The notes under the pieces: generated by a model | What the model saw: only the letters and a program-made list of their open reading frames with translations | What the model was told of the DNA's origin: nothing | Databases searched by the model: none | Assembly (NCBI GenBank): GCA_009777955.1 | Contig: WRKW01000006.1 | Coordinates: forward strand, 1,866-65,865 | Length of the DNA stretch: 64,000 nucleotides | Direction: 5' to 3' | Source of the DNA: Alphaproteobacteria bacterium | GTDB lineage: Bacteria; Pseudomonadota; Alphaproteobacteria; Rs-D84 | Position numbers and translations under genes: made by a program | Shown: positions 1 to 64,000 of the stretch, one piece after another | How positions within the stretch are numbered: position 1 is the first letter of the stretch | How the letters are laid out: each line of letters starts with the position of its first letter

Positions 1-2
1 AA

Positions 3-545
3 TCCGATCACCCCGCGGCATTATGGGTAATATTCTTCCTTACCATATGCGAATCGATTTTTTTGTTTGTTCCACCCGAAGTATTCATGGCACCGACAAT
101 CGTCGCAAACAAAAGAAAGGCACTTGGCGTTGTAATCGCCACATCGCTGGGTTCGCTAATCGGCGGGGCCATTGCATATATGATAGGATTTTGGCTTTTT
201 GAAACACTGGGTCAATGGATTATCACAACATTTTCCACCTTTGAACAATTCGAAACTGCCAAGGCACTTTTCGCAAAGCATGGCATGTTCATAATATTCC
301 TGGCCGCGTTTACGCCCGTGCCCTATAAATTATTGGCTATTTGCGCGGGATTTTTGGGCTTTAATCCCTTTCTGTTCATCGGGATTTCCGCGATTTTCCG
401 TACTTTGCGATTCGGAATTCTGGGCTTTTTGCTGTGGCGGTTCCAAGAACAGGCAAATGCGATCGTACGAAAATATTTCTGGCCGTTAACCTTGGCGGCG
501 GTTATTGCGGCAGTATTCGGAATAATTCTGATGGGAATGTTGTGA
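3..545 (+). CDS. YqaA/DedA (VTT domain) membrane protein, 5' partial
   Basis: Frame open from window start: ..CESIFLFVPPE.. and FTPVPYK motifs typical of YqaA; hydrophobic helices. Confidence 0.8.
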   Translation, partial: SDHPAALWVIFFLTICESIFLFVPPEVFMAPTIVANKRKALGVVIATSLGSLIGGAIAYMIGFWLFETLGQWIITTFSTFEQFETAKALFAKHGMFIIFLAAFTPVPYKLLAICAGFLGFNPFLFIGISAIFRTLRFGILGFLLWRFQEQANAIVRKYFWPLTLAAVIAAVFGIILMGML

Positions 546-637
546 TTCAGGATTATGACTGTGGATTGCGGATTTGGTTTGCGTAAATCGGCAATTTTTC
601 ACTTCCTTCATCATGATTTTTTTTCTATGATTCAATC

Positions 638-1492
638 ATGGAATCTCTCCTGGATAATATTGCTACACGGTCGGTAAAGCGAAATGTTATAAGTTTCGCA
701 AATGTAGCCGCGCGGTACGAAGGCGGCCCGGAAATCCTGTCCGATGTGTCATTCAACATAAGTTCCCATTCTTTTTATTTCCTTACGGGGGCAAGCGGTG
801 CGGGAAAAACAACCCTGCTGCGATTGATATATCACCTGCACCCGCAATCACGTGGGCAGATAAAGCTTTTTGATAAACCCACCTTTGGAATACCACGGAA
901 TGATGTCGCCGCCCTGCGCCGCAGGATGGCTATAGTATTCCAGGAATATTCCCTTATATCACATCTGTCGGTTTTTGATAACGTTGCCCTGCCCCTGCGG
1001 GTACGCGGTACAAATGAATCGTATACAAAAAAACTGGTCGCGCGAACTCTCCAATGGGTTGGCCTGGCATCGTATGCGAACACCCTGCCCCTTAACTTGT
1101 CCGGTGGACAACAACAACGGGTTGCGGTTGCGCGGGCAATCATCACCCAACCGGAAATATTACTGGCAGACGAACCGACTGGAAATCTTGATGATGCGTC
1201 GGCCGCAAAGCTTATGGAAATGTTTATCCAGATGAACAAAAACTTTGGCACTGCGATCATATTGGCCACACACAGCCAGAAACTTCTTGATACTTATCCG
1301 TTTCCAAGAATATTTGTCGAAGATCACAAAGTGAATTTTTGCGAGGCCGGAACCGTAAAACGATGCGTACCACCAAAAATGCCGCCGCCGCTTAAACCCC
1401 GGGAAGAAGCCAAAAAACAATCATATTTTGCACAATTATCGGCAGAGCTGCAATTACAATTCGACAATATCGCGGGGGGCGGTAATAAATGA
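638..1492 (+). CDS. ftsE: Cell division ABC ATPase FtsE
   Basis: GASGAGKTT Walker [27 protein letters not shown]; upstream of FtsX-like permease. Confidence 0.85.
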
Positions 1493-2328
1493 AAGCACCT
1501 TTGGTATTTTCTTTTGTAAAAGAACAGCGGACTTTTTTGATGTTGCTGATGTCGTTGCTTACATTCTTGTCCGTGCTGTGCCTGGGGCTTGCGATCGCGC
1601 TTGGCACCGCTGTCACGCGTTGGAACATGCAATGGAACATGATGGCTACCGTCCAGATTATGCCGGGGGGTGACATAGATGGCACACAGAAAGCATTGGA
1701 AGCCATTAAACAAGACATTGCTTCAACAAAAAATATTTCAGAAGCGGATTCCGTGCGGATGCTTCGACCCTGGCTGAAAGACAGCGAAGCATTGAAACAA
1801 TATATCCCAAAAATGATAGAGATCGAATTCAAATCACGCACAGGACTTTCACAGGCTGATTCCGTAATAAAAGAAATAAGCGGCGCGCGCTTTATCCGGC
1901 ATACCGATGGGATGCGCGGCGCGATCGGTGCCGGTTGGAAAGTAATCGTCTTGGCAGTGGTGGTGCTTGCAATGGTGCTGGGGGCGATTATCGCGTGCAT
2001 ATCGCACATCACGCGAAATATCACGCTTATACACAGACGGGAACTTGAAATCCTTCACCAAATTGGCGCACGCGACAATTTCATAGCGGGTCAGCTTATG
2101 AAAGTCATTGCAAAAATATGCGCCGCCGCCGCGGCGATCGGATTCACACTTGCATCACCCGCGTTGTTGGTCGTAACGTCAATCGCACATTCGATGCGTG
2201 TCGGAATGTTCACACAAATGGCGATACCAAGCATCGGATGGATAATTCTGGGTGGGCTTTCAATCGGTATAATCCTGTTGTCAGTATTTACCGCAAAGAA
2301 AACAGTAATTAAAATACTAAACAAGTAA
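1489..2328 (+). CDS. ftsX: FtsX-like cell division permease
   Basis: Four TM segments, HRRELEILHQIGARDNFI motif, overlaps ftsE stop. Confidence 0.75.
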   Translation: MKAPLVFSFVKEQRTFLMLLMSLLTFLSVLCLGLAIALGTAVTRWNMQWNMMATVQIMPGGDIDGTQKALEAIKQDIASTKNISEADSVRMLRPWLKDSEALKQYIPKMIEIEFKSRTGLSQADSVIKEISGARFIRHTDGMRGAIGAGWKVIVLAVVVLAMVLGAIIACISHITRNITLIHRRELEILHQIGARDNFIAGQLMKVIAKICAAAAAIGFTLASPALLVVTSIAHSMRVGMFTQMAIPSIGWIILGGLSIGIILLSVFTAKKTVIKILNK

Positions 2329-2338
2329 GATATTCAAT

Positions 2339-2911
2339 ATGAGACCATATTTGTTTGTTCCACTTTTACTTGTCGCGGGCGGAGTGTTTTTCAAAGTTTC
2401 CAGCCCGCGCACATGCCCGCCACTTTCGCGGACAGAGAATATATTCGTACTTACCGGCGATATACGGCGTATTCCGGCCGGAATCAGATTGCTTGAAAAT
2501 TACCCAATGCGCAGAATGTATATTATCGGCATCGGTGGCCACAGCGTACCCGGTGCCACAGCCGGCAATCTTTCTACTATAGACAGCAATGGTATTTCAC
2601 AGATGATTCCGCCGAAAGAACGCGGCAAAGTTCATATTGAAACCGAATCGCGTTCTACCTATGAAAACGCATTGGCGATACGATCCATTGCGCGCGCACA
2701 GAATATAAAAAGGTTCGCGCTGGTCACGACCGCCGACCACATGAATCGTTCATTGTTGTTGGTAAAACGCCGAATGCCGGATGCAGAAATTATTGCCTGC
2801 CCCGTTCCACTGCACGGCATGCCAGCCAACCGCAGACTGGAACGCTGGGGAACCGAATATATGAAATTCCTGGGGACTCTGATCGGAATTGAAAGCAAGA
2901 AAATGGAATAA
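2339..2911 (+). CDS. YdcF/DUF218 family protein
   Basis: VLTG, ETESRSTYENA, LVTTADHMNRS motifs; usual ftsEX-ydcF-plsC order. Confidence 0.8.
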   Translation: MRPYLFVPLLLVAGGVFFKVSSPRTCPPLSRTENIFVLTGDIRRIPAGIRLLENYPMRRMYIIGIGGHSVPGATAGNLSTIDSNGISQMIPPKERGKVHIETESRSTYENALAIRSIARAQNIKRFALVTTADHMNRSLLLVKRRMPDAEIIACPVPLHGMPANRRLERWGTEYMKFLGTLIGIESKKME

Positions 2912-2924
2912 GACGGGGTTTTCA

Positions 2925-3590
2925 ATGTTAAAAAAAATATTATTTACAATGGCTTTGTCCACCTGGTGGGTTTTGTTTGCACCGCTGCATCTGCTTGCAC
3001 TGCCTTCCAAATGGTTGTCGCACAAAACAATGGTTGCCGATGCACGCGGAGTGCTTTTCCTTTTACGGATTGTCGCAGGAATAAAATACAAAATTCATAA
3101 TTTGCCGACCAATATGCGCGGCCATATCGTCGCGTCAAAGCACATGTCTATTTTGGAAGTCGCTATCCTGATGGCCTGTGTTCCGGATGCTTTCTTTATA
3201 ATAAAGCGGGAACTGATGTGGATTCCGATTTATGGATGGGCTGTTTGGCGCATGGGTATGCTTTCTGTGAACCGTACCGCGGGCGCGACAAACGTGGCAA
3301 ATCTGGCGGCGGCGGTAAAGAAAAGAACCGATGCCGGTATGACCATGATAATATTCCCCGAAGGAACACGAACAAAGCCGGGCACACCAGTAAAAATAAA
3401 ACGCGGATTGTTATTTATTGCGGAAAGCCTTAAACTGCCGATACAGCCAGTTGGTGCGGACACGGGGTTATATTGGCCAAAAAAAGGTTCTATGAAATCC
3501 GGCACAGCAAATATATGGTTCGAACCACCATTACCGTATAACGCATCACTTGAAGAAATCGCAACCGCCATCGCACGTCACAGTGCGTAA
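2925..3590 (+). CDS. plsC: 1-acyl-sn-glycerol-3-phosphate acyltransferase
   Basis: KHMSILE (HxxxxD/E) and IIFPEGTRT motifs; start at ATG 2925 chosen over ORF-track TTG. Confidence 0.85.
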   Translation: MLKKILFTMALSTWWVLFAPLHLLALPSKWLSHKTMVADARGVLFLLRIVAGIKYKIHNLPTNMRGHIVASKHMSILEVAILMACVPDAFFIIKRELMWIPIYGWAVWRMGMLSVNRTAGATNVANLAAAVKKRTDAGMTMIIFPEGTRTKPGTPVKIKRGLLFIAESLKLPIQPVGADTGLYWPKKGSMKSGTANIWFEPPLPYNASLEEIATAIARHSA

Positions 3591-3594
3591 ATAA

Positions 3595-4017
3595 TCAATC
3601 GCACCAGCCGGATCGTTTCCCGCCACCGTATCTTACAGAATGTTTTTCGCGTACCATGATTTCGCCGACATCGCGTCCATTTCCATCCGCAACAAATGCG
3701 TTGATTCTGCCAAGATATTTGTCGTCTTTTATTTCTGATAAAGTCACGTGTGTGCCGACCGGAATCAATTCTGCCAACCTGTCTTTTGCCTTTACGGCGG
3801 CCTTGGTTTCCGATTCGCATTCCCCCGAAAGTTCTGGGGCATCGATATTCATAAACCGGACACGGACGGGAATTTCTATTCTGTCGTCCAGAATTACCGT
3901 CGCACCGAAAGTATCACCGTCAATAATGTAATCAACAACGGCTTTTGCCGTCAGTGTCGGCTTTGCTGCCATCAAAGACAAAGGAAAAATAAACGCAACG
4001 AACAAAAATTTCTTCAT
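3595..4017 (-). CDS. Secreted thermonuclease (SNase-like)
   Basis: Signal peptide, IIDGDTF, VRFMNIDAPE, DKYLGR motifs; ATG overlaps tolB stop. Confidence 0.85.
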   Translation of the reverse strand: MKKFLFVAFIFPLSLMAAKPTLTAKAVVDYIIDGDTFGATVILDDRIEIPVRVRFMNIDAPELSGECESETKAAVKAKDRLAELIPVGTHVTLSEIKDDKYLGRINAFVADGNGRDVGEIMVREKHSVRYGGGKRSGWCD

Positions 4018-5348
4018 GGCAGTTTTGGCGACCATGTGGGTTCCGTACCCCATACGCCCGCGGGCAACTTTATTTCGTAATCGTTCTGGCCGGTTATATC
4101 AACTGTACGTATACGGCTTGCGCGGCCTGCTTCGTCACCCGGAATCCTTTCGGTTTCATAATATACCAACCTGCGGCTGCCGGGTGCCCATGATGGTGCC
4201 TCCATAAACCATCCGCTGGCCAATATCTTTTCATTCTTGCCCCTGGGATTCATTATCCCTATATAAAAAGTATCTTCGGACATTTTTGTAAACGCAATAT
4301 AATTTCCATCCTGTGAATAAGCGGGTGTCGCATACCGTCCGGCACCATAGCTAAGCCTGGATACAGCCAAAGTGCCCAGGTCAATGACATGCAACTGTTG
4401 CGACCCGGATCGGTTGGAATTAAATGCCATCTTAGTACCGTCCGGAAAATACGACGGGGAAGTGTTGATGGTATCGCCAAAGGTCAACTGACGCAAAGTT
4501 CTTGCCCCCATATCATATTCGTATATATTTGTCGCCCCACCGTCAACCATGGAAAGTGCAACCTTATTGCCATCCGGCGACCAACGCGGCGCAAAAGTCA
4601 TCCCACCGAATCGACCCAAACGACGTTGTTCGCCGGTGTTCATATCCAGACTCCATATTGTCGGATCGTCGCCCCTGTATGACAAGAATAGTACGGTTTG
4701 CATATTCGGCGAAAAATGCGGGGACATTACAAATGTCTGGCCATCTGAAATATATCGGAATCCATGGCCATCGCTATCCATAATAGCCAGTCGCTTTATG
4801 CGGTTGGTAATCGGGCCACTTTCGGCAATAAATATTATTTGGGTATCGAAATATCCGATTTCCCCCGTCAGACGTTCGTATATAGCATCAGACATAATAT
4901 GCGCCAGCCTGCGGGATGATTTTTTTGACGCGACCAGAACCTGGGCCTCTATCTGTTCTTTTCCATTCACATCCCACACATAGAATTGTAATCTGTAATT
5001 ATCGCCGGTTGCGGACAGCTTTGCCTGGACCAGAACCTGGGCACGTACGGCAGACCAATCGCCGAATTTCGGCATATCGTCCATCTTCACAAATTCGGGA
5101 TGGGCGGCCTGTCGTATTATGCGAAACAATCCAGAAGAGCTTAAATTATTTTCAACAACATCGCGCAGTTCTTTTGCAATCTTGTCCAGATTTTTTGGCG
5201 CTTCGAATTTCTGGATAGCGATTGGAATCGGTTCTGCATTACCGGCAATAATATCCACCTTTAATTCCGCGTATGCAGAATTGGAAATCGGCATGATGCA
5301 AAATACAAGATAGAAGATACAAAGTTTTAACGACAATTTTTTAAGCAT
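4014..5348 (-). CDS. tolB: Tol-Pal beta-propeller protein TolB
   Basis: TolB N-domain (PIAI..; RRLAHIMSDAIYERLTGEIGYFDTQI) plus PD40 repeats (PRWSPDG, SPSYFPDG). Confidence 0.92.
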   Translation of the reverse strand: MLKKLSLKLCIFYLVFCIMPISNSAYAELKVDIIAGNAEPIPIAIQKFEAPKNLDKIAKELRDVVENNLSSSGLFRIIRQAAHPEFVKMDDMPKFGDWSAVRAQVLVQAKLSATGDNYRLQFYVWDVNGKEQIEAQVLVASKKSSRRLAHIMSDAIYERLTGEIGYFDTQIIFIAESGPITNRIKRLAIMDSDGHGFRYISDGQTFVMSPHFSPNMQTVLFLSYRGDDPTIWSLDMNTGEQRRLGRFGGMTFAPRWSPDGNKVALSMVDGGATNIYEYDMGARTLRQLTFGDTINTSPSYFPDGTKMAFNSNRSGSQQLHVIDLGTLAVSRLSYGAGRYATPAYSQDGNYIAFTKMSEDTFYIGIMNPRGKNEKILASGWFMEAPSWAPGSRRLVYYETERIPGDEAGRASRIRTVDITGQNDYEIKLPAGVWGTEPTWSPKLP

Positions 5349-5475
5349 GAAAATTCCTTTTATATGTACGTGATTCTAGACACTTGGCAACAAAAAAGCA
5401 AGCGAACCAGACAGCAACACAATTGCCATTACAAGCGTCAATGCAACAGCCACCACAAGATTCAACACAAATGTA

Positions 5476-5503
5476 TTGACAAGCGTAAATACAATGTTAT
5501 AGT
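5476..5503 (+). promoter_or_regulatory. Putative sigma70 promoter with overlapping palindromic operator
   Basis: TTGACA-16nt-TATAGT; TGTATT..AATACA inverted repeat overlaps the -35. Confidence 0.4.
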
Positions 5504-5585
5504 CGATTGTGAATACTGTGGTGTATACGGATGTCTATTAAATGCGGGGTTGTGCGTGCCAAATGTAATGCAGCAATTGTTTGTT

Positions 5586-5789
5586 ATGAATATAGAATCA
5601 CTGCTGAAAGAATATGCAGTATTCCGCGCATTCAATAAATCCGACTGTGTAATTAACATGCGCATTCCAAAGCCGATTCTGGATAAAATAAAAACACTTG
5701 CAGAACAACAGCATGTTCCGTATCAATCGTTGATTTCATCGGTTTTGTTTTCACTTGCTAATATCGAAGATCCAAAAAATCCCAATTAA
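5586..5789 (+). CDS. CopG/BrnA-like ribbon-helix-helix antitoxin-type protein
   Basis: INMRIPKPILDKIKTLAEQQHVPYQSLISSVL resembles CopG-family antitoxin C-terminus; start uncertain (ORF track 5364). Confidence 0.6.
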   Translation: MNIESLLKEYAVFRAFNKSDCVINMRIPKPILDKIKTLAEQQHVPYQSLISSVLFSLANIEDPKNPN

Positions 5790-5799
5790 AGGATAAAAA

Positions 5800-6096
5800 A
5801 TGGAACAGATAATTCTGGCTGTTGATTCCGGCAATGACTTATTCGCACAAAATACCTTTTATATGCCCCGCAATACAATATGTTATGAATGCCGCGATCG
5901 AATAAAGCCCAAGATTTGTCTTTCATATAAACTGCCGGCGGAAAAATATATATGCTGTATGGTTTTTAATAATGGAAAAGAATTAAAACATCTTTTGCGC
6001 ATTATGGATTTTACCATGGACAATTTTGAAAAAAATAATCTGTTTGCCAGACTGTCTTTAAAATATGCGCGATCACGCGGGTATAATGATAATTAA
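5800..6096 (+). CDS. Hypothetical protein
   Basis: 98-aa ORF with AAGGA RBS; no recognised motif. Confidence 0.5.
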   Translation: MEQIILAVDSGNDLFAQNTFYMPRNTICYECRDRIKPKICLSYKLPAEKYICCMVFNNGKELKHLLRIMDFTMDNFEKNNLFARLSLKYARSRGYNDN

Positions 6097-6130
6097 TTGC
6101 CAATTTGGATGTATCGTTGCGAATCGCACC

Positions 6131-6218
6131 GTCATGCCTTTCATTTTTTTGAATGAATAATGAACAATGAATAATGAATAATTAATGCGTCGCGCAAAGC
6201 GCGACACCATCATCATGC
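6131..6218 (+). repeat. AATGAAT-heptamer/hairpin interspersed element, copy A
   Basis: tttttgaatgaataatgaacaatgaataatgaataattaatgcgtcgcgcaaagcgcgacaccatc; near-identical copy at 52625-52706. Confidence 0.75.
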
Positions 6219-6271
6219 CTGTGCCGGAATGACAATGCTATGGGAACAATTGTATTCCAATTATAACATTT

Positions 6272-6458
6272 CGTGTCATTGCGAGTCACGCCGTCAGGCG
6301 GACGAAGCAATCTTTTATAACGCTTCGTGTCATTGCGAGTGGTCGAAGACCGCGAAGCAATCTTTTCCAACAGGGGAAGTATAATAATTCCATTGCCTGA
6401 AAAGATTGCTTCGTCCGCCTGACGGCGTGACTCGCAATGACATTAAACCGCAATGACA
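6272..6458. repeat. REP-like palindromic array 1 (GTCATTGCGAG..CGAAGCAATC units)
   Basis: Two direct units and one inverted unit flanking a ~30-bp core, directly 3' of the Cys-rich gene. Confidence 0.9.
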
Positions 6459-6575
6459 TTAAAGGCCGAGATCCGCAAACAGCGCCGACCGGAAGTTGGA
6501 AACGGTCTGGGCGGCGTACGCGCAATCGTACGCGCAGCGATACGCGCAAGAGATCGCGCCGAGGTCGCCCCGGAA
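6459..6575 (-). other. DGR-like variable region VR1
   Basis: Differs from the other three copies at codon positions 1-2 of NNC/NNT codons with an invariant TGC GCG scaffold. Confidence 0.75.
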
Positions 6576-6956
6576 AACCCAAGCCGACGAAGCGACACTA
6601 AACCCAGGAATGCTTGTCAGCTTACACCAACAGTTGCTTCCGCTGTCGGCAACAGGGTTACCGATATTGGCATAGCCTCCGCTTGTGCTTGAACACAAAC
6701 TTGTTCCACTGAATTCTGATACATTACTTCCAGTACAGCTTCCTACTTTCCAATCGCCAAGGGATAGGTTGGTGCAATCTTGATCCCAACTTAAACCACC
6801 AGTGCCACTAGCAGGACATTGATTGACACTACTACAACTCGTCGGACTTATGGGTCTTGCCATACACGCAACAGCGGCAATAGACCCATGCAATGGGATT
6901 ATCGTTAATACAGCAAGGATGCTTGTTATCTTTATAGTTTTGTTAAATGTATTCAT
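6459..6956 (-). CDS. Secreted Cys-rich protein, putative DGR target copy 1
   Basis: Signal peptide; CWCK..SSAWVF..CAxxCAxxCA..FRSALF; paralogue of 12480-12971 and 49351-49851. Confidence 0.85.
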   Translation of the reverse strand: MNTFNKTIKITSILAVLTIIPLHGSIAAVACMARPISPTSCSSVNQCPASGTGGLSWDQDCTNLSLGDWKVGSCTGSNVSEFSGTSLCSSTSGGYANIGNPVADSGSNCWCKLTSIPGFSVASSAWVFRGDLGAISCAYRCAYDCAYAAQTVSNFRSALFADLGL

Positions 6957-7028
6957 GATACTCTCTCCTTTGGGTATATTATACCATATACCATGACAAA
7001 GGTCAATTTGTATTTAGTCATGTAAAGT
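6957..7028 (-). promoter_or_regulatory. Conserved sigma70 promoter and RBS of Cys-rich cassette
   Basis: TTGACC-17nt-TATAAT with extended TG, AAGGAG RBS; repeated at 12972-13049 and 49852-49929. Confidence 0.8.
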
Positions 7029-7064
7029 GAACAAAAACACAATTAAAAAACACGTACAAAAATA

Positions 7065-7093
7065 TTGACTTTTTTCCTAATTTAATGTATAAT
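7065..7093 (+). promoter_or_regulatory. Putative sigma70 promoter
   Basis: TTGACT-17nt-TATAAT with extended TG, upstream of 7133 ORF. Confidence 0.6.
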
Positions 7094-7132
7094 CATCAGA
7101 AATGGAGTTTTTATAAAACGGAGGGAAAAATC

Positions 7133-7636
7133 ATGGCAAAAATTATACTGACCGGGTGGCAAAAAGTTTTACTTGCAGTACTGACCTTTCTGGTGGGAAT
7201 ACATAAAACAAACGATGGCAAAGCCAGCTTTGAATCATGCACAAACGCCGGATATGATAGTTATTTTACATTTTCCTATTGGTGCCCGGGCGCAAGTTCG
7301 TGTTCGGGGGGACTGGTTCTTATCGACGGTGTCACCAGCGGATGTTGTGTCAATAATACCGGCATCATCTGTCCCAACGGCCCAATATGCGACGGCAACG
7401 TATTAACCTGTACCACCGCTGGTACTGGCTGTGCATCTTTTAATAGCGGTTGCATAGACAGCACTTGTTATGTATCGGTCAACAGTACCTGTCATAAATG
7501 CCCGACAAGCGTCATTGATGGAATAGAAAGACAGGGCCTGACCTCTACTGTTTTCGCATCAATCGGCGATTGTTATATAAGCTATAGCGGCTCTGACGAT
7601 CCCGGAAACTTTCAAAATATTTGCCAGTGGTCGTAA
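7133..7636 (+). CDS. Cys-rich exported hypothetical protein
   Basis: GGAGG RBS, N-terminal hydrophobic segment, many Cys/Gly/Ser/Thr, CHKCP motif. Confidence 0.7.
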   Translation: MAKIILTGWQKVLLAVLTFLVGIHKTNDGKASFESCTNAGYDSYFTFSYWCPGASSCSGGLVLIDGVTSGCCVNNTGIICPNGPICDGNVLTCTTAGTGCASFNSGCIDSTCYVSVNSTCHKCPTSVIDGIERQGLTSTVFASIGDCYISYSGSDDPGNFQNICQWS

Positions 7637-8616
7637 AACTGTCCCCTATCGTTTCAATCTTGATAGCAAATTATAATTGCGCCGAATTTTTGTGCACGGC
7701 GTTGGATTCAGTTGCCGCACAGACTTTCCGTGATTTTGAATGCATCATTGTCGATGATGCCAGTATTGATAATTCCATTGATATAATAAAGAAATATGTA
7801 AAGCGTGACAAGCGGTTCCATCTGATACAGCACAAAACCAACCGCGGATTGGCGGCTGTGCGCAATACAGGCCTTGACGCGGCACGGGGGGAATATATTG
7901 CTTTTCTGGATTCCGACGATGCTTTTACCGAAAATGCAATTAAATCTTTATACATGAATGCAAAAATGTATAATGCGGACATAACCGGTGGGGCGGCCGT
8001 TACGGTTCCGTCTGATTTTGTTTTTATAAAATCAGAAAATCCGCCGCATTTTACCCAGGTTCCAACAATATTTTTTATCGACAATAATCCGGCAGCGATT
8101 CTGGTAAACCTTTCACGTGTACATCCATCGCACAAGCTTCCATGGGTATGGCGCAGACTTTTCAAACGCAAAACCATAGAAACAACACGGTTTGACGAGG
8201 CTGTAAAACAACAAAACGAAGACCTTTGCTTTATGCTGGATGCATTTTTGAATACGGGCAGATATCTAGAAATAAACGACTCTGTCATGTATCACAGGAT
8301 AAACAAAAACTCCATTACCGGATCGCCGTTTGGTCAAAGCCATTTTCTGCATTTTCCGGCAACATTGCGACATCTTTACGGACTGCGCGGAAAGTACCCA
8401 GAAAATTTGCTATACAAGGGCTATATGCAGTATATGTTTAACACCGTGGTTATAACCGCATTAAAGAAAGGGTACGGCGACATTGCCGCACGAACTATGC
8501 GCAGGGTTTATAGAACGCCGTATTTACCACTGAAATACCTGTCAAAAAAACAAAGGTTGATATTCTGGCTGTTCATGCATTCGTTGATACCATCCAGATA
8601 TGCGCGGAAAAAATAA
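7621..8616 (+). CDS. Glycosyltransferase family 2
   Basis: VSILIANYN, IIVDDASID, RNTGLDAARGEYIAFLDSDD. Confidence 0.9.
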   Translation: MPVVVKLSPIVSILIANYNCAEFLCTALDSVAAQTFRDFECIIVDDASIDNSIDIIKKYVKRDKRFHLIQHKTNRGLAAVRNTGLDAARGEYIAFLDSDDAFTENAIKSLYMNAKMYNADITGGAAVTVPSDFVFIKSENPPHFTQVPTIFFIDNNPAAILVNLSRVHPSHKLPWVWRRLFKRKTIETTRFDEAVKQQNEDLCFMLDAFLNTGRYLEINDSVMYHRINKNSITGSPFGQSHFLHFPATLRHLYGLRGKYPENLLYKGYMQYMFNTVVITALKKGYGDIAARTMRRVYRTPYLPLKYLSKKQRLIFWLFMHSLIPSRYARKK

Positions 8617-8626
8617 AAACGGATTT

Positions 8627-9193
8627 TTACTTTGCCCGTTCGACATATTCAAGGGTTTCTGTATTTACAATAATTCTTTCGCCAATTTCGATAAATACCG
8701 GAACCTGTACACGGACACCATTATCCAATATCGCGGGCTTTCCGCCACCAGCCGCGGTTTGACCCTTTAACGCGGGTTCGGTTTCTTCTATTGTGGCAAC
8801 AACTGTTTTCGGCAAAGATATGGAAACCGGATGGCCTTCGACAAAATTCGCCGAAACCTTCATTTCCGGCACCAGAAATTTAATCGATTCGCCAAGTGCT
8901 TCGCTTGGCATCGCAAATTGTTCATAATCCTTTAAATTCATGAAATGCGAATCCGCGCCATCTGAATATAAGAATTGGCATTCTATATCTTCGACCATAA
9001 GCTTTTCGACCTTGTCTTCGGAACGAAAGCGTTCGCCGCCCTTGCTTCCCGAATCGATATCGCGAAGCTCTGTCTGTACGAACGCCCCGCCCTTGCCCGG
9101 CTTTACCTTCATTATCGAAGTAACGGAATATCTTCTGCCATTATGGGAAATAACCCAACCAACCCGAATATCATTTGCAATATATGAAGCCAT
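8627..9193 (-). CDS. efp: Translation elongation factor P
   Basis: KVKPGKGGAFVQ, KPAILDNGVRVQVPVFI, YVERA. Confidence 0.95.
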   Translation of the reverse strand: MASYIANDIRVGWVISHNGRRYSVTSIMKVKPGKGGAFVQTELRDIDSGSKGGERFRSEDKVEKLMVEDIECQFLYSDGADSHFMNLKDYEQFAMPSEALGESIKFLVPEMKVSANFVEGHPVSISLPKTVVATIEETEPALKGQTAAGGGKPAILDNGVRVQVPVFIEIGERIIVNTETLEYVERAK

Positions 9194-9283
9194 TTTTACA
9201 CCCTTTTGTTTTCCGCCGGATTATAAGCGGAAAATAGCGGATTTCAAGAAAAAATGGTAATCTAATTCAGCCGATGGAAAACT

Positions 9284-10231
9284 TTATGCGGTTCTTGAAT
9301 AATTTCCGCTTAAAAAATTTACCAGAAATCTATTCGCAATAGTACCTTTTTCTTTTGCCATATAGCTTAAAGGTAATCTGCAACAGTCATGTTTAATAAG
9401 CCCCATACGCATTCCAATATATTTGATTGGTACGGGGTTCGAATCTATGAATGCCAGCTCTGCAAGTCCGGCAAGCATTTTATTTATTTCCTCTGCCTTT
9501 GAAATATCCCCGGCATGCATAGCATCGGTCAAGGCCTTTACCTGTCTGGGTACGACATTGGATATTACAGAAATAACACCATCACCGCCGGCCTGCATTA
9601 CTTTGAAAGTCAGACCGTCGTCCCCGGACAAGACAGAAAACTCCCTGCCCTTTGCAATCATCGGATTTTTAATTTCGTTTATAACACGATCTATATGATC
9701 TATGTTGCCAGAGGCCTCTTTTACACCAAATATGTTTGGAATCTGGACAAGTTCCTTGTATTCTTCGATGGTGATACCACGACCGGTACGACCCGGAACA
9801 TTATAAATTATGATGGGAATGGGGATTTCCGCAAGCATCTCGAAGCTTTTTATCAGCCCCGCAGTATTCGGTTTTACATAATAAGGCACCACTACCATGG
9901 CGGCGTTTGCACCGGCCTCGTACGCGCGCCAAGTATTATCCCGCGCTGTATACGGATTAATATCCCCCGTTCCAATGATAAGTTTTACATCTCTGTCGCT
10001 TTCGGCTATGGATTCTTTTGCCGTCTTTACCAGACGGTTTTTTTCACGGGTATCCAGTTGCGGGGTTTCGGCCGTGGTACCAAGAACGACCAGTCCGTCT
10101 ACCCCCCAGTTGATTTGATATTTTAAAAGCTTTTCAAACCCTGCATAATCCACAGAGAATTCTTTTTTCACACGCGAATTCGGGTTCATAGGGGTAAAAA
10201 GGGCGGTATATGTCCCTTGGAACATACTCAT
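9284..10231 (-). CDS. dapA: 4-hydroxy-tetrahydrodipicolinate synthase
   Basis: GTTAE, PYYVKP, IIIYNVPGRTG, GVKEASG, SGDD, NPVPIK. Confidence 0.9.
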   Translation of the reverse strand: MSMFQGTYTALFTPMNPNSRVKKEFSVDYAGFEKLLKYQINWGVDGLVVLGTTAETPQLDTREKNRLVKTAKESIAESDRDVKLIIGTGDINPYTARDNTWRAYEAGANAAMVVVPYYVKPNTAGLIKSFEMLAEIPIPIIIYNVPGRTGRGITIEEYKELVQIPNIFGVKEASGNIDHIDRVINEIKNPMIAKGREFSVLSGDDGLTFKVMQAGGDGVISVISNVVPRQVKALTDAMHAGDISKAEEINKMLAGLAELAFIDSNPVPIKYIGMRMGLIKHDCCRLPLSYMAKEKGTIANRFLVNFLSGNYSRTA

Positions 10232-10289
10232 GGAGAATCCTTTTGTTTCTCCCTCTCTATCGGGATCTTATACTTATTAAAGATGTATT

Positions 10290-10805
10290 TCAACTGTTTT
10301 TCGCACAATGTCTTTTGATGCTTTCTATAATGATTTTTTCGGCCCTCACCCGGTCGCCCCAACCCATTACTTCCGACCATTTTTTCGGATCCATATCTTT
10401 ATAATGCTTGAAAAAATATTCTATTTTATGCCGCAGTATCAATGGTAAGTTTTTTACCGATTTCACATCACGGAAAAAGGGATCTACTGTACCACCCGGA
10501 ACGCAAATGATTTTTTCATCGCCGCCGGCCTGATCTTTCATGATAAGGACACCTATGGGACGCACTTCGATAAGGCATCCCGGAATCAGCGCGGCGTTAC
10601 TTACCACTACTGCATCAAGCGGATCGCCATCGTCACCCAGGGTTTCCGTAAAATATCCATAATTGGCGGGATAGGCAAGCGGGGTATGCAAAATCCTGTC
10701 AACCCGAAGCAAACCGGACTTTTTGTCGATTTCATATTTGACCTGTCCGTTTTCTGGAACTTCTATGATTACAGTAAGATGTTTTGATAAAATTTTGGCT
10801 GTCAT
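10290..10805 (-). CDS. ppa: Inorganic pyrophosphatase
   Basis: VKYEIDK, YPANYG, DGDPLD, FFKHYKD. Confidence 0.95.
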   Translation of the reverse strand: MTAKILSKHLTVIIEVPENGQVKYEIDKKSGLLRVDRILHTPLAYPANYGYFTETLGDDGDPLDAVVVSNAALIPGCLIEVRPIGVLIMKDQAGGDEKIICVPGGTVDPFFRDVKSVKNLPLILRHKIEYFFKHYKDMDPKKWSEVMGWGDRVRAEKIIIESIKRHCAKNS

Positions 10806-10872
10806 GGCAAATTCCTTTAAAGGAACTATACCACAGATTTCCGAATTTTTCCAGTGGTGGCGAAATAAGACC

Positions 10873-11991
10873 TTACATTCTCATCGGCATAAGTATGAAC
10901 AAAGAATCTGTTTTTTTATCCGTGGACTGGAACACGGTCGGTGCAAGCGGATCCTGCATCGCCAGCTGGAGTTTTTCGCCAGCAACCTGACCAGAAATAT
11001 CCAAAAGGAATTTTACATTGAATGCGATGTTAAATGTTTCGTCGCCATTGTATTCTATATCCAGTTCCTGGGTCGCGGCACCAAAATCAGGACTGCTTGC
11101 CGTTGCGACCAGCTTGTTCATTGAAAATGCCAATTGGACGGACTTTGTCTTGTCCGCAGATGCAACAGATACCAAATCGACCGAAGATATGAATTGCTTT
11201 CTGTTAAGGGTCGCTATCTTATCGTTTCCTTTTGGAATTACTACGCGATAATTCGGATACTGGGCATCGACCAGTTTGGAAGTAAGGGTTGCGGCACCAA
11301 CGGTAAAGCGCGCCTTGGTATCTGAAAGTTCCACCGTGACATCGTCGACCGTCGCGTCTTCCAGAAGTTTCGACAATTCCCCGATTACACGGCGCGGAAG
11401 TATGACCGCGGGCATTTCGGCCGAACCTTCGGGTGCGGGCATGGCACATAATGCCATACGCTGGGAATCGGTCGCAACCGCGGTCAGCATTTTTTTGCTG
11501 CCCTCTTCTGTTATATGGAAATATATTCCACCCAGGTGATAACGTACATCATCTGTCGGGATTGCAAACTTTGTCTGGTTTACAAGATGTCCCAAATCGC
11601 CGGTAGTCATGGTAAACTTTGTAGTCAAATGCGCGCCGGCCATCATCGGGAAGTTTTCAGCGGGCAAAGTGGGTAATTTAAATACGGCACGATTGGCAGA
11701 TATAACAAGCTGATCGCCAGACATCTTGAATTTAATTTCAGCATCATCCGGAAGTTTTCGCACTATGTCATACAGCATATGGACGGGTACGGTCGTCTTG
11801 CCGCCAAGCGTAATATCGGCGGCAACATGTTCTACCAGTTCCAAATCCACGTTGGTCGCGGAAAGAACCAGATCATCCTTTACCTCTAACTTTACATTCA
11901 TCAAAATCGGAAGGGTTGCCCGCCGTTCCACAATAGACTGCATGTGGCCAAGAGCCCGTATCAAAACCTGACGAAATACTGAAAATTCCAT
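10873..11991 (-). CDS. dnaN: DNA polymerase III beta clamp
   Basis: VERRATLPILMNV, ATNVDLE, VATDSQRMA, C-terminal LMPMR. Confidence 0.95.
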   Translation of the reverse strand: MEFSVFRQVLIRALGHMQSIVERRATLPILMNVKLEVKDDLVLSATNVDLELVEHVAADITLGGKTTVPVHMLYDIVRKLPDDAEIKFKMSGDQLVISANRAVFKLPTLPAENFPMMAGAHLTTKFTMTTGDLGHLVNQTKFAIPTDDVRYHLGGIYFHITEEGSKKMLTAVATDSQRMALCAMPAPEGSAEMPAVILPRRVIGELSKLLEDATVDDVTVELSDTKARFTVGAATLTSKLVDAQYPNYRVVIPKGNDKIATLNRKQFISSVDLVSVASADKTKSVQLAFSMNKLVATASSPDFGAATQELDIEYNGDETFNIAFNVKFLLDISGQVAGEKLQLAMQDPLAPTVFQSTDKKTDSLFILMPMRM

Positions 11992-12083
11992 GACTTTACC
12001 TTTTACTTGTTCCTTTTATTCTCTCTTATATTTGGAATATTACCAATAATCCCCGATTCGGGGCAAGGGGAAAATCTGGAACA

Positions 12084-12134
12084 GGGTAAGGCGTGGGTAC
12101 GTGAGTTACGTAAGGCGTAAGGCGTGAGACGTAA
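12084..12134 (+). repeat. Degenerate heptamer tandem repeat (CGTAAGG-like)
   Basis: ggtaaggcgtgggtacgtgagttacgtaaggcgtaaggcgtgagacgtaa. Confidence 0.55.
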
Positions 12135-12135
12135 T

Positions 12136-12479
12136 GTGTCATTGCGAGTGGCCAAAGACCGCGAAGCAATCTTTTCCGGCATTCCGTGTCATTGCGAGTG
12201 GTCAAAGACCACGAAGCAATCTTTTCAAATATTTTGTGTCATTGCGAGTGGTCAAAGACCACGAAGCAATCTTTTCAGATATTTTGTGTCATTGCGAGTG
12301 GTCGAAGACCACGAAGCAATCTTTTCAGGCAAGGGAATTATTATACTTCCCCTGTCGGAAACGATTGCTTCGTCCGCCTGACGGCGTGACTCGCAATGAC
12401 ACGAAATGTCGGAAAAGATTGCTTCGTCCGTCACCGCAAGCGGTGACGCGACTCGCAATGACACCAGACTGCAATGACA
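12136..12479. repeat. REP-like palindromic array 2
   Basis: Four direct units with exact 50-bp period (12136, 12186, 12236, 12286), a core, then two inverted units. Confidence 0.92.
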
Positions 12480-12597
12480 TTAAAGGCCGAGACCCGCAAA
12501 CAGCGCCGACCGGAAGACGGAATGGAGCTGGGCGCGGATCGCGCAATCGCCCGCGCAGTCATACGCGCAATAGGACGGATCGCCGTGGCCGTACGCG
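12480..12597 (-). other. DGR-like variable region VR2
   Basis: NNC/NNT codon-restricted variation relative to other copies. Confidence 0.75.
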
Positions 12598-12971
12598 AAA
12601 ACCCAAGCCGACGAAGCGACACTAAACCCAGGAATGCTTGTAAGCTTACACCAACAGTTACTGCCGCTGTCGGCAACAGGATTACCAAAGTTAGGGTAGC
12701 TTCCAGTAGTATTAGAGCATAGGCTCGTGCCACTGAACTCTGATACATTACTTCCAGTACAGCTTCCTACTCTCCAATTCCCAAGGGATAGATTATTACA
12801 ATCACCATCAATACCAAGGGCGGAACAATAGGTCATGCCATTACTTGGACAACTGCTCGGGCTATTAGGTTTCGGTACGCACGCCACAGCGGCAATAGAC
12901 CCATGTAATGGGATTATCGTTAATACAGCAAGGATGCTTGTTAGCTTTATTGTTTTGTTAAATGTATTCAT
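12480..12971 (-). CDS. Secreted Cys-rich protein, putative DGR target copy 2
   Basis: Same architecture as copy 1; C-terminus AYGHGDPSYCAYDCAGDCAIRAQLHSVFRSALF. Confidence 0.85.
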   Translation of the reverse strand: MNTFNKTIKLTSILAVLTIIPLHGSIAAVACVPKPNSPSSCPSNGMTYCSALGIDGDCNNLSLGNWRVGSCTGSNVSEFSGTSLCSNTTGSYPNFGNPVADSGSNCWCKLTSIPGFSVASSAWVFAYGHGDPSYCAYDCAGDCAIRAQLHSVFRSALFAGLGL

Positions 12972-13049
12972 GATACTCTCTCCTTTGGGTATATTTATAT
13001 TATACCATATTCCATGACAAAGGTCAATTTGTATTTAGTCATGTAAAGT
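12972..13049 (-). promoter_or_regulatory. Conserved cassette promoter, copy 2
   Basis: TTGACC-17nt-TATAAT, AAGGAG. Confidence 0.8.
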
Positions 13050-13059
13050 AAGATGAATA

Positions 13060-13126
13060 TAGTCGATAGTAGCTAGTCGAAAGTCGATAGAAACTCTACC
13101 GACTATCGACTAACGACTTCCGACTA
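13060..13126. repeat. Inverted heptamer array (AGTCGAT)n/(ATCGACT)n
   Basis: agtcgat agtagct agtcgaa agtcgat ag aaact ct accgact atcgact aacgact tccgact, folds as a long imperfect hairpin. Confidence 0.7.
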
Positions 13127-13177
13127 TTACATATTGACAATATTAAATTTTGCACTATATTGTTTGTCAAGATGAGA

Positions 13178-14023
13178 ATGAAAACTCTATTTTTACGGCT
13201 TTTGGTTGGCGCAATCTGTGCCACAGGACAATTTTTGGCCATTCAACCGGCATGGGCAATCGATAACCATGTCGGACCAACGGGATGGATTCATCTCTAC
13301 CTGGGCGTAAATCTGGCTTTTTCGAAATATACCGAACCAAGCATAGATATATCGCACAAAACCACATATTTTCCCGGATTCATAGCAAAGCTGGCAATTG
13401 ATAATCCAGAAATACTTCCCTTTTTTGCCATGGCTCAATACAAGAATCAAAGCGGAACTTATAATTATTATGGATATATCCAAGATCTGCGTGGCAAACG
13501 AATGACATATTCCGATAGTGCCCTGCCCGTATCAAAACAAGATTTTGAATTCATATCTGGCCCTATTTTTGGCATGGTAAAATTATTCAGCGGAATCCAA
13601 TATGAACATTACACTGACAGGGCATACACCACGAACGATTATTTTTATAAAAGAGAACGCCAATCCTGGTACTGGATTGCCGGTGCCGGAATCCGCTATA
13701 AGTTAGAAGATTATCGTATCATAGATCTGACCGGAAAGGCAAAACCATTAATATGGTCGCGGCATGACAGTCATCTATCAAGCCTGGGCGGGGTATGGTC
13801 AAATGCACCGACAATAAAGCAAAAACAACCGCACGGATTCAGATTCGATCTGTCGGCAAAGTATCAATACGAGATGCTTTGGATCGAGCCATATTTCTCG
13901 CACACCAGAATCGGTGCAACCGAATTTGAATCATTTACATTTGGTTCTGGATTCAAAGCAAAGATACAAGAACCCGCAAATAGAACGAACGAGATTGGAA
14001 TCAATATCGGGATACGGTTCTGA
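13178..14023 (+). CDS. Putative outer-membrane beta-barrel protein
   Basis: Signal peptide (..PAWA), alternating aromatic beta strands, C-terminal GINIGIRF BAM-type signal; start uncertain. Confidence 0.65.
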   Translation: MKTLFLRLLVGAICATGQFLAIQPAWAIDNHVGPTGWIHLYLGVNLAFSKYTEPSIDISHKTTYFPGFIAKLAIDNPEILPFFAMAQYKNQSGTYNYYGYIQDLRGKRMTYSDSALPVSKQDFEFISGPIFGMVKLFSGIQYEHYTDRAYTTNDYFYKRERQSWYWIAGAGIRYKLEDYRIIDLTGKAKPLIWSRHDSHLSSLGGVWSNAPTIKQKQPHGFRFDLSAKYQYEMLWIEPYFSHTRIGATEFESFTFGSGFKAKIQEPANRTNEIGINIGIRF

Positions 14024-14069
14024 CCAGCAAATAACACAGCCAGTCTTTGATAAATTAAGCCTGTTGGTC

Positions 14070-16154
14070 TTAATAGCTGACGGTTCCCAGCATTTCATCC
14101 ACCAATATTTCCACCGGTCTATTAAGAAATTCGGGATCGCCCTTTTGTGCGGGCGCGCCCCTTTCAAGCGCGGTTTTGCACGGATGGTCATCCGCAAGCC
14201 AATTGGTCAAAAGATCACTGGTCAATAATCCAACCCCCGCACCCGCCGCAATTGATAACCCGCCCGTAAACGGTGCCAAAATCAATCCCACACTGGTCGC
14301 GGCAACCGCCCTGTTCATAATCGCACTGCGGTTTATCTTTAAATCAGGCTCTGCTATATTACCAGAAAACTCCATCGAATTTATAACATTCCCAGATATG
14401 GAAATCTTCAATCCCCGTACCGGTGTCGTGACTATCGAAGCTTGCAAACGCTCTGCCCCCAGGTCGACAAAACCCTGGGCGCGAATATTTACTTCCGTGG
14501 TCTCGATGGCGACACCGCGTTCGGTTTCCATATTTCCATTGCGCAGCTTTATGTTGGTCGCGGCACAGTTTATACGCATAGTATCGCGTTTATCCCTGGT
14601 AACAATATCAGTGACATTGTGGCGTACCGCGGTAAGAAAATCTTTGCCATAAAAATATTCCGCCGAATCGGATAACGCATATCCCGAACCGACCGAATAG
14701 ACTTTTATCGGTCCGGTCACGTTCGACATCAAACCGGAAAGATCCGCCCCGTGGCTTTCAAGATAAAAATCAAACGAAGCGGGCAATCCAGACAAGAAAT
14801 TATACTCGCGAATTCCATGCAGTATTCCCATGGTCATTATATTTCGTCCCCGGCCGGACGCGCGCGCGCGCAAAACACCCCTGTCATCGTATGCTTTGGC
14901 CACTGCGGTTACATCGCCGCCCATGGCCTTGCCCTTGAAATCGACATCCAGCATCCCATTTTGTATATTAACATCCGCCAATATATTCTGAAAGGCCAGT
15001 TCCCGATAAACAATAATATTCCCTATGTCCAAATTTATTTTGCAATCGCAGGCCCGCAGCATTTCAGAATAAAGCGGCACATCTTTGAATACATTAAGAT
15101 CCCGGTTCGGCCGCACCCATTTTGATCCGCTGGCATACAGTTCTGGAAATACTTCGGTCATCATAAAGTTTTGGGATTTAAGTTTCAATGCCGCGACGGG
15201 AATAGAAGCTTTCCAATCAAATTCGCCCGATAGAGATAAATCGGTTTGGCCAAATTTTATCGACGATTTATGCAAGGTAAGCTTTTGATGGCCGAACCCA
15301 CCGGAAATATTTACATTGAATTTCGGCGTTTCCGGCAAATCCAGATTCAACAATTTCCCCATAGAATGCAAATTCGCAACCGTACCGGTTATTATAAAGT
15401 CTATCGGTATCTTGCTGGTCGCTTCCAGTGCGGCGTTTATAACCAATGGCGATATCCGGCTTGCGATGGCTATACGCACAGGATATACCTTGCGCGCTTC
15501 ATCCAGCCCTGAAAACGCGGCAATAAATGAATAGTCTTCCCCGTCTTTTTCTATAAATCCACTATATTCGATTCTTTCGGATGATTTTTTATATTTCACG
15601 CGGACGGCGGATAAAGACCATTTTTCATGCGAATCGGGTGTTATGACGGTAACCTGGGGGTTTATTAATTCCAATATCTCAAGCCCGATGTCAAAATCAA
15701 ACGGGAATTTGTTATCCGGCGATTCCCAACTTCCATCCCCTGATTCCCGGATTATCGACCATTCGCCTTTATCGTTTTGTTCAATATTTACCTGCATATT
15801 TATCAGACGCAAATCCTGCATAATCGGACGGTCGGAAAACACGGAAAACAAATTCAGTGTAACAACAATAGCGTCTATCCGCACGGCATCCGGGTTTTGC
15901 GCCCAGTCGGCATTCGCAATTCGCACATCTTGCAACGTCGCGCGCGGACGCAGGGAAAGCTTCCATGAAACCTTTCCAGTAATTTCAACCGGCACCCCGG
16001 TCGCGACCGACAGCCCGGCGGCTATATCATTACGCAAAGTTTCAAGGTTAACTTTTGTAAGGGCGATTACAAGCGATACGACCAGCCCGGTAAATGCAAG
16101 CCCGAACGCGCGGATAATCAACGGAAAAAGACCGTATTTTTTTTTCTCTTTCAT
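14070..16154 (-). CDS. AsmA family protein
   Basis: N-terminal TM anchor, VRIANADWA, INCAATNIKLRNG, RAQGFVDLGAERL, FSGNIAEPD. Confidence 0.8.
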   Translation of the reverse strand: MKEKKKYGLFPLIIRAFGLAFTGLVVSLVIALTKVNLETLRNDIAAGLSVATGVPVEITGKVSWKLSLRPRATLQDVRIANADWAQNPDAVRIDAIVVTLNLFSVFSDRPIMQDLRLINMQVNIEQNDKGEWSIIRESGDGSWESPDNKFPFDFDIGLEILELINPQVTVITPDSHEKWSLSAVRVKYKKSSERIEYSGFIEKDGEDYSFIAAFSGLDEARKVYPVRIAIASRISPLVINAALEATSKIPIDFIITGTVANLHSMGKLLNLDLPETPKFNVNISGGFGHQKLTLHKSSIKFGQTDLSLSGEFDWKASIPVAALKLKSQNFMMTEVFPELYASGSKWVRPNRDLNVFKDVPLYSEMLRACDCKINLDIGNIIVYRELAFQNILADVNIQNGMLDVDFKGKAMGGDVTAVAKAYDDRGVLRARASGRGRNIMTMGILHGIREYNFLSGLPASFDFYLESHGADLSGLMSNVTGPIKVYSVGSGYALSDSAEYFYGKDFLTAVRHNVTDIVTRDKRDTMRINCAATNIKLRNGNMETERGVAIETTEVNIRAQGFVDLGAERLQASIVTTPVRGLKISISGNVINSMEFSGNIAEPDLKINRSAIMNRAVAATSVGLILAPFTGGLSIAAGAGVGLLTSDLLTNWLADDHPCKTALERGAPAQKGDPEFLNRPVEILVDEMLGTVSY

Positions 16155-16162
16155 GTTCTTTA

Positions 16163-17170
16163 TCACGATTCTTCAAATCCCAGCAACGCCGTGGCACTTT
16201 TCATAAATTCCGGCAACGGGGCACGAATTGTCACATTTTTCCCCGTCCGTGGATGCCGAAATGCAAGCCTGTGCGAAAGCAGGAATAATCTATCGCCTTC
16301 CATCATCGTTTTCAACCTGTTATCCGTTTTTCGCGGACGACCATACAATCTATCACCAACTATCGGCGCGCCCAACGACAGGGCTGCATGCATGCGAAGC
16401 TGATGTGTACGCCCCGTATCCGGCATGAACTGTACCCAAGACAGCGCGCCAAATTTACCATTTTCCCCCGTAACTTCGCCCAGAATTTTGTACCTGGTAA
16501 CAGCACGATGGGGTTTAAAGCCTGTCTGAGCCTTGAAAATTTCGGCTTCTTCTGCATCCATAACATGCCCTTTGGATACAAAATTGTCGATTGTACCGCG
16601 TTTTTTACCAACAGAACCAGACAGTAAAGCCAGATATTCTTTACCCGCAGTTTTTGATTGGAACTGTCCGGAAAGAATCTGTGCCGCCGATTGATTTTTG
16701 GCCAAAACAATCGCTCCGCTGGTTTCCCTATCCAAACGATGCACCAAAAGGACAGTACTGTGCGGAAACAAAGCCGCCGCCATCTTGTCCAGGGACTTTG
16801 ATATTCCTGTTCCACCCTGGCTGGCCAAACCAGCGGGTTTGTTGAACACTACTATATCATCGTCATCGTGAATTATCCGTTGCCGCAGTTTTTCAAGATC
16901 TGCCAAAGAAAAATTTCCGCCGGATCCCGTTCTTGATTTTTCATTTCCCGGTTTCAGGGCGGCACCCTGTGCCACAGGCGGCACACGAATCATATCATTC
17001 GCATGCAAGATTTCGCCCCCACGGACACGACCGGCATTCACGCGTATTTGTCCCGTACGGCAAAGTTTTCTGAATTCTCCCTGGGACAACCGCGGATAGT
17101 GCCGCGAAAACCAGCGCATCAATCTGATTCCTTCCTCTGTCGGGGAAACTTTTGTCGGCTGTATGCTCAC
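16163..17170 (-). CDS. RluA/RluC family 23S rRNA pseudouridine synthase
   Basis: S4-like N-terminus, NKPAGL, VHRLDRETSG, TGRTHQLRMH, PIVGDRLYG. Confidence 0.9.
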   Translation of the reverse strand: MSIQPTKVSPTEEGIRLMRWFSRHYPRLSQGEFRKLCRTGQIRVNAGRVRGGEILHANDMIRVPPVAQGAALKPGNEKSRTGSGGNFSLADLEKLRQRIIHDDDDIVVFNKPAGLASQGGTGISKSLDKMAAALFPHSTVLLVHRLDRETSGAIVLAKNQSAAQILSGQFQSKTAGKEYLALLSGSVGKKRGTIDNFVSKGHVMDAEEAEIFKAQTGFKPHRAVTRYKILGEVTGENGKFGALSWVQFMPDTGRTHQLRMHAALSLGAPIVGDRLYGRPRKTDNRLKTMMEGDRLFLLSHRLAFRHPRTGKNVTIRAPLPEFMKSATALLGFEES

Positions 17171-17182
17171 TTTGTCTTCTGA

Positions 17183-17668
17183 TTAATTATACATAATCCT
17201 TATTGTATTTTTTCCTTCCCCGGCATCACATTCGGCGGGATCTGCAACTGCGCCCCCCTGTCTGCCGTCAGATATCCGGAACCCTATGGAATCGCCCCAT
17301 GCCTTTGTCTTGAAATACTGGCAATCGGACTTATTCAAGCCAGCGATGGAAAGTATGAATTGTCGCGGATCAGACGGATTCGCAGCAAGAATATAATCGC
17401 CGTTATATGGATTCTTGCTGGATACGCCGATGGCGGCAAATATAGTGCTGTTGCTTATCCCGGAATAATCATCATATTCGCCAAGCAATGCACGAACCCC
17501 GGTAACTATCTGCGCGACTTCGTCTTGAACCGCCGTCCTTTTCTGGCTGCGCATAGCGGCCGAAATCATTGCAACCGCACCAACGGTTATTATGCCCATG
17601 ATGGCCAACACGCCCAGCATTTCTATCATACTGCGGCCGCTTTCTTGATTATGGATTTTTATATTCAT
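17183..17668 (-). CDS. Type IV pilin-like protein (class III signal peptide)
   Basis: ESG-RSMIEMLGVLAIMGII prepilin motif with E5; NPYNG and Cys pair as in type IVb pilins. Confidence 0.75.
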   Translation of the reverse strand: MNIKIHNQESGRSMIEMLGVLAIMGIITVGAVAMISAAMRSQKRTAVQDEVAQIVTGVRALLGEYDDYSGISNSTIFAAIGVSSKNPYNGDYILAANPSDPRQFILSIAGLNKSDCQYFKTKAWGDSIGFRISDGRQGGAVADPAECDAGEGKNTIRIMYN

Positions 17669-17729
17669 TTTTGTCCCCTTGTCTTTTTGTTTCCTTCTTG
17701 TATATAATGTTATCATAAACGAAATAATT

Positions 17730-19487
17730 ATGCAATTCGCAACGCTTATTGAAAATGTTCCCGGGTTGCCCGGCGTTTATCAGATGATGGACGCGGATGA
17801 CAGCCTGCTTTACGTGGGAAAGGCAAAAAATCTTGCCGCCCGCCTTCGCCAGTATATCAATACCGACAGGCTTCCTCATAACATCCGAATGATGCGTTCC
17901 AGGGTCGCCCGGATAGAGATAATAACTACGCAAACAGAATCCGATGCGCTGATGTTGGAATCGGATCTTATAAAGAACAAAAAACCAAAATACAATATAC
18001 TGTTGACTGACGATAAGATGTATCCAATGTTGGCATTGTCTGTCGAAGAATTCCCACGGCTGTATAAATTTCGCGGGCGCGCCATACCAAAAAAAGACGT
18101 ATTTGGCCCATATTCATCAGTATCCGCGTTGCATGATACCATAAAACTGATACAAAAAGTTTGCCAGTTGCGCACTTGCAGCAATTCTATAATGAAAAAT
18201 AGAGCGCGACCATGTCTTTTGCATCAAATCGGACGTTGCAGCGCACCATGTAAAGAACAGCCCGAAAATTATAATGACAATGTAAAGCTTGCACGAAAAA
18301 TATTATCGGGAGATACCGCTTCGGTAATAACAGATTTGTCCGCGCAAATGGATAAAGCCAGTGAAAAACTGGATTATGAAAAAGCCGCCAAATTCCGCGA
18401 CAGGATACGCGCACTTTCGGAAACCGCGATGCGTGGAAAAAAAAGCGGCGTATCAGCGGATTTTTTCGCGGGGGATTTCAACAGTTCGCCAGCAATAGCC
18501 ATTACCCGGGTACGAAACGGACAATATCTATCCAATCAGATAATATATCCGAAACAGGCAGATGGAATGACACCGGCCGACATTATGGAACAAACGATAC
18601 TATGGTTTCATAATCACGAAAACCGCGAACCAAAAACCGAAAGCCGGATTCCCGTAATTACAAATATTCCAACCCCGCTGTTGTCAACAGTCTATGATTC
18701 AAAAATTATGGTTAATGAATCAGACCCCGAGATCCAAAAACTATTAAACCAGATTTCAACCAATCGAAAAGTTTTCGGTCACAAAGAAATCAAATGGCGC
18801 GAATCGGTAGACTTGCTGTCCGATTGGCTTGGCATCCAGATAGAACGCGCGGACGTATTCGATAATTCGCATTTGTCCGGAACAAGCCCCGTTGGTGCAA
18901 TGATAGCATTCGATTCAAAAGGATTTCTTAAAAAAGAATACCGGCATTATAAATTAAAAGACAACACAGCCGCAGGAAACGACATAGGAATGATGGAAGA
19001 ATTTTTAACCCGGCGACTTGCCACAGCAAAACAGGATATGCCCTCGCTTTTGATAGTGGATGGTGGAAAATCCCAATGGAACGTGGCGCAACGGGTTTTG
19101 AGAAATAAAAAACTGAACATCCCAGTTCTGGGCATAACAAAGGGAAAAATCCGCAATGGCGACGAACATTTCATAAAACCGGACAACACAATCGATACAT
19201 CCGTCCAGAAAGATTCCCCATTGTTCCTTTTGTTGCGCGCTGTTCGTGATGAAGCACACCGATTCGCCGTAACATTTCATAAAAATATCCGTGCAAAGGG
19301 CACAACCGCCAGCGCACTGGAAGAAATTGAAAGCATCGGTGCCGGCCGCAGAAAAGCTTTGCTGCGTCATTTTGGCTCTGTTTCCGGTATCTCTGAAGCT
19401 ACGCGTGCCGCCTTATTAAAAGTGCCCGGCATATCAAAAGCCACCGCCGAAAAAATCTATTTGTATTTTCACCCGGAAAGTGTGTAG
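17730..19487 (+). CDS. uvrC: Excinuclease ABC subunit C
   Basis: PGVYQM..LYVGKAKNL GIY-YIG, FDNSH, IVDGGKSQ, RDEAHRFA, HhH C-terminus. Confidence 0.95.
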   Translation: MQFATLIENVPGLPGVYQMMDADDSLLYVGKAKNLAARLRQYINTDRLPHNIRMMRSRVARIEIITTQTESDALMLESDLIKNKKPKYNILLTDDKMYPMLALSVEEFPRLYKFRGRAIPKKDVFGPYSSVSALHDTIKLIQKVCQLRTCSNSIMKNRARPCLLHQIGRCSAPCKEQPENYNDNVKLARKILSGDTASVITDLSAQMDKASEKLDYEKAAKFRDRIRALSETAMRGKKSGVSADFFAGDFNSSPAIAITRVRNGQYLSNQIIYPKQADGMTPADIMEQTILWFHNHENREPKTESRIPVITNIPTPLLSTVYDSKIMVNESDPEIQKLLNQISTNRKVFGHKEIKWRESVDLLSDWLGIQIERADVFDNSHLSGTSPVGAMIAFDSKGFLKKEYRHYKLKDNTAAGNDIGMMEEFLTRRLATAKQDMPSLLIVDGGKSQWNVAQRVLRNKKLNIPVLGITKGKIRNGDEHFIKPDNTIDTSVQKDSPLFLLLRAVRDEAHRFAVTFHKNIRAKGTTASALEEIESIGAGRRKALLRHFGSVSGISEATRAALLKVPGISKATAEKIYLYFHPESV

Positions 19488-19554
19488 AATGTAAAAAGGA
19501 AAAGAGAGGGGCATGTTCAGCCGACAATAAAAAATTTCAACAAAGGATGTACAG

Positions 19555-20133
19555 ATGAAAATATTCGTAAATTCCCTTACTGCATTCCGTATGATCGCGG
19601 CACTTGCATTAATACCATGCTTAATCTATCAATGGTTTTGGTTGATGTTTATATTGTTCGCTTTGGCTGGCATTACAGATTTCTTTGACGGATGGCTGGC
19701 CAAAAAATATAAAGTCACTACGAAATTGGGCGGGGTCATGGATCATATAGCCGACAAATTGCTGGTCACTATCGGATCGCTTCTTATCGGTGTATTCTTG
19801 CAACTGTGGATAGTGTTGCTTCCCGTGATTTTGATGATTGCCCGTAATCTTTATATATCGGGTCTTCGCGAATTTCTTGGAACCCAGAAAATCGAAATGC
19901 CAGTTCCAAGTCCCCGCATGTCATGGGGCAAAGTTGCCGCGTTTGCCCAGATGACATCTGTGGGCGCGCTTATGCTGGCCATCAATATTTTACCTTTGGT
20001 TCCCGCAAACCAGTTTTTGTACTATTTCCTTATGGCATCTATCGCCGGTTTGTGGATTTCACTTGCCGCTTCGCTTATATCCGCCGCACAATATACAGTG
20101 TCGTTTTTAAGAAAAATAAAAAAGCTGAAATAA
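19555..20133 (+). CDS. pgsA: CDP-alcohol phosphatidyltransferase (PGP synthase)
   Basis: NSLTAFR, TDFFDGWLAKK..GGVMDHIADK; follows uvrC. Confidence 0.88.
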   Translation: MKIFVNSLTAFRMIAALALIPCLIYQWFWLMFILFALAGITDFFDGWLAKKYKVTTKLGGVMDHIADKLLVTIGSLLIGVFLQLWIVLLPVILMIARNLYISGLREFLGTQKIEMPVPSPRMSWGKVAAFAQMTSVGALMLAINILPLVPANQFLYYFLMASIAGLWISLAASLISAAQYTVSFLRKIKKLK

Positions 20134-20196
20134 TACAGGGGCTGTGTATAAAAATAAAAAATTCGTCTGCTTTGCAAGCATGACGGATTTTTTTAT

Positions 20197-21516
20197 TCAT
20201 TTACACTCTTCTATCATTTGTGCGATTTCCGCGACAAGAACCAAATCTGTTGATTTCATTTTTTCAATCTGTGCAAGGCCATATAACACCGTCGCATGAT
20301 CGCGACCACCGATTACACGACCAATTTCAGACAGCGACAGGTTTGTCGCAGATTTTAATGCCGCCATCATGATTTGCCGGACACGGACAATTGGGCGGAC
20401 ACGCGATGCCGAAGTTACATCTTCAAATGACACACCCAGTTTGGCAGCCATAGCACGCGCCATGGTCAGCGGGGTCTTTTGCTTTTGCAGCGAATCGGCC
20501 AAAAGACGTTCCGCGACATCCAACGTAACATCTGCGTTCATCATTTCACGCCATGCGGAAATTTTTTTGCAAAGACCCGCGACTATATGGCCATTCGATT
20601 CCGCACGCGATGCCAAAGCATCGGCGACATCGGCACGGACACCGGCACGACCAAGCATGTTTTTGCGAACCGTCTTACTCGGCGCGACCAGATCTACAAC
20701 CAGACCGGATGCCAGAACAGACTGCATTCGGCGATCAAACCCGGTAAGCATTGACGGGGCGGCATTTGCTGTCAGTATGACATTTTTCCCCATACGGACA
20801 AGATCAACCAATAGTGCCAAAAATTCTTCGGATGTCGCACGTTTACCGCACAGAATCTGTACATCATCCAGAATGAAAATATCACAGTTGCGCATAAAAT
20901 CTTTAAAGGCGAATACTGTACGTTCGGTAATAGCGCGTTGAAATTCTGAAACAAATTGTGCACCATCAAGACGCAAAGTGCGACCCCCGTCTTTATTTTT
21001 CCGGGCTTCATTTTCAACACATTCCATCAATAGTGACTTTCCACAACCATCCGAACCATATATGAATAACGGGGAAAAAGTAATTTTGCCAGCAGCAGCT
21101 TTTTTTGCCGCAGTGATTGCAAAAGAATTTTCTTCGGATGCGATGAAATCATCAAAACCGCTGGATGCAACACATGAAACAGTGGATATGGACGGTTTTT
21201 CATAATTCTTTATTTCAATATTGTCGTTCACAGATATACGTGGTATTGTCTGGACGGCACGACCCGTGGAAATCGTTGCATTTAAACCAAATTCCGATGC
21301 CGCCGCCTGTATAATGTGGATATAAGTACTTTTGATAAAATCTGCGGAAAATTGGTTGGCTGCTACAAAATGAATCGCATTATTTTCGATGGCACCTGCC
21401 AGCGGGGCGATCCAAGAATCAAAAGCCGTGGGATCCATTTTTGAGCGGATAACACTTTTGACTGAATCAACACTCACGGACTTTACTGGATCCACACATG
21501 CTGCCATCATCGCCAT
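20197..21516 (-). CDS. dnaA: Chromosomal replication initiator DnaA
   Basis: FDSWIAPL domain I, PLFIYGSDGCGKS, FILDDVQ, LSLSEIGRVIGGRDHATVLYG domain IV. Confidence 0.9.
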   Translation of the reverse strand: MAMMAACVDPVKSVSVDSVKSVIRSKMDPTAFDSWIAPLAGAIENNAIHFVAANQFSADFIKSTYIHIIQAAASEFGLNATISTGRAVQTIPRISVNDNIEIKNYEKPSISTVSCVASSGFDDFIASEENSFAITAAKKAAAGKITFSPLFIYGSDGCGKSLLMECVENEARKNKDGGRTLRLDGAQFVSEFQRAITERTVFAFKDFMRNCDIFILDDVQILCGKRATSEEFLALLVDLVRMGKNVILTANAAPSMLTGFDRRMQSVLASGLVVDLVAPSKTVRKNMLGRAGVRADVADALASRAESNGHIVAGLCKKISAWREMMNADVTLDVAERLLADSLQKQKTPLTMARAMAAKLGVSFEDVTSASRVRPIVRVRQIMMAALKSATNLSLSEIGRVIGGRDHATVLYGLAQIEKMKSTDLVLVAEIAQMIEECK

Positions 21517-21685
21517 CTCCCTTCCTTTGATTACCAGTGTCATTTTATATATTGAAAAGTTAAACCAAAAAAACCGGTTCGCAAGTTTTTCTTGATAGAA
21601 ATTATTCAATTTTTCTCTTGCCACCGATTCGGTTTTTACCAGTATTTCCGCGGCCTGTATATACAATGTATGGACAGTTCTATTA

Positions 21686-22690
21686 TCAGATTTTTACGTA
21701 TCCGCCATCGGTTTTTTTAACGGCTCCGCACAGTTCAAGCATTACTAGTTCGCGTCTGACATCTGCTATATTTTTTTTGACAAGTTCTGCCAATACAGAT
21801 TCAGCAACGGGAGTCATTCCCAATTTATCCAACACTTCATTTTCTATTTTTTGAACCTTTTTATCTTTTTTCTGACTTTCAAAAAAATCATCGATGCCAA
21901 GGCACATTTCGGCCCTGCCATCTTTAATTAGTCGATTCGGACCCGCGCTTCGCGAATCGGATGGATGCCCCGGAATAGCGTGCACAATCCGGCCATAACC
22001 CAATGCAAATCCAGCGGTAGCCATACTTCCCGACTTTTCATCGGCTTCCCCCAGAATCAATTTTTCAGAAATTCCCGCAATCCATCTGTTTCGCATTATG
22101 AAATTACTGGCAACAGGCGTGGTTCCAACAGGCAGATCAGAAACTATCGCCCCACGTTCGATTATCTGGTTATACAAACGTTCGTTTTCGGGGGGCCATA
22201 CATAATCAACCCCACCGGCCAACACCGCAATAGTGTTAAGGTTGCCCGGCGCGGCCAACCCCCCGTCGTGCGCGGCGGTATCGGTACCCATAGCCATACC
22301 GGAAACAACGATATATCCGCGCGATGCAAATTCACGTGCCAGTTCATGAATGAATCGCATACCGGCGGCGGTTGCATGACGCGTACCGACCATACCAACA
22401 GCAGGCTTTTGTAAAGCTTTGATATTTCCGCGCACGGAAATCACTGGTGGGCGATTTTCTATTAATTTTAAATTGGCAGGATATTCGTCCGAATCATCAC
22501 ATATATAGAAAATACCGCTATGCAATGCACGATCCATTTCCCGCAATACCGAATCGATATGTTCCTTTGGATGATTTAATGATTCGCTTGCCGCCTTTGC
22601 AGTTCCGAATCCGTCCAACAGTTCTTTGTATCTTTTCGACCCGATTCCATAAGTACGCAAAATTAATAATTTATGAAAAATATCATCCAT
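21686..22690 (-). CDS. dprA: DNA processing protein DprA
   Basis: VGTRHAT, VSGMAMGTDTAAH, AVLAGGVD, FIMRNRWIAG, SGSMATA. Confidence 0.92.
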   Translation of the reverse strand: MDDIFHKLLILRTYGIGSKRYKELLDGFGTAKAASESLNHPKEHIDSVLREMDRALHSGIFYICDDSDEYPANLKLIENRPPVISVRGNIKALQKPAVGMVGTRHATAAGMRFIHELAREFASRGYIVVSGMAMGTDTAAHDGGLAAPGNLNTIAVLAGGVDYVWPPENERLYNQIIERGAIVSDLPVGTTPVASNFIMRNRWIAGISEKLILGEADEKSGSMATAGFALGYGRIVHAIPGHPSDSRSAGPNRLIKDGRAEMCLGIDDFFESQKKDKKVQKIENEVLDKLGMTPVAESVLAELVKKNIADVRRELVMLELCGAVKKTDGGYVKI

Positions 22691-22828
22691 GACACACCAT
22701 TATATAAAATACCATATAAATCACAAACCGATATTTTATAACCTGTTTAACAAACACGAATATGTATAAAAAACGATGAATAACAAGATGTGGAATATTT
22801 GAAAAATGTATTTTTTAACGCGGGTTTT

Positions 22829-23419
22829 CTATTTTTTCCACTTCCATTCGACTTTGCTTTCGGTGCCATTAATCAGTCTTTGTATATTCTGACGATGCCC
22901 CCAGAATATAATTATAACAGAAATGACAAGGCATATAAGCCCGACATTAAAATCCATCGCGAATCCCAAAATCGGAAGCACAGTCAACGCGGTAAGTGCC
23001 CCTAGGCTGGAATACCCGGTACCCAATACGATAATCAACCATTCAATCGCACACACGACAAAAAACAAGGGATTGATAGCCAACATGAAACCAAATAAAG
23101 AGCTTACACCCTTGCCACCCCTGAATCGCAGCCACACAGGAAAAATATGTCCCAATATGGCGACCGCACCGCACAATGCGCCGAATTCTATACCTATAAT
23201 ATAACGACCCAGCAACACCGCTATAATTGCCTTTGCCATATCCAAAGCCCAGGTCAAGCCCGCCAACTTTAATCCCCCAACACGCATGACATTGGTTGCG
23301 CCGGTGCTTTTGCTGCCGACTTTTCGTATATCGCCCTTGCCCGCCCATTTTGCCAATAAAAGCCCGAATGGAATGCTTCCAAGAAGATAAGATATTATTA
23401 TAAGTACGGCATATATCAT
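22829..23419 (-). CDS. plsY: Glycerol-3-phosphate acyltransferase PlsY
   Basis: YLLGSIPFG, GATNVMR, GHIFPVWLRFRGGKGV, HRQNIQRLINGTE. Confidence 0.95.
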   Translation of the reverse strand: MIYAVLIIISYLLGSIPFGLLLAKWAGKGDIRKVGSKSTGATNVMRVGGLKLAGLTWALDMAKAIIAVLLGRYIIGIEFGALCGAVAILGHIFPVWLRFRGGKGVSSLFGFMLAINPLFFVVCAIEWLIIVLGTGYSSLGALTALTVLPILGFAMDFNVGLICLVISVIIIFWGHRQNIQRLINGTESKVEWKWKK

Positions 23420-23497
23420 TTTTTATCCTTATTCATTGACTTTTCAACGGACAATATATAAAATACCCGAAAATGCACGAAAATAAAAGGAAAAAAA

Positions 23498-23758
23498 GTG
23501 GCAAACCATAAATCATCGAAAAAACGTATTCTGGTAACTGAAAAAAAGAACCGGGTTAATACCGCCCGCCGATCCGCGGTCAAGACCGAAATAAAAAAAG
23601 CTGTAAAGGCAATCGGTTCTGGTGACAAAGCCGTGGCGGTCACAGCGACCCGTAAAGCCGAATCAAAAATCATGAAATCCGCGGGCAAGACAATGCCGAA
23701 AAAGCGCGCAGCGCGCAAGATTTCGCGCCTTTCCAAGAAAGTCAATAAAATAGCTTAA
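23498..23758 (+). CDS. rpsT: 30S ribosomal protein S20
   Basis: MANHKSSKKR..RSAVKTEIKK..AARKISRL. Confidence 0.95.
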   Translation: MANHKSSKKRILVTEKKNRVNTARRSAVKTEIKKAVKAIGSGDKAVAVTATRKAESKIMKSAGKTMPKKRAARKISRLSKKVNKIA

Positions 23759-23779
23759 AATTCTTTTGATTAAAATTTC

Positions 23780-23806
23780 AAAATCCCGCAAATGCGGGAT
23801 TTTTTT
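23780..23806 (+). terminator. Rho-independent terminator after rpsT
   Basis: aaaatcccgcaaatgcgggattttttt stem-loop plus T run. Confidence 0.75.
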
Positions 23807-23820
23807 CATGTTCTGCTTTG

Positions 23821-23879
23821 TATCGTGCGCGTTGCGCACGATACATACATTATTCATTCAAAAAACAGAAAACATGACG
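23821..23879 (-). repeat. AATGAAT-heptamer/hairpin element, divergent copy
   Basis: Reverse strand gtcatgttttctgttttttgaatgaataatg..atcgtgcgcaacgcgcacgat. Confidence 0.5.
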
Positions 23880-23897
23880 GCAAATACAGGAACAATA

Positions 23898-24323
23898 CTA
23901 GCGTTTTTTACCAAATACCCAACCATGCCAAATTGGAACAAAAAGACAATCCCTTGGTTCTTTGAATCCGATTGATTCCTTACTTCCGATTGCAGATAAA
24001 ACTTGATTTCTACGCTGGATATCCCGAATCGCATCCATAATCAAAAGACCACGCTTTGCATTGTAACATTCCAGATGCTGTCCATACTGTTTTTCTTTGA
24101 CTTCGTTTTTCAAATATTCTGAAAAATCAGAAAGCTGACTGGGCAACATCACTTGCATACAATATTTGGCAGAATCATAAACATCTTGGAAATTCAATAT
24201 TATATTCAAAAAGTCTTCGGCATACCTGCGGTTTATATACACATAATCCCTGATTACCACCGCCGAATCATCGCATCGCATGGTATAAAGATCACAACTT
24301 CTTATAGCAGCACCCAGAATCAT
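23898..24323 (-). CDS. Hypothetical protein
   Basis: 141-aa ORF with GAGGTGG RBS; no motif recognised. Confidence 0.55.
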   Translation of the reverse strand: MILGAAIRSCDLYTMRCDDSAVVIRDYVYINRRYAEDFLNIILNFQDVYDSAKYCMQVMLPSQLSDFSEYLKNEVKEKQYGQHLECYNAKRGLLIMDAIRDIQRRNQVLSAIGSKESIGFKEPRDCLFVPIWHGWVFGKKR

Positions 24324-24405
24324 ACTACCACCTCTTTATTTGACAAGATGATAAAATGATAATATTAGTTTGTCAATATATTAGCGTCGCAACCTTCTGA
24401 TGCCA

Positions 24406-25995
24406 TCAATTCAAGGGTGCGCCCCAATTCTGCTGTATACTTCTTTCGGCATCCATCGGCGACACAAGAACCTGGGGTGTCAAGATAACCACAAGCACGT
24501 CGCGGGTAGAAGCCGATTCGCGGGAACCACCTATTCCAATTATATCTGGATCACCCATGCCGAAACGCGTGTCATTGTTCGATTGGCGTTCAAACCCGGA
24601 CAATACCAACGTCTGACCAGATTCCATGATTACTTCCTGCATAAAGCTGCGTTCTTCCACTTCTGGCAGCTGCAGAGTTACACCCTGCTCTGTTCCGGTT
24701 CCACCGATCGTTTCGGTGCGAATGTTTATAAGCTCGCGCACGCTCATTCTAAATAAAAGCAATATCCGTCCGTTTTCCAATACGTTCGGCAACAGCTGCA
24801 TAGAAAATCCGGTTTCCAAATCGTCTTGATCCACGGTTGTCGATTCCACAGTCGTAAAGTTACGCGATTCGATACGCTTTATATATCCTGTCGTACGGGT
24901 ATTTGATACCGGTGCAACGCGATTGCTGCGGGTAGTAACACCGACATTCGTTACCAAAGATATTTTACCCTGTCTTGCCAGGGCGGTAATAAGCGCGTTC
25001 GACCCGGCCACGGAAGAAAGTGATCCATCATTGGACAATCCCCGTTCGGCCGATGCCACACCCGACAGCACCGCTATATTCATACTGTTCGTATTTGCCA
25101 GGCCGCCCAGCGTATTGGATGGATTCGCGGCAATTGACAACCCAGATGTCGAATTAATAGCCGCCGCCAAATTCAGACCAAATGCCGAATTATTGGATAT
25201 CGAAACCTGCAGAACCCTTACATCTATTGTTACCAATTGGCTCAATCGTCTATTCTGTCTGTCTATATAATCTGAAACACGCGCCTGAACCGACGGGGGG
25301 GCGGTAACAGTAATTGTACCCAAAGAACGCGATACTGTGAAGCCTGCATTTTCACTGCCCCCGATTATGCTGCCGATTGCTTTTTCGACTTCCTCCCATT
25401 CATGAAGATTGGATTCCAGAGCAACCAGATTTCCATCATCCGTCTGTATCCGCGACTGATAGCTTACATCGGTGCCAAGGGCATGCAGTGTGAAAGTCTT
25501 GGTTTCGGTTTCATAGAAAACTATAGAGCTTTTGTCGTAATACCAAAGCAAGTCAAGATCGGTGGCTACCTGGGACAACAGACCCGACAATTTGCCGGTA
25601 TATGCAATATTCATGTTCTTTTTCAATCTTTCGGCATTTATCTGGCTGTCGATCTTTACCGGTATTGCCGTTATGGAATGTATATTGTTGGCCAAAACCT
25701 GAAGCGAAACCGGATCACCCAAAAGAATTGTCACACCCGTATCGGTTTCAAATTCCCGTGGAAGATTGTTTCTGTGTTCCAGAACTATGGATTTGTTTCC
25801 CAGCCATATAGATTCCGACACTGATATCGTATCATTGGAAACTTTTGCCGATGGCTGTTTCGCCATTTGGAAAGCATCATATGCATTTACGAAATCCTGG
25901 TCGACCGCGCTTGCGACCTGTCGCGATTCTTTTTTTGCACAAGCACAGACGAACAGCAAAGAGCAAAAAGTAAAAAACAAATATAGTTTTCTCAT
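24406..25995 (-). CDS. Type IVb pilus secretin (PilN/BfpB-like lipoprotein secretin)
   Basis: Lipobox-like LFVCAC, secretin core VTIDVRVLQV..TGFSMQLLPNV..LQLPEVEER..GQTLVLSGFE..LVVILTPQV. Confidence 0.85.
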   Translation of the reverse strand: MRKLYLFFTFCSLLFVCACAKKESRQVASAVDQDFVNAYDAFQMAKQPSAKVSNDTISVSESIWLGNKSIVLEHRNNLPREFETDTGVTILLGDPVSLQVLANNIHSITAIPVKIDSQINAERLKKNMNIAYTGKLSGLLSQVATDLDLLWYYDKSSIVFYETETKTFTLHALGTDVSYQSRIQTDDGNLVALESNLHEWEEVEKAIGSIIGGSENAGFTVSRSLGTITVTAPPSVQARVSDYIDRQNRRLSQLVTIDVRVLQVSISNNSAFGLNLAAAINSTSGLSIAANPSNTLGGLANTNSMNIAVLSGVASAERGLSNDGSLSSVAGSNALITALARQGKISLVTNVGVTTRSNRVAPVSNTRTTGYIKRIESRNFTTVESTTVDQDDLETGFSMQLLPNVLENGRILLLFRMSVRELINIRTETIGGTGTEQGVTLQLPEVEERSFMQEVIMESGQTLVLSGFERQSNNDTRFGMGDPDIIGIGGSRESASTRDVLVVILTPQVLVSPMDAERSIQQNWGAPLN

Positions 25996-26109
25996 CTCGA
26001 ACCTTTTAATTGCCGACTTATGACCTTTATGCCAAATCTTTGGCAAAAACGGATGTCGATTCTGATTGGGCTTTAACCAGCAATCTTCAACCAACAGTCA
26101 GAAATTTTT

Positions 26110-26928
26110 TTATTCCCCTATTGCGGTGCTTACGACAAGCACCCGGTTTCCTTTATAGAATTTCGCATAAGGCACCGGATTGGCACGTGAAAAATTCCGC
26201 ACCAAAGCACTGGACACATCTATGAATCGCCCCTTGAATACTGCGGATGCTTGTATCGGGTATTCGCGCGACGTGCCCCATACCAGATCCCAACCCTCTC
26301 TGTTGCACCATTCTTGCAAAACTTCGCGCAGGGTCGATCCGCTGGCCACAACCCAAGAACGCACCTGGTCAGGTATTTTTGAATCCGACCCGGATGATTC
26401 TGTATCCTCTACTTCCATATCGGGGCATTCGTCACATTCGTCAAAGGGCGCATCCGAACCAAGAAACATTTGTGGTCTGGTATCCGGCTTTTTCCGTCCT
26501 GATCGGGACATGGCCAATACCTGTGCGCCGTCGTCTTCCAACATCGCCTGGTGCATCAATGGCATTTCAGCCTGGTTTTCATATATGTTGAATCCTATCG
26601 GGGCCTGATACCCATGTATAAGGTTTGCACCGCCAGAAAATCCCATTCCATCATTTCCACGCGCGTCCATGCTTATATTATTTTCCACGGTCAAATCCGC
26701 GCCAATTTTTGATACTATGCGTATGTTATCACGATCATCACCGGCATACCGGACACCGCTATCTTGTGCGGTGGTTGCGATCTGCATATCGGCATCGGAT
26801 CCGGGTGCGGGCCAAACCGGCGGCTGCGCAAATTGTTGCGGTGCGTGGTCTTGCAATGCGAACCCATCGGCCCAGCAATAGCCACAACAAGTCGCAAAAA
26901 GCGCGAAAATAAAGATTTGTCGGAACAT
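26110..26928 (-). CDS. TcpQ/PilL-domain type IVb pilus biogenesis protein
   Basis: C-terminal WVVASGSTLREVLQEW..GWDLVW..YPIQASAVFKGRF..YKGNRVLVV, adjacent to secretin. Confidence 0.8.
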   Translation of the reverse strand: MFRQIFIFALFATCCGYCWADGFALQDHAPQQFAQPPVWPAPGSDADMQIATTAQDSGVRYAGDDRDNIRIVSKIGADLTVENNISMDARGNDGMGFSGGANLIHGYQAPIGFNIYENQAEMPLMHQAMLEDDGAQVLAMSRSGRKKPDTRPQMFLGSDAPFDECDECPDMEVEDTESSGSDSKIPDQVRSWVVASGSTLREVLQEWCNREGWDLVWGTSREYPIQASAVFKGRFIDVSSALVRNFSRANPVPYAKFYKGNRVLVVSTAIGE

Positions 26929-27095
26929 AGAAAGATCCTTCCTTTATAACGTTACAAAACGATTATAACGAGTTTGGAAAAACGACGCAATTAAAAAGTA
27001 TGCCGTTGCAACACGTTATTTTTGTTTGCTTATATGTCATACCGATAATGTGCGCTGTGCGCACGATGCTCTATTCTAAATGAATAATGAATAGC

Positions 27096-27330
27096 GGACG
27101 AAATAATCTTTTCCAACATTTCGTGTCATTGCGAGTGGTCAAAGACCGCGAAGCAATCTTTTCCGGGCATTCCGTGTCATTGCGAGTCACGCCGTCAGGC
27201 GGACGAAGCAATCTTTACAGACGATGGAATTCTTATACTTTCCCTTTTTGGAAAAGATTGCTTCGTCCGTCACCGCAAGCGGTGACGCGACTCGCAATGA
27301 CACCAGACCACAATGACATCAGACCGCCAT
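27096..27330. repeat. REP-like palindromic array 3
   Basis: Degenerate unit, two direct units, core, one inverted unit. Confidence 0.9.
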
Positions 27331-27334
27331 AACA

Positions 27335-27564
27335 TCAAAGGCCGAGAGCCGCAAACAGCGCCGACCGGAAGAAGGAATTGCTCAGGGCGATGCCCACGCA
27401 AGAACCCGCGCAGTAATACGCGCAACCGGACGGATCGCCGTAGTCGACCCCACTGAAAACCCAAGCCAACGAAGCGAAACTAAACCCGGGAATACTTGTT
27501 AGCTTACACCAACAGTTACTGCCACCATCTACAACTGGGTTGCCGATATTGGCATAGCTTCCGC
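27335..27564 (-). pseudogene. 5'-truncated Cys-rich DGR-target copy 3 (VR3 at 27335-27455)
   Basis: GSYANIGNPVVDGGSNCWCKLTSIPGFSFASLAWVFSGVDYGDPSGCAYYCAGSCVGIALSNSFFRSALFAALGL*; homology stops at ~27564, no start or signal peptide. Confidence 0.85.
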
Positions 27565-27620
27565 ACCGCGCACGATACGAATATGTATTCGCGGTCTTTG
27601 CCCGCGAATGGCTTATACAT

Positions 27621-27650
27621 TGGATTCCCGCCTTACGCAGGAATGATGGC
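27621..27650. repeat. ATTCC-N-GGGAAT palindromic repeat (dRS3/RPE-like)
   Basis: Reverse strand cattcctgcgtaaggcgggaatcca. Confidence 0.5.
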
Positions 27651-27711
27651 CACTTTGTTGCCGTTATAATTCTTTATATGTTTGCAACCAGATTATGTTA
27701 CGCCCGCTTAT

Positions 27712-27740
27712 AAAAAACGCGGGCTTTGCCCGCGTTTTTT
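27712..27740 (-). terminator. Bidirectional Rho-independent terminator
   Basis: aaaaaacgcgggctttgcccgcgtttttt just downstream of 27757 stop. Confidence 0.75.
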
Positions 27741-27756
27741 GTAAAATGCCTTTTCA

Positions 27757-30700
27757 TTAATCCAAGCTTGTCATCACGGTATCACCAAAACAAGCCACTT
27801 TTTGGGTTCCTATATAACAACAGGTCTTGTCTTCCATATCATCACGCCATTTTTGTTCTGCCTCGTCTGCTGCTCTCTCGGCACGGTTCTTCATAATTGC
27901 CATTGTTGTTCCAAAACCAGCAAGTGTGGCAGCAGTGGTATTAATACCCATATTCCAAGCTTGATTATTACCACCCACAGTTTTTGTTATTGTTTCAGAC
28001 TGTTCTCGTAAATTTTGACAAAGTTTTTCCGCAGCTTCTTTTGCTTTACTGTGCTCATCAGTCTTAGGATGTGCCTCTATATTACAACCCGAATCTCTGC
28101 TTATTTCCGAACTAATCTCAAGCCCGGAACTTGGTATTTGGCATACATTATTTCCATCGATAGTAACATTTTTTATTTTACCTATAGCACTTTTAATTTT
28201 ATTAATACAACTATTTGCCACTTCTTTATTTTCGGCTTCTTTATTGTTATTTAATATGCCACTGCGTTTACCTTTGTTGTTTAGGACATGCGTTGTTATT
28301 GCGCCAGCACCACCAGTAAGTGCTGCAACACCTAGTGATGTTAACCACCTTCTGCCCTTTCCATCATCAAGTTCGTTTTTATGTATTCTTTTTGCAATTT
28401 CATTTATTGTATCTTCTGGAATCCAAGAACCACAATCAAATGAATCTCCCACGGCAAAAAATCTTGTGGTACCAGCACTATTGATGGATAGATGCCCACT
28501 GCCTATCGAAGTTCGATCGGACAGTATTTTTTGGATTTCACTATCTGTTGACCGCAGTTCTACAGCTATTGCACAGAAACCATCGCCTGGATCGCGACTT
28601 TCTATAAAACTTGTATTAAGCCCATTTAGCGCGTAGTTCATTCTGTCAAAATTTTTGAAATTGGTGCCCCCCGTATGCTTTACCCATGCATAAGCCAAAT
28701 TTGTACCTGAATTTCCGGACATACAACGATTGAACTCCCTTGTTTTTCTTGCACGGCGTTCTTGCTGTATTGTATCGTTCATTTCACTCAATACATCATT
28801 AAATACTTGTCCTACCGCAATTACACCTTTTTCTATTTCTACTTCGAGTGCAGGATTATTATAAGTTTCGCAAAGCTCATCCTGGCAACTAGGATCAACT
28901 TTTGTTCCACAATCACCTACGATTTTTTTATTATAACCGGCTGTACATTGTAGTTTGTTGTCTACTGATATCTGCTGTTGAACACTTATATGGGGGGCGT
29001 CAACCGCACTTCTCCAAGCATTATCAATAGAATTCGAAGTTCCCCAAGAAGGTGTATTTGATTTTGTCCGAAGCGCTTCTAACACGTCAAAATGATCTTT
29101 GCATATAGGATCATTTGTGACTGTATCATAGCAAAGACCAATAACAATCCCCCGATCCAGAGTTCCATCAGCACGTCTGCTGGTATCTATCACTGCTGGA
29201 ATCCAGTCGTCAACTCCTGTATTAAAGGCACCACCACCAGTATAGCACATGTCATAACCACTGCCACATCTATTTGTTATACAGGATTTAACAGTAGAGC
29301 GACATTGCTGACGAATCCTGTCTATTGAGCCGGCACTGAATGACGACGACAGGCGAGTGTTTAATGAAGCAATGGCTCCTGTCGGATCGCTACCAAGTTT
29401 ACATGGAGCGGTAGTGCAACAAGCGGGGGAAGTACCAGTTGAATTACTGCATTGAAACAAGTTATTGAATACATCCTCTTTATAACTAAATCCATCAAAA
29501 ACTCCATCTGCGTTTACAAACATTTCCACTTCTACAAAACGGCAACTTGGGTCATTACTTATAATTCCTTCACAACCAAGTTTAATTGCTGGACGAGTGC
29601 TAATTCCAGCGATGTCAATAGTGCCACTACTTGCCTGAGCCTGGGCGTAACATGCGGCACCGTTACCTTCGGCACAGCTATTCATTGCACATTGGACAAT
29701 CGTATCACGGCACTGTGCGCGCGCGTTTTCTACTGCTTGAGCAATAAGTTCGTCAATTTTCCTTTCCATGTTTGTTTTATTTTGACCAATAAAACGTTCG
29801 CTGAACACAAGATCAAAAATATCTTCTCTGTTTTCCTGTTTTACAAGATCGGATGGTCTTGGCGGACCGGCATCAGGAAATGTCGTCATATAGCATGCCT
29901 GGCTGGTACCAACGGTGTCTATGCACGCCCGGCTTAAAAAATCTTTGATATGTCTCATATTTATAGGTTCTAGATAACAACCCGGAGAATTAAGATCTTC
30001 GTTAGTCCTGCAATCTTTACCCTCTAATTTTCCGGCAACATCAAATGATGTTCCGGATTTGCAATAATATGGATTCGGAGTGCATGCACGCGCAAAACAC
30101 TGGTCGACCAATTTGTAACATGTTGGTACGGCATTGTTTGCGGCATATAGATTGCCTTCTCTTATCAGGGCGGCAATCCTGCTATTTGATTCATTTTCTA
30201 TCGTTAATTCTGTAAGTGTTTTGCGAGTTTTTCCTTCAAACAGTTTGCGCGCAATTGGTGTCATCACACCATTACAATCGATTTTTTCCGGCTCTTCTTC
30301 CCCCAAATTTGATCCGAATAAACCATTAATTGCATCAATCGGACATGTGGCAAGCACATCTTGGCACATGATTTTATTCTGATTAAATTCTTTGTATTGG
30401 TCGATTCCTGTGCTTTCTGCACAAAGTTCAAAGTGTTCGCCACAGACATCATCTTTTTTTAAACAATCGGTATATCTGGAAATACAACGTGCAGTAGTGG
30501 TGATTTCTGGCATCGGACGATTGCAAGAATATGGGGTGTCTTTTGGCTCATTTACTGGCACCGGAGTTATCCCTATTGTTCTGCCTATGGTTGCGCCGGC
30601 GATAGAACGTCCGCCAACAGAACCCATGGTCGGCGTTGTTGGTAAACGGCGTGGGTCATATATCAGCTGGCTGGCATCAGCCTGAGTCAGGGCATAAGGC

Positions 30701-30759
30701 ACCAGACAAAGGGCAAATAGCACCGCGCGAAACATCGAACCTGATTTTTTTATAATCAT
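27757..30759 (-). CDS. Large (~1000 aa) secreted Cys-rich protein
   Basis: AGGAG RBS, signal peptide, repeated C-x6-C-x4-C-x6/7-C motifs, two Gly/Ala/Thr hydrophobic segments near C-terminus. Confidence 0.8.
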   Translation of the reverse strand: MIIKKSGSMFRAVLFALCLVPYALTQADASQLIYDPRRLPTTPTMGSVGGRSIAGATIGRTIGITPVPVNEPKDTPYSCNRPMPEITTTARCISRYTDCLKKDDVCGEHFELCAESTGIDQYKEFNQNKIMCQDVLATCPIDAINGLFGSNLGEEEPEKIDCNGVMTPIARKLFEGKTRKTLTELTIENESNSRIAALIREGNLYAANNAVPTCYKLVDQCFARACTPNPYYCKSGTSFDVAGKLEGKDCRTNEDLNSPGCYLEPINMRHIKDFLSRACIDTVGTSQACYMTTFPDAGPPRPSDLVKQENREDIFDLVFSERFIGQNKTNMERKIDELIAQAVENARAQCRDTIVQCAMNSCAEGNGAACYAQAQASSGTIDIAGISTRPAIKLGCEGIISNDPSCRFVEVEMFVNADGVFDGFSYKEDVFNNLFQCSNSTGTSPACCTTAPCKLGSDPTGAIASLNTRLSSSFSAGSIDRIRQQCRSTVKSCITNRCGSGYDMCYTGGGAFNTGVDDWIPAVIDTSRRADGTLDRGIVIGLCYDTVTNDPICKDHFDVLEALRTKSNTPSWGTSNSIDNAWRSAVDAPHISVQQQISVDNKLQCTAGYNKKIVGDCGTKVDPSCQDELCETYNNPALEVEIEKGVIAVGQVFNDVLSEMNDTIQQERRARKTREFNRCMSGNSGTNLAYAWVKHTGGTNFKNFDRMNYALNGLNTSFIESRDPGDGFCAIAVELRSTDSEIQKILSDRTSIGSGHLSINSAGTTRFFAVGDSFDCGSWIPEDTINEIAKRIHKNELDDGKGRRWLTSLGVAALTGGAGAITTHVLNNKGKRSGILNNNKEAENKEVANSCINKIKSAIGKIKNVTIDGNNVCQIPSSGLEISSEISRDSGCNIEAHPKTDEHSKAKEAAEKLCQNLREQSETITKTVGGNNQAWNMGINTTAATLAGFGTTMAIMKNRAERAADEAEQKWRDDMEDKTCCYIGTQKVACFGDTVMTSLD

Positions 30760-31103
30760 ATTCTTCTCTCCTGGACTTGTCCCAAAAGCACAATGTGCAA
30801 AAGGAACCCCAAAAATGGCGCATAACATACATTATGTATATTTGCGATTGCGCCAAAACGACCAAAAACCGCTGTTTGGTTCTGGCATGTACATTCCATT
30901 CCATATCATTTTATCATATTCAGGGTTATTGCACAAATGAAAAATAATGAAAAACAAAACAGATATTGAAACCTATTTCTATCGACTCACAATTACATAT
31001 CGTGCTCTTTTTAACAGAAATTTTAGCAATGGGGTGGGTATTACCCGTTCTTTCTGCCACACTTTACAACCAAACTGGTGCACTTCAAATCATAATCCAC
31101 AAC

Positions 31104-31153
31104 GTATTAATTATTCACTATTCATTATTCATTCAAAAAACGGAAAGCATTAC
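31104..31153 (-). repeat. AATGAAT-heptamer element, partial copy
   Basis: Reverse strand gtaatgctttccgttttttgaatgaataatgaatagtgaataattaatac. Confidence 0.6.
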
Positions 31154-31256
31154 AATGTTGTGCGCAAAAACGTTTAAAATAATTTTTTCTAAATCAGAAC
31201 ACTTATCCATTTGTTATCTGGATTTTTTATGATATTATCCGAAAAAGGACACAGGA

Positions 31257-31799
31257 ATGGAATTTTTTGAAATCGCTTTGGCGGTCATGCTTATAGTTTT
31301 GGCGGTCAGTATGATATCGCTGTCAGTATCCGCCAGGGCAAGCCAGCGCATAAAGGCCATGGAACTGTTATTGGCGCGACAATCCGCTGTACTTGTAAAA
31401 ACCCAGGGAATCTACCGCGCGCGCGCGGCGGCGGAAATTATCGCGCAAAACGCGGACATGTTATACCAAGACCTATTACAGCACATACTGCCCATTACAC
31501 GTGCACTTGAAATCCAGCCACGCGACACGGCGGAACATCCCCTGTGGCAAACTTTGGGTGGAATGGTCGATGAATATGCGAAAAATCCCTATGTATTGGA
31601 AAATTTGCGCAAGATGATAAAGCTTGATCCAGACACAGCACGCAGTGCGGATGCGTTTTTGACCCGGGCTGAAAAACTGTTGCGCCATTTGTCGGACAAT
31701 GATCCAGATGGCTTGTTGGCATCTGCATTTGCCGACGGCCTGCTTGGTCAAATCGTGACTTTGCTATTCCAGGCGAAACAACTTGCAAAAGATAACTAG
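31257..31799 (+). CDS. Membrane-anchored hypothetical protein
   Basis: N-terminal TM helix, helical soluble domain, AAGGA RBS. Confidence 0.7.
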   Translation: MEFFEIALAVMLIVLAVSMISLSVSARASQRIKAMELLLARQSAVLVKTQGIYRARAAAEIIAQNADMLYQDLLQHILPITRALEIQPRDTAEHPLWQTLGGMVDEYAKNPYVLENLRKMIKLDPDTARSADAFLTRAEKLLRHLSDNDPDGLLASAFADGLLGQIVTLLFQAKQLAKDN

Positions 31800-32197
31800 G
31801 CTTTGCCGACGCAATAGTTTTCACAATCAGCCATGCAATCTTCTGGTAATCCATAATCCCGTAAAAACATCCAGTCGCCGCTTTCATCATATTTGCACCA
31901 GCATTTTCCACCCGATTCGTCTTCTGGAATATCTATACCTTCATCAGAAATAGAACATGTCGCGAATATTATTTGTTCGTTTGTATTTTCGATCTCATAT
32001 ACCTTTTCCCTGCGATTGCGCGCAATTATGCTTTTGTACTTATCTTTTATATATTCTGATGTTTTTTCATACAATTGTTCTGCACCCGGAAATTTGTCTG
32101 AAAAATAAGCCTGGTTGCCAGATATATAGTTCCAAATAACAAACACCCCGCTTGCCAAAGCCAACAGGAAAGAAAGCCTGATTATCAGTTTTTTCAT
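31796..32197 (-). CDS. Membrane-anchored protein with CWC..W..CxxxCxxxC domain
   Basis: GKCWCKYDESGDWMFLRDYGLPEDCMADCENYC shares Cys spacing with the DGR-target family. Confidence 0.7.
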   Translation of the reverse strand: MKKLIIRLSFLLALASGVFVIWNYISGNQAYFSDKFPGAEQLYEKTSEYIKDKYKSIIARNRREKVYEIENTNEQIIFATCSISDEGIDIPEDESGGKCWCKYDESGDWMFLRDYGLPEDCMADCENYCVGKA

Positions 32198-32272
32198 ATC
32201 TCTCTACCTCTGGCTATATTTTACACGATTTTTTAGACAAATGCGAATCGTTTTGTTATAATCCCGAACAAC

Positions 32273-33595
32273 ATGTTATCCGAACAAACCATCATATCTA
32301 TTTCCACAAAACGAACCGAACCAAAATGGCTGCTGGACTGGCGATTGGCGGCATTCGCACAATGGAAAAAAATGAAAGAACCGCACTGGGCGGAAATCGA
32401 CTATGAAGCCATTGATTATGATTCGCTTAATTATTACAAAGAACCCGCACCAATAGATAACACCGACCTGAAATCGGTTTATGAAAAAATGGGTCTTCCA
32501 GAGGCGGAACAACGCGCGCTGATGGGGATGGCGACGGACATCGTGGTCGATAGCCGCAGCGTGCATACTTCATATACCGCGGAACTTGAACGTCTGGGCA
32601 TAATATTCATGCCTTTTTCAGAGGCGGTTGAAAAACATCCCGATCTGGTGCGAAAATATCTGGGGAAAGTCGTACCGGCGGCTGATAATTTTTTTGCGGC
32701 ACTGAATGCGGCCGTATTTTCTGATGGAACATTCGTATATATCCCGCCAGATACCAAATGTCCGATTGACCTGGCCAGCTATTTCCGCATAGAAACCGCA
32801 AAAATAGGTCAATTCGAACGAACGCTTATAGTGGCCGAAGCTGGATCGGAATTATCATATCTGGAAGGGTGCAGCGCCCCCCGTCGCCCGAATCATCAAC
32901 TGCACAGCGGGGTCGTCGAAGTCATAGTTATGAAAGGCGCGACTGTCAAATATGCGACCGTGCAGAACTGGTATGCGGGCGACAAGACCGGAACCGGCGG
33001 AATTATTAACTTTGTAACAAAGCGTGGACGGGTTGATGCAAACGCACAACTATTGTGGACACAGGTGGAAATAGGCAGCGCGATGACCTGGAAATATCCG
33101 TCGTCGATACTCGCGGGGAACAAAGCACACAGCGATTTTTATTCGCTATCCATTACCCGGGGAATCCAGCAGGCCGATACTGGAACAAGAATGATTCATA
33201 TCGGAAACGAATCGACATCCAACATAGTTTCATACGGGGTCGCATTGGAAAATTCCCGGCAGACCTTTCGTTCACAGGTTATCTTTGCGCCGGGAACCCG
33301 CCTGGCTAAGAATGCAACCAAATGCGACAGCAGAATAATAGGCTCTGCGGCGATTGCAAATACTTTCCCAACCATAATTCATAATAATGGCGAAAATGAC
33401 CAATCGCACGAAGCGACTACCGGGGCGGTGCCGGCGGATGCCCTGCTCTATCTTTCACAGGCCGGAATTCCGACCGATACGGCCACAGCACTTATAATAT
33501 CCGGGGCAGCCGCGCCCGTAATATCACGCCTGCCCATGGAGTTTTTGGTAGAATCAAAACAGCTTATCCAAATGGCTTTGAACAAAAGAGAATAA
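32273..33595 (+). CDS. sufB: Fe-S cluster assembly scaffold SufB
   Basis: EPKWLLDWRL, FAALNAAVFSDGTFVYIP, GQFERTL, YLEGCSAP, QQADTG, CDS, HEAT, LPMEF. Confidence 0.92.
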   Translation: MLSEQTIISISTKRTEPKWLLDWRLAAFAQWKKMKEPHWAEIDYEAIDYDSLNYYKEPAPIDNTDLKSVYEKMGLPEAEQRALMGMATDIVVDSRSVHTSYTAELERLGIIFMPFSEAVEKHPDLVRKYLGKVVPAADNFFAALNAAVFSDGTFVYIPPDTKCPIDLASYFRIETAKIGQFERTLIVAEAGSELSYLEGCSAPRRPNHQLHSGVVEVIVMKGATVKYATVQNWYAGDKTGTGGIINFVTKRGRVDANAQLLWTQVEIGSAMTWKYPSSILAGNKAHSDFYSLSITRGIQQADTGTRMIHIGNESTSNIVSYGVALENSRQTFRSQVIFAPGTRLAKNATKCDSRIIGSAAIANTFPTIIHNNGENDQSHEATTGAVPADALLYLSQAGIPTDTATALIISGAAAPVISRLPMEFLVESKQLIQMALNKRE

Positions 33596-33596
33596 A

Positions 33597-34265
33597 ATGT
33601 TGCTATCGATTAAAAATCTTTCCGTATCACTGGATGGCAAAGAGTTGCTGAAAGATATCAATCTTGACATAGCCGCAAATGCACGGCATCTGCTGTACGG
33701 ACAAAACGGATCCGGCAAGACCAGTCTGGTTCAGACCATTGCCGGAAATCCAGATTATAGAACCACCGCCGGCAAGATAATATTTGAAAAGCATAATTTT
33801 ACGGATATGGCAGCGGACGAGCGTGCAAGAAAAGGACTTTTCCTTGGTGCACAACATGTGCCTGAAATTCCTGGTTTATCGGTAACTTCATTTCTGAAAC
33901 ATTCCATGGCGGCACATTACCCAAAATTAACCGCGGGCGAATTTTTTAAAAAACTGGCAACAGCGCGCGACAGGATTTCTATTCCTGAATCTTGGTTGAC
34001 CCGCAGCATTAATACAGGTTTTTCAGGCGGGGAACGCAAACGCCTTATGTTCATGCACCTTATCCTGGTGCGACCAAAACTTGCAATATTGGACGAACCC
34101 GATTCCGGGGTGGATAACGATACCCAAAAGCTATTCGCGGAAATTATTGCTGAAATGAACCAAAATGGCACAGCTTTTCTTGTAATATCTCACCAAGAAA
34201 AATTTACAAAAATCTTCAATCCAACCGCAACTACTACTTTATCCGGCGGAAAAATTGTGGTATAA
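33597..34265 (+). CDS. sufC: Fe-S cluster assembly ATPase SufC
   Basis: GQNGSGKT, PEIPG, RSINTGFSGGERKR, ILDEPDSGVD. Confidence 0.9.
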   Translation: MLLSIKNLSVSLDGKELLKDINLDIAANARHLLYGQNGSGKTSLVQTIAGNPDYRTTAGKIIFEKHNFTDMAADERARKGLFLGAQHVPEIPGLSVTSFLKHSMAAHYPKLTAGEFFKKLATARDRISIPESWLTRSINTGFSGGERKRLMFMHLILVRPKLAILDEPDSGVDNDTQKLFAEIIAEMNQNGTAFLVISHQEKFTKIFNPTATTTLSGGKIVV

Positions 34266-34290
34266 TGCAATATTATCTAAGGAGAAAAAA

Positions 34291-35301
34291 ATGCCAATTA
34301 AAAAAGTAATAAAGAAAAGTTCTATCGCAAAGACCCCGTCTGGCAAGCCCGCCAAAACAACAACCGGATCGCAGACGGTTGCACGGCCGCAAACATTGTC
34401 TGCATGGTTATTTAAATGGCCATTGAAATTTTCTTTGCTGGTGCTGGTATTCGCTATTATAAGTTCTTTGATAATCGGACTTACGGCGACGTTACAAATA
34501 AAGGCGGTTACAACCGCAACCACAGTCATAATGCTTGCGGCCAGTGCGTATATTTTGTTAAGACAATCAATAAAATACGCCGGATCCGATTTGTTGGATC
34601 GCCGTGGGTTTCTGATTATAGACATAGGAATCGCGCTTGTCGCCCTTTGTTATTACACTTTGTTCTATGTGCTGGGTCTGCTTATCAGCAGCGATACCAT
34701 AATATTTATTGTGTATACCCTTATGGCAAAGTCAGCATTGTTGTATTACGCAGCACTGATGCCATTTGCGATTATAGCATTGTATATTATCGGTCTTTCA
34801 GTTTTCAATGTTATCGCGATTTACAAATATGCGCGTAATTTTGGTATTCCGAAACTGCCGCTGTTGCTGTCGGTACCATTTGGTATAAGTTTTCTGGGAT
34901 ACCCGGCATACTTTGTGGATTCTCCGAAAGCCGCCACATTACCGGTAAAATCAAAGTGGTTCAACAATCTTATTGACTGGGTCATGCGCGCGCCGCTACA
35001 CGGGTTGGCCGGATTGTTGTTTACAACCCTTGCTTTCGTGTTTTTTATGAATATTTCCGTTTCCTTGTTGCTTGCGGCATCCCTGGTGGCGTTCTTTATA
35101 ATGATGCGGATATACGGCCCAAAAAACCTGGCTTCCAAAGGAACCAAATACCTGATATTCGGGGCAATCGCGGTCAACGTGCTGTATATATTGATATTGT
35201 TGTATTCCGCTATGGGTACCCCGGCGGCCAAACATATTGATATTTCAGACATAGTATCCATAGAACAGTCTGAAAATATCGAAGTAATAGATGTAAGATA
35301 A
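34291..35301 (+). CDS. Multi-pass membrane hypothetical protein
   Basis: AAGGAG RBS, basic N-terminus, ~8 TM segments. Confidence 0.7.
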   Translation: MPIKKVIKKSSIAKTPSGKPAKTTTGSQTVARPQTLSAWLFKWPLKFSLLVLVFAIISSLIIGLTATLQIKAVTTATTVIMLAASAYILLRQSIKYAGSDLLDRRGFLIIDIGIALVALCYYTLFYVLGLLISSDTIIFIVYTLMAKSALLYYAALMPFAIIALYIIGLSVFNVIAIYKYARNFGIPKLPLLLSVPFGISFLGYPAYFVDSPKAATLPVKSKWFNNLIDWVMRAPLHGLAGLLFTTLAFVFFMNISVSLLLAASLVAFFIMMRIYGPKNLASKGTKYLIFGAIAVNVLYILILLYSAMGTPAAKHIDISDIVSIEQSENIEVIDVR

Positions 35302-35371
35302 TCGTGCCTGTACCCGCAGACGCGCCCATGGTACCGGGCGTGGGCGCGGGTACGTACACGGATGCGAAAAA

Positions 35372-36478
35372 ATGAATTCAATTATAATATTTATTGGCGC
35401 GATTGGCATATTGTATGTTGGTCGTACGATTTTTATTCCATTGCTGATCGCGGCATTTCTTTGGTATCTTTTGAATGCAATTGCCGCATACTATCGGAAA
35501 GTCCTTCCCGTTTTTAAAACCGAAATATTACCGCCGCCAATCCAAAAACGCGGGGTTAAGGCAACATTACGTTCAAAACCGATAATCTGTGCATTATGCA
35601 AAACCGGAAATTTCGTTTTTGATTTCCTTTCGTTCCTTTTGTCTATGGCGACGTTCGGCGGATTTGTTTATGCATTTGTAACGCACATACGACCGGCTTT
35701 CGCAGGACTTGTCGCACGACTGCCAGAACTGCAAGAAAGGTTTTTAATGCTGCAAACCTATGTGTCGGAACAATTCGGATTGGATATAGATACTTCTGTA
35801 ATGCCCGATACCGGTGCCATGATATCATCTTTGGGGGCAAGCGTGACGCAATTTTCAACGGTATTGGGTCTGGTTCTGGTCTATATACTTTTCATGTATA
35901 TAGAACAAAGCACTTTTCCAAAAAAGTTTTCGGCTCTATTTCCGGAAAAAAATCAATTCAGTAAAATGCGGTACATATTAAAGTCCATTGATGACAACAT
36001 GAAAAAATACATGTTCGTAAAGACCTTTATATCGGCTTTGACAGCAGTATCGTCATATTTGTTGATGGATTACATGGGTCTGGAATTCGCAGGCGTATGG
36101 GCATTTATAATATTTATAATGAACTATATCCCGACATTTGGAACAATCATAGCGGTGACTTTGCCGATACTGTATTCTCTTATCACGGGAACGGATACGA
36201 ACCAGACCATCATGATAGCATCGGGTCTTATCGGCGTTCAGATACTGTTCAGCAATATAATAGAACCAAAAATGACGGGCAAGACACTGAATCTTTCGAC
36301 ACTGGCAATACTTATAAACCTTGTATTCTGGGGAATGCTGTGGGGACCGGTCGGAATGTTTTTCAGCGTACCCCTTTTGGTCGCGACATTCATAATCGCA
36401 TCGCAATTCGATTCTACGCGCTGGGTTGCGATACTTCTTTCCGCAAATGGGGAAATTCCAGAAAAAAAGGGAGAATAG
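35372..36478 (+). CDS. AI-2E family transporter
   Basis: IFIPLLIA, NYIPTFG, NIIEPKMTGKTLNLS, FWGMLWGPVGMFFSVPL. Confidence 0.9.
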   Translation: MNSIIIFIGAIGILYVGRTIFIPLLIAAFLWYLLNAIAAYYRKVLPVFKTEILPPPIQKRGVKATLRSKPIICALCKTGNFVFDFLSFLLSMATFGGFVYAFVTHIRPAFAGLVARLPELQERFLMLQTYVSEQFGLDIDTSVMPDTGAMISSLGASVTQFSTVLGLVLVYILFMYIEQSTFPKKFSALFPEKNQFSKMRYILKSIDDNMKKYMFVKTFISALTAVSSYLLMDYMGLEFAGVWAFIIFIMNYIPTFGTIIAVTLPILYSLITGTDTNQTIMIASGLIGVQILFSNIIEPKMTGKTLNLSTLAILINLVFWGMLWGPVGMFFSVPLLVATFIIASQFDSTRWVAILLSANGEIPEKKGE

Positions 36479-36485
36479 GTAATTA

Positions 36486-36531
36486 ATTTATGATTTAGGG
36501 GTCGGATATTTCCGACCCCTAAATCATAAAT
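36486..36531. terminator. Perfect 21-bp hairpin between convergent genes
   Basis: atttatgatttaggggtcgga-tatt-tccgacccctaaatcataaat. Confidence 0.7.
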
Positions 36532-37673
36532 CAAAACAGTCCGCGCTTTTTTTTCTGCGCAATTTCCGCAAATTCTTCCAGTGCTTTCTTTTGCTTGTCA
36601 GAAAGCTTTTTTGGAACTTCTGTTTCAATATCCAGATACAAATCGCCACGGTCGGCGGTACCATTTCGGCTTTGGCTTATAATCGGCATGCCCTGGCCGC
36701 GCATACGCATGCGTTCGCCTATTTGCGTTCCCGCGGGAATTTTTACAGCCACTGTCTTTTCTTCTATTGTCTGAACGTCAATTTCCCCACCCAAAGCAAG
36801 CGTAGTAAACGGAATATTCGCGCGCATATACAGATCATCACCGTCACGTTCAAAAACTTTGTCCGGACGAATCCGCACATCAATATAAAAATCGCCGGGT
36901 TTGCCGCCAAGCGGGCTTGCCTCTCCCTGACCTGTCAAACGCAGTCGCGCACCGTCACTACACCCGGCTGGAATTTTGACTTCTAACTCTCGCTGTTTAT
37001 GCGTAACACCAGCATCACAATGGCTACACCGGTTTTTTATTCTGCGGCCAGAGCCATGACATTCATGACAGGGCGATTCCATAGCAAAAATACCATTGCG
37101 CGTACGCACAAACCCGCTGCCACCGCAAACTTCACAAGCCGGGGCCGACTTTCCATCCGCAGTTCCAAATCCGCCGCATTTTTCACATTTTACGTTGGTA
37201 GAAAATTTTACGGTTTCGGTTTTTCCTGTAAACGCTTCGCGCAGGGAAATAACAACCTGATGAAGCAGGTCACGTCCGCGCATCTCGGGCGCGGCACGCT
37301 TGCGCCCCGCCCCTGTCCGACCGGAACCACCGAACGCGTTGCGCAACATTTCATCCATCATTTCAGACATATCCACATTGCCGAAACCAAAATTAAAGTT
37401 TCCACCCCCGAATGGATTTCCATTAAATCCGCCGCCGGATCCATTTCCGCCCGCAAACGCCGCATCGCCAAACCGGTCGTACGCGGCTTTCTTTTGGGGA
37501 TCTTTCAGAATATCAAAAGCATTATTTACTTCTTTAAATTTTTCTTCGGCCGCCTTGTCCCCGGCGTTTTTATCGGGGTGACACTTTAACACCAGCCTGT
37601 GATAGGCTTTTTTAATCTCGGCATCTGACGCATTTCGCGCCACGCCCAAAACTTCATACGGATTTTTATTCAT
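36531..37673 (-). CDS. dnaJ: Chaperone DnaJ
   Basis: J domain HPD, G/F region, four CxxCxGxG-type zinc motifs. Confidence 0.95.
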   Translation of the reverse strand: MNKNPYEVLGVARNASDAEIKKAYHRLVLKCHPDKNAGDKAAEEKFKEVNNAFDILKDPQKKAAYDRFGDAAFAGGNGSGGGFNGNPFGGGNFNFGFGNVDMSEMMDEMLRNAFGGSGRTGAGRKRAAPEMRGRDLLHQVVISLREAFTGKTETVKFSTNVKCEKCGGFGTADGKSAPACEVCGGSGFVRTRNGIFAMESPCHECHGSGRRIKNRCSHCDAGVTHKQRELEVKIPAGCSDGARLRLTGQGEASPLGGKPGDFYIDVRIRPDKVFERDGDDLYMRANIPFTTLALGGEIDVQTIEEKTVAVKIPAGTQIGERMRMRGQGMPIISQSRNGTADRGDLYLDIETEVPKKLSDKQKKALEEFAEIAQKKKRGLF

Positions 37674-37772
37674 TGACAGTCACTGGGGTTTATTGCCAGA
37701 TATATAATAAATCTGGCGCGAAAATCAAGCCACTTGCAATTTTTTTTATATTCCGTTATATTGTCCCCCGTC

Positions 37773-39749
37773 ATGACAACCCAACCCAAATCTTATTCGG
37801 CAAGCGATATCCAGGTTCTGGAAGGGCTGGAGCCTGTACGTCTGCGTCCCGGAATGTATATCGGCGGTACGGATGAAAAGGCCTGGCACCATCTGCCCAT
37901 CGAAATATTGGACAATGCTGTCGACGAAGCTGTCGCCGGATTTGCAAAAAAAATAACCGTATCGCTGATTGATGCCAAAACCATTGAAATATCCGATGAC
38001 GGTCGCGGAATACCCGTTGACGCACATCCAAAATTTCCAGATAAATCCGCACTTGAAATCATATTCTCGTCGCTTCACTCCGGCGGAAAATTCGACAACA
38101 GTGTTTATAAAACAAGCGGCGGATTGCATGGTGTCGGATCGGCGGTCGTAAACGCTTTGTCGGCCAGCACGACCGTTACTGTCGCACGCGACGGATATGT
38201 GTGGACTATCAATTTTTCACGCGGAAAAACATTGGGGGCAATTCAGCGGGGCGAAGCCACAAAAAATCGCGGAACCACAGTGCGGTTTACTTTGGACGAT
38301 CAGATTTTCGGTTCAAACGCGTCTTTCAAACCCGTAAAAATATATCGTATGGCGCGTGCAAAGGCATTCCTTACCAAAGGTGTCAAGATTGAATGGAAAT
38401 GCAACCCGGAACTGATTACCGAAGATATGATTCTGCCCGCAACTGCAACATTCCATTATCCCAACGGCGTTGCTGACTTTCTGGAACAAAAGACCACCAG
38501 TAAACCGCGCCTGTTACCAAGGATATTCAGTGGATCAGTGGATTTTCCGGATGATTCGGGACACGTTGAATGGGCACTGACCGTATTGACCGATGAAAAT
38601 GGGGCGGCATCCGACGACGGATTTTTTACAAGTTACTGTAACACTATCGCCACAATCGACGGCGGAACGCACGAATCGGGATTTCGTACCGCTATTACCC
38701 GCGGATTAAAAAACTATGGCGACAAAATAAACAACAAGGCCGCCGCGCAAATTACCGGTGATGATGTATTCGACAGCGCATGCGCAATTGTAAGCGTATT
38801 CTATAAATCCCCGCAATTTCTTGGCCAGACAAAGGAAAAACTTTCCAATCCAGAAGTCGCGCGGTATGTTGAAAAAGCTCTTTCCGACCCATGGGAATTA
38901 TTTTTGGCATCAGATCCAAAAACAGCAACGGCACTTTTGGAATTTGTAAATAACCTTGCCGCGGCGCGGATAAAAACAAAACAAGTAAAAGACATCGCGC
39001 GGAAAACACCTACAAAACGCGCACGTATGCCGGCAAAGCTGGCCGATTGCAGCAAGCATGGCATATCAGGAACCGAATTATTCATAGTAGAGGGCGAATC
39101 GGCGGGCGGTACTGCCAAACAGGCACGCGACCGCGCGACCCAGGCTATTATGCCCCTGCGCGGAAAAGTTTTGAATGTCATGTCGAACAGTGATGAAAAA
39201 TTCGGCGCGAACAAAGAACTGGGCGAACTGATAGACATTATCGGCGCAGGAACGGCAAAAGACTGGGACGAATCAAAGTTACGCTATGAAAAAATAATCA
39301 TCATGACCGATGCGGATGTCGACGGTTCGCACATTGCATCGTTGCTTATGACCTTTTTTTACCAAGTCATGCCCGGACTTATCCATAATGGACATCTGTA
39401 CCTTTCCTGTCCGCCGCTTTATAAATTGACCGTCGGAACCGAATCGGTATATGTTGCCAGCGATGAAGAACTGGAAGAATTGAAAAACGGAAAATACAAA
39501 GGCAAAAAACAGGATATCAGCCGTTTCAAAGGTTTGGGTGAAATGATGCCAAACCAACTGAAAGAAACCACCATGGATCCGAAAACCCGCCGGCTTATCC
39601 GTGTAGAGCTTCCACCGCGGACAGAAGATGGTGCGGAAGACGCGGAAAAAACCCGGGTATTGATAAGCGAGCTGATGGGTAAAAAACCCGAATTTCGATT
39701 CCGATTTATTACAGAGCATGCAAAATTTGTAAAAGATTTATTTGTATAA
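37773..39749 (+). CDS. parE: DNA topoisomerase IV subunit B
   Basis: GLEPVRLRPGMYIGGTD, GGLHGVG, FIVEGESAGG, PLRGK, IMTDADVDG; lacks the long GyrB insert. Confidence 0.88.
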   Translation: MTTQPKSYSASDIQVLEGLEPVRLRPGMYIGGTDEKAWHHLPIEILDNAVDEAVAGFAKKITVSLIDAKTIEISDDGRGIPVDAHPKFPDKSALEIIFSSLHSGGKFDNSVYKTSGGLHGVGSAVVNALSASTTVTVARDGYVWTINFSRGKTLGAIQRGEATKNRGTTVRFTLDDQIFGSNASFKPVKIYRMARAKAFLTKGVKIEWKCNPELITEDMILPATATFHYPNGVADFLEQKTTSKPRLLPRIFSGSVDFPDDSGHVEWALTVLTDENGAASDDGFFTSYCNTIATIDGGTHESGFRTAITRGLKNYGDKINNKAAAQITGDDVFDSACAIVSVFYKSPQFLGQTKEKLSNPEVARYVEKALSDPWELFLASDPKTATALLEFVNNLAAARIKTKQVKDIARKTPTKRARMPAKLADCSKHGISGTELFIVEGESAGGTAKQARDRATQAIMPLRGKVLNVMSNSDEKFGANKELGELIDIIGAGTAKDWDESKLRYEKIIIMTDADVDGSHIASLLMTFFYQVMPGLIHNGHLYLSCPPLYKLTVGTESVYVASDEELEELKNGKYKGKKQDISRFKGLGEMMPNQLKETTMDPKTRRLIRVELPPRTEDGAEDAEKTRVLISELMGKKPEFRFRFITEHAKFVKDLFV

Positions 39750-39983
39750 ACTTTTACCGGGTCGGGTTCAATTGAACCCGAAGTGTTCATGCTCGGATAT
39801 ACAACATAATTTCCGCATATCAAATCTCTTTCAGAATAATTACATTATACCAAAAAACCAACATTAAAAAGTGAGATAATATGCGAATCTATTTTGAATT
39901 TGCGACGGATTATATTGCAAGTTCTTTATTGTCAATTTTTCTGATATAATATCCACAATAATAATATAAATGGAAGCTATAAC

Positions 39984-40943
39984 ATGCACTATAAAGACAT
40001 TGGACTTTCGAACACCAAAATAATGCTTTTGGATGCGTTACGCGGCGGATATGCCGTACCGGCATATAATTTCAGTAATCTGGAACAATTACAGGCAATA
40101 ATATCCGCCTGTGCGGAAACACAATCGCCAGTTATACTGCAAGTATCATCCAGCGCGCGAAAATATATCGGGGGGGCGATGCTGACCGCATTGGCACGCG
40201 GGGCGACCGAATATGCAAAAGAGCTTGGTATGACGGCACCTATGGCATTGCACCTTGACCACGGTGCAAATTTTCAAATATGCAAGGATGTAATAGATAT
40301 GGGATTTTCCAGCGTAATGATCGACGGATCCGCCCTGCCCTTTGAAAAAAATGTCCAACTTTCCGCACAAGTTGTAGAATACGCGCACAAATTCGATGTA
40401 TCAGTCGAAGCAGAGCTTGGTTCTATTTCAGGAATAGAAGATGAAAAAATCGGTACCAAGTCCCATTATACAAATCCCGATGAAGTTGTCCGATTCGTAA
40501 ATGCAACCGGAATCGACAGCCTTGCCGTATCCATAGGTACAAGCCATGGGGCTTATAAGATGAAATCACCCACTGATACATTGCGGTTTGATATATTGGA
40601 AAATATTGCCCAGCTATTGCCTGATTTACCATTGGTTCTGCATGGTGCATCAAGCGTACCCCAAGACATTATCGCAGATATAAACAAATATGGCGGAAAT
40701 ATCCCAGATGCGCGGGGAATCCCGGAAAATCAACTGATTCGCGCGCGCAAAATAAATATTTGCAAAATAAATGTGGATTCCGATACCCGTTTGGCATTTA
40801 CCGCCGGGTTGCGGAAAATGCTTTCTGAACAACCATCGGTATTCGACCCGCGCAATTACCTTTCAGTTTCTCGGGATATGATGAAAACGCTTTTTAAAGA
40901 TAAAAATTTGAACGTGATGGGATCTGGCAAACTGCAGAAATAA
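39984..40943 (+). CDS. fba: Class II fructose-bisphosphate aldolase
   Basis: YAVPAYN, LHLDHG, SSVMIDGS, VEAELG, GTSHGAYK, PLVLHGAS, FDPRNY. Confidence 0.93.
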   Translation: MHYKDIGLSNTKIMLLDALRGGYAVPAYNFSNLEQLQAIISACAETQSPVILQVSSSARKYIGGAMLTALARGATEYAKELGMTAPMALHLDHGANFQICKDVIDMGFSSVMIDGSALPFEKNVQLSAQVVEYAHKFDVSVEAELGSISGIEDEKIGTKSHYTNPDEVVRFVNATGIDSLAVSIGTSHGAYKMKSPTDTLRFDILENIAQLLPDLPLVLHGASSVPQDIIADINKYGGNIPDARGIPENQLIRARKINICKINVDSDTRLAFTAGLRKMLSEQPSVFDPRNYLSVSRDMMKTLFKDKNLNVMGSGKLQK

Positions 40944-40944
40944 T

Positions 40945-41017
40945 GGGTCATGCCTAGATTAGATAGATAAATTTGCCCATAAGGGTATGATTTATCTATC
41001 TAATCTAGGCATGACCC
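40945..41017. repeat. 73-bp palindrome with perfect 28-bp arms
   Basis: gggtcatgcctagattagatagataaat-17nt-atttatctatctaatctaggcatgaccc. Confidence 0.85.
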
Positions 41018-41080
41018 GAAATAATGCTTGCGCAATAATTTTTTCATGTGCTAGAATCTTTTTGACAAAAGGAGTCTACC

Positions 41081-41683
41081 ATGGAATTCGGACATGTTAA
41101 ACGCTCTACTGAAGAATTGATAAACGCATCTGTGGCACGCCAGAAACTTTGGATGTCCCGCATGCGCGAACGCGGCAAGGCATTGCTTAAATACTTAGCA
41201 AAGCATTCTGTCAAAACCATGCAAACCATTGTTGCCGTGACCCCATTGGTAAATAAATTACAAGACAACGATGTATCACGCCAAAGTTATTGGAACAAGC
41301 TGGTATATTTGCTGTCGGTGTTTTCTGTGCTTGCTGTGATTGCATTGGCTGGCTGGCTGTTGTTTGGTCAAAGTTACGTCCAAACAACCAATCATATAGT
41401 GGAAACTGAAATGATATCCGAAGAACAGCCACTGGAAGCAGAACCAATCGTGCAACCGGTTGAAGAAATAGAACATGTTTCACAACCAGAACCAAAACCG
41501 ACGGTCAAAACCGTGGCTTTGATTGACGATACAGACTATACAGTGCAAAAAGGCGATTGCCTTTGGGATATAGCAGTAATCAAATTCGGTGATGGGTTTA
41601 AATACAAAGTTCTGGCGGAATATAACGATATAACCGATCCAGATCGCATATATCCAGGGCAAGTTTTGAAAATGCCCCGATAA
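41081..41683 (+). CDS. Membrane-anchored LysM domain protein
   Basis: Central TM, C-terminal YTVQKGDCLWDIA..IYPGQVLKMP. Confidence 0.88.
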   Translation: MEFGHVKRSTEELINASVARQKLWMSRMRERGKALLKYLAKHSVKTMQTIVAVTPLVNKLQDNDVSRQSYWNKLVYLLSVFSVLAVIALAGWLLFGQSYVQTTNHIVETEMISEEQPLEAEPIVQPVEEIEHVSQPEPKPTVKTVALIDDTDYTVQKGDCLWDIAVIKFGDGFKYKVLAEYNDITDPDRIYPGQVLKMPR

Positions 41684-41690
41684 CTACATT

Positions 41691-41718
41691 AAGCCCCCGA
41701 TTATCGGGGGCTATTTTT
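41691..41718 (+). terminator. Rho-independent terminator
   Basis: agcccccgattatcgggggct followed by atttttt. Confidence 0.7.
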
Positions 41719-41761
41719 CTAATCGGGTCTGTCGTTTTAATTTACGTCACCCATGTGCAGG

Positions 41762-42448
41762 TTAAAACACTTCATAAACCGCTATGCCACAAAATTTACT
41801 GTCTTTCATATATTCAAATAAATTAACGCGGACAACGCCCGTATCTTGTCCGGCATGTATCAGGTCGTTACCGAACAAAAATCCCGTATGGGCTATCATA
41901 TCTCCGCGGACAAATTTGTTATCCACCCCGCACCGTATAAAAAACACTATTGCATCTTGTGGCATTTTGGCCAGCAGTTCTTGTGTTAAATCCACACGCG
42001 GCACATAGGGTACTGACATTTCAAATGGCATCGCTGCACCATAATTAACACCGGTCTTATCTTTGTACCATTTCTGCAAATCAACCCGCGCAAAGGTTTC
42101 AGCATGATGCCCCGTTTTTATCGCCCCAATCAGCCCCATCGACACAGTATTTGGAATCCAATCGGTTTCCGTCCAATGATTACGTTTGAACCAATCTATA
42201 TTACCGTCTTTGTATCTGATTTTTTGAAGATCTAATCCACTGCTTTCCGAAAGCACGGTTTCGACAAATGTCAGGCAATCGAACGCGTCTGTTCTGTAAA
42301 CCGGATCGGGATCATATTGCGCGCCCTGCCCCTCGCCCAGCGGATCCAATACATACGGCACACCTATATACCGCATCGCGGCGGATTCAAGCGATGATTT
42401 TTGCATCGCACAACCAGCCAAAAGAATCACAAGACAAAGTTTTTTCAT
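41762..42448 (-). CDS. DUF1460 (NlpC/P60-like amidase) lipoprotein
   Basis: Lipobox LAGC, GVPYV..LGEG, FDCLTFVETV, RNHW..DW, HTGF. Confidence 0.8.
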   Translation of the reverse strand: MKKLCLVILLAGCAMQKSSLESAAMRYIGVPYVLDPLGEGQGAQYDPDPVYRTDAFDCLTFVETVLSESSGLDLQKIRYKDGNIDWFKRNHWTETDWIPNTVSMGLIGAIKTGHHAETFARVDLQKWYKDKTGVNYGAAMPFEMSVPYVPRVDLTQELLAKMPQDAIVFFIRCGVDNKFVRGDMIAHTGFLFGNDLIHAGQDTGVVRVNLFEYMKDSKFCGIAVYEVF

Positions 42449-42450
42449 AG

Positions 42451-43077
42451 TTATTTTGGATTATATCCGAATATATCCCGTTCCCCCCAATCCATATCCA
42501 TCTGGCACCGCGTGGGCAAGAATTCAAAACATTTATTTGCCAATTCCAACCGATTTGTATCTGCAAGCATGTCGGTTAAAACACGTTTCAAGTCATGCAG
42601 ATACAAAACATCAGTCGCTGCATAATTTTGTTGTTTTTTTGTCAGGGTTCGTGTCCAATCGCTGGTGGTTTCTTCTGCACCACACATTTCTATTTTGAAT
42701 AATTCTTTCAAAACATTATGCAGCGCGTGCCCTTTTTTTGGACGTGCCAAAAGCACCGCTATCTTGGTACAGAACACCGGTACTACCCATATTCCCAAAC
42801 GCTTGTAAATCATCAGCATATCCATACGGGCATAATGAAAAATTTTTACAGACTTCGGATTCGCCAACACCTTTGTCAGATTCGGATATGTTTGACCGTC
42901 CTTTATCTGTATAAGATAAAAATCAGAACAATCCAAAGCGCGCAACTGTACAAGGCACAACCGGTCGGATTTCACGTCCAGCCCCGTTAATTCTGTATCT
43001 ACTGCAAGCTCTTTGGATACCATCAGCGCGCGCGCCTGTTTATCCGACAAATCATGCTGTTGGTATATTATATTCAT
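42451..43077 (-). CDS. rnd: Ribonuclease D-like 3'-5' exonuclease
   Basis: LAVDTELTGL..DRLCLVQL, FHYARMD, TSDW, YAATDVLYL. Confidence 0.85.
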   Translation of the reverse strand: MNIIYQQHDLSDKQARALMVSKELAVDTELTGLDVKSDRLCLVQLRALDCSDFYLIQIKDGQTYPNLTKVLANPKSVKIFHYARMDMLMIYKRLGIWVVPVFCTKIAVLLARPKKGHALHNVLKELFKIEMCGAEETTSDWTRTLTKKQQNYAATDVLYLHDLKRVLTDMLADTNRLELANKCFEFLPTRCQMDMDWGERDIFGYNPK

Positions 43078-43514
43078 ACCCCTATCCTTTTAATCATGGA
43101 AATTGCGTCTTCAAGGATTATTGCCGCGGCCGCTGTATCTATCGCAGTTTTTTTATCTTTTCTTTCCTTTGCCTCTGCCGATGTCAGACGTTCATCTATA
43201 AATGTGATCGGGATATCCACAGTTTTGGCCAGTATGTCTGCAAATAATCGAACCGCATGCGTGGTTTCCGAATCTGTTCCATCCGCATGCTGTGGTAACC
43301 CGATAATAATTCCAACGACTTTTTCAAAATTGGCGTTATCAATGATTACTTTAACCAAATTGTCCGCATCCATAATAACTTTTCTTGGAAATATAAATTC
43401 CCTGCTTTCGTCCGATACCGCCAATCCCACACGACGCGCCCCCCAATCAATACCAAGCAAGCGTCCTTTGGCGGGCAATTTGGCGACAAAATCCTTGAAA
43501 TCTGCGAAAATCAT
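43074..43514 (-). CDS. ruvX: RuvX/YqgF pre-16S rRNA nuclease
   Basis: LLGIDWGARRVGLAVSD, IIGLP, DERLTS, DTAAAAIILE. Confidence 0.9.
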   Translation of the reverse strand: MIFADFKDFVAKLPAKGRLLGIDWGARRVGLAVSDESREFIFPRKVIMDADNLVKVIIDNANFEKVVGIIIGLPQHADGTDSETTHAVRLFADILAKTVDIPITFIDERLTSAEAKERKDKKTAIDTAAAAIILEDAISMIKRIGV

Positions 43515-43562
43515 AGTATTATTATACGGTAATTTTAACAAATAGCAAACACGAGCTATAAA

Positions 43563-43856
43563 ATGTCCTTTACCAAACAACAATTGCAAAAATTCGCCCA
43601 CCTTATACGTATCGAAATAAGCGATGATAAATTGGATCAGATGAAAATCGATTCTATAATCGACTGGCTGGATAAATTGAAAAAAATCGATACCACTGGC
43701 ATCCAACCCATGATTTCCCCCGCGGAGCACACTGTCAAACTGCGCGACGACATCGTGACAGACGGCAATATCCGTGATGCAGTGCTGGCGAATGCGCCGG
43801 ATAATACCGGAAAATCCCGCGGATATTTTGCCGTGCCAAAAGTTATGGATGAATAA
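43563..43856 (+). CDS. gatC: Asp/Glu-tRNA amidotransferase subunit C
   Basis: LRDDIV..LANAP..YFAVPKV. Confidence 0.92.
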   Translation: MSFTKQQLQKFAHLIRIEISDDKLDQMKIDSIIDWLDKLKKIDTTGIQPMISPAEHTVKLRDDIVTDGNIRDAVLANAPDNTGKSRGYFAVPKVMDE

Positions 43857-43857
43857 A

Positions 43858-45330
43858 ATGATAGATCTAACCCTTGTTCAGGCAATTGAAAAACTTCGCG
43901 CGCGGGAAATTACAGCTATAGAACTTACCCGCGCATATCTTGATCGTATCGAAAAATTCGGCACGGAATTGAACTGTTATATAACCGTTACCCCCGAAAG
44001 GGCACTTTCGGATGCGGCCGAATCAGACCGGCGTTATGCAAATGGTACCGCACGACCGCTGGAAGGAATACCACTGGGCATGAAAGATCTGTTCGCCACA
44101 AAGGGCATTCGTACTACGGCCGCATCGCGCATGCTTGAAAACTTTATCCCGGAATATGAATCCACGGTTTCGCAAAAGCTGGCTGATGCCGGATGCGTGC
44201 TGTTGGGCAAGACCAATTTGGACGAATTCGCGATGGGCACAAAGTGCGCGACTTCCTATTTTGGCGCATCTATAAATCCGTACCAACGCGAACAGTGTCT
44301 TACGGCGGGCGGTTCTTCCGGTGGCACAACATCTGCGGTCGCGGGCGGATTGGCGCTTATCGGAACCGGAACCGATACCGGCGGATCCATCCGTTTTCCA
44401 GCGGCGGTTACGGGTTTGGTCGGCATGAAGCCGACATACGGCCTATGTTCGCGATTCGGCTGCATCGCATTTGCATCATCGCTTGATAGTCCCGGCCCTA
44501 TTGTACGCAAGGTTGATGACGCGGCACTGATGTTGTCAGCAATGGCCGGTTATGACACCAAAGAATCGACAAGTGCCCCGCAAGCGGATGCAATCGCGAC
44601 TGTATTGCGCGAACCATTAGCCGAACTTTCATTAAAAGGTTTAAAAATCGGCATCATAAAAGAATTTAAAGATGTGGAAATTTCTGCCGATATGAAAAAA
44701 CTTTTCGATGCACAAATAGCTAATATAAAATCCGGCGGTGCGGAAATTATGGAAATATCAATCCCAAATATTTTGGACGCGCTGGCTACATATTATGTCA
44801 TATCACCGGCCGAAGCGTCCAGCAATCTGGCACGATATGATGGGATGAGATACGGTCTTCGTATAGAAGGCACCGGTCTGGAAGATACTTATAAAAAAAC
44901 CCGTGCAGCAGGGTTCGGAGAAGAAGTCCAGCGGCGCATGGTTGTCGGTACCGCAGTACTGTCATCCGAATCGTACGAAGTATACTTTATGCAAGCGGCC
45001 AGGGTTCGACGCATGATAGACGACGCATTCAACAAAGCATTTGAAAATTGCGATCTGATTATATGCCCAACCAGCACGATAACGGCATTTTCGCTGTCCG
45101 ACAATCTTTCAGTGCTTGAAATGTACGCACTTGATATATTTACCGTTCCGTTCAGTTTATCCGGTCTGCCCGCGTGCAGCGTTCCAGCGGGATTTGCCGC
45201 AAATAATCTGCCACTGGGCATGCAAGTTGTAGGTCGCCGTTTCGATGATATTCGCGTATTGCAACTGGCAAAACATATTGAAACTTTTGCTGGTCTTGAT
45301 AATCGGCCCACGAAAGTGATGGGGGAATAA
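43858..45330 (+). CDS. gatA: Asp/Glu-tRNA amidotransferase subunit A
   Basis: GKTNLDEFAMG, GGSSGG, GTDTGGSIRFPA, SSNLARYDG. Confidence 0.95.
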   Translation: MIDLTLVQAIEKLRAREITAIELTRAYLDRIEKFGTELNCYITVTPERALSDAAESDRRYANGTARPLEGIPLGMKDLFATKGIRTTAASRMLENFIPEYESTVSQKLADAGCVLLGKTNLDEFAMGTKCATSYFGASINPYQREQCLTAGGSSGGTTSAVAGGLALIGTGTDTGGSIRFPAAVTGLVGMKPTYGLCSRFGCIAFASSLDSPGPIVRKVDDAALMLSAMAGYDTKESTSAPQADAIATVLREPLAELSLKGLKIGIIKEFKDVEISADMKKLFDAQIANIKSGGAEIMEISIPNILDALATYYVISPAEASSNLARYDGMRYGLRIEGTGLEDTYKKTRAAGFGEEVQRRMVVGTAVLSSESYEVYFMQAARVRRMIDDAFNKAFENCDLIICPTSTITAFSLSDNLSVLEMYALDIFTVPFSLSGLPACSVPAGFAANNLPLGMQVVGRRFDDIRVLQLAKHIETFAGLDNRPTKVMGE

Positions 45331-45331
45331 T

Positions 45332-46852
45332 ATGACATATACAATAAAAGGAAAAACAGGCGAATGGGAAATTGTAATAGGGTTGGAAATTCATGTCGAA
45401 ATTCACAGCAATGCAAAGTTGTTTTCCGGCGCATCCGCCGATTATAATCCGTCGATACCACCCAATACACAGGCATCTTTTATTGATGCGGCGATGCCCG
45501 GCATGCTGCCAGTTCTTAATTCTGAATGCGTTAACCAGGCAATTCGATTCGGACTTGCGATTAATGCCGAAATTTCCCGCCGGTCGATTTTCGCACGAAA
45601 ACAATATTTTTATCCAGATCTGCCATCTGGATACCAGATTTCCCAACCTGCTGGCGAACCACCCGTCATAGGCCGGGGATGGGTCGAAATTATCGGCGAT
45701 GATGGAAATCCGAAAAAAATCCTTATCGAACGCGCCCATCTTGAACAAGATGCCGCAAAGAATATGCACGACAAGCATCCGGAAAAGTCATTCGTGGATC
45801 TTAATCGGGCGGGGGTGGCATTGCTGGAAATCGTGGCATTCATAGACATTACCAACAAGGAAAAAAATTCTTTTGTTACCTCGCCGGACGAGGCAGAACG
45901 CTATCTTCGCACCATCCGGGAAATAGTCCGTGCGACAGGTGTGTCGAATGCCAATATGGAAGAAGGAAGTATGAGAGCCGATGTCAATGTATCGGTTCGA
46001 CCAAAGGGGGCAACTTTTTTCAATGAACGTTGCGAAATCAAAAACACGGTGTCATTTAAATTTATAAAGGCGGCGATAGAATACGAAGCCCGTCGCCAGA
46101 TTGAAATCATTGAAAATGGCGGTACGATAGAACGCAGCACCATGCGCTTTAACCAGGACAGTGGCACAACCAGCGTTCAGCGCAGTAAAGAAAATGCCCT
46201 GGACTATCGGTATTTTCCAGATCCTGATCTGTTGCCGTTGGTTATCACGGACGAACAGATTGAAAAGATACGCGGCACCATGCCTGAATTGCCAACAGCA
46301 CGCCGGACACGTTATATACATGAACTGGGTCTTTCTGAATACGACGCAACGCGCCTTACCGAATCGATGGATATTTCAAAATGGTTCGAAAGTGCCATCG
46401 GTGACAAGAAAGAACGCGCAAAGCCCATAGCCAATTGGATGATTAGCGAACTTTTTGCCCATCCGGAAAACTGGTCTGCCGATGATTCGTTAACCACAAC
46501 CCGTGATTCACGGCAAATCACCCCAATAGATTTGCAAGGGCTGGTTGATATGATCGCATCCGGTGAAATCAGCGGCAAAATAGCAAAAGATATATTTATA
46601 AAGATGCTGGACGGCGAATCGGGCAGCCCCTGTGATATAGCACAGCGTCACAATCTGCGTCAGGTAAACGATACAGGTGCGATAGAAAAAGCCGTCGATG
46701 ATGTACTTTCCGCTAATGCCGATTCAGTCACACAGTACCGCGACGGAAAGATAGGACTTTTTGGATTTTTTGTCGGCCAGGTTATGAAAGCCACCGGTGG
46801 CAAAGCCAATCCCGGCACCGTCAATGAAATCTTGAAAAGTAAACTAAACTGA
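45332..46852 (+). CDS. gatB: Asp/Glu-tRNA amidotransferase subunit B
   Basis: IGLEIHVE, YFYPDLP, DLNRAG, RADVNVS, YRYFPDPDL, GQVMKATGGKANP. Confidence 0.96.
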   Translation: MTYTIKGKTGEWEIVIGLEIHVEIHSNAKLFSGASADYNPSIPPNTQASFIDAAMPGMLPVLNSECVNQAIRFGLAINAEISRRSIFARKQYFYPDLPSGYQISQPAGEPPVIGRGWVEIIGDDGNPKKILIERAHLEQDAAKNMHDKHPEKSFVDLNRAGVALLEIVAFIDITNKEKNSFVTSPDEAERYLRTIREIVRATGVSNANMEEGSMRADVNVSVRPKGATFFNERCEIKNTVSFKFIKAAIEYEARRQIEIIENGGTIERSTMRFNQDSGTTSVQRSKENALDYRYFPDPDLLPLVITDEQIEKIRGTMPELPTARRTRYIHELGLSEYDATRLTESMDISKWFESAIGDKKERAKPIANWMISELFAHPENWSADDSLTTTRDSRQITPIDLQGLVDMIASGEISGKIAKDIFIKMLDGESGSPCDIAQRHNLRQVNDTGAIEKAVDDVLSANADSVTQYRDGKIGLFGFFVGQVMKATGGKANPGTVNEILKSKLN

Positions 46853-46866
46853 AAAAGAGAAACATA

Positions 46867-47025
46867 ATGCAACCCGTAAAAACCATAAAATACGAAGCCT
46901 ATGCGATAACCGGAATACAAGTGTTTGATTTTAATCCGGATAACCAATACGATGTTTATAAGAAAACACAGCAAGCACGCGAAGAACAGTCGATAATCAA
47001 ATATTGCCGGGCAAGACGAAAATAA
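46867..47025 (+). CDS. Small hypothetical protein (52 aa)
   Basis: Short ORF filling the gap after gatB; below ORF-track cutoff. Confidence 0.3.
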   Translation: MQPVKTIKYEAYAITGIQVFDFNPDNQYDVYKKTQQAREEQSIIKYCRARRK

Positions 47026-47128
47026 GCGAACCAAAAGAGAAAATATTCGTCGATAAATATAATTTGAAAAAGGCGCGCCGACCAATCAGAAACAAAGGGA
47101 GAGAGAAGCAACCCGAAAGGATCTTATT

Positions 47129-47656
47129 ATGAAGCAGGCAAACATCAGGCGGAAACTGGAATCCAAATCTAAAAACAGAATGCCGGAAATAACATACCCG
47201 ATGCTTGAAAAATGCTGGGCAGATTATATTTCTAATAGGCATTTGGAAAAAATAAACCCCGATAGTTTTTTACAGTTCGTCCGTCAAAGACATCCGGGGC
47301 ACAAAGCACTGGGCATGTGGTTCATAAAAACATTTGTCGAAAAAAGAATCGAATTGCTTCGCAAGACAGATCCAAAAATTTTCCGAACCCCCGAACCCGT
47401 CAAAATACCCGAAAAAATTCAACCACAACCCGCACCCGTTTTGTTTGAATTGTCTGCGGAATTTATCGAAGAATGCTGGTCATGGTACAGCAGATATAAA
47501 GATATATATATGCTTACCGGATTCGGCCTTGCACAATATGTAAATAGTGAGGCACGGTTGAAATTCGGCGCGGGAAAATTCACGCTTGCAAACCCGGATC
47601 AGATGGATAGTTTTATAGATAAAAAATGGATGGCGGGAAAAACCAAAACATTATGA
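47129..47656 (+). CDS. Hypothetical protein
   Basis: 175-aa ORF, AAGGA RBS, weak internal duplication (LEKCW/IEECW), stop overlaps miaB start. Confidence 0.6.
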   Translation: MKQANIRRKLESKSKNRMPEITYPMLEKCWADYISNRHLEKINPDSFLQFVRQRHPGHKALGMWFIKTFVEKRIELLRKTDPKIFRTPEPVKIPEKIQPQPAPVLFELSAEFIEECWSWYSRYKDIYMLTGFGLAQYVNSEARLKFGAGKFTLANPDQMDSFIDKKWMAGKTKTL

Positions 47657-48936
47657 AATCATTCTATATAAAGACCTTTGGTTGCCAGATGAATGTTTAT
47701 GACGGGCAACGGATTTCCGGGATGCTGTGCGGGCTGGGCATGATGCCGACAGACGACGTTACGACGGCTGATTTAATAATCCTGAATACCTGTGCCGTGC
47801 GGGAAAAAGCCAGCAATAAAGTTTTTTCGGAATTGGGGCGAATTCGCAATCGCAAAAAGCCGGATGCTCTTTTCGGAATTATCGGATGCGTCGCGCGGGA
47901 AGAAGGCGCGAATTCTTTTCGCCGCATTCCAGAATTGAATTTTGTCCTTGGACCACAATCGTATCACAAGCTGGCCGACATCATAGAAAACCCGGATGCT
48001 AAGTTATTGAATATTGATTTATCCGGATTGGAAAAGTTCGATGCCCTGCCCCCCATGATCGACAACCCGGTTGTCGCATATATACCAATCCAAGAAGGAT
48101 GCAATCACTGTTGTACTTATTGCATAGTGCCATATACCCGCGGAAGGGAATTGTCACGTTCATTTGATGATGTTATAAATGATGTTCATGCGGCAACCGG
48201 TGCCATAGAAATTTGCTTTTTGGGTCAAAATGTAAACGGATATAAAGATAAAGACGGCAAAAACCTGGCCGACCTGATCCAGGCAACGGCAAAGATTGAA
48301 TCAGTCAAACGAATCCGATTCACATCCAGTTATCCGACCGAGATGTCAGACGGGCTTATAAAGCTGTTCGGGCAAGAACCAAAGCTTTTACCCTTTTTAA
48401 ACATGCCTATACAAAGTGGGTCGCCCGATGTATTGACACGAATGAATCGTCCATATTCGTTGGTACTATATATAGATATTATTGAAAAATTGCGGGATGT
48501 ATGCCCGAATATACAAATATCCAGTGATTTTATAATAGGGTTTCCGGGGGAACTTGATTCAGATTTTGAAATGACCTGTGACATAGCGCGACGAATCGGA
48601 TATATAAATTCATACAGTTTTAAATATTCGCCCAGACCGCATACCGCCGCCGCGACAATGGATAATCAGATTCCGGAAAATATAAAAAAACAGCGTCTTA
48701 AAATTCTGGATGATATACTTACGGAAAATAATCGTACATTTAACGAAAGCTGTATCGGACACACCATGCCCTGTTTAATCGAGGGCCGGGACAAGACCGG
48801 GGGACATCTGCTTGCCCGAACGCCATACATGCAGCAAGTGATTATCGCAGCAACTTCGGCGGCGGCGGTTGCACCAATACAAAACATTAAAATAACTTCC
48901 GCTAATAAATGCTCTCTGCGTGGCAAAATAGTTTGA
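47653..48936 (+). CDS. miaB: tRNA-2-methylthio-N6-dimethylallyladenosine synthase
   Basis: TFGCQMNVYD, NTCAVREKA, radical SAM CNHCCTYC, SDFIIGFPGE, YSPRPHT. Confidence 0.93.
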   Translation: MKSFYIKTFGCQMNVYDGQRISGMLCGLGMMPTDDVTTADLIILNTCAVREKASNKVFSELGRIRNRKKPDALFGIIGCVAREEGANSFRRIPELNFVLGPQSYHKLADIIENPDAKLLNIDLSGLEKFDALPPMIDNPVVAYIPIQEGCNHCCTYCIVPYTRGRELSRSFDDVINDVHAATGAIEICFLGQNVNGYKDKDGKNLADLIQATAKIESVKRIRFTSSYPTEMSDGLIKLFGQEPKLLPFLNMPIQSGSPDVLTRMNRPYSLVLYIDIIEKLRDVCPNIQISSDFIIGFPGELDSDFEMTCDIARRIGYINSYSFKYSPRPHTAAATMDNQIPENIKKQRLKILDDILTENNRTFNESCIGHTMPCLIEGRDKTGGHLLARTPYMQQVIIAATSAAAVAPIQNIKITSANKCSLRGKIV

Positions 48937-48947
48937 TTGCTGATTGT

Positions 48948-49350
48948 GTGTCATTGCGAGTCGCGTCATCGCATTAGTGTCATTGCGAGTGGTCGAAGAC
49001 CGCGAAGCAATCTTTTCCAAACATTCCGTGTCATTGCGAGTCGCGGCACCGCTTGCTGTGACGGACGAAGCAATCTTTTCCAAACATTCCGTGTCATTGC
49101 GAGTGGTCAAAGACCGCGAAGCAATCTCTCCAAACATTCCGTGTCATTGCGAGTCGCAGCACCGCAAGCAGTGACGGACGAAGCAATCTTTTCCAGCATT
49201 TCGTGTCATTGCGAGTGGTCGAAGACCGCGAAGCAATCTTTTTCAAGCAGGGAAGTATAATAATTCCATTACCTGAAAAGATTGCTTCGTCCGCCTGACG
49301 GCGTGACTCGCAATGACACCAGACCAGAATGACATCAGACCGTCATAACA
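48948..49350. repeat. REP-like palindromic array 4
   Basis: One truncated plus five direct units alternating short and long hairpin types, core, one inverted unit. Confidence 0.92.
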
Positions 49351-49474
49351 TCAAAGGCCGAGACCCGCAAACAGCGCCGACCGGAAGTCGTCACCGGAAT
49401 CGGACTGGGCGAAGTTCGCGCAATCGTACGCGCAGCGATACGCGCAATTGGACGGAACGCTGCCGTCGAGCACG
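49351..49474 (-). other. DGR-like variable region VR4
   Basis: NNC/NNT-restricted variation plus a two-codon insertion. Confidence 0.75.
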
Positions 49475-49851
49475 AAAACCCAAGCCGACGAAGCGACACT
49501 AAACCCAGGAATGCTTGTTAGCTTACACCAACAGTATCTACCGCTGTCGGCAACAGGGTTACCAAAGTTAAGGTATGTTCCGCTTGTGCTTGAACACAGG
49601 CTTGCGCCACTGAATTCTGATACATTACTTCCGGTACAGTTTGTTAATTTCCAATCCCCAAGGGATAGGTTATTACAATCATTACTATAACCACCCGTAC
49701 CAAGGGCGGAACAATAGGTGTAACTACCGCAACCTGTTGGGCTATTAGGTTTCGGCACACACGCAACAGCGGCAACAGAATCATGTAATGGGATTATCGT
49801 TAATACTGCAAGGATGCTTGTTAGCTTTATTGTTTTGTTAAATGTATTCAT
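49351..49851 (-). CDS. Secreted Cys-rich protein, putative DGR target copy 4
   Basis: Same architecture; C-terminus VLDGSVPSNCAYRCAYDCANFAQSDSGDDFRSALF. Confidence 0.85.
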   Translation of the reverse strand: MNTFNKTIKLTSILAVLTIIPLHDSVAAVACVPKPNSPTGCGSYTYCSALGTGGYSNDCNNLSLGDWKLTNCTGSNVSEFSGASLCSSTSGTYLNFGNPVADSGRYCWCKLTSIPGFSVASSAWVFVLDGSVPSNCAYRCAYDCANFAQSDSGDDFRSALFAGLGL

Positions 49852-49929
49852 GATACTCTCTCCTTTGGGTATATTTATATTATACCATATACCATGACAA
49901 ATGTCAATTTGTATTTAGTCATGTAAAGT
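49852..49929 (-). promoter_or_regulatory. Conserved cassette promoter, copy 4
   Basis: Consensus TTGACA-17nt-TATAAT, AAGGAG. Confidence 0.8.
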
Positions 49930-50074
49930 GAGCGGTTTTTTAACGGCAACTTTGTTGCCGTTAAGAATCTGTCCACGAAATTATTGACTTTTACAATCTC
50001 GACGCATGTATATTGTAACTTGACAAACTGTTTTGCTTGTATTATTCTGTTGCATGAATAGCAAGGCAGAAAAT

Positions 50075-51151
50075 ATGAAAAAACAAACCGAAAAACCAGA
50101 TATTTCGTTAATTATTCCATGTTATAATATAGAAGGACATATAGATGACTGTATGCAGTCTGTTATGTGTCAAAAAAACATAAGAAAATGCGAAGTAATT
50201 CTCGTAAACGACGGCTCTGTTGATTCTACGAAAAAAAAGCTTATGAAATATGTAAAAAGATACCCAAAGATTGTACAGCTGGTTGAAAACAGATATAATC
50301 TTGGCGTATCTGCCGCACGCAATATAGGATTGGAAAAGGCCAAAGGAAATATTATGTTCGTTGACGGCGACGACATGATAGGTGGCAAGCTGGAATCCGG
50401 AATCGACACATATTATTTGGAAAATTTTTTGGATACCTTGAACTCTAATCCGGGTGCCAGCATGGTTGTTGGAAACCTGTTGGTGGTTGATCATGACAAT
50501 ACCAGAATGCTTTGTGCCAAACGATTTAAAAATTTATTCAATCATTCGACAAAGAAAACAATAGATATCAATTCGGCATTGGATTTATTGGACAAAAGGC
50601 TTAGCAGTTGTGCCATCCTTTATCGTGCCGATATCATACAGAAATACAATCTGCGATTTATGCCCCAACTTACTTATTTTGAAGATGCCGATTTTGTAAT
50701 AAGATATGCGTTCAAAGGTGCCCCGAAATACCCAAGCGTTCTGGAAGTTGTTCCGGACTTTTCACATTCGTATTACATATATCGCCGCAGAACCGATTCG
50801 GCCATGACCAAATTGTCTTGCCATTCTGAAAAGTATATGCGCCGATTGGAAAGGACACAGAATAAATTGGCATATTATTCCCGGTTTTTATTGCGATGCA
50901 ATGGATTAATGGGGCCGGATTCCCATATATATAATATAGTTGCGCATCGTTTCAGCCAAACAGTCAAAAACATAAATGTATATAAAAAAGATTCTGATGC
51001 CGTTGCCTATGAATCTTTATCCAGAAAATATATCCCATGGCAGTGTGTGGGATGTACAAAAAACAGATGTATTGCTTGCGGGAACAACGATATATTGCTG
51101 GCGACTGCGGAAAGGTGTAAAAACGATTTGTTGCATGGTCGGCGGCGTTAA
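50075..51151 (+). CDS. Glycosyltransferase family 2
   Basis: ISLIIPCYN, ILVNDGSVD, GVSAARNIGL, MFVDGDD, FEDADF. Confidence 0.88.
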   Translation: MKKQTEKPDISLIIPCYNIEGHIDDCMQSVMCQKNIRKCEVILVNDGSVDSTKKKLMKYVKRYPKIVQLVENRYNLGVSAARNIGLEKAKGNIMFVDGDDMIGGKLESGIDTYYLENFLDTLNSNPGASMVVGNLLVVDHDNTRMLCAKRFKNLFNHSTKKTIDINSALDLLDKRLSSCAILYRADIIQKYNLRFMPQLTYFEDADFVIRYAFKGAPKYPSVLEVVPDFSHSYYIYRRRTDSAMTKLSCHSEKYMRRLERTQNKLAYYSRFLLRCNGLMGPDSHIYNIVAHRFSQTVKNINVYKKDSDAVAYESLSRKYIPWQCVGCTKNRCIACGNNDILLATAERCKNDLLHGRRR

Positions 51152-51221
51152 TAACCGTAATTCCTGCTTGCGCGGGGATTTTTTTTTCGCTATGCTTCCC
51201 AAGTCAAAGAGGGGATTTATC

Positions 51222-52592
51222 ATGAAAAAATTACTAGTATCCGTGCTTTTGTCTGTATCCGTGATGTTTGGCGCGATATCGGCTGAAAAGAAAAAAGAGC
51301 CCATAAACCGGCTTACAGACGAAGAAATTTACCGCGAGCTTAAAAAGTTCGCATTGGTGTTCCAGTCTGCTCGCGATAATTTTGTTGAAGAGGTAGATGA
51401 AAAAAAAGCGTTGGAAGCCGCGATGAATGGAATGTTGGCGGCACTGGATCCTCATTCTTCTTATTTGACCGCCGATGAGATGAAAGATTTTACCGATAAA
51501 TCAAGTGGCAGTTTTGGTGGCCTGGGCATTCAGATTACAGCGGACAAGGGCGTGATTCGCGTGATTTCCCCAATTGATGACACCCCGGCGGAACGTGCCG
51601 GAATCAAAGCCGGCGATTATATCACACATATAGATGATGAACAGGTTGGTGGATTGACCCTTACCCAGGCTGTGAAAAAAATGAAAGGAAAGCCTGGGAC
51701 AAAAGTAAAGCTTACAATCATGCAACAGGGAAAAGAGCCAAAAACTATAACCCTTACACGCGATATTATAAAGGTAAAATCTGTAAAGCATGAACGAAAG
51801 GGCAGTGATGAAGATGTCGGATATATACGTATATCGGATTTTGGTGCGACCACGACAAGAGAATTGCGTGAAGCTATCACGGCTTTGGAAAAAAAGAAAG
51901 TAAAAGGTTATATCATAGATGTTCGTAACAACCCCGGCGGCTATCTGACCGCGGCAATAGGGGCAACGGACGCGTTTCTTGATGGCGGCGACATAGTATC
52001 TACCCGCGGGCGCGATAAAAAAGATATGGATGTTGCGCGCGCAAAGCCGGGCGATTTAACCAATGGAAAACCGATGGTAGTATTGGTAAATCATGGGTCG
52101 GCATCGGCATCGGAAATTCTTGCCGGCGCGATACAGGACAACGGCCGCGGAATTGTTATGGGGACACAGACTTTTGGAAAGGGCAGTGTGCAACAGCAAA
52201 AACCTTTTGCCGATGGCACCGCGATTCATATTACCGTTGCGCGGTATTATACGCCCAGCGGAAACTCGATTCAGGGGGAGGGCATAACGCCAGATATAGA
52301 GGTCTTGCATTCAAAAGTGGAAGTCTTGGAAAAAAGACGCGATTTGTTTTCAGAAGCGACATTGTTGGGCGCATTGAAAAAAGACGACAAAGATAGTGCC
52401 AAAAAATCAAAGGACAAGGATAAAGGCAAAGATGATGATGTTTCAGATGAAGAGTCCGATGGCAAAGTCGATTATCAGTTGAATCGTGCCATAGATATGG
52501 TACACGCGATGGCAAGGTTGGAACAGCGTAAAGCGGAAAGCGCGAAAAAAGACGCAGAGAAAGAAGAAAAGAAAGACGAAGATAAATCATAG
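51222..52592 (+). CDS. ctpA: C-terminal processing protease (S41, PDZ)
   Basis: LDPHSSY, GGLGIQI PDZ, DVRNNPGG, SASASEI, TFGKGSVQ, RYYTPSG. Confidence 0.92.
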   Translation: MKKLLVSVLLSVSVMFGAISAEKKKEPINRLTDEEIYRELKKFALVFQSARDNFVEEVDEKKALEAAMNGMLAALDPHSSYLTADEMKDFTDKSSGSFGGLGIQITADKGVIRVISPIDDTPAERAGIKAGDYITHIDDEQVGGLTLTQAVKKMKGKPGTKVKLTIMQQGKEPKTITLTRDIIKVKSVKHERKGSDEDVGYIRISDFGATTTRELREAITALEKKKVKGYIIDVRNNPGGYLTAAIGATDAFLDGGDIVSTRGRDKKDMDVARAKPGDLTNGKPMVVLVNHGSASASEILAGAIQDNGRGIVMGTQTFGKGSVQQQKPFADGTAIHITVARYYTPSGNSIQGEGITPDIEVLHSKVEVLEKRRDLFSEATLLGALKKDDKDSAKKSKDKDKGKDDDVSDEESDGKVDYQLNRAIDMVHAMARLEQRKAESAKKDAEKEEKKDEDKS

Positions 52593-52624
52593 GGCGTAAA
52601 TCGTTTTACGTCTTACGAAGATCC

Positions 52625-52706
52625 GCCATGCTTCCCGTTTTTTTGAATGAATAGTGAATAATGAATAATTAATGCGTCGCGCAAAGCGCGACACCATCTT
52701 CATGCT
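52625..52706 (+). repeat. AATGAAT-heptamer/hairpin interspersed element, copy B
   Basis: Near-identical to 6131-6218. Confidence 0.75.
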
Positions 52707-52745
52707 TTCCGACTTTCGGTCGGCATTATTTTCAGCCCTATCGTT

Positions 52746-53165
52746 TTAATGGTTCTTAGAAAAATTATTCATAAAGGGCGTGGCTATCCGTCGTTCCGCT
52801 TCAAGCAGCTTTTTAACCTTTGCTTTAAGGATTTTCAGTTTTTTCATAGCGGAATTTGGATCGTCATAGTTTTCGTACCAGTCTTTCAAAGCTTTATTAA
52901 CCGAATCCATTTCTGCATAACCTTCGACCCATTTGTATTTACCATTTTCATCCACTCGCAGTATAAGACTGTTTGATTCTGGATGTGCTGAAAAATGACG
53001 AAATGGGGCGGCCGGTCTAAGATATGCCCATTCTGAATTCAATCCATATTGTACCGCGTCAAGAATCATGTTGAATGTCTGTTCTTTGTCGGGAAGATCT
53101 TTTAATGACATTAAAAGTTGTTTTCGTCTGTTTTTTGACGAAGTTGTTATTTTTATTTTTTTCAT
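52746..53165 (-). CDS. Hypothetical protein
   Basis: 139-aa ORF, no motif recognised. Confidence 0.55.
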   Translation of the reverse strand: MKKIKITTSSKNRRKQLLMSLKDLPDKEQTFNMILDAVQYGLNSEWAYLRPAAPFRHFSAHPESNSLILRVDENGKYKWVEGYAEMDSVNKALKDWYENYDDPNSAMKKLKILKAKVKKLLEAERRIATPFMNNFSKNH

Positions 53166-53328
53166 TTCTATTATCTTTCGTTGTTTTATTTATCGCAAAA
53201 TTGGCATCTTGGTATTATTTGCTGTAACACTATATTACAAGTGTGTGTTTTGTCAATATTTTGTTTGTTGCTTGTTTTATTTCTTTGGCGTGGTATAATT
53301 TGCACCTATTAAGAAAGGTGTTTGTAAA

Positions 53329-56300
53329 ATGGTAAAAAAGATGGAAAGAATTATAACCGATGGTAATTGGGCGGCGGCAGATGTTGCATATCGTTGCAGC
53401 GAATTTTCAGCAATTTATCCGATAACCCCGTCGTCATCGATGGGGGAATTGGCCGACGAGTGGGCATTCCAGCACAAGAAAAATATATGGGGTGCGATCC
53501 CCGGTGTTATAGAAATGCAGTCCGAAGGCGGTGCCGCGGGTGCTATTCATGGGGCCTTGCAGATGGGGTCATTGTGTACGACCTTTACATCGTCACAGGG
53601 GCTTTTGCTGATGATTCCGAATATGTACAAGATTGCGGGTGAACAAACACCGTTTGTTATGCACGTAGCGGCCAGGGCCATTGCGACGCATGCTTTGTCT
53701 ATTTTCGGGGATCATTCCGACGTGATGGGTGTCCGCGGTGCCGGCTTTGCCATGCTATCCAGCCATAATGTACAACAGGCTCATGATATGGCCGCAATCT
53801 CGCATGCGGCGACATTACGTTCGCGAGTGCCGTTTTTACATTTCTTTGACGGATTTCGCACAAGTCATGAAGAATCGCGCATGGAAAGGCTTTCAGATGA
53901 TGATCTGCGCGCGCTTGTTCCGACAAAGACTTTGTTGGCGGCACGTGCGCGCGGCATGACCCCAGATAATCCAACCATCCGCGGTACAGCACAGAATCCG
54001 GATGTTTTTTTCCAGGGTCGCGAGGCAGCAAACTTGTTGTATGATGCCGTGCCAGAAATAGTACAGGGCGTAATGGATGAATTTACAAAGCTGACGAATC
54101 GCAAATATGGATTGGTTAATTACTTTGGTGATCCAAAGGCCGAAAATGTCATAGTTGCGATGGGTTCGGGGGTCGAAACCATAATTGAAACCCTTAACCA
54201 TCTTCCAAAGGGTGTCGGTCTTGTCGCGGTGCATTTATACAGACCGTTTCCTGTGGCTGCGTTCCTGTCCGCATTGCCCGACACAGTGAAACACATAGCC
54301 GTGCTTGATCGTACAAAGGAACCGGGCAGTATTGGCGAACCGCTTTATCTTGATGTGGTTGCCGCAATTAATAAGTCATCAGTTGGCAATTCATCGCAGC
54401 CCGGGGCGGATCAGCGACCGGCAATTCAAATTTTTGGTGGTCGGTATGGGCTTGGCTCTAAAGAATTCAAACCCCGCGATGTAAAGGCAATTGTAGAAAA
54501 TATGATGCTTGGAACTTTGCGGCATAACTTTACCGTTGGCATCGATGACGATGTGACGAATTTATCATTGAAAACCGATCCTGTATTCGCCAATGATGAT
54601 AAAGGTTACAAATCCGCCATCCTTTATGGTATTGGTTCTGATGGCACTGTTGGCGCGGTCAAAAACATAGTGAAGATAGTTGGTGAAAATTCCGATCTGT
54701 ATCCGCAATCCTATGCCGTATATGATTCAAAAAAATCCGGGGGACTGACTGCATCCCATTTGCGTTTTGCGCCCGAACATATACGGTCACAGTATTTGGT
54801 AGAATACGCTGATTTCATTTCCGTTTCTAACTTTACGATCGCGCAAAGATTCGATGTTTTCAAGGGATTAAAACCCGGTGGCACTGTTATGATAAATACC
54901 GGGCTTGCACCGGATGATGCGTTCGCAAATCTTCCGCGCGATGTCCAAGAACATTTGTTGCGCATGCGTGCGCGTGTTTATTTCCTTGATGCCAACCGTG
55001 CCGCGCGGGAATTGGGTTTGGGTAATCGTATCAATACTTTCATAATGTTGAATTTCTTTGGCCTGACCGAAATCATAAATCCGGCGGTTGCGGCAAAGGC
55101 CGCAAAGGATGCGATCGAAAAAACTTACAAAAGGAAAGGTGCGGATGTTGTAACTGCGAACTGGGCTGCGGTTGATCGTGCGGCGGATTTCCTTTTCGAA
55201 TTCAAATTGCCCGGCAAACCATCGGAATTTGCGCCGGATTGGATCCCCGCCATGATAGCGGATGCACCGGCAAAAATCGCGGGCGTGCTGGGTGAAATGG
55301 CTGCTCAACGCGGTGATGCCTTGCCGGTATCGGCATTCACGGATAAAGATGATGTAAATTTCGCATACGGCCAGTATCCTGTTGGCACCAGCAAATATGA
55401 AAAACGTTCCATTGCTGAACGTGTCGCTATATGTGATTTAAGCAAGTGCATACAGTGTGGAAAATGCTCGATGTTGTGTCCGCATGCGGCAATCAGGATG
55501 AATTTGGTAAATAAATCAGCAACGGGCTTTGTGGAATCAAAAACCAAAGAGCTTGGCGATGATATGTGGTTTTCGCTGACAATCTCTCCCGCAGACTGCA
55601 CGGGATGCCAGGTCTGTACAAAAGCATGTCCGACCGGCGCATTGCGTATGGTGTCCGCAAAAGAAGCCATAGACACGGGTAACCAGGATGCATTCGATGC
55701 GGCCAGCAAACTGGCACCATTCCCGCGGGAAAAGCTGAATCTGAATATTCCAAAGCATATCGAGCTTTGCGAACACATGTTCGAATTTCCCGGTGCCTGT
55801 GCCGGATGTGGTGAAACACCGTATATAAAGCTGATAACGAAATTGTTCGGCGATCGTATGGTTGTTGCAAATGCCACAGGCTGTTCGTCAATATATTGCG
55901 GAAATCTGCCAACTACCCCGTATACTACAAATGCTGCGGGTCGTGGTCCGGCATGGTCAAATTCATTGTTCGAAGATAATGCCGAATATGGCCTTGGCAT
56001 GCGTCTTGCGCTGAATCAAAGACAAAATGCTTTGCGGGCACTGTTGTTCGAACTGGGATATCCGAATGTGGAAAAACTTTTTATAGAAACAGATATCGAG
56101 AAACAACGTGAAAACGAATCGGTTGTGCGCAAATGGTTGGCAAAATCGAAACATCCGCGCGCTGCGGAAGCGATGTCATTGGTGGACGCACTGGTTGAAA
56201 AATCTTTGTGGATTATTGGTGGTGATGGTTGGGCATACGACATTGGTTTCGGGGGACTGGATCATATACTGCATAGTGGCCAGAATGTAAATATTCTGGT

Positions 56301-56904
56301 ACTTGATACCGAAGGTTATTCGAACACGGGTGGCCAGCAATCAAAGGCAACCCCGTTCGGCGCATCTATGAAGTTTGCTGTCGGTGGCAAGGATCAGCAT
56401 AAAAAAGATCTTGGTCTGATTGCGATGATGTCGGGTGCATATGTGGCACAGATTGCGATGGGCGCGGATCAGCCCCAAGCGATTCGTGCAATTCGTGAAG
56501 CAGAGTCTTTCCCAGGGCCGTCGATTATACTGGCATACAGTCCATGTATTTCGCATGGATATGACATGCAGAATGGTTCGGCGCACCAGCGTGCATTGGT
56601 GGATGCGGGCGTATGGCCATTGTTCCGATTTAATCCGTCATTGATAGAGCAGGGCAAAAATCCGCTGATTATGGATTCTGGCGGAAATGTTTGTGTTGGT
56701 CCTGATTGCGAATCGGCAGATAATCCGGAACTTGCGGCATTGGAAAAATTCCTTATGACCGAGGGGCGATTCAAAACGGCCCAGGCCATGAATCCAACGC
56801 GGTTTGCGCGGCTGGTGGCGCATGCGGCCAGTGACAATGAATACCGCCGTGAACTGAAAAAGCATATTGCATCGTTTGTTTTGCAACGCAAAATATGCGA
56901 TTAA
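53329..56904 (+). CDS. nifJ: Pyruvate:ferredoxin (flavodoxin) oxidoreductase
   Basis: YPITPSS, EMQSEGGAAG, two 4Fe-4S CxxCxxCxxxCP motifs, GACAGCGE, GGDGWAYDIG. Confidence 0.96.
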   Translation: MVKKMERIITDGNWAAADVAYRCSEFSAIYPITPSSSMGELADEWAFQHKKNIWGAIPGVIEMQSEGGAAGAIHGALQMGSLCTTFTSSQGLLLMIPNMYKIAGEQTPFVMHVAARAIATHALSIFGDHSDVMGVRGAGFAMLSSHNVQQAHDMAAISHAATLRSRVPFLHFFDGFRTSHEESRMERLSDDDLRALVPTKTLLAARARGMTPDNPTIRGTAQNPDVFFQGREAANLLYDAVPEIVQGVMDEFTKLTNRKYGLVNYFGDPKAENVIVAMGSGVETIIETLNHLPKGVGLVAVHLYRPFPVAAFLSALPDTVKHIAVLDRTKEPGSIGEPLYLDVVAAINKSSVGNSSQPGADQRPAIQIFGGRYGLGSKEFKPRDVKAIVENMMLGTLRHNFTVGIDDDVTNLSLKTDPVFANDDKGYKSAILYGIGSDGTVGAVKNIVKIVGENSDLYPQSYAVYDSKKSGGLTASHLRFAPEHIRSQYLVEYADFISVSNFTIAQRFDVFKGLKPGGTVMINTGLAPDDAFANLPRDVQEHLLRMRARVYFLDANRAARELGLGNRINTFIMLNFFGLTEIINPAVAAKAAKDAIEKTYKRKGADVVTANWAAVDRAADFLFEFKLPGKPSEFAPDWIPAMIADAPAKIAGVLGEMAAQRGDALPVSAFTDKDDVNFAYGQYPVGTSKYEKRSIAERVAICDLSKCIQCGKCSMLCPHAAIRMNLVNKSATGFVESKTKELGDDMWFSLTISPADCTGCQVCTKACPTGALRMVSAKEAIDTGNQDAFDAASKLAPFPREKLNLNIPKHIELCEHMFEFPGACAGCGETPYIKLITKLFGDRMVVANATGCSSIYCGNLPTTPYTTNAAGRGPAWSNSLFEDNAEYGLGMRLALNQRQNALRALLFELGYPNVEKLFIETDIEKQRENESVVRKWLAKSKHPRAAEAMSLVDALVEKSLWIIGGDGWAYDIGFGGLDHILHSGQNVNILVLDTEGYSNTGGQQSKATPFGASMKFAVGGKDQHKKDLGLIAMMSGAYVAQIAMGADQPQAIRAIREAESFPGPSIILAYSPCISHGYDMQNGSAHQRALVDAGVWPLFRFNPSLIEQGKNPLIMDSGGNVCVGPDCESADNPELAALEKFLMTEGRFKTAQAMNPTRFARLVAHAASDNEYRRELKKHIASFVLQRKICD

Positions 56905-56942
56905 ATACTGGGAAAGTTTCATAACCTAAATGTTCGACGGGC

Positions 56943-57197
56943 TTAATTACATTTGTGGAATTTAACTTTCCATCTGAATTTTGAATCGATTCTGCAACGA
57001 ATATAGCCTTTTCTGTAATACCATTCCCCGCGTCGGATATCGGCGCATGGCATAAGTATTTTTGTGCCAAACCCACAGAATATAATGTCGGCACTGGCGG
57101 TATGGATTTCTGTCGCTCGCGGTGCATAGATATATGAATAATGGGTTTCTGGTCTGTTTATTGCGATCATACTTTCATCTAGTAATTCGATTTTCAT
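56943..57197 (-). CDS. Small hypothetical protein
   Basis: 84-aa ORF with GAGG RBS. Confidence 0.4.
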   Translation of the reverse strand: MKIELLDESMIAINRPETHYSYIYAPRATEIHTASADIIFCGFGTKILMPCADIRRGEWYYRKGYIRCRIDSKFRWKVKFHKCN

Positions 57198-57355
57198 AAA
57201 TGCCTCTTTTTGTGACTATTTATATTAAATAGAAAAAGGATGGTTTTGTCAAAAATATTGTCGGCTTGCTTTTTATCCCTTTGCATTGCGAGAAATAAAA
57301 TGTAAAATGCCAACCTAGGGGCGCGAGAAAAGGATAACCAAAAAGGTATGTAAAA

Positions 57356-57598
57356 ATGAATTTTAATTTTAATAAATTATTTGCCCGGAAAAATGTTGTA
57401 TGTGTTTTAGGTCCTTATTGGGGGGATTCTGCCAAAGGGAAAAAGCCATATTTTTTTGTTGATGTCAAATTTTGCGGGGATTATGGCCGTTGGAAAAGAA
57501 CGCGTTTCAGTCACGAAAGTAATGATTTAAATATAAAACATGTCGCGCGTACAAAGGCGAATACTTATGCCAACATGATGAGAGAGAAGATAAAATAA
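57356..57598 (+). CDS. Small hypothetical protein
   Basis: 80-aa ORF immediately upstream of bamE-like gene. Confidence 0.5.
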   Translation: MNFNFNKLFARKNVVCVLGPYWGDSAKGKKPYFFVDVKFCGDYGRWKRTRFSHESNDLNIKHVARTKANTYANMMREKIK

Positions 57599-57600
57599 AA

Positions 57601-58032
57601 ATGAAAAAAATATTTCCGCTGATTATTTCTTTTGCCATTTGCGCGTGTACATTTCAGACGAAGCAGCGTGGGTATGTTTTTCCGGAAGATACTGAAGAAC
57701 GGCTGATGACGGTAAAAAACACCGCAGATCTGGAAGAAAAGTTTGGAAGTCCTTTGGCGCGTACTGTATACGGGGAATCGATCTGGATATACTATGGTGC
57801 GGATGAAAATTATCACGGGCCATTCCCGTTGACTTGGGATAATCGGAAAGTATTGCTTGTGCGGATAGACGGAAACCGTGTGATGGATACGAAAATCCTG
57901 AATGACAAAGATTTGCCCGATGTAAGAATTGCAAGTGGTGCGACCCCCATACCCGCGGAAATCCAGCTTAATATGCTGGAAGAACTGGTAAACAACATCG
58001 GTCGTTTCAGTCCGGCGGGACTGGGGCAGTAA
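57601..58032 (+). CDS. bamE: BamE/SmpA family outer-membrane lipoprotein
   Basis: Lipobox ICAC, QRGYV, FGSP..WIY, C-terminal NIGRF as in alphaproteobacterial BamE. Confidence 0.7.
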   Translation: MKKIFPLIISFAICACTFQTKQRGYVFPEDTEERLMTVKNTADLEEKFGSPLARTVYGESIWIYYGADENYHGPFPLTWDNRKVLLVRIDGNRVMDTKILNDKDLPDVRIASGATPIPAEIQLNMLEELVNNIGRFSPAGLGQ

Positions 58033-58100
58033 ATTGCACTTCGTATATTTGTATGATATAATCAACCGGATAGAGAGAGACGAATCGAAAGGTTTTCGTT

Positions 58101-58661
58101 ATGGTTGCTAAAAAACTAGAGTTTAAGAACGGACAGTTCGTTGTATATCCGACCCAGGGTGTCGGAAAGGTTACGCGTGTGGAAGAACAAAATATCGGCG
58201 GACAAAAAATCCATATGATAGTGATAGAATTTGGCCAGAACAATATGATTCTGCGCGTGCCGCTTGAAAGGGCAGAAATTTCCGGCCTACGCCCGCTGGT
58301 CAGCGCAAGGAAAATGGACGAAGCTATTGACAGCGCAAAGCGTGCCGCGGGTGCAAAGCGTATGATTTGGGCGCGCCGCGCGGCGGCATACGAAGAAAGC
58401 ATAAATTCGGGCGATCCGATGAGATTGGCGGAAGTAGTGCGCGATCTTCAGCGACGGTCGGCAGCGGATACCATGACATTTTCTGGCCGCCAGCTTTATA
58501 TGCGCGCGCTTGAACGCATGGCCCAGGAGTTTGCCGCCCTGCATAAAATAGATGTAGAATCGGCATCTGATAAAATTGAAGAAATTTTGGGTGTGCCAAA
58601 AGAAATCGACCTTAACGCCGCGGAAGAAGATGGCGAGGAGCCATTTGAAGAAGAAAAATGA
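58101..58661 (+). CDS. carD: CarD family transcriptional regulator
   Basis: FVVYPTQGVG, LRVP..GLRPL, WARRA..YEESINSGD..AEVVRDL. Confidence 0.9.
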   Translation: MVAKKLEFKNGQFVVYPTQGVGKVTRVEEQNIGGQKIHMIVIEFGQNNMILRVPLERAEISGLRPLVSARKMDEAIDSAKRAAGAKRMIWARRAAAYEESINSGDPMRLAEVVRDLQRRSAADTMTFSGRQLYMRALERMAQEFAALHKIDVESASDKIEEILGVPKEIDLNAAEEDGEEPFEEEK

Positions 58662-58745
58662 TCTTCAATCTGGTGTAAAAAAACACTTTCAATATCTTTT
58701 GTCTTTTACTATTATGCCCTTGAATATAAGCTAAGGAGAGGCATA

Positions 58746-59336
58746 ATGAAAAAGTTTTTAGTGACTTGTTTTGTGATGTGTATGCTGTCAATTCCAGGCC
58801 ACGCAGTGTTTCGATGTGTGGACAATAGAAATCCTGGTAATTGCACTAATATAGGATCCAATCTTTGGAGAGCGCATGGTTGTGCAACACCAGGAGCGTC
58901 GGAATTTTTTGGAACTTTTCGGTGTTCAGATACACCGGGAACTATGGGTACAAAAGGAACCCCAAGTAATACAGGGGGGGCACATTGTTGGTGCAACCTT
59001 ACAAGAACTCCTAATGGCGGATGGGTATATGCGGATGTTTCTGCTGGAACCGCTCCCGCCAATCTGGTAGCGCCTGCACCGCCTGCTTCCGCCGGGAGTT
59101 TTGAAAATTTACCACCAAATGAAGAGTGTAGTACGCTAGTGAATACCGCTAATTCACGATTAGCTGCCGCCAGAACAGAAATAGACAAAATAGAGCCTGC
59201 CATTGCTACGATAAATGGTGCAGATACACTGATCAAGGCACAAGCTGCTGAAATAAATTGTCTGAAAAAATGTTCAGAGGCCTGTGCAAATGCTGCCAGA
59301 AACGCGGGTAGTTTTCGTAACGGATTATGGCAATAA
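58746..59336 (+). CDS. Secreted Cys-rich protein, diverged paralogue of the DGR-target family
   Basis: SEFFGTFRCSDTPG..HCWC..GGWVY..CLKKCSEACANAARNAGSFRNGLW parallels SEFSGTSLCS..CWC..WVF..CAxxCAxxCA..FRSAL. Confidence 0.8.
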   Translation: MKKFLVTCFVMCMLSIPGHAVFRCVDNRNPGNCTNIGSNLWRAHGCATPGASEFFGTFRCSDTPGTMGTKGTPSNTGGAHCWCNLTRTPNGGWVYADVSAGTAPANLVAPAPPASAGSFENLPPNEECSTLVNTANSRLAAARTEIDKIEPAIATINGADTLIKAQAAEINCLKKCSEACANAARNAGSFRNGLWQ

Positions 59337-59362
59337 TTCTGATATTCTAGAAAGGATGCCCG

Positions 59363-59671
59363 ATGAAAAAACTTATTTTCGGATTTATGTTAATATGTTC
59401 CGTGAATGTTGCCTTGGCTTCATCATGGCCGGCCAATTGTCCCTCTGGAATGACAATAGAAAATGACAGTAACGCTGTTATCAGGGATTCTAATAATGAT
59501 TCTAGCTATGATTGTACCCAGGTTGTTTTGTGCAATAATTCCGCGGTAGACGGGTGTTTGTTGGGTGAAAGAGGTCTGAACCATACCGATGCAAATACAC
59601 CATCCAGGGGAACATATAGAATTCCCACCACCGGTAACAATATAGAAAACGAAGTATGCTGGGCTAAATGA
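59363..59671 (+). CDS. Small secreted Cys-containing protein
   Basis: Signal peptide (VALA), CPSG motif. Confidence 0.65.
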   Translation: MKKLIFGFMLICSVNVALASSWPANCPSGMTIENDSNAVIRDSNNDSSYDCTQVVLCNNSAVDGCLLGERGLNHTDANTPSRGTYRIPTTGNNIENEVCWAK

Positions 59672-59831
59672 TAAAACTGAATAGCAAGAATTTATCTTTT
59701 CGGTGCTATTATTGTCATTGTTGTAAAGACCAATTATCTTTTTAACTGCAACGAAGCTATCGCCATTCCCGTTGCTGGTCGCGCCGTAGCGATAGCAAAG
59801 GTGGAAAACAAAATCCCTTGTAAAAAAAAGC

Positions 59832-59857
59832 TATTCGCGGGCAAAGCCCGCGAATAA
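59832..59857. terminator. Hairpin between convergent genes
   Basis: tattcgcgggcaaagcccgcgaata. Confidence 0.6.
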
Positions 59858-59889
59858 AATTATAATTTCTGCCGATCTGCGATTATCGA

Positions 59890-60345
59890 CTAAAAGGGTA
59901 TGTCATCGCCTATTTGTGCGACAGATATTTCCTCGCGCGGTTGTGGGGTTGATTGCGTTTGGCTGTCGCCATAGTTACCACTTTCCCCCGATGACTTTGT
60001 TCCGCCCAAAAGTATCATTTGTGCACCCATGTTTTGCAGAACAACTTCCGTAGTCCAGACATCTTGACCCTGTTGATTTTGCCATTTGCGAGTGCGCAAG
60101 GTGCCTTCTACATAAATTTTTGTTCCTTTTTGCAAGAAACGTTCTGCCACTTCGGCAAGGTTGGGGTTAAAAATTACCACACGATGCCATTCTGTCTGCT
60201 CGCGTCGTTCCCCGGTGTTTTTATCTTTCCAAGATTCGCTGGTCGCCAGCGAAAAAGTTACGATTTTCCCGGTCTGACTGCTGCGCACCTGTGGATCTTG
60301 ACCCAAATTTCCCAGCAATGTCACTTTGTTTATACTTCCTGCCAT
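59890..60345 (-). CDS. ssb: Single-stranded DNA-binding protein
   Basis: MAGSINKVTLLGNLG, TEWHRVV, acidic DDIPF tail. Confidence 0.96.
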   Translation of the reverse strand: MAGSINKVTLLGNLGQDPQVRSSQTGKIVTFSLATSESWKDKNTGERREQTEWHRVVIFNPNLAEVAERFLQKGTKIYVEGTLRTRKWQNQQGQDVWTTEVVLQNMGAQMILLGGTKSSGESGNYGDSQTQSTPQPREEISVAQIGDDIPF

Positions 60346-60414
60346 GATTCTTCCTTTTTTTGTTTTATCATGTATGAATTAAAGCGAAAAGCATGTGTTA
60401 AAGCAAGAAAAAAG

Positions 60415-60618
60415 TTATTTTTTCACCGCCCACCAAAGTCCCATCAGCCAACCAATGCCTGTCCAGCCGAATACCCAGCTGGAAAATCGAACTTGAGCCA
60501 TTTGAACCCCGGCAATTTTATTCTGCCGTGCCAACCATGCTGGAAACATCCAAATGATCCAGATGATACCGATTGCAAATATGTATTTAATTATCAAAAC
60601 GGCCAGTTTAAATTCCAT
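60415..60618 (-). CDS. Superinfection immunity (T4 Imm-like) membrane protein
   Basis: [22 protein letters not shown] matches the Imm_superinfect motif; start overlaps eno stop. Confidence 0.7.
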
Positions 60619-61867
60619 ACCTTGCCTTTCCACCCAAATGTTCTTCAATACGCAGCAATTGATTGTATTTTGCCACGCGGTCTGTGCGTGACATACTGCC
60701 TGTTTTAATCTGGCCGGCATTTGTTGCGACGGCAAGATCCGCAATCGCTGTATCTTCCGTTTCGCCCGAACGATGGGATATGATAACCCCGTATCCTGCA
60801 TCTTGTGCCATTCTTATCGCATCGAAAGTTTCAATAAGGCTGCCGATCTGGTTTATCTTTACAAGAATCGCATTGGCTATCCCCGAATCAATCCCGCGTC
60901 GCAGACGTTCCGGATTGGTAACAAACAGATCATCGCCGATCAGCTGGATGCGTGAACCGATTCGTTGGGTCATCAATTTCCATCCGTCCCAATCGTCTTC
61001 GGCCAATCCATCTTCGATTGATATAATGGGATAACTGGCAATTAAATTTTCGTAAAACTCTATCATCTGTTCAGATGACAGTTTTTTTCCTTCAAATTCG
61101 TATTTTCCATCCTTGTAAAATTCCGTTGATGCAACATCCATGCCGAAAGCTATGTCTTTTCCGGCCGTATAACCTGCGGTTGAAATTGCTTCCATAATCG
61201 TATCAAGTGCTTCTTTTGTGCTGTTGAAATTTGGGGCGAATCCACCCTCGTCGCCGACGTTTGTGGAATTTCCGTCTTGTTGTAAAATGGATTTCAAGGA
61301 ATGAAAAATTTCTGTTCCCATGCGAATTGCTTCGGATTCAGTCTTTGCGCCAACGGGGATAATCATGAATTCTTGGACATCCAATCCATTGTCTGCATGC
61401 GCGCCGCCATTGATAATATTCATCATTGGTCGGGGCAGGGTATTTCCATTTGTTCCGTAAATCGTGGCCATGTGTTCGTATAGCGGTCTTCCTGTCTGTA
61501 TAGCGGCGGCCATTGCCGATGCCATGGATACAGCAAGTATCGCGTTCGCGCCCAAGCGCGATTTATTTTGCGTTCCATCCAAATCCAGCATTGTTTTATC
61601 CAACAGTTTTTGATCGCGTGCGTCAATTCCTTTTATCGCCGCTGCGATTTCATTGTTTACGTTGGCAACGGCTTTGGATACCCCTTTGCCCATAAAGATT
61701 TTGCCGCCATCACGCAGTTCAAGTGCTTCGTGGGTTCCGGTTGATGCGCCGCTGGGCACTGCTGCGCGACCGACCGCGCCGCCGCTTAATGTAATTTCTG
61801 ATTCTATTGTGGGATTGCCACGGCTATCTATAATCTGCCGTGCGTGCACTTTAAGTATTTCAAACAT
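60608..61867 (-). CDS. eno: Enolase
   Basis: [52 protein letters not shown]. Confidence 0.97.
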
Positions 61868-61990
61868 AATTCCTTCCTTTCTTTAATCGCATTTATAGAC
61901 GATAGAAAGGGCAAAGGGCAAGGGGAAAAATAATGGACAGAATTTAGAATTCGTAAAATGTGGGATGATATTCGATTCGCGTACTTTTAT

Positions 61991-62737
61991 TTACATTGCG
62001 AAATTTTCGCCAAGATATACTTTGCGTACAACCGGGTCTTTTACTATTTCCGGTGTCGTGCCATGCTTTAATATTTTTCCATCATGCAATACATAAGATC
62101 GGTCTGTAATACCAAGCGTTTCGCGTACATTATGGTCTGTGATTATCACCCCCAGTCCGCGGTTTTTTAATTGCGACACTAATGCGCGAATATCATTTAC
62201 CGCAATTGGGTCAATTCCTGCAAAGGGTTCATCCAACAAGATGAATTTCGGATCCGTGGCCAGCGCGCGGGCTATTTCAACGCGCCGCCGTTCACCACCC
62301 GATAAAGATGTTGATGGTGCGCATCGCAGATGGGAAATCGAAAATTCTTCCAGCAAGCCATCCAGTTTTTTCTTGCGGGCGGAAGCCGACTTTTCTACGA
62401 CTTCCAGAATAGCCATGATATTCTGTTCGACCGTCAGTCCGCGGAATACGGAATTTTCCTGGGGTAAATATCCGATGCCCAGGCGTGAACGCTTGTAAAA
62501 AGGCAGATGGGTTATATCCTGGGAGTTCAGGAAAATTTGCCCACCGGTGGCCTGTATCTGGCCGGTAATGCAATAAAAACAGGTGGTTTTTCCGGCCCCG
62601 TTTGGTCCCAAAAGGCCGACCGATTCGCCCTGACGTGCGTGTATGCTGATATCGCGCAAAACCGACCGCCGACCGTAATTTTTTGATAAGTGTTCAATTT
62701 TCAAAATGCTTTGTTTCATATTCGTATCCGTGTTCAT
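61991..62737 (-). CDS. lptB: LPS export ABC ATPase LptB
   Basis: GPNGAGKTT, YLPQE, LSGGERRRVEIARAL, LDEPFAGIDP, ITDHNVRETL, YLGENF. Confidence 0.95.
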   Translation of the reverse strand: MNTDTNMKQSILKIEHLSKNYGRRSVLRDISIHARQGESVGLLGPNGAGKTTCFYCITGQIQATGGQIFLNSQDITHLPFYKRSRLGIGYLPQENSVFRGLTVEQNIMAILEVVEKSASARKKKLDGLLEEFSISHLRCAPSTSLSGGERRRVEIARALATDPKFILLDEPFAGIDPIAVNDIRALVSQLKNRGLGVIITDHNVRETLGITDRSYVLHDGKILKHGTTPEIVKDPVVRKVYLGENFAM

Positions 62738-62743
62738 AGATAG

Positions 62744-63220
62744 TTAAAGCTGTATTACCAATTCGTTTGTCCGCAGTGTGTCGCCATTATCGCTGTCTAC
62801 ACGGACATTTCCTTTCAGTGTCGCATTTTTTTTCACCTTGTCATATATCCCGCTGTTTGCCCTGATATCATCGGTTACCTGCCTGTCATTATCGATGCGG
62901 ATTGTTCGTGCTATTATATCTGTCATAAATACTTTATCTGGATCAAGATATTCTTGTCGTGCAGTTTTGGCCTTTATGCTGAATGGATTGTTGTTATTAT
63001 CCAATCCCGAGAATGAAAGATTTTCCATTTTAAACTGATTTCTGGCAATATCACGCATATTTATTGCGGTAATTGGTGTCCAAAGCAACTCTTTGTTCAG
63101 TATCGGCCCTATTGCCAGCGCGGCCAGCATTACCAGACCCCATCCGGTAAAGAAAAACTGCCACAGGCGTTGCAGTCGCCGGTGTCGGCCGGAAATAATA
63201 AAGTGTCTGCGGGATTTCAT
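62744..63220 (-). CDS. lptC: LptC-like LPS export protein
   Basis: N-terminal TM, FSGLDNNNNPFSIKAKTARQ..LKGNV beta-jellyroll pattern, adjacent to lptB. Confidence 0.7.
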   Translation of the reverse strand: MKSRRHFIISGRHRRLQRLWQFFFTGWGLVMLAALAIGPILNKELLWTPITAINMRDIARNQFKMENLSFSGLDNNNNPFSIKAKTARQEYLDPDKVFMTDIIARTIRIDNDRQVTDDIRANSGIYDKVKKNATLKGNVRVDSDNGDTLRTNELVIQL

Positions 63221-63300
63221 CAATAAAGACTTTATTACAAAAATCTTTGCTTTGCAACCCGATTTCTGATAAAATGCTGTAAAGAGAGAATGTGTTATCC

Positions 63301-64000
63301 ATGAATAAGACTTGTCTGATATCTGTGCTTTGTATCCTATGCTTTGTGACGGTTTCGCCGGCACTGGCTACCAGTATAACAATTAAGAAAGCGGATTCCG
63401 TCCAGCCCCAGAAAAAGGAAGCCGGTGGTCTGTTGGACGGCAATAGCCTTATCCCGACCGCTATCACTCTGGCGACTGGAATTATAAGCATGAACCAACA
63501 AATGAAAGCCCTGGAAGGCGACTGTATCCCGACACAGGCAGAAATTAATTGGGTTTCAAATATGATAAAGGAACAGGCAAAAGCTGGCAAGGATTTCAGC
63601 AGAATATTGAATAATATTCCCGCTTGTAGAACTCATGAGGAATACAGAGATTTGGCGTATCAGCAGAAAAATTCGAGATCCGGCAAAGGATGTTATGAAC
63701 TGTGGAATTCAAAGGCAGATGAAAATATGATTTGGCATAATGCCCCGAAAGCAAGCATGGGCAAAATTTGCAAATCTGGAAGCAGCGGTACATATACGGG
63801 GTGTGCTTCGAAAGATGAAGAAACTGTGTCCAATATATACGACATATTTGCAATGATAGATTTTACGTCTGCGGACTATACGGCAAGCGAAGCCGCAATG
63901 GCAGCAAGGCTTACAGAAAAGCATGACAAGTGTTCGCCGGTTAAATTAAGGGCGAAACAGCGCGAGATGTGGGGCGGATTCTTGCTTCAGACAGCGGGTA
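63301..64000 (+). CDS. Secreted hypothetical protein, 3' partial
   Basis: MNKTCLISVLCILCFVTVSPALA signal peptide; frame open to window end. Confidence 0.7.
   Translation, partial: MNKTCLISVLCILCFVTVSPALATSITIKKADSVQPQKKEAGGLLDGNSLIPTAITLATGIISMNQQMKALEGDCIPTQAEINWVSNMIKEQAKAGKDFSRILNNIPACRTHEEYRDLAYQQKNSRSGKGCYELWNSKADENMIWHNAPKASMGKICKSGSSGTYTGCASKDEETVSNIYDIFAMIDFTSADYTASEAAMAARLTEKHDKCSPVKLRAKQREMWGGFLLQTAG

What the first reader, a model, noticed from the sequence alone, without database searches (positions are those of the whole stretch)
6272..49929. Four dispersed paralogues carry a DGR-type hypermutation signature (remote multi-target retroelement system)
Seen: the final ~40 codons of four copies (6459-6575, 12480-12597, 27335-27455, 49351-49474, all minus strand) align on an almost invariant scaffold (GCT TGG GTT TTC..TGC GCG TAT..TGC GCG..TGC GYG..GCC..TCC..TTC CGG TCG GCG CTG TTT GCG..CTC GGC CTT). 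About 20 codons vary, nearly all only at positions 1-2 with the third base fixed: ATC/AAC/GGC/TAC, CGC/TTC/ATC/GCC, CTC/TCC/AGC/ACC, CAT/GAT/AAT/GTT, GTC/GAC/TTC/AAC, TAT/AAT/GGT/TCT, and CAG/CTG, GAT/GGT/GCT, TAA/TGA. I count one third-position difference. The upstream part of the same genes shows ordinary synonymous drift and A/T-ending codons. Established: DGRs mutate template adenines in AAC/AAT codons and give exactly this pattern at a C-terminal variable region. Inference: a template repeat and reverse transcriptase elsewhere in the genome diversify these targets in trans. Caveats: a few differences (GCG/GTG, CCG/GCG, GGT vs NNC) do not fit pure A-mutagenesis, and no RT, Avd or TR is in this window.
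Basis: partly seen in the sequence, partly recalled or inferred. Interest (0 to 1): 0.93.

Follow-up and report, generated by a model that had tools for sequence, protein, structure and literature searches.

The report
DGR-diversified lipoprotein family, reverse transcriptase deleted
A one-megabase bacterial genome carries some 25-30 copies of a small surface-lipoprotein gene whose tails were rewritten by a diversity-generating retroelement; the adenine-rich template is still in the genome, but the reverse transcriptase survives in this assembly only as a short stub.

Summary
Among the four window copies, 22 of 47 tail codons vary, at 15, 20 and 1 sites by codon position.

The genome (1.02 Mb, 14 contigs) holds 31 such tails. 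They comprise 21 intact genes, 4 cut by contig ends and 6 fragments.

The predicted template exists at contig C5:69784-69926, minus strand. 27 of 28 A columns, against 8 of 115 non-A columns, differ in at least 20% of 25 copies.

No DGR reverse transcriptase is in the assembly. A truncated second template copy beside a target gene on C3 is fused to the last ~51 codons of a DGR-type RT. Sister genera keep intact target-TR-accessory-RT cassettes on the same protein scaffold.

The scaffold has no Pfam family. Its confident model (pLDDT 89) matches no PDB or viral fold, C-type lectin included.

Verdict: a real DGR product, exceptionally multi-target, on an apparently undescribed scaffold. It is probably now frozen by RT loss, at roughly 2:1 against an unassembled RT.

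The parts
6459..6956 (-). Target gene copy 1: 165 aa, signal peptide ending AAVAC (lipoprotein-like), Cys-rich domain.
   Evidence: ORF; one of the 21 intact paralogues.
6459..6598 (-). Variable repeat 1, the template-homologous last ~46 codons plus stop, with a 3-nt gap relative to the TR.
   Evidence: Alignments. 18 mismatches at TR adenines against 6 elsewhere.
12480..12971 (-). Target gene copy 2: 163 aa.
   Evidence: It was the query.
12480..12622 (-). Variable repeat 2.
   Evidence: 17 mismatches at TR adenines against 2 elsewhere. 87% identical to the TR over 141 nt.
27335..27562 (-). Copy 3: a 5'-truncated fragment of about 75 codons with no start codon or signal peptide.
   Evidence: tblastn covers only residues 90-163. 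ORF list and sequence.
27335..27480 (-). Variable repeat 3, with a 3-nt insertion relative to the TR.
   Evidence: 17 mismatches at TR adenines against 7 elsewhere.
49351..49851 (-). Target gene copy 4: 166 aa.
49351..49499 (-). Variable repeat 4, with a 6-nt insertion relative to the TR.
   Evidence: 16 mismatches at TR adenines against 1 elsewhere. 85% identical to the TR.

Best explanation
The C-terminal ~47 codons of a paralogous family of small secreted, lipoprotein-like proteins were written by mutagenic retrohoming of a diversity-generating retroelement.

Shown:
- One 143-nt template (TR-A, contig C5:69784-69926, minus strand; 28 A, 16 A-bearing codons, 11 of them AAC/AAT) accounts for the variable positions of 25 aligned variable repeats scattered over 11 of the 14 contigs.
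- Homology between template and targets ends exactly at the stop codon.
- The last 36 nt of the repeat carry no A apart from the stop codon. This A-free, GC-rich stretch is a candidate initiation (IMH-like) site.

Inferred mechanism: template RNA was copied by a DGR reverse transcriptase with random nucleotides opposite A. The cDNA replaced the 3' end of each target in trans. This randomised positions 1-2 of the A-bearing codons and homogenised the rest. The possible repertoire is about 6.6e15 proteins per target.

Inferred structure: the varied residues sit on a strand end, a loop and one face of a C-terminal helix. That helix carries Cys at i, i+4 and i+8 (CAxxCAxxCAxx). The predicted fold is not a C-type lectin.

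Inferred current state: the element's own cassette (target, TR, accessory ORF, RT, next to gyrB on contig C3) lost the 3' part of its TR, the accessory gene and all but the last ~51 codons of the RT. The deletion joins at a shared TTGCGC. The repertoire is therefore probably frozen. I put about 95% on a DGR origin of the variation and about 65% on true RT loss. The confidence given is for both together.
For: Template and A-bias:
- TR-A was found among 26 aligned copies.
- 410 of 614 mismatches fall at the 28 A of 143 positions.
- A columns differ in 59% of copies on average, non-A columns in 7%.
- 27 of 28 A columns against 8 of 115 non-A columns vary in at least 20% of copies; Mann-Whitney p = 7.6e-15.
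- 8 of 25 VRs have 3 or fewer non-A mismatches.

Codon positions and homogenisation: the variable stretch shows 0.44/0.45/0.18 difference at codon positions 1/2/3, and the upstream gene body 0.16/0.14/0.28. The TR-covered A-free flanks show 0.06-0.11, against 0.34 at third positions of the mature part upstream.

Same scaffold with intact cassettes in sister genera. TR-to-VR differences at A are 15 of 16 in G017, 15 of 18 in G023 and 16 of 16 in G006. Their RT matches PDB 8ub7_A 'Reverse transcriptase' (328 aa) at E = 4.7e-44, and matches RTs in 158 phage records, among them crAss-like, Bacteroides and 5 Bordetella phage records.

RT loss:
- PF00078 finds one RT in G000, and it is UG13b (padloc E = 1.3e-117).
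- tblastn with 5 relatives' RTs finds only the UG13b gene and C3:43419-43583.
- That stub aligns to the C-terminus of the G006 RT at 39% over 59 aa (pairwise E = 5e-8), and to the last 22 aa of the G017 RT at 50% (E = 1e-4).
- The stub directly follows a TR copy cut after 58 nt, beside a target gene.
- The relatives' accessory ORF has no homologue in G000.

Against: - The assembly has 14 contigs that break at these very repeats. An RT-bearing piece flanked by repeats could have been lost in assembly or binning.
- An intact template (TR-A) with all its A codons is still present. Eight VRs are almost free of non-A drift. Both facts fit a live system equally well.
- The profile search gave the RT stub only E = 0.42, while a clearly spurious antisense hit scored 0.009. 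About 18 of the 59 aligned residues come from TR sequence read in another frame.
- G020, another genome with 10 such paralogues, also lacks TR and RT in an 85%-complete assembly. This hints that such cassettes assemble poorly.
- The TTGCGC microhomology at the junction is inferred from protein alignment only.
- A T at template position 27 varies (T/C/G) in 56% of copies. This does not fit pure A-mutagenesis.
- No read-level data could be had; the one run found is low-depth contigs.
- The fold is predicted, not solved, and AlphaFold DB could not be searched.
Confidence: 0.6

Rival explanations
1. The DGR is alive. A complete TR-accessory-RT cassette, chromosomal or on an unbinned phage or plasmid, exists in the organism but is missing from this assembly. 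It diversifies all targets in trans. The C3 stub would then be a dead duplicate.
For: - Contigs end in target genes, TR flanks and repeat arrays.
- Three TR copies share a 75-nt identical upstream flank, so this region is a known assembly knot.
- TR-A is intact, and 8 of 25 VRs have 3 or fewer non-A mismatches.
- G020 shows the same 'targets without TR or RT' picture in an incomplete assembly.
Against: - Completeness is 98.6%.
- No RT or accessory homologue lies anywhere, contig ends included.
- The sequence after TR-A runs straight into a convergent M23-peptidase-like gene, and the sequence after TR-B into unrelated genes.
- The one place with RT sequence is a deletion remnant.
- 0 of 4 same-genus genomes have a DGR-type RT.
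Confidence: 0.33
2. No retroelement is involved. The pattern comes from diversifying selection plus gene conversion among paralogues, and the A-rich copy is just another family member.
For: - Paralogues are numerous and recombination among them is likely.
- Some VRs carry many non-A differences, up to 24 of 115 positions.
- Template position 27 (T) also varies.
Against: - TR-A lies outside any target gene. Its upstream sequence is unrelated to the gene body, and it has AAC/AAT at 11 of 16 variable codons.
- The A against non-A contrast is 27 of 28 against 8 of 115 columns.
- Sister genera show the same TR/VR relation next to intact DGR-type RTs, with 46 of 50 differences at A in total.
- An RT stub sits beside a TR copy in this genome.
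Confidence: 0.03
3. The single RT of the genome, a UG13b-class enzyme at C2:199867-201252, has taken over cDNA synthesis from TR-A.
For: It is the only intact RT gene in the assembly.
Against: - It matches the defence-associated RT_UG13b model end to end (E = 1.3e-117).
- It sits beside a DUF4143 protein, with no TR nearby.
- It shares only about 25% identity over the palm with the relatives' DGR RTs.
- The relatives' DGR RTs belong to a different clade.
Confidence: 0.02

Closest known systems
Treponema denticola DGR (TvpA and remote targets)
   Same: Both are cellular, non-phage DGRs acting in trans on several dispersed target genes. The targets are lipoprotein-type surface proteins with a C-terminal VR. 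[quoted passage not shown]
   Different: Here 25 or more VR-bearing genes plus 6 fragments answer to one template in a 1.02-Mb genome. The predicted scaffold is not a C-type lectin fold. The RT is reduced to a stub.
Legionella pneumophila DGR (variable lipoprotein)
   Same: [quoted passage not shown] G000 is a diderm, since BamA is present.
   Different: Legionella has a single cassette-linked target and experimentally shown activity. Here the targets form a large dispersed family, activity is untested and no RT is present. That Legionella has a single cassette-linked target, and that its target has a C-type lectin fold, are both recalled, not checked.
Bordetella phage BPP-1 DGR (mtd-avd-TR-brt)
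   Same: A template/variable repeat pair, A-to-N changes at codon positions 1-2 of AAY codons, a VR at the 3' end of the target and a GC-rich invariant 3' end (passages of PMC5758913).
   Different: This system is chromosomal and multi-target. In sister genera the gene between TR and RT is a 108-128 aa ORF without a Pfam match, not a recognised Avd. The only PF05635 (Avd-family) gene of G000 is unlinked.
Thiohalocapsa sp. PB-PSB1 DGRs
   Same: A record-type multiplicity of diversified targets in one genome: nine loci, 15 targets and 21 VRs (passages of PMC10907252).
   Different: There, nine separate RT/TR loci in four classes diversify C-type lectin domains on large conflict-system proteins. 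Here one template class serves about 25-31 copies of one small protein, in a genome roughly one-eighth the size. The size ratio is recalled, not checked.

Membership tests
Diversity-generating retroelement (DGR) | A template/variable repeat pair whose differences fall at template adenines. | tested here: met
   410 of 614 mismatches fall at the 28 A of 143 positions over 25 VRs. 27 of 28 A columns against 8 of 115 non-A columns are variable. The cleanest VRs show 16-17 A mismatches against 1 non-A.
Diversity-generating retroelement (DGR) | A DGR-clade reverse transcriptase encoded in the genome, usually beside the TR. | tested here: not met
   Only a UG13b RT is found. tblastn and a profile built from relatives' RTs find just a ~51-codon C-terminal stub at C3:43431-43586. 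Intact RTs lie beside the TR in sister genera G017, G023 and G006.
Diversity-generating retroelement (DGR) | An accessory protein (Avd or equivalent) in the cassette. | tested here: not met
   The relatives' 108-128 aa ORF between TR and RT has no homologue in G000. One PF05635 gene exists at C2:60744-61061, but it is unlinked to any TR, VR or RT. That family is multi-copy in the same-genus genomes G001-G004, where no PF00078 match was found.
Diversity-generating retroelement (DGR) | The VR lies at the 3' end of the target ORF, with an invariant GC-rich 3' boundary (IMH-like), and TR/VR homology ends there. | tested here: met
   The VR covers the last 47 codons including the stop. The last 36 nt carry no A apart from the stop codon and are near-invariant. 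Homology ends at the stop codon. IMH function itself was not tested.
Diversity-generating retroelement (DGR) | Ongoing diversification, seen as within-population variation at TR-A positions. | not testable with these tools
   The only run found holds low-depth contigs (share 0.07), not reads.
C-type lectin-fold DGR variable proteins | The VR is displayed on a CLec fold. | tested here: not met
UG13b defence-associated RT (DRT) | An end-to-end match to the RT_UG13b model. | tested here: met
   E = 1.3e-117, residues 14-453 against model positions 11-426 of 430. This concerns the unrelated RT on C2, not the finding.

The most novel reading that the evidence does not exclude
This bacterial family uses a previously undescribed, non-C-type-lectin variable-protein scaffold. 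It is a small disulfide-rich beta domain whose C-terminal helix, pinned by Cys at i/i+4/i+8, displays the randomised residues. In this species one template was broadcast to about 25-30 dispersed lipoprotein genes, the largest single-template target set I could find described. Deletion of the RT then froze a hard-wired repertoire of surface variants. That would be a natural transition from somatic-style hypermutation to a germline gene family.
Probability: 0.4. Interest if true: 0.85.

Novelty: new variant of a known kind. Interest (0 to 1): 0.78.

Why it matters
DGRs are the only known prokaryotic system of targeted protein hypermutation. In a 30,000-DGR survey, every annotated variable region was tied to a C-type lectin fold (passage of PMC8144416). 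The largest set of remote targets reported in the GenBank survey was seven (PMC5758913).

If the reading here holds:
- The fold constraint is not absolute. There is a second, helix-display solution.
- One template can service dozens of loci in a minimal, 1-Mb genome. This implies strong selection on surface variability in a reduced, probably host-associated bacterium.
- DGR-built diversity can outlive the retroelement as an ordinary multigene family. That bears on how contingency and antigenic gene families originate.

It also gives a compact, A-free-bounded VR/TR pair and a 130-aa scaffold that could be tried in DGR-based directed evolution.

Tried and rejected
Steps that led nowhere or were set aside:
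- Structure from paralogues alone gave pLDDT 44 and was unusable. It was redone with 63 diverse homologues.
- The search for homologous proteins returned 25 hits, nearly all from this genome's own contigs. The family's range came only from the exhaustive profile search: 672 hits at E <= 1e-3.
- The protein atlas gave no usable hit for the target protein. For DnaN it gave only a weak Pseudomonadota lead. The organism's taxonomy stays unresolved.
- The profile search for RT fragments threw up C8:29130-29246 (E = 0.009). It lies antisense inside a 785-aa VirD4-like gene and was rejected as chance.
- Two-template hypothesis (TR-A ATG/GGT against TR-B ACG/GCT alleles): positions 27 and 129 show no linkage across VRs, so it was dropped.
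- TR 3' flanks of G000 and three relatives show no conserved spacer. Nothing can be said about priming sequences.
- The REP-like hairpin repeats after VRs were considered as DGR target-recognition hairpins. Clean VRs such as C5_14788, C4_77672 and C3_42721 lack them, so they are not required.
- Run X1 (labelled termite gut metagenome; share of words 0.07; contigs only) holds a few 100%-identical 150-250-nt pieces at depth about 2. It shows nothing about the TR/RT junction, and nothing firm about habitat.
- A metagenome contig (L062/L063) gave two more target genes but no RT or TR.
- Literature: search 'diversity-generating retroelement / degenerate / orphan / remnant' returned nothing relevant. 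I did not find a description of an RT-deleted DGR with retained TR, nor of this scaffold. That is three searches of an open-access library, and supplements are closed, so it is not proof of absence. The supplementary target lists of PMC5758913 and PMC8144416 could contain this domain.
- The identity of PDB 8ub7 as the Bordetella bRT could not be confirmed from the preprint (no occurrence). I cite it only by the depositor's name.


Full report
OBSERVATION

Read in the frame of the template, 22 of 47 codon columns vary among them.

Three copies are intact genes of 163-166 aa: window 6459-6956, 12480-12971 and 49351-49851.

The window is G000:C6:1866-65865, in a 1,019,126-bp, 14-contig assembly of 43-44% G+C rated 98.6% complete.

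SCALE

blastn with the four tails finds 34 places in the genome. Three are template copies. The other 31 are variable-repeat tails:
- 21 intact genes of 163-170 aa
- 4 cut by contig ends
- 6 fragments

All intact genes share the start MNTFNKTIK...SIAAVAC, a signal peptide with a lipobox-like Cys (my reading, no predictor was run), and ten invariant Cys. The genome encodes a BamA/Omp85 homologue, so the bacterium is a diderm.

THE TEMPLATE

One aligned copy, C5:69784-69926 (minus strand, 70 nt from the contig end), is not inside a family gene. It reads VASSAWVF MNDNGDPSNCANNCANNCANNAQNNSD FRSALFAGLGL* and has AAC/AAT at the variable codons.

Over its 143-nt core (28 A) and 25 VRs:
- 410 of 614 mismatches fall at A.
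- A columns differ in 59% of copies on average, non-A columns in 7%.
- 27 of 28 A columns against 8 of 115 non-A columns differ in at least 20% of copies; Mann-Whitney p = 7.6e-15. The one invariant A is in the stop codon.
- Eight VRs have 3 or fewer non-A mismatches. The most decayed, C12_6617 and C10_23078, have 24 and 21.

Among the 21 genes, pairwise difference by codon position is:
- gene body: 0.156 / 0.139 / 0.281
- variable stretch: 0.436 / 0.453 / 0.184
- A-free template-covered flanks: 0.06-0.11

So the template-covered DNA has been homogenised relative to the rest of each paralogue, as repeated retrohoming predicts. Sixteen A-bearing codons allow about 6.6e15 protein variants per target.

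WHERE IS THE RETROELEMENT?

PF00078 finds a single RT, at C2:199867-201252. It is a UG13b defence-type enzyme (E = 1.3e-117) next to a DUF4143 protein. It is unrelated to the DGR.

The last 75 nt of contig C5, which is the template's upstream flank, recur identically at C13:87-161 and C3:43304-43378. That gives three template copies:
- TR-A is full length. It runs into a convergent M23-peptidase-like gene.
- TR-B (C13:156-274) lacks one 12-nt CANN unit, and its 3' end is replaced.
- TR-C (C3:43373-43430) lies 150 nt after the target gene C3:42721-43224. It stops after 58 nt and is fused to sequence ending ...KSTLKRINHRIKKINTIPLCVRRGDPHLVGQIAAMRGWAMHARTDIKIPAL*, just before gyrB.

That tail of TR-C aligns with the C-terminus of DGR-type RTs from sister genera:
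- 39% over 59 aa to the G006 RT, residues 260-315 of 337 (pairwise E = 5e-8)
- 50% over the last 22 aa of the G017 RT (E = 1e-4)
- genome-wide tblastn E = 0.01

Caveats on the stub. About 18 of the residues aligned are TR sequence read in another frame. A profile search gave only E = 0.42.

The junction falls in TTGCGC, which is present both in the template (AAT TGC GCG) and at the RT's L-R-K codons. I therefore infer a microhomology deletion that removed the template's 3' part, the accessory gene and about 270 RT codons. Six shared bases are too few for an assembler to create this join.

No homologue of the relatives' accessory ORF exists in G000. One PF05635 (Avd-family) gene lies at C2:60744-61061, but it is unlinked. 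That family is multi-copy across this bacterial family, including the same-genus genomes G001-G004 in which no RT was found.

RELATIVES

In 24 other genomes of the same taxonomic family, 8 have PF00078 matches; the seven full-length matches lie in open frames of 339-411 aa. None of the 4 same-genus genomes does.

Three loci show the canonical layout on the same protein scaffold, with TR-to-VR differences almost only at A:
- G017: target, VR, TR, a 128-aa ORF, RT; 15 of 16 differences at A
- G023: the same order; 15 of 18 at A
- G006: TR-RT on the strand opposite the target; 16 of 16 at A

The G017 RT's best PDB match is 8ub7_A 'Reverse transcriptase' (328 aa, E = 4.7e-44). It is ahead of the group II intron RTs. 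It also hits RTs in 158 phage records, including crAss-like, Bacteroides, Faecalibacterium and 5 Bordetella phage records. This fits the DGR clade.

With their own templates, G017 has one VR, and G006 has one close VR plus older copies at 68-79% identity. So broadcasting one template to dozens of near-matching VRs is special to G000 among the genomes examined in this way.

G020 has 10 paralogues with the same NNC/NNT pattern, but neither TR nor RT in an 85%-complete assembly.

Profile matches per genome are G000 30, G006 22, G017 15, G020 15, G004 7 and G023 6. None of the 16 genomes of other families in the order has a match.

A metagenome contig carries two more family genes. One VR there differs from TR-A at 15 A positions and 1 T.

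THE SCAFFOLD

The three window proteins and 10 homologues tested have no significant Pfam family; the only matches, in 3 of the 10 homologues, were weak, below each family's cut-off, and either to other families or outside this domain. The exhaustive profile search finds 672 proteins at E <= 1e-3. They match the C-terminal ~100 residues, often at the protein's C-terminus or in tandem.

With 63 sequences, AlphaFold2 gives pLDDT 89.4. The model has five strands, then helices 132-149 and 151-159.

The variable residues fall on the end of strand 123-128, the following loop and helix 132-149. On that helix they alternate with Cys135, Cys139 and Cys143.

Fold searches found nothing:
- Foldseek: no PDB chain and no BFVD model at E <= 1e-3; best TM about 0.2.

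The solved DGR variable proteins are, to my recollection, in the PDB. They did not appear among the matches. A 30,000-DGR survey tied all annotated VRs to C-type lectin folds (passage of PMC8144416). So this is a candidate new scaffold, on prediction only.

INTERPRETATION

That a DGR wrote these tails is as secure as sequence analysis allows. Whether it still does so is open.

For loss:
- the deletion stub
- no RT or accessory gene anywhere in a near-complete assembly
- unrelated genes follow TR-A and TR-B
- no RT in the same-genus genomes

Against loss:
- the assembly breaks at precisely these repeats
- TR-A is pristine
- eight VRs show almost no non-A drift

I put loss at about 2:1.

COMPARISON AND NOVELTY

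The GenBank survey reports at most seven non-adjacent targets, in Treponema (PMC5758913 passages). Thiohalocapsa has nine DGR loci with 15 targets and 21 VRs (PMC10907252 passages). Here one template class answers to 25 or more genes in 1 Mb.

The kind of system is known. The multiplicity, the scaffold and the RT-less state are variants I did not find described (searches; supplements closed).

LIMITS
- No raw reads were available.
- AlphaFold DB was not available.

Noticed in passing
window 6286-6458, 12124-12479, 27071-27334, 48937-49350 (and many contig ends): After 14 of the 21 intact genes, and after the window's fragment copy 3, come 1-3 copies of a 13-nt direct repeat (GTCATTGYGGTCTGRT-like). 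Arrays of a ~50-nt palindromic REP-like unit follow, with a GC hairpin such as CGCCGTCAGGCG or CGTCACCGCTTGCGGTGACG. The same units occur elsewhere in the genome and end many contigs. Clean VRs without them exist, so they are not needed for diversification.
   Followed up: partly
window 58746-59336 (+): A divergent 196-aa member of the same domain family (CWC...WVY). It has a ~60-aa insertion before a C-terminal CLKKCSEACANAARNAGSFRNGLWQ helix. It has no template match, so it is a non-diversified paralogue. A weaker domain match lies at window 31799-31939 (-).
   Followed up: partly
G000:C2:199867-201252 (L001 1018-2403): A UG13b-class defence-associated reverse transcriptase (461 aa), downstream of a DUF4143 protein. 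It is the only intact RT in the genome and is unrelated to the DGR.
   Followed up: partly
G000:C2:60744-61061 (L064 6733-7083): A stand-alone PF05635 four-helix-bundle (Avd-family) gene between a thioredoxin-like membrane protein and a CvpA-like gene. The family is multi-copy and dispersed in this bacterial family (up to 12 per genome), also in genomes in which no RT was found.
   Followed up: partly
TR-A core position 27 (T of the ATG codon), G000:C5: This non-adenine template position differs (T/C/G, never A) in 56% of the 25 aligned VRs, as if it were mutagenised. TR-B has C there. The metagenome VR in L062 also differs there. Unexplained.
   Followed up: partly
window 27757-30828 (-); also L064 2176-5790 (-) and 7972-10452 (+): Very large secreted, Cys-rich proteins of 1023, 1204 and 826 aa, with no annotation attempted. 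Together with the target family they suggest an unusually disulfide-rich surface proteome for a 1-Mb genome.
   Followed up: no
G020 (same family, other genus), loci L038-L047: Ten ~157-aa paralogues have the same NNC/NNT codon pattern in a CAxxCAxxCAxx tail. Neither template nor RT is in its 85%-complete assembly. This is a second dispersed multi-target set.
   Followed up: partly
L036 1464-1850 (+) and L034 4787-5113 (-): A conserved 108-128 aa ORF lies between TR and RT in the G017 and G023 cassettes, with no Pfam match. It is a candidate non-Avd DGR accessory protein.
   Followed up: partly
G000:C8:27369-29726 (L061 370-2727, +): A 785-aa VirD4/TraG-like coupling protein, named from the look of the sequence only. 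The 272-aa protein at window 26110-26928 has a TcpQ/PilL-like C-terminus by eye. Together they may indicate a type IV secretion or conjugation system.
   Followed up: no

Follow-up and report, generated by a model that had tools for sequence, protein, structure and literature searches.

The window analysed here is a stretch of 64,000 nucleotides (G000:C6:1866-65865) of the host genome G000, a 1.02-Mb assembly in 14 contigs that is 98.6% complete. A REP array occupies positions 48948..49350 of the window and is made up of a truncated head, five units oriented one way, a 41-nt spacer, one reversed unit and two 16-nt truncated heads. Its distal end is a truncated REP head on the plus strand (48948..48977), located 11 nt past the stop codon of a convergent gene (47626..48936, plus strand) with UPF0004, Radical_SAM and TRAM domains, which we take to be MiaB-like and for which the array doubles as the 3′ end. 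There follow, also on the plus strand, five tandem units of the form GTCATTGCGAG-(mini-hairpin)-CGAAGCAATC (48979..49238, i.e., C6:50844-51103), each of 34 or 46 nt and with spacers of 16–17 nt. The 41-nt central spacer (49239..49279) separates the inverted units and is the loop of a large imperfect inverted repeat. On the minus strand, the unit that comes first from the side of the variable region (VR) has 38 nt (49280..49317), with a perfect inner stem of only 4 bp, a GTCA loop and a folding energy of -9.3 kcal/mol, and the two 16-nt truncated heads (49319..49350, minus strand) abut the stop codon of the next gene and are not an IMH.

That gene (49351..49851, minus strand) is a DGR target coding for a cysteine-rich protein of 166 aa with no Pfam match, and is one of about 28 copies or remnants. 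In its VR (49351..49499, minus strand), 16/28 adenines of the template repeat (TR) are changed, together with 1/115 of the other bases. The last 37 nt of the VR (49351..49387, minus strand) are adenine-free, GC-rich and the same as the TR up to and including the stop codon, and the actual 3′ integration zone, IMH-like in character, is probably located in this tail. On its 5′ side the copied unit has a sharp edge, marked by a promoter with a conserved upstream stretch (49879..49927, minus strand; sigma-70-type, 12/12). A near-perfect promoter of the sigma-70 type is found on nearly every target copy, its -35 box being bracketed by a 6-bp inverted repeat that is possibly an operator.

Three more arrays occur in the window: one of three units and one 16-mer (6275..6458) behind the target gene 6459-6956 (minus strand), one of six units and one 16-mer (12138..12479) behind the target gene 12480-12971 (minus strand), and one of three units and two 16-mers (27125..27334) behind a 5′-truncated target copy at about 27335-27571 (minus strand). 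A sequence-only reading of the window had placed all the units in four clusters, each starting close behind a VR stop codon, and both points were borne out. The window contains 19 GTCATTGCGAG heads, against a chance expectation of 1.09 and with 0/100 shuffles reaching that number, and all 19 fall in clusters at 6275-6441, 12138-12462, 27125-27301 and 48950-49317. The distance from each cluster to the stop codon of its target-family gene (at 6459, 12480, 27335 and 49351, minus strand) is 17 or 33 nt, the gap being filled by one or two 16-mers. The genes ahead of the arrays code for cysteine-rich proteins of 163–166 aa, except that the one at 27335 is the truncated copy. A distant homologue of the middle part of the target, at 58836-59066 (C6:60701-60931), has neither VR nor array.

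The GC-rich mini-hairpins and the combination of direct and inverted units described in that reading are also present. The general layout of an array consists of 0–3 truncated heads, 1–4 units oriented away from the VR, the 41-nt spacer and up to 5 inverted units. The predicted folding energy of a single unit is -6 to -9 kcal/mol, and that of a 118-nt inverted core -37.7 kcal/mol (z -9.6). A terminator scan of 48800-50100 returned 0 sites, and three weak Rfam matches of the array to microRNA precursors, far under the cut-offs, were discarded as chance.

Considering the whole genome, 128 units forming 38 arrays were found. Sorted by eye, 21 of the arrays are no more than 52 nt away from a VR stop codon, 1 follows a VR remnant of about 20 nt, 5 are directly 5′ of a target promoter (23–83 nt before it), 2 have target-type flanks and are located at contig edges, and 9 are away from targets, so that 29/38 are at one gene family. 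Hence, the proposal that the arrays sit only at the 3′ ends of VRs holds within the window and fails genome-wide, given the 9/38 arrays found elsewhere and the 5/38 that precede target promoters. The enrichment next to VR-bearing genes was nevertheless evident: a head was present up to 52 nt past the stop codon in 13/20 VR ORFs versus 12/846 other ORFs (Fisher p=1.6e-17, a value that is overstated, as the VR ORFs were crudely called and the copies are kin). Two further palindrome families were also enriched near the targets of this genome (11/32 and 7/25), which indicates that target flanks gather repeats in general. One unit (G000:C1:69168-69213) lies within a coding region.

Arrays are present at 21 of the 28 VR 3′ ends of G000. 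The seven VR ends without an array include that of the TR-linked gene; four of the seven retain 8–13 nt of a head, two share the flank of the TR-linked gene and one shows neither feature. Only 2 of the 27 remote VR ends are without a REP head or a remnant of one directly past the stop codon. The array-less copies are scattered over the target tree (7 changes versus a shuffled mean of 6.2). Most arrays in the genome have inverted halves, and growth and shrinkage proceed by whole units and truncated heads. Target remnants reduced to a VR tail plus array were seen at G000:C1:44551, C4:42047, C5:10840, C8:36871 and C3:126394, and in the window at 27335-27571; in them, a deletion running from an upstream repeat to the VR seems to have removed the gene body.

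Concerning the identity of the repeat, its sequence features make it a CGTC/TGTC-type REP that also flanks an Ssn-like GIY-YIG gene. An unpaired CGTC/TGTC head precedes the stem-loop, the outer stem of which is ATTGC/GCAAT. The suspicion that a REP-type repeat is tied to DGR targets was upheld, arrays being present at 21/28 VR ends. It had also been anticipated that a RAYT or GIY-YIG gene would be flanked by the same units, and the GIY-YIG part of this was found: the gene at G000:C1:205816-206109 codes for a single-domain protein of 96 aa (PF01541) and has units of the same family on both sides, their loops being other than those of the target-linked units. The RAYT part was not, with no PF01797 match in the 98.6% complete assembly and no Y1 transposase flanked by the repeat. 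In other genomes, the same repeat lies within 600 nt of 22/80 GIY-YIG homologues (0.05 per 80 in shuffles), and some GTCA-type head is present at 68/80 of the homologue loci. The published SRM search pattern matched 0/128 units of G000, and the exact sequence of the repeat was not found in the available supplements of PMC3733652, so that it is left without a number among the four published consensus families. Two more small GIY-YIG genes of G000 (C7:36918-37136 and C4:48932-49147) each have their own, different GTCA-headed palindrome.

The TR is located at G000:C5:69926-69784, with a shorter copy at C13:156-272 and its 5′ half at C3:43373-43435; each of the three breaks off at its own 3′ point, and behind none of them is there an RT. 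Of the 28 VR 3′ ends, 24 belong to full-length VRs and 4 to remnants. Compared to the TR at C5:69926-69784, the full-length VRs differ at 393/671 adenines and 191/2749 other bases, so that the DGR is real: TR and VRs differ mainly at TR adenines. Plain duplication of already diversified VRs was considered and rejected, since no pair shared derived A-site bases above chance (maximum 10/27, null P=0.46), and it follows that each of the 24 VRs was rewritten separately. A DGR-type RT was absent from the assembly by Pfam search, motif scan and tblastn with the RTs of relatives. The sole RT-like frame (466 aa, G000:C2:199852-201252) stands alone beside a tRNA gene, gives weak matches, below the cut-offs, to antiviral-RT models, and was set aside as being of an unrelated kind. 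The TR copies are at contig ends, and the order in relatives is target, TR, then RT; the RT of G000 is either lost or unassembled. A TR pattern scan of metagenome contigs gave 0 matches.

The TR copies differ from each other at position 28, where T, G and C, but in no case A, occur in the VRs, and it would seem that the template itself has undergone change in the course of time; in another genome of the family, G096, one TR site shows a like change. The position-28 marker clusters on the tree of N-terminal halves (7 changes versus 10.1 after shuffling, 3/200 shuffles; one truncated copy was excluded), a pattern consistent with the TR-linked gene having given rise to batches of copies on separate occasions. 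No array is present behind the TR-linked gene itself (C3:43224), and 28 nt past its stop codon there is a perfect 13-bp stem (-25.6 kcal/mol).

The target domain was found in 108/151 genomes of the family, with 10 or more matches in 29 of them, the matches including distant paralogues and TRs. The repeat, searched with a wide pattern that covers short-loop units, occurs in 63/151 genomes, many with few or no targets. Four relatives with both RT and TR were compared (G125, G096, G164 and G006). In all four, only the TR-linked target matches the TR at every non-A base, and the remote copies show 4 or more non-A mismatches; 20/28 loci of G096 and 18/19 of G164 were covered, two rows without alignment being uncounted. 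To judge from these alignments, the remote copies look like an age series, archive-like, of past alleles that lag behind the template.

Three remote VRs of G096 deserve separate mention, as they have only 1–3 mismatches at 89 non-A positions (the last 12 nt were left out) and share only 1–5 derived A-site bases. The next ORF starts 4–10 nt past their stop codons, and the genome holds 0 units. The likeness of these three copies to the TR-linked gene extends far upstream of the TR boundary. From these sequences it appears that G096 is rewriting remote VRs without any array. In G096 and G164 the dispersed copies end in plain terminators. The repeat is within 200 nt of the target in 0/21 cases in G088, 2/22 in G006 and 7/23 in G125, while in G020 another palindrome is behind 6/10 of the targets examined. 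A DNA pattern based on cysteine spacing was tried as a target finder and dropped, as it matched G020 only.

The genome G059 separates the VR from the gene unit. With 16 of its 17 targets examined, the repeat was found within 200 nt of the VR stop codon in 0/16; in 8/16 it lies at +314 to +329, 20–37 nt past the stop codon of a co-copied second gene of 92 aa. The same slot is taken by another palindrome in one sister unit and by a plain terminator in one. The position of the array thus follows the gene unit, not the VR. G096 (L172-L174), G059 (L340-L351) and G088 belong to one genus, and in them a cysteine-containing, secreted-type ORF of 90–93 aa is co-copied directly downstream of the target.

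The reading that we favour, and hold to be probable though by no means secure, is that the CGTC/TGTC REP arrays, once attached to a founder copy, were co-copied with it and act as a 3′ RNA tail and not as a retrohoming signal. An array would have been acquired at the stop codon of a founder target copy, after which promoter, gene and array would have been copied around the genome as one unit. Arrays would later have changed in length, and those array-less copies that keep 8–13 nt of a head would have lost the array afterwards. Remote VRs would occasionally be refreshed by trans-homing or gene conversion from the TR-linked gene, the process running through the adenine-free, GC-rich tail inside the VR, with array or without it. 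By analogy with E. coli REPs, the array may serve as a 3′ RNA tail, a stabiliser or a weak terminator; a role at the RNA level is reported for one E. coli REP in the available part of 10.64898/2026.03.23.713779. Against a single founder speaks the recurrence of the link in separate lineages (7/23 targets in G125, and 6/10 in G020 with another palindrome), which goes beyond what a single founder event accounts for. The association is striking and probably passive.

An unlikely reading, yet one with several observations on its side, is that the arrays are a handle for dispersal or recombination, single strands nicked by the Ssn-like nuclease, or homology between arrays, helping to copy targets and to exchange segments, by analogy with the dRS3/NIME arrays of Neisseria. 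The sequence-only reading, too, had the repeat possibly mobilising the target cassette. The arrays do bound the 3′ edge of the copied unit, five more precede target promoters, the N-terminal halves of the targets look mosaic, and palindromes recur at the target units of G125, G059 and G020. According to the available parts of the papers, the cut that SsnA makes in ssDNA falls a few nt upstream of the head of its repeat (PMC11893778), and variable surface genes are sites at which NIME arrays are concentrated (PMC1797815). G000 has both the most units (126 in the family-wide count) and the most target matches (28) of the 151 genomes. Against this reading, 10 or more units were found in 6/29 target-rich genomes versus 23/122 others, counted by hand on kin that are not independent, i.e., there is no genome-level association; the repeat is altogether absent from 15 of the 29 target-rich genomes, and the copies of G096 and G164 disperse with plain terminators. 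Moreover, the target-linked units differ in their loops from the nuclease-linked ones and none of the 128 fits the SRM pattern, and no clean empty site was found, congeners carrying a different gene after the radical-SAM gene. A stronger form of this idea, which we regard as rather doubtful, would have a domesticated REP-plus-Ssn system acting as a portable DGR handle: nicking at the head would promote the copy-out of targets or the replacement of VRs in trans, letting one retroelement build up an archive of exported proteins, about 25 in number and each diversified separately, and other lineages would use a different palindrome family in the same position.

The sequence-only reading had regarded the array, or the 16-mer between the stop codon and the first unit, as the IMH or the homing hairpin, and neither assignment was supported. 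As an IMH, the 16-mer was rejected because only 2–6/16 of its bases are identical to the sequence past the stop codon of the TR (21 loci), where no IMH* counterpart exists, and because it is present far from any VR: it is a truncated REP head that also occurs at array ends at C3:29250, C3:92116, C9:22836 and C12:6981 and, in G059, ahead of units behind a non-VR gene. As for the hairpin, the perfect stems near the stop codon reach 7 bp or more in only 4/21 arrays (8 bp in these) and have 5 bp or less in 17/21. A GRNA loop is found in 0/21, a weak criterion outside phages, as the own hairpin of the family has a 3-nt loop. The hairpins of BPP-1 type have GC stems of 7–10 bp and GRNA loops and lie 4–34 bp from the VR, and BPP-1 itself needs a stem of 8–10 bp, a 4-nt loop and a short spacer (PMC3240598, available part). 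TR-linked targets use another, GC-rich hairpin; among the RT-linked targets of relatives, read by eye, a G-run plus GC hairpin was seen in 11/12 and this repeat within 130 nt in 0/12.

It could still be argued that the array is a substitute hairpin, its mini-hairpins or cruciform raising trans-retrohoming where the canonical hairpin has been lost, and we consider this quite improbable. The array does occupy the slot of the canonical hairpin, 0–49 nt past the stop codon, and hairpin sequence may vary among DGRs according to PMC3240598, as far as its available text goes. The six freshest remote VRs (1–2 non-A mismatches) all bear arrays (6/17 versus 0/6, p=0.14), a weak trend with numbers too small to exclude a homing boost by the array. 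Fresh copies differ by 6–18% upstream and by 0–4% at VR non-A sites, which indicates that they were rewritten after divergence, the fresh copies having been picked by those same sites. Sister copies with a common array junction differ at 14–21/27 A sites, so rewriting happened at array-bearing loci without the canonical hairpin. Nevertheless, non-A divergence from the TR is alike with and without array (p=1.0 for all 24 VRs and p=0.57 for the remote copies) and tracks the distance from the TR-linked gene (rho 0.69–0.72, p<3e-4), and arrays are intact behind VRs that are among the oldest (20 and 23 mismatches). The spacing between stop codon and array shifts in 16-nt steps, unlike BPP-1, and such a hairpin repeat is reported in only 34% of DGRs in the available part of PMC5758913. 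In the RT-bearing relatives it is again only the TR-linked gene that matches the TR at every non-A base (4/4), G096 rewrites VRs without arrays, and in G059 the repeat is about 320 nt away. The notion that diversified VRs need arrays is contradicted by near-pristine remote VRs without them, in G000 (C5:14788) as well as in G096. Taken on these sequences, the comparison argues that the REP array is not required for rewriting, and the repeat is likely not the signal that aims it.

An assembly artefact, in which mis-joined repeats or paralogues multiplied the junction of stop codon and array, is hardly credible: many contigs do end within target genes, within arrays or within the TR leader, but the order of units and the flanks differ from one to another of the 21 VR-end arrays, each VR has its own sequence, and like layouts occur in independent genomes.

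The co-copied REP array can be compared with several published systems, as described in the available parts of the papers cited. CGTC-tagged REPs (PMC3733652) share with the G000 repeat the unpaired CGTC/TGTC head, a short stem-loop, the occurrence as dimers, the location near gene 3′ ends and the lack of a linked tyrosine transposase; in G000, however, the stem is interrupted, with an inner hairpin of 4–8 bp, and 29/38 arrays are at one gene family. The Ssn nucleases with their NTS/SRM repeats (PMC11893778) resemble the arrangement of a single-domain GIY-YIG gene (96 aa) between GTCATT-headed hairpins, and their repeats also cluster at particular genes, but the SRM pattern matches 0/128 units and no DGR link is made in the Ssn work available. 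The Neisseria NIME (dRS3) arrays (PMC1797815) are likewise dynamic, mixed with other repeats and placed beside genes of variable exported proteins, whereas in G000 the variation is DGR-made, the array has a fixed place right at the stop codon and the repeat sequence is different.

Features shared with the Bordetella BPP-1 DGR (PMC3240598, PMC5758913) are the A-specific change from TR to VR, a VR tail rich in GC and free of adenine, and a long GC hairpin that follows the TR-linked target at a distance of about 28 nt; that hairpin is distinct from the arrays, and the remote copies are without it. The about 27 remote VR ends of G000 compare with at most 7 non-adjacent targets in the available part of PMC5758913; in that of PMC8144416, remote targets are described as missed by its own survey. 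Thiohalocapsa PB-PSB1 (10.1101/2023.09.22.558884) also has arrays of hairpin repeats at duplicated, partly degenerate DGR loci and targets diversified in trans, but its MITE-like arrays derive from IS elements and stand in the place of RT or TR, in contrast to a GIY-YIG-tied REP at target 3′ ends.

It can be said, then, that the repeat class, the link between repeat and nuclease, and the presence of repeat arrays beside variable genes or DGR loci are already known. What appears to be new is a REP array fixed at the stop codon of 21 DGR VR ends, for which no earlier report was found. A literature search with subscription journals and bioRxiv supplements outside its scope found no paper tying a REP/Ssn repeat to DGR target ends, and no link between the two is drawn in the available part of 10.64898/2026.09.22.753630. 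For the question of how DGRs find and use remote targets, this family is a natural experiment, in which a single target domain is present in as many as 28 dispersed copies in one genome and with 3′ flanks of four kinds (the canonical hairpin, the REP described here, a different palindrome, and plain terminator or none). From the comparison it can be argued that the TR-linked gene alone keeps up with the template, while the remote copies lag like an archive. If it were true that the arrays together with an Ssn-like nuclease speed dispersal or trans-homing, two known systems would be newly joined and the repeat would be a portable targeting tag.

Small nuclease genes were also seen within or beside DGR cassettes of other genomes. 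A GIY-YIG homologue with its own repeats lies between target and RT in G164 (C2:84875-85153), and another, also with its own repeats, is beside an RT in G140 (C3:5992-6267). In G006 (C14, L058), another endonuclease-like gene is located between target and TR, again with repeats of its own.
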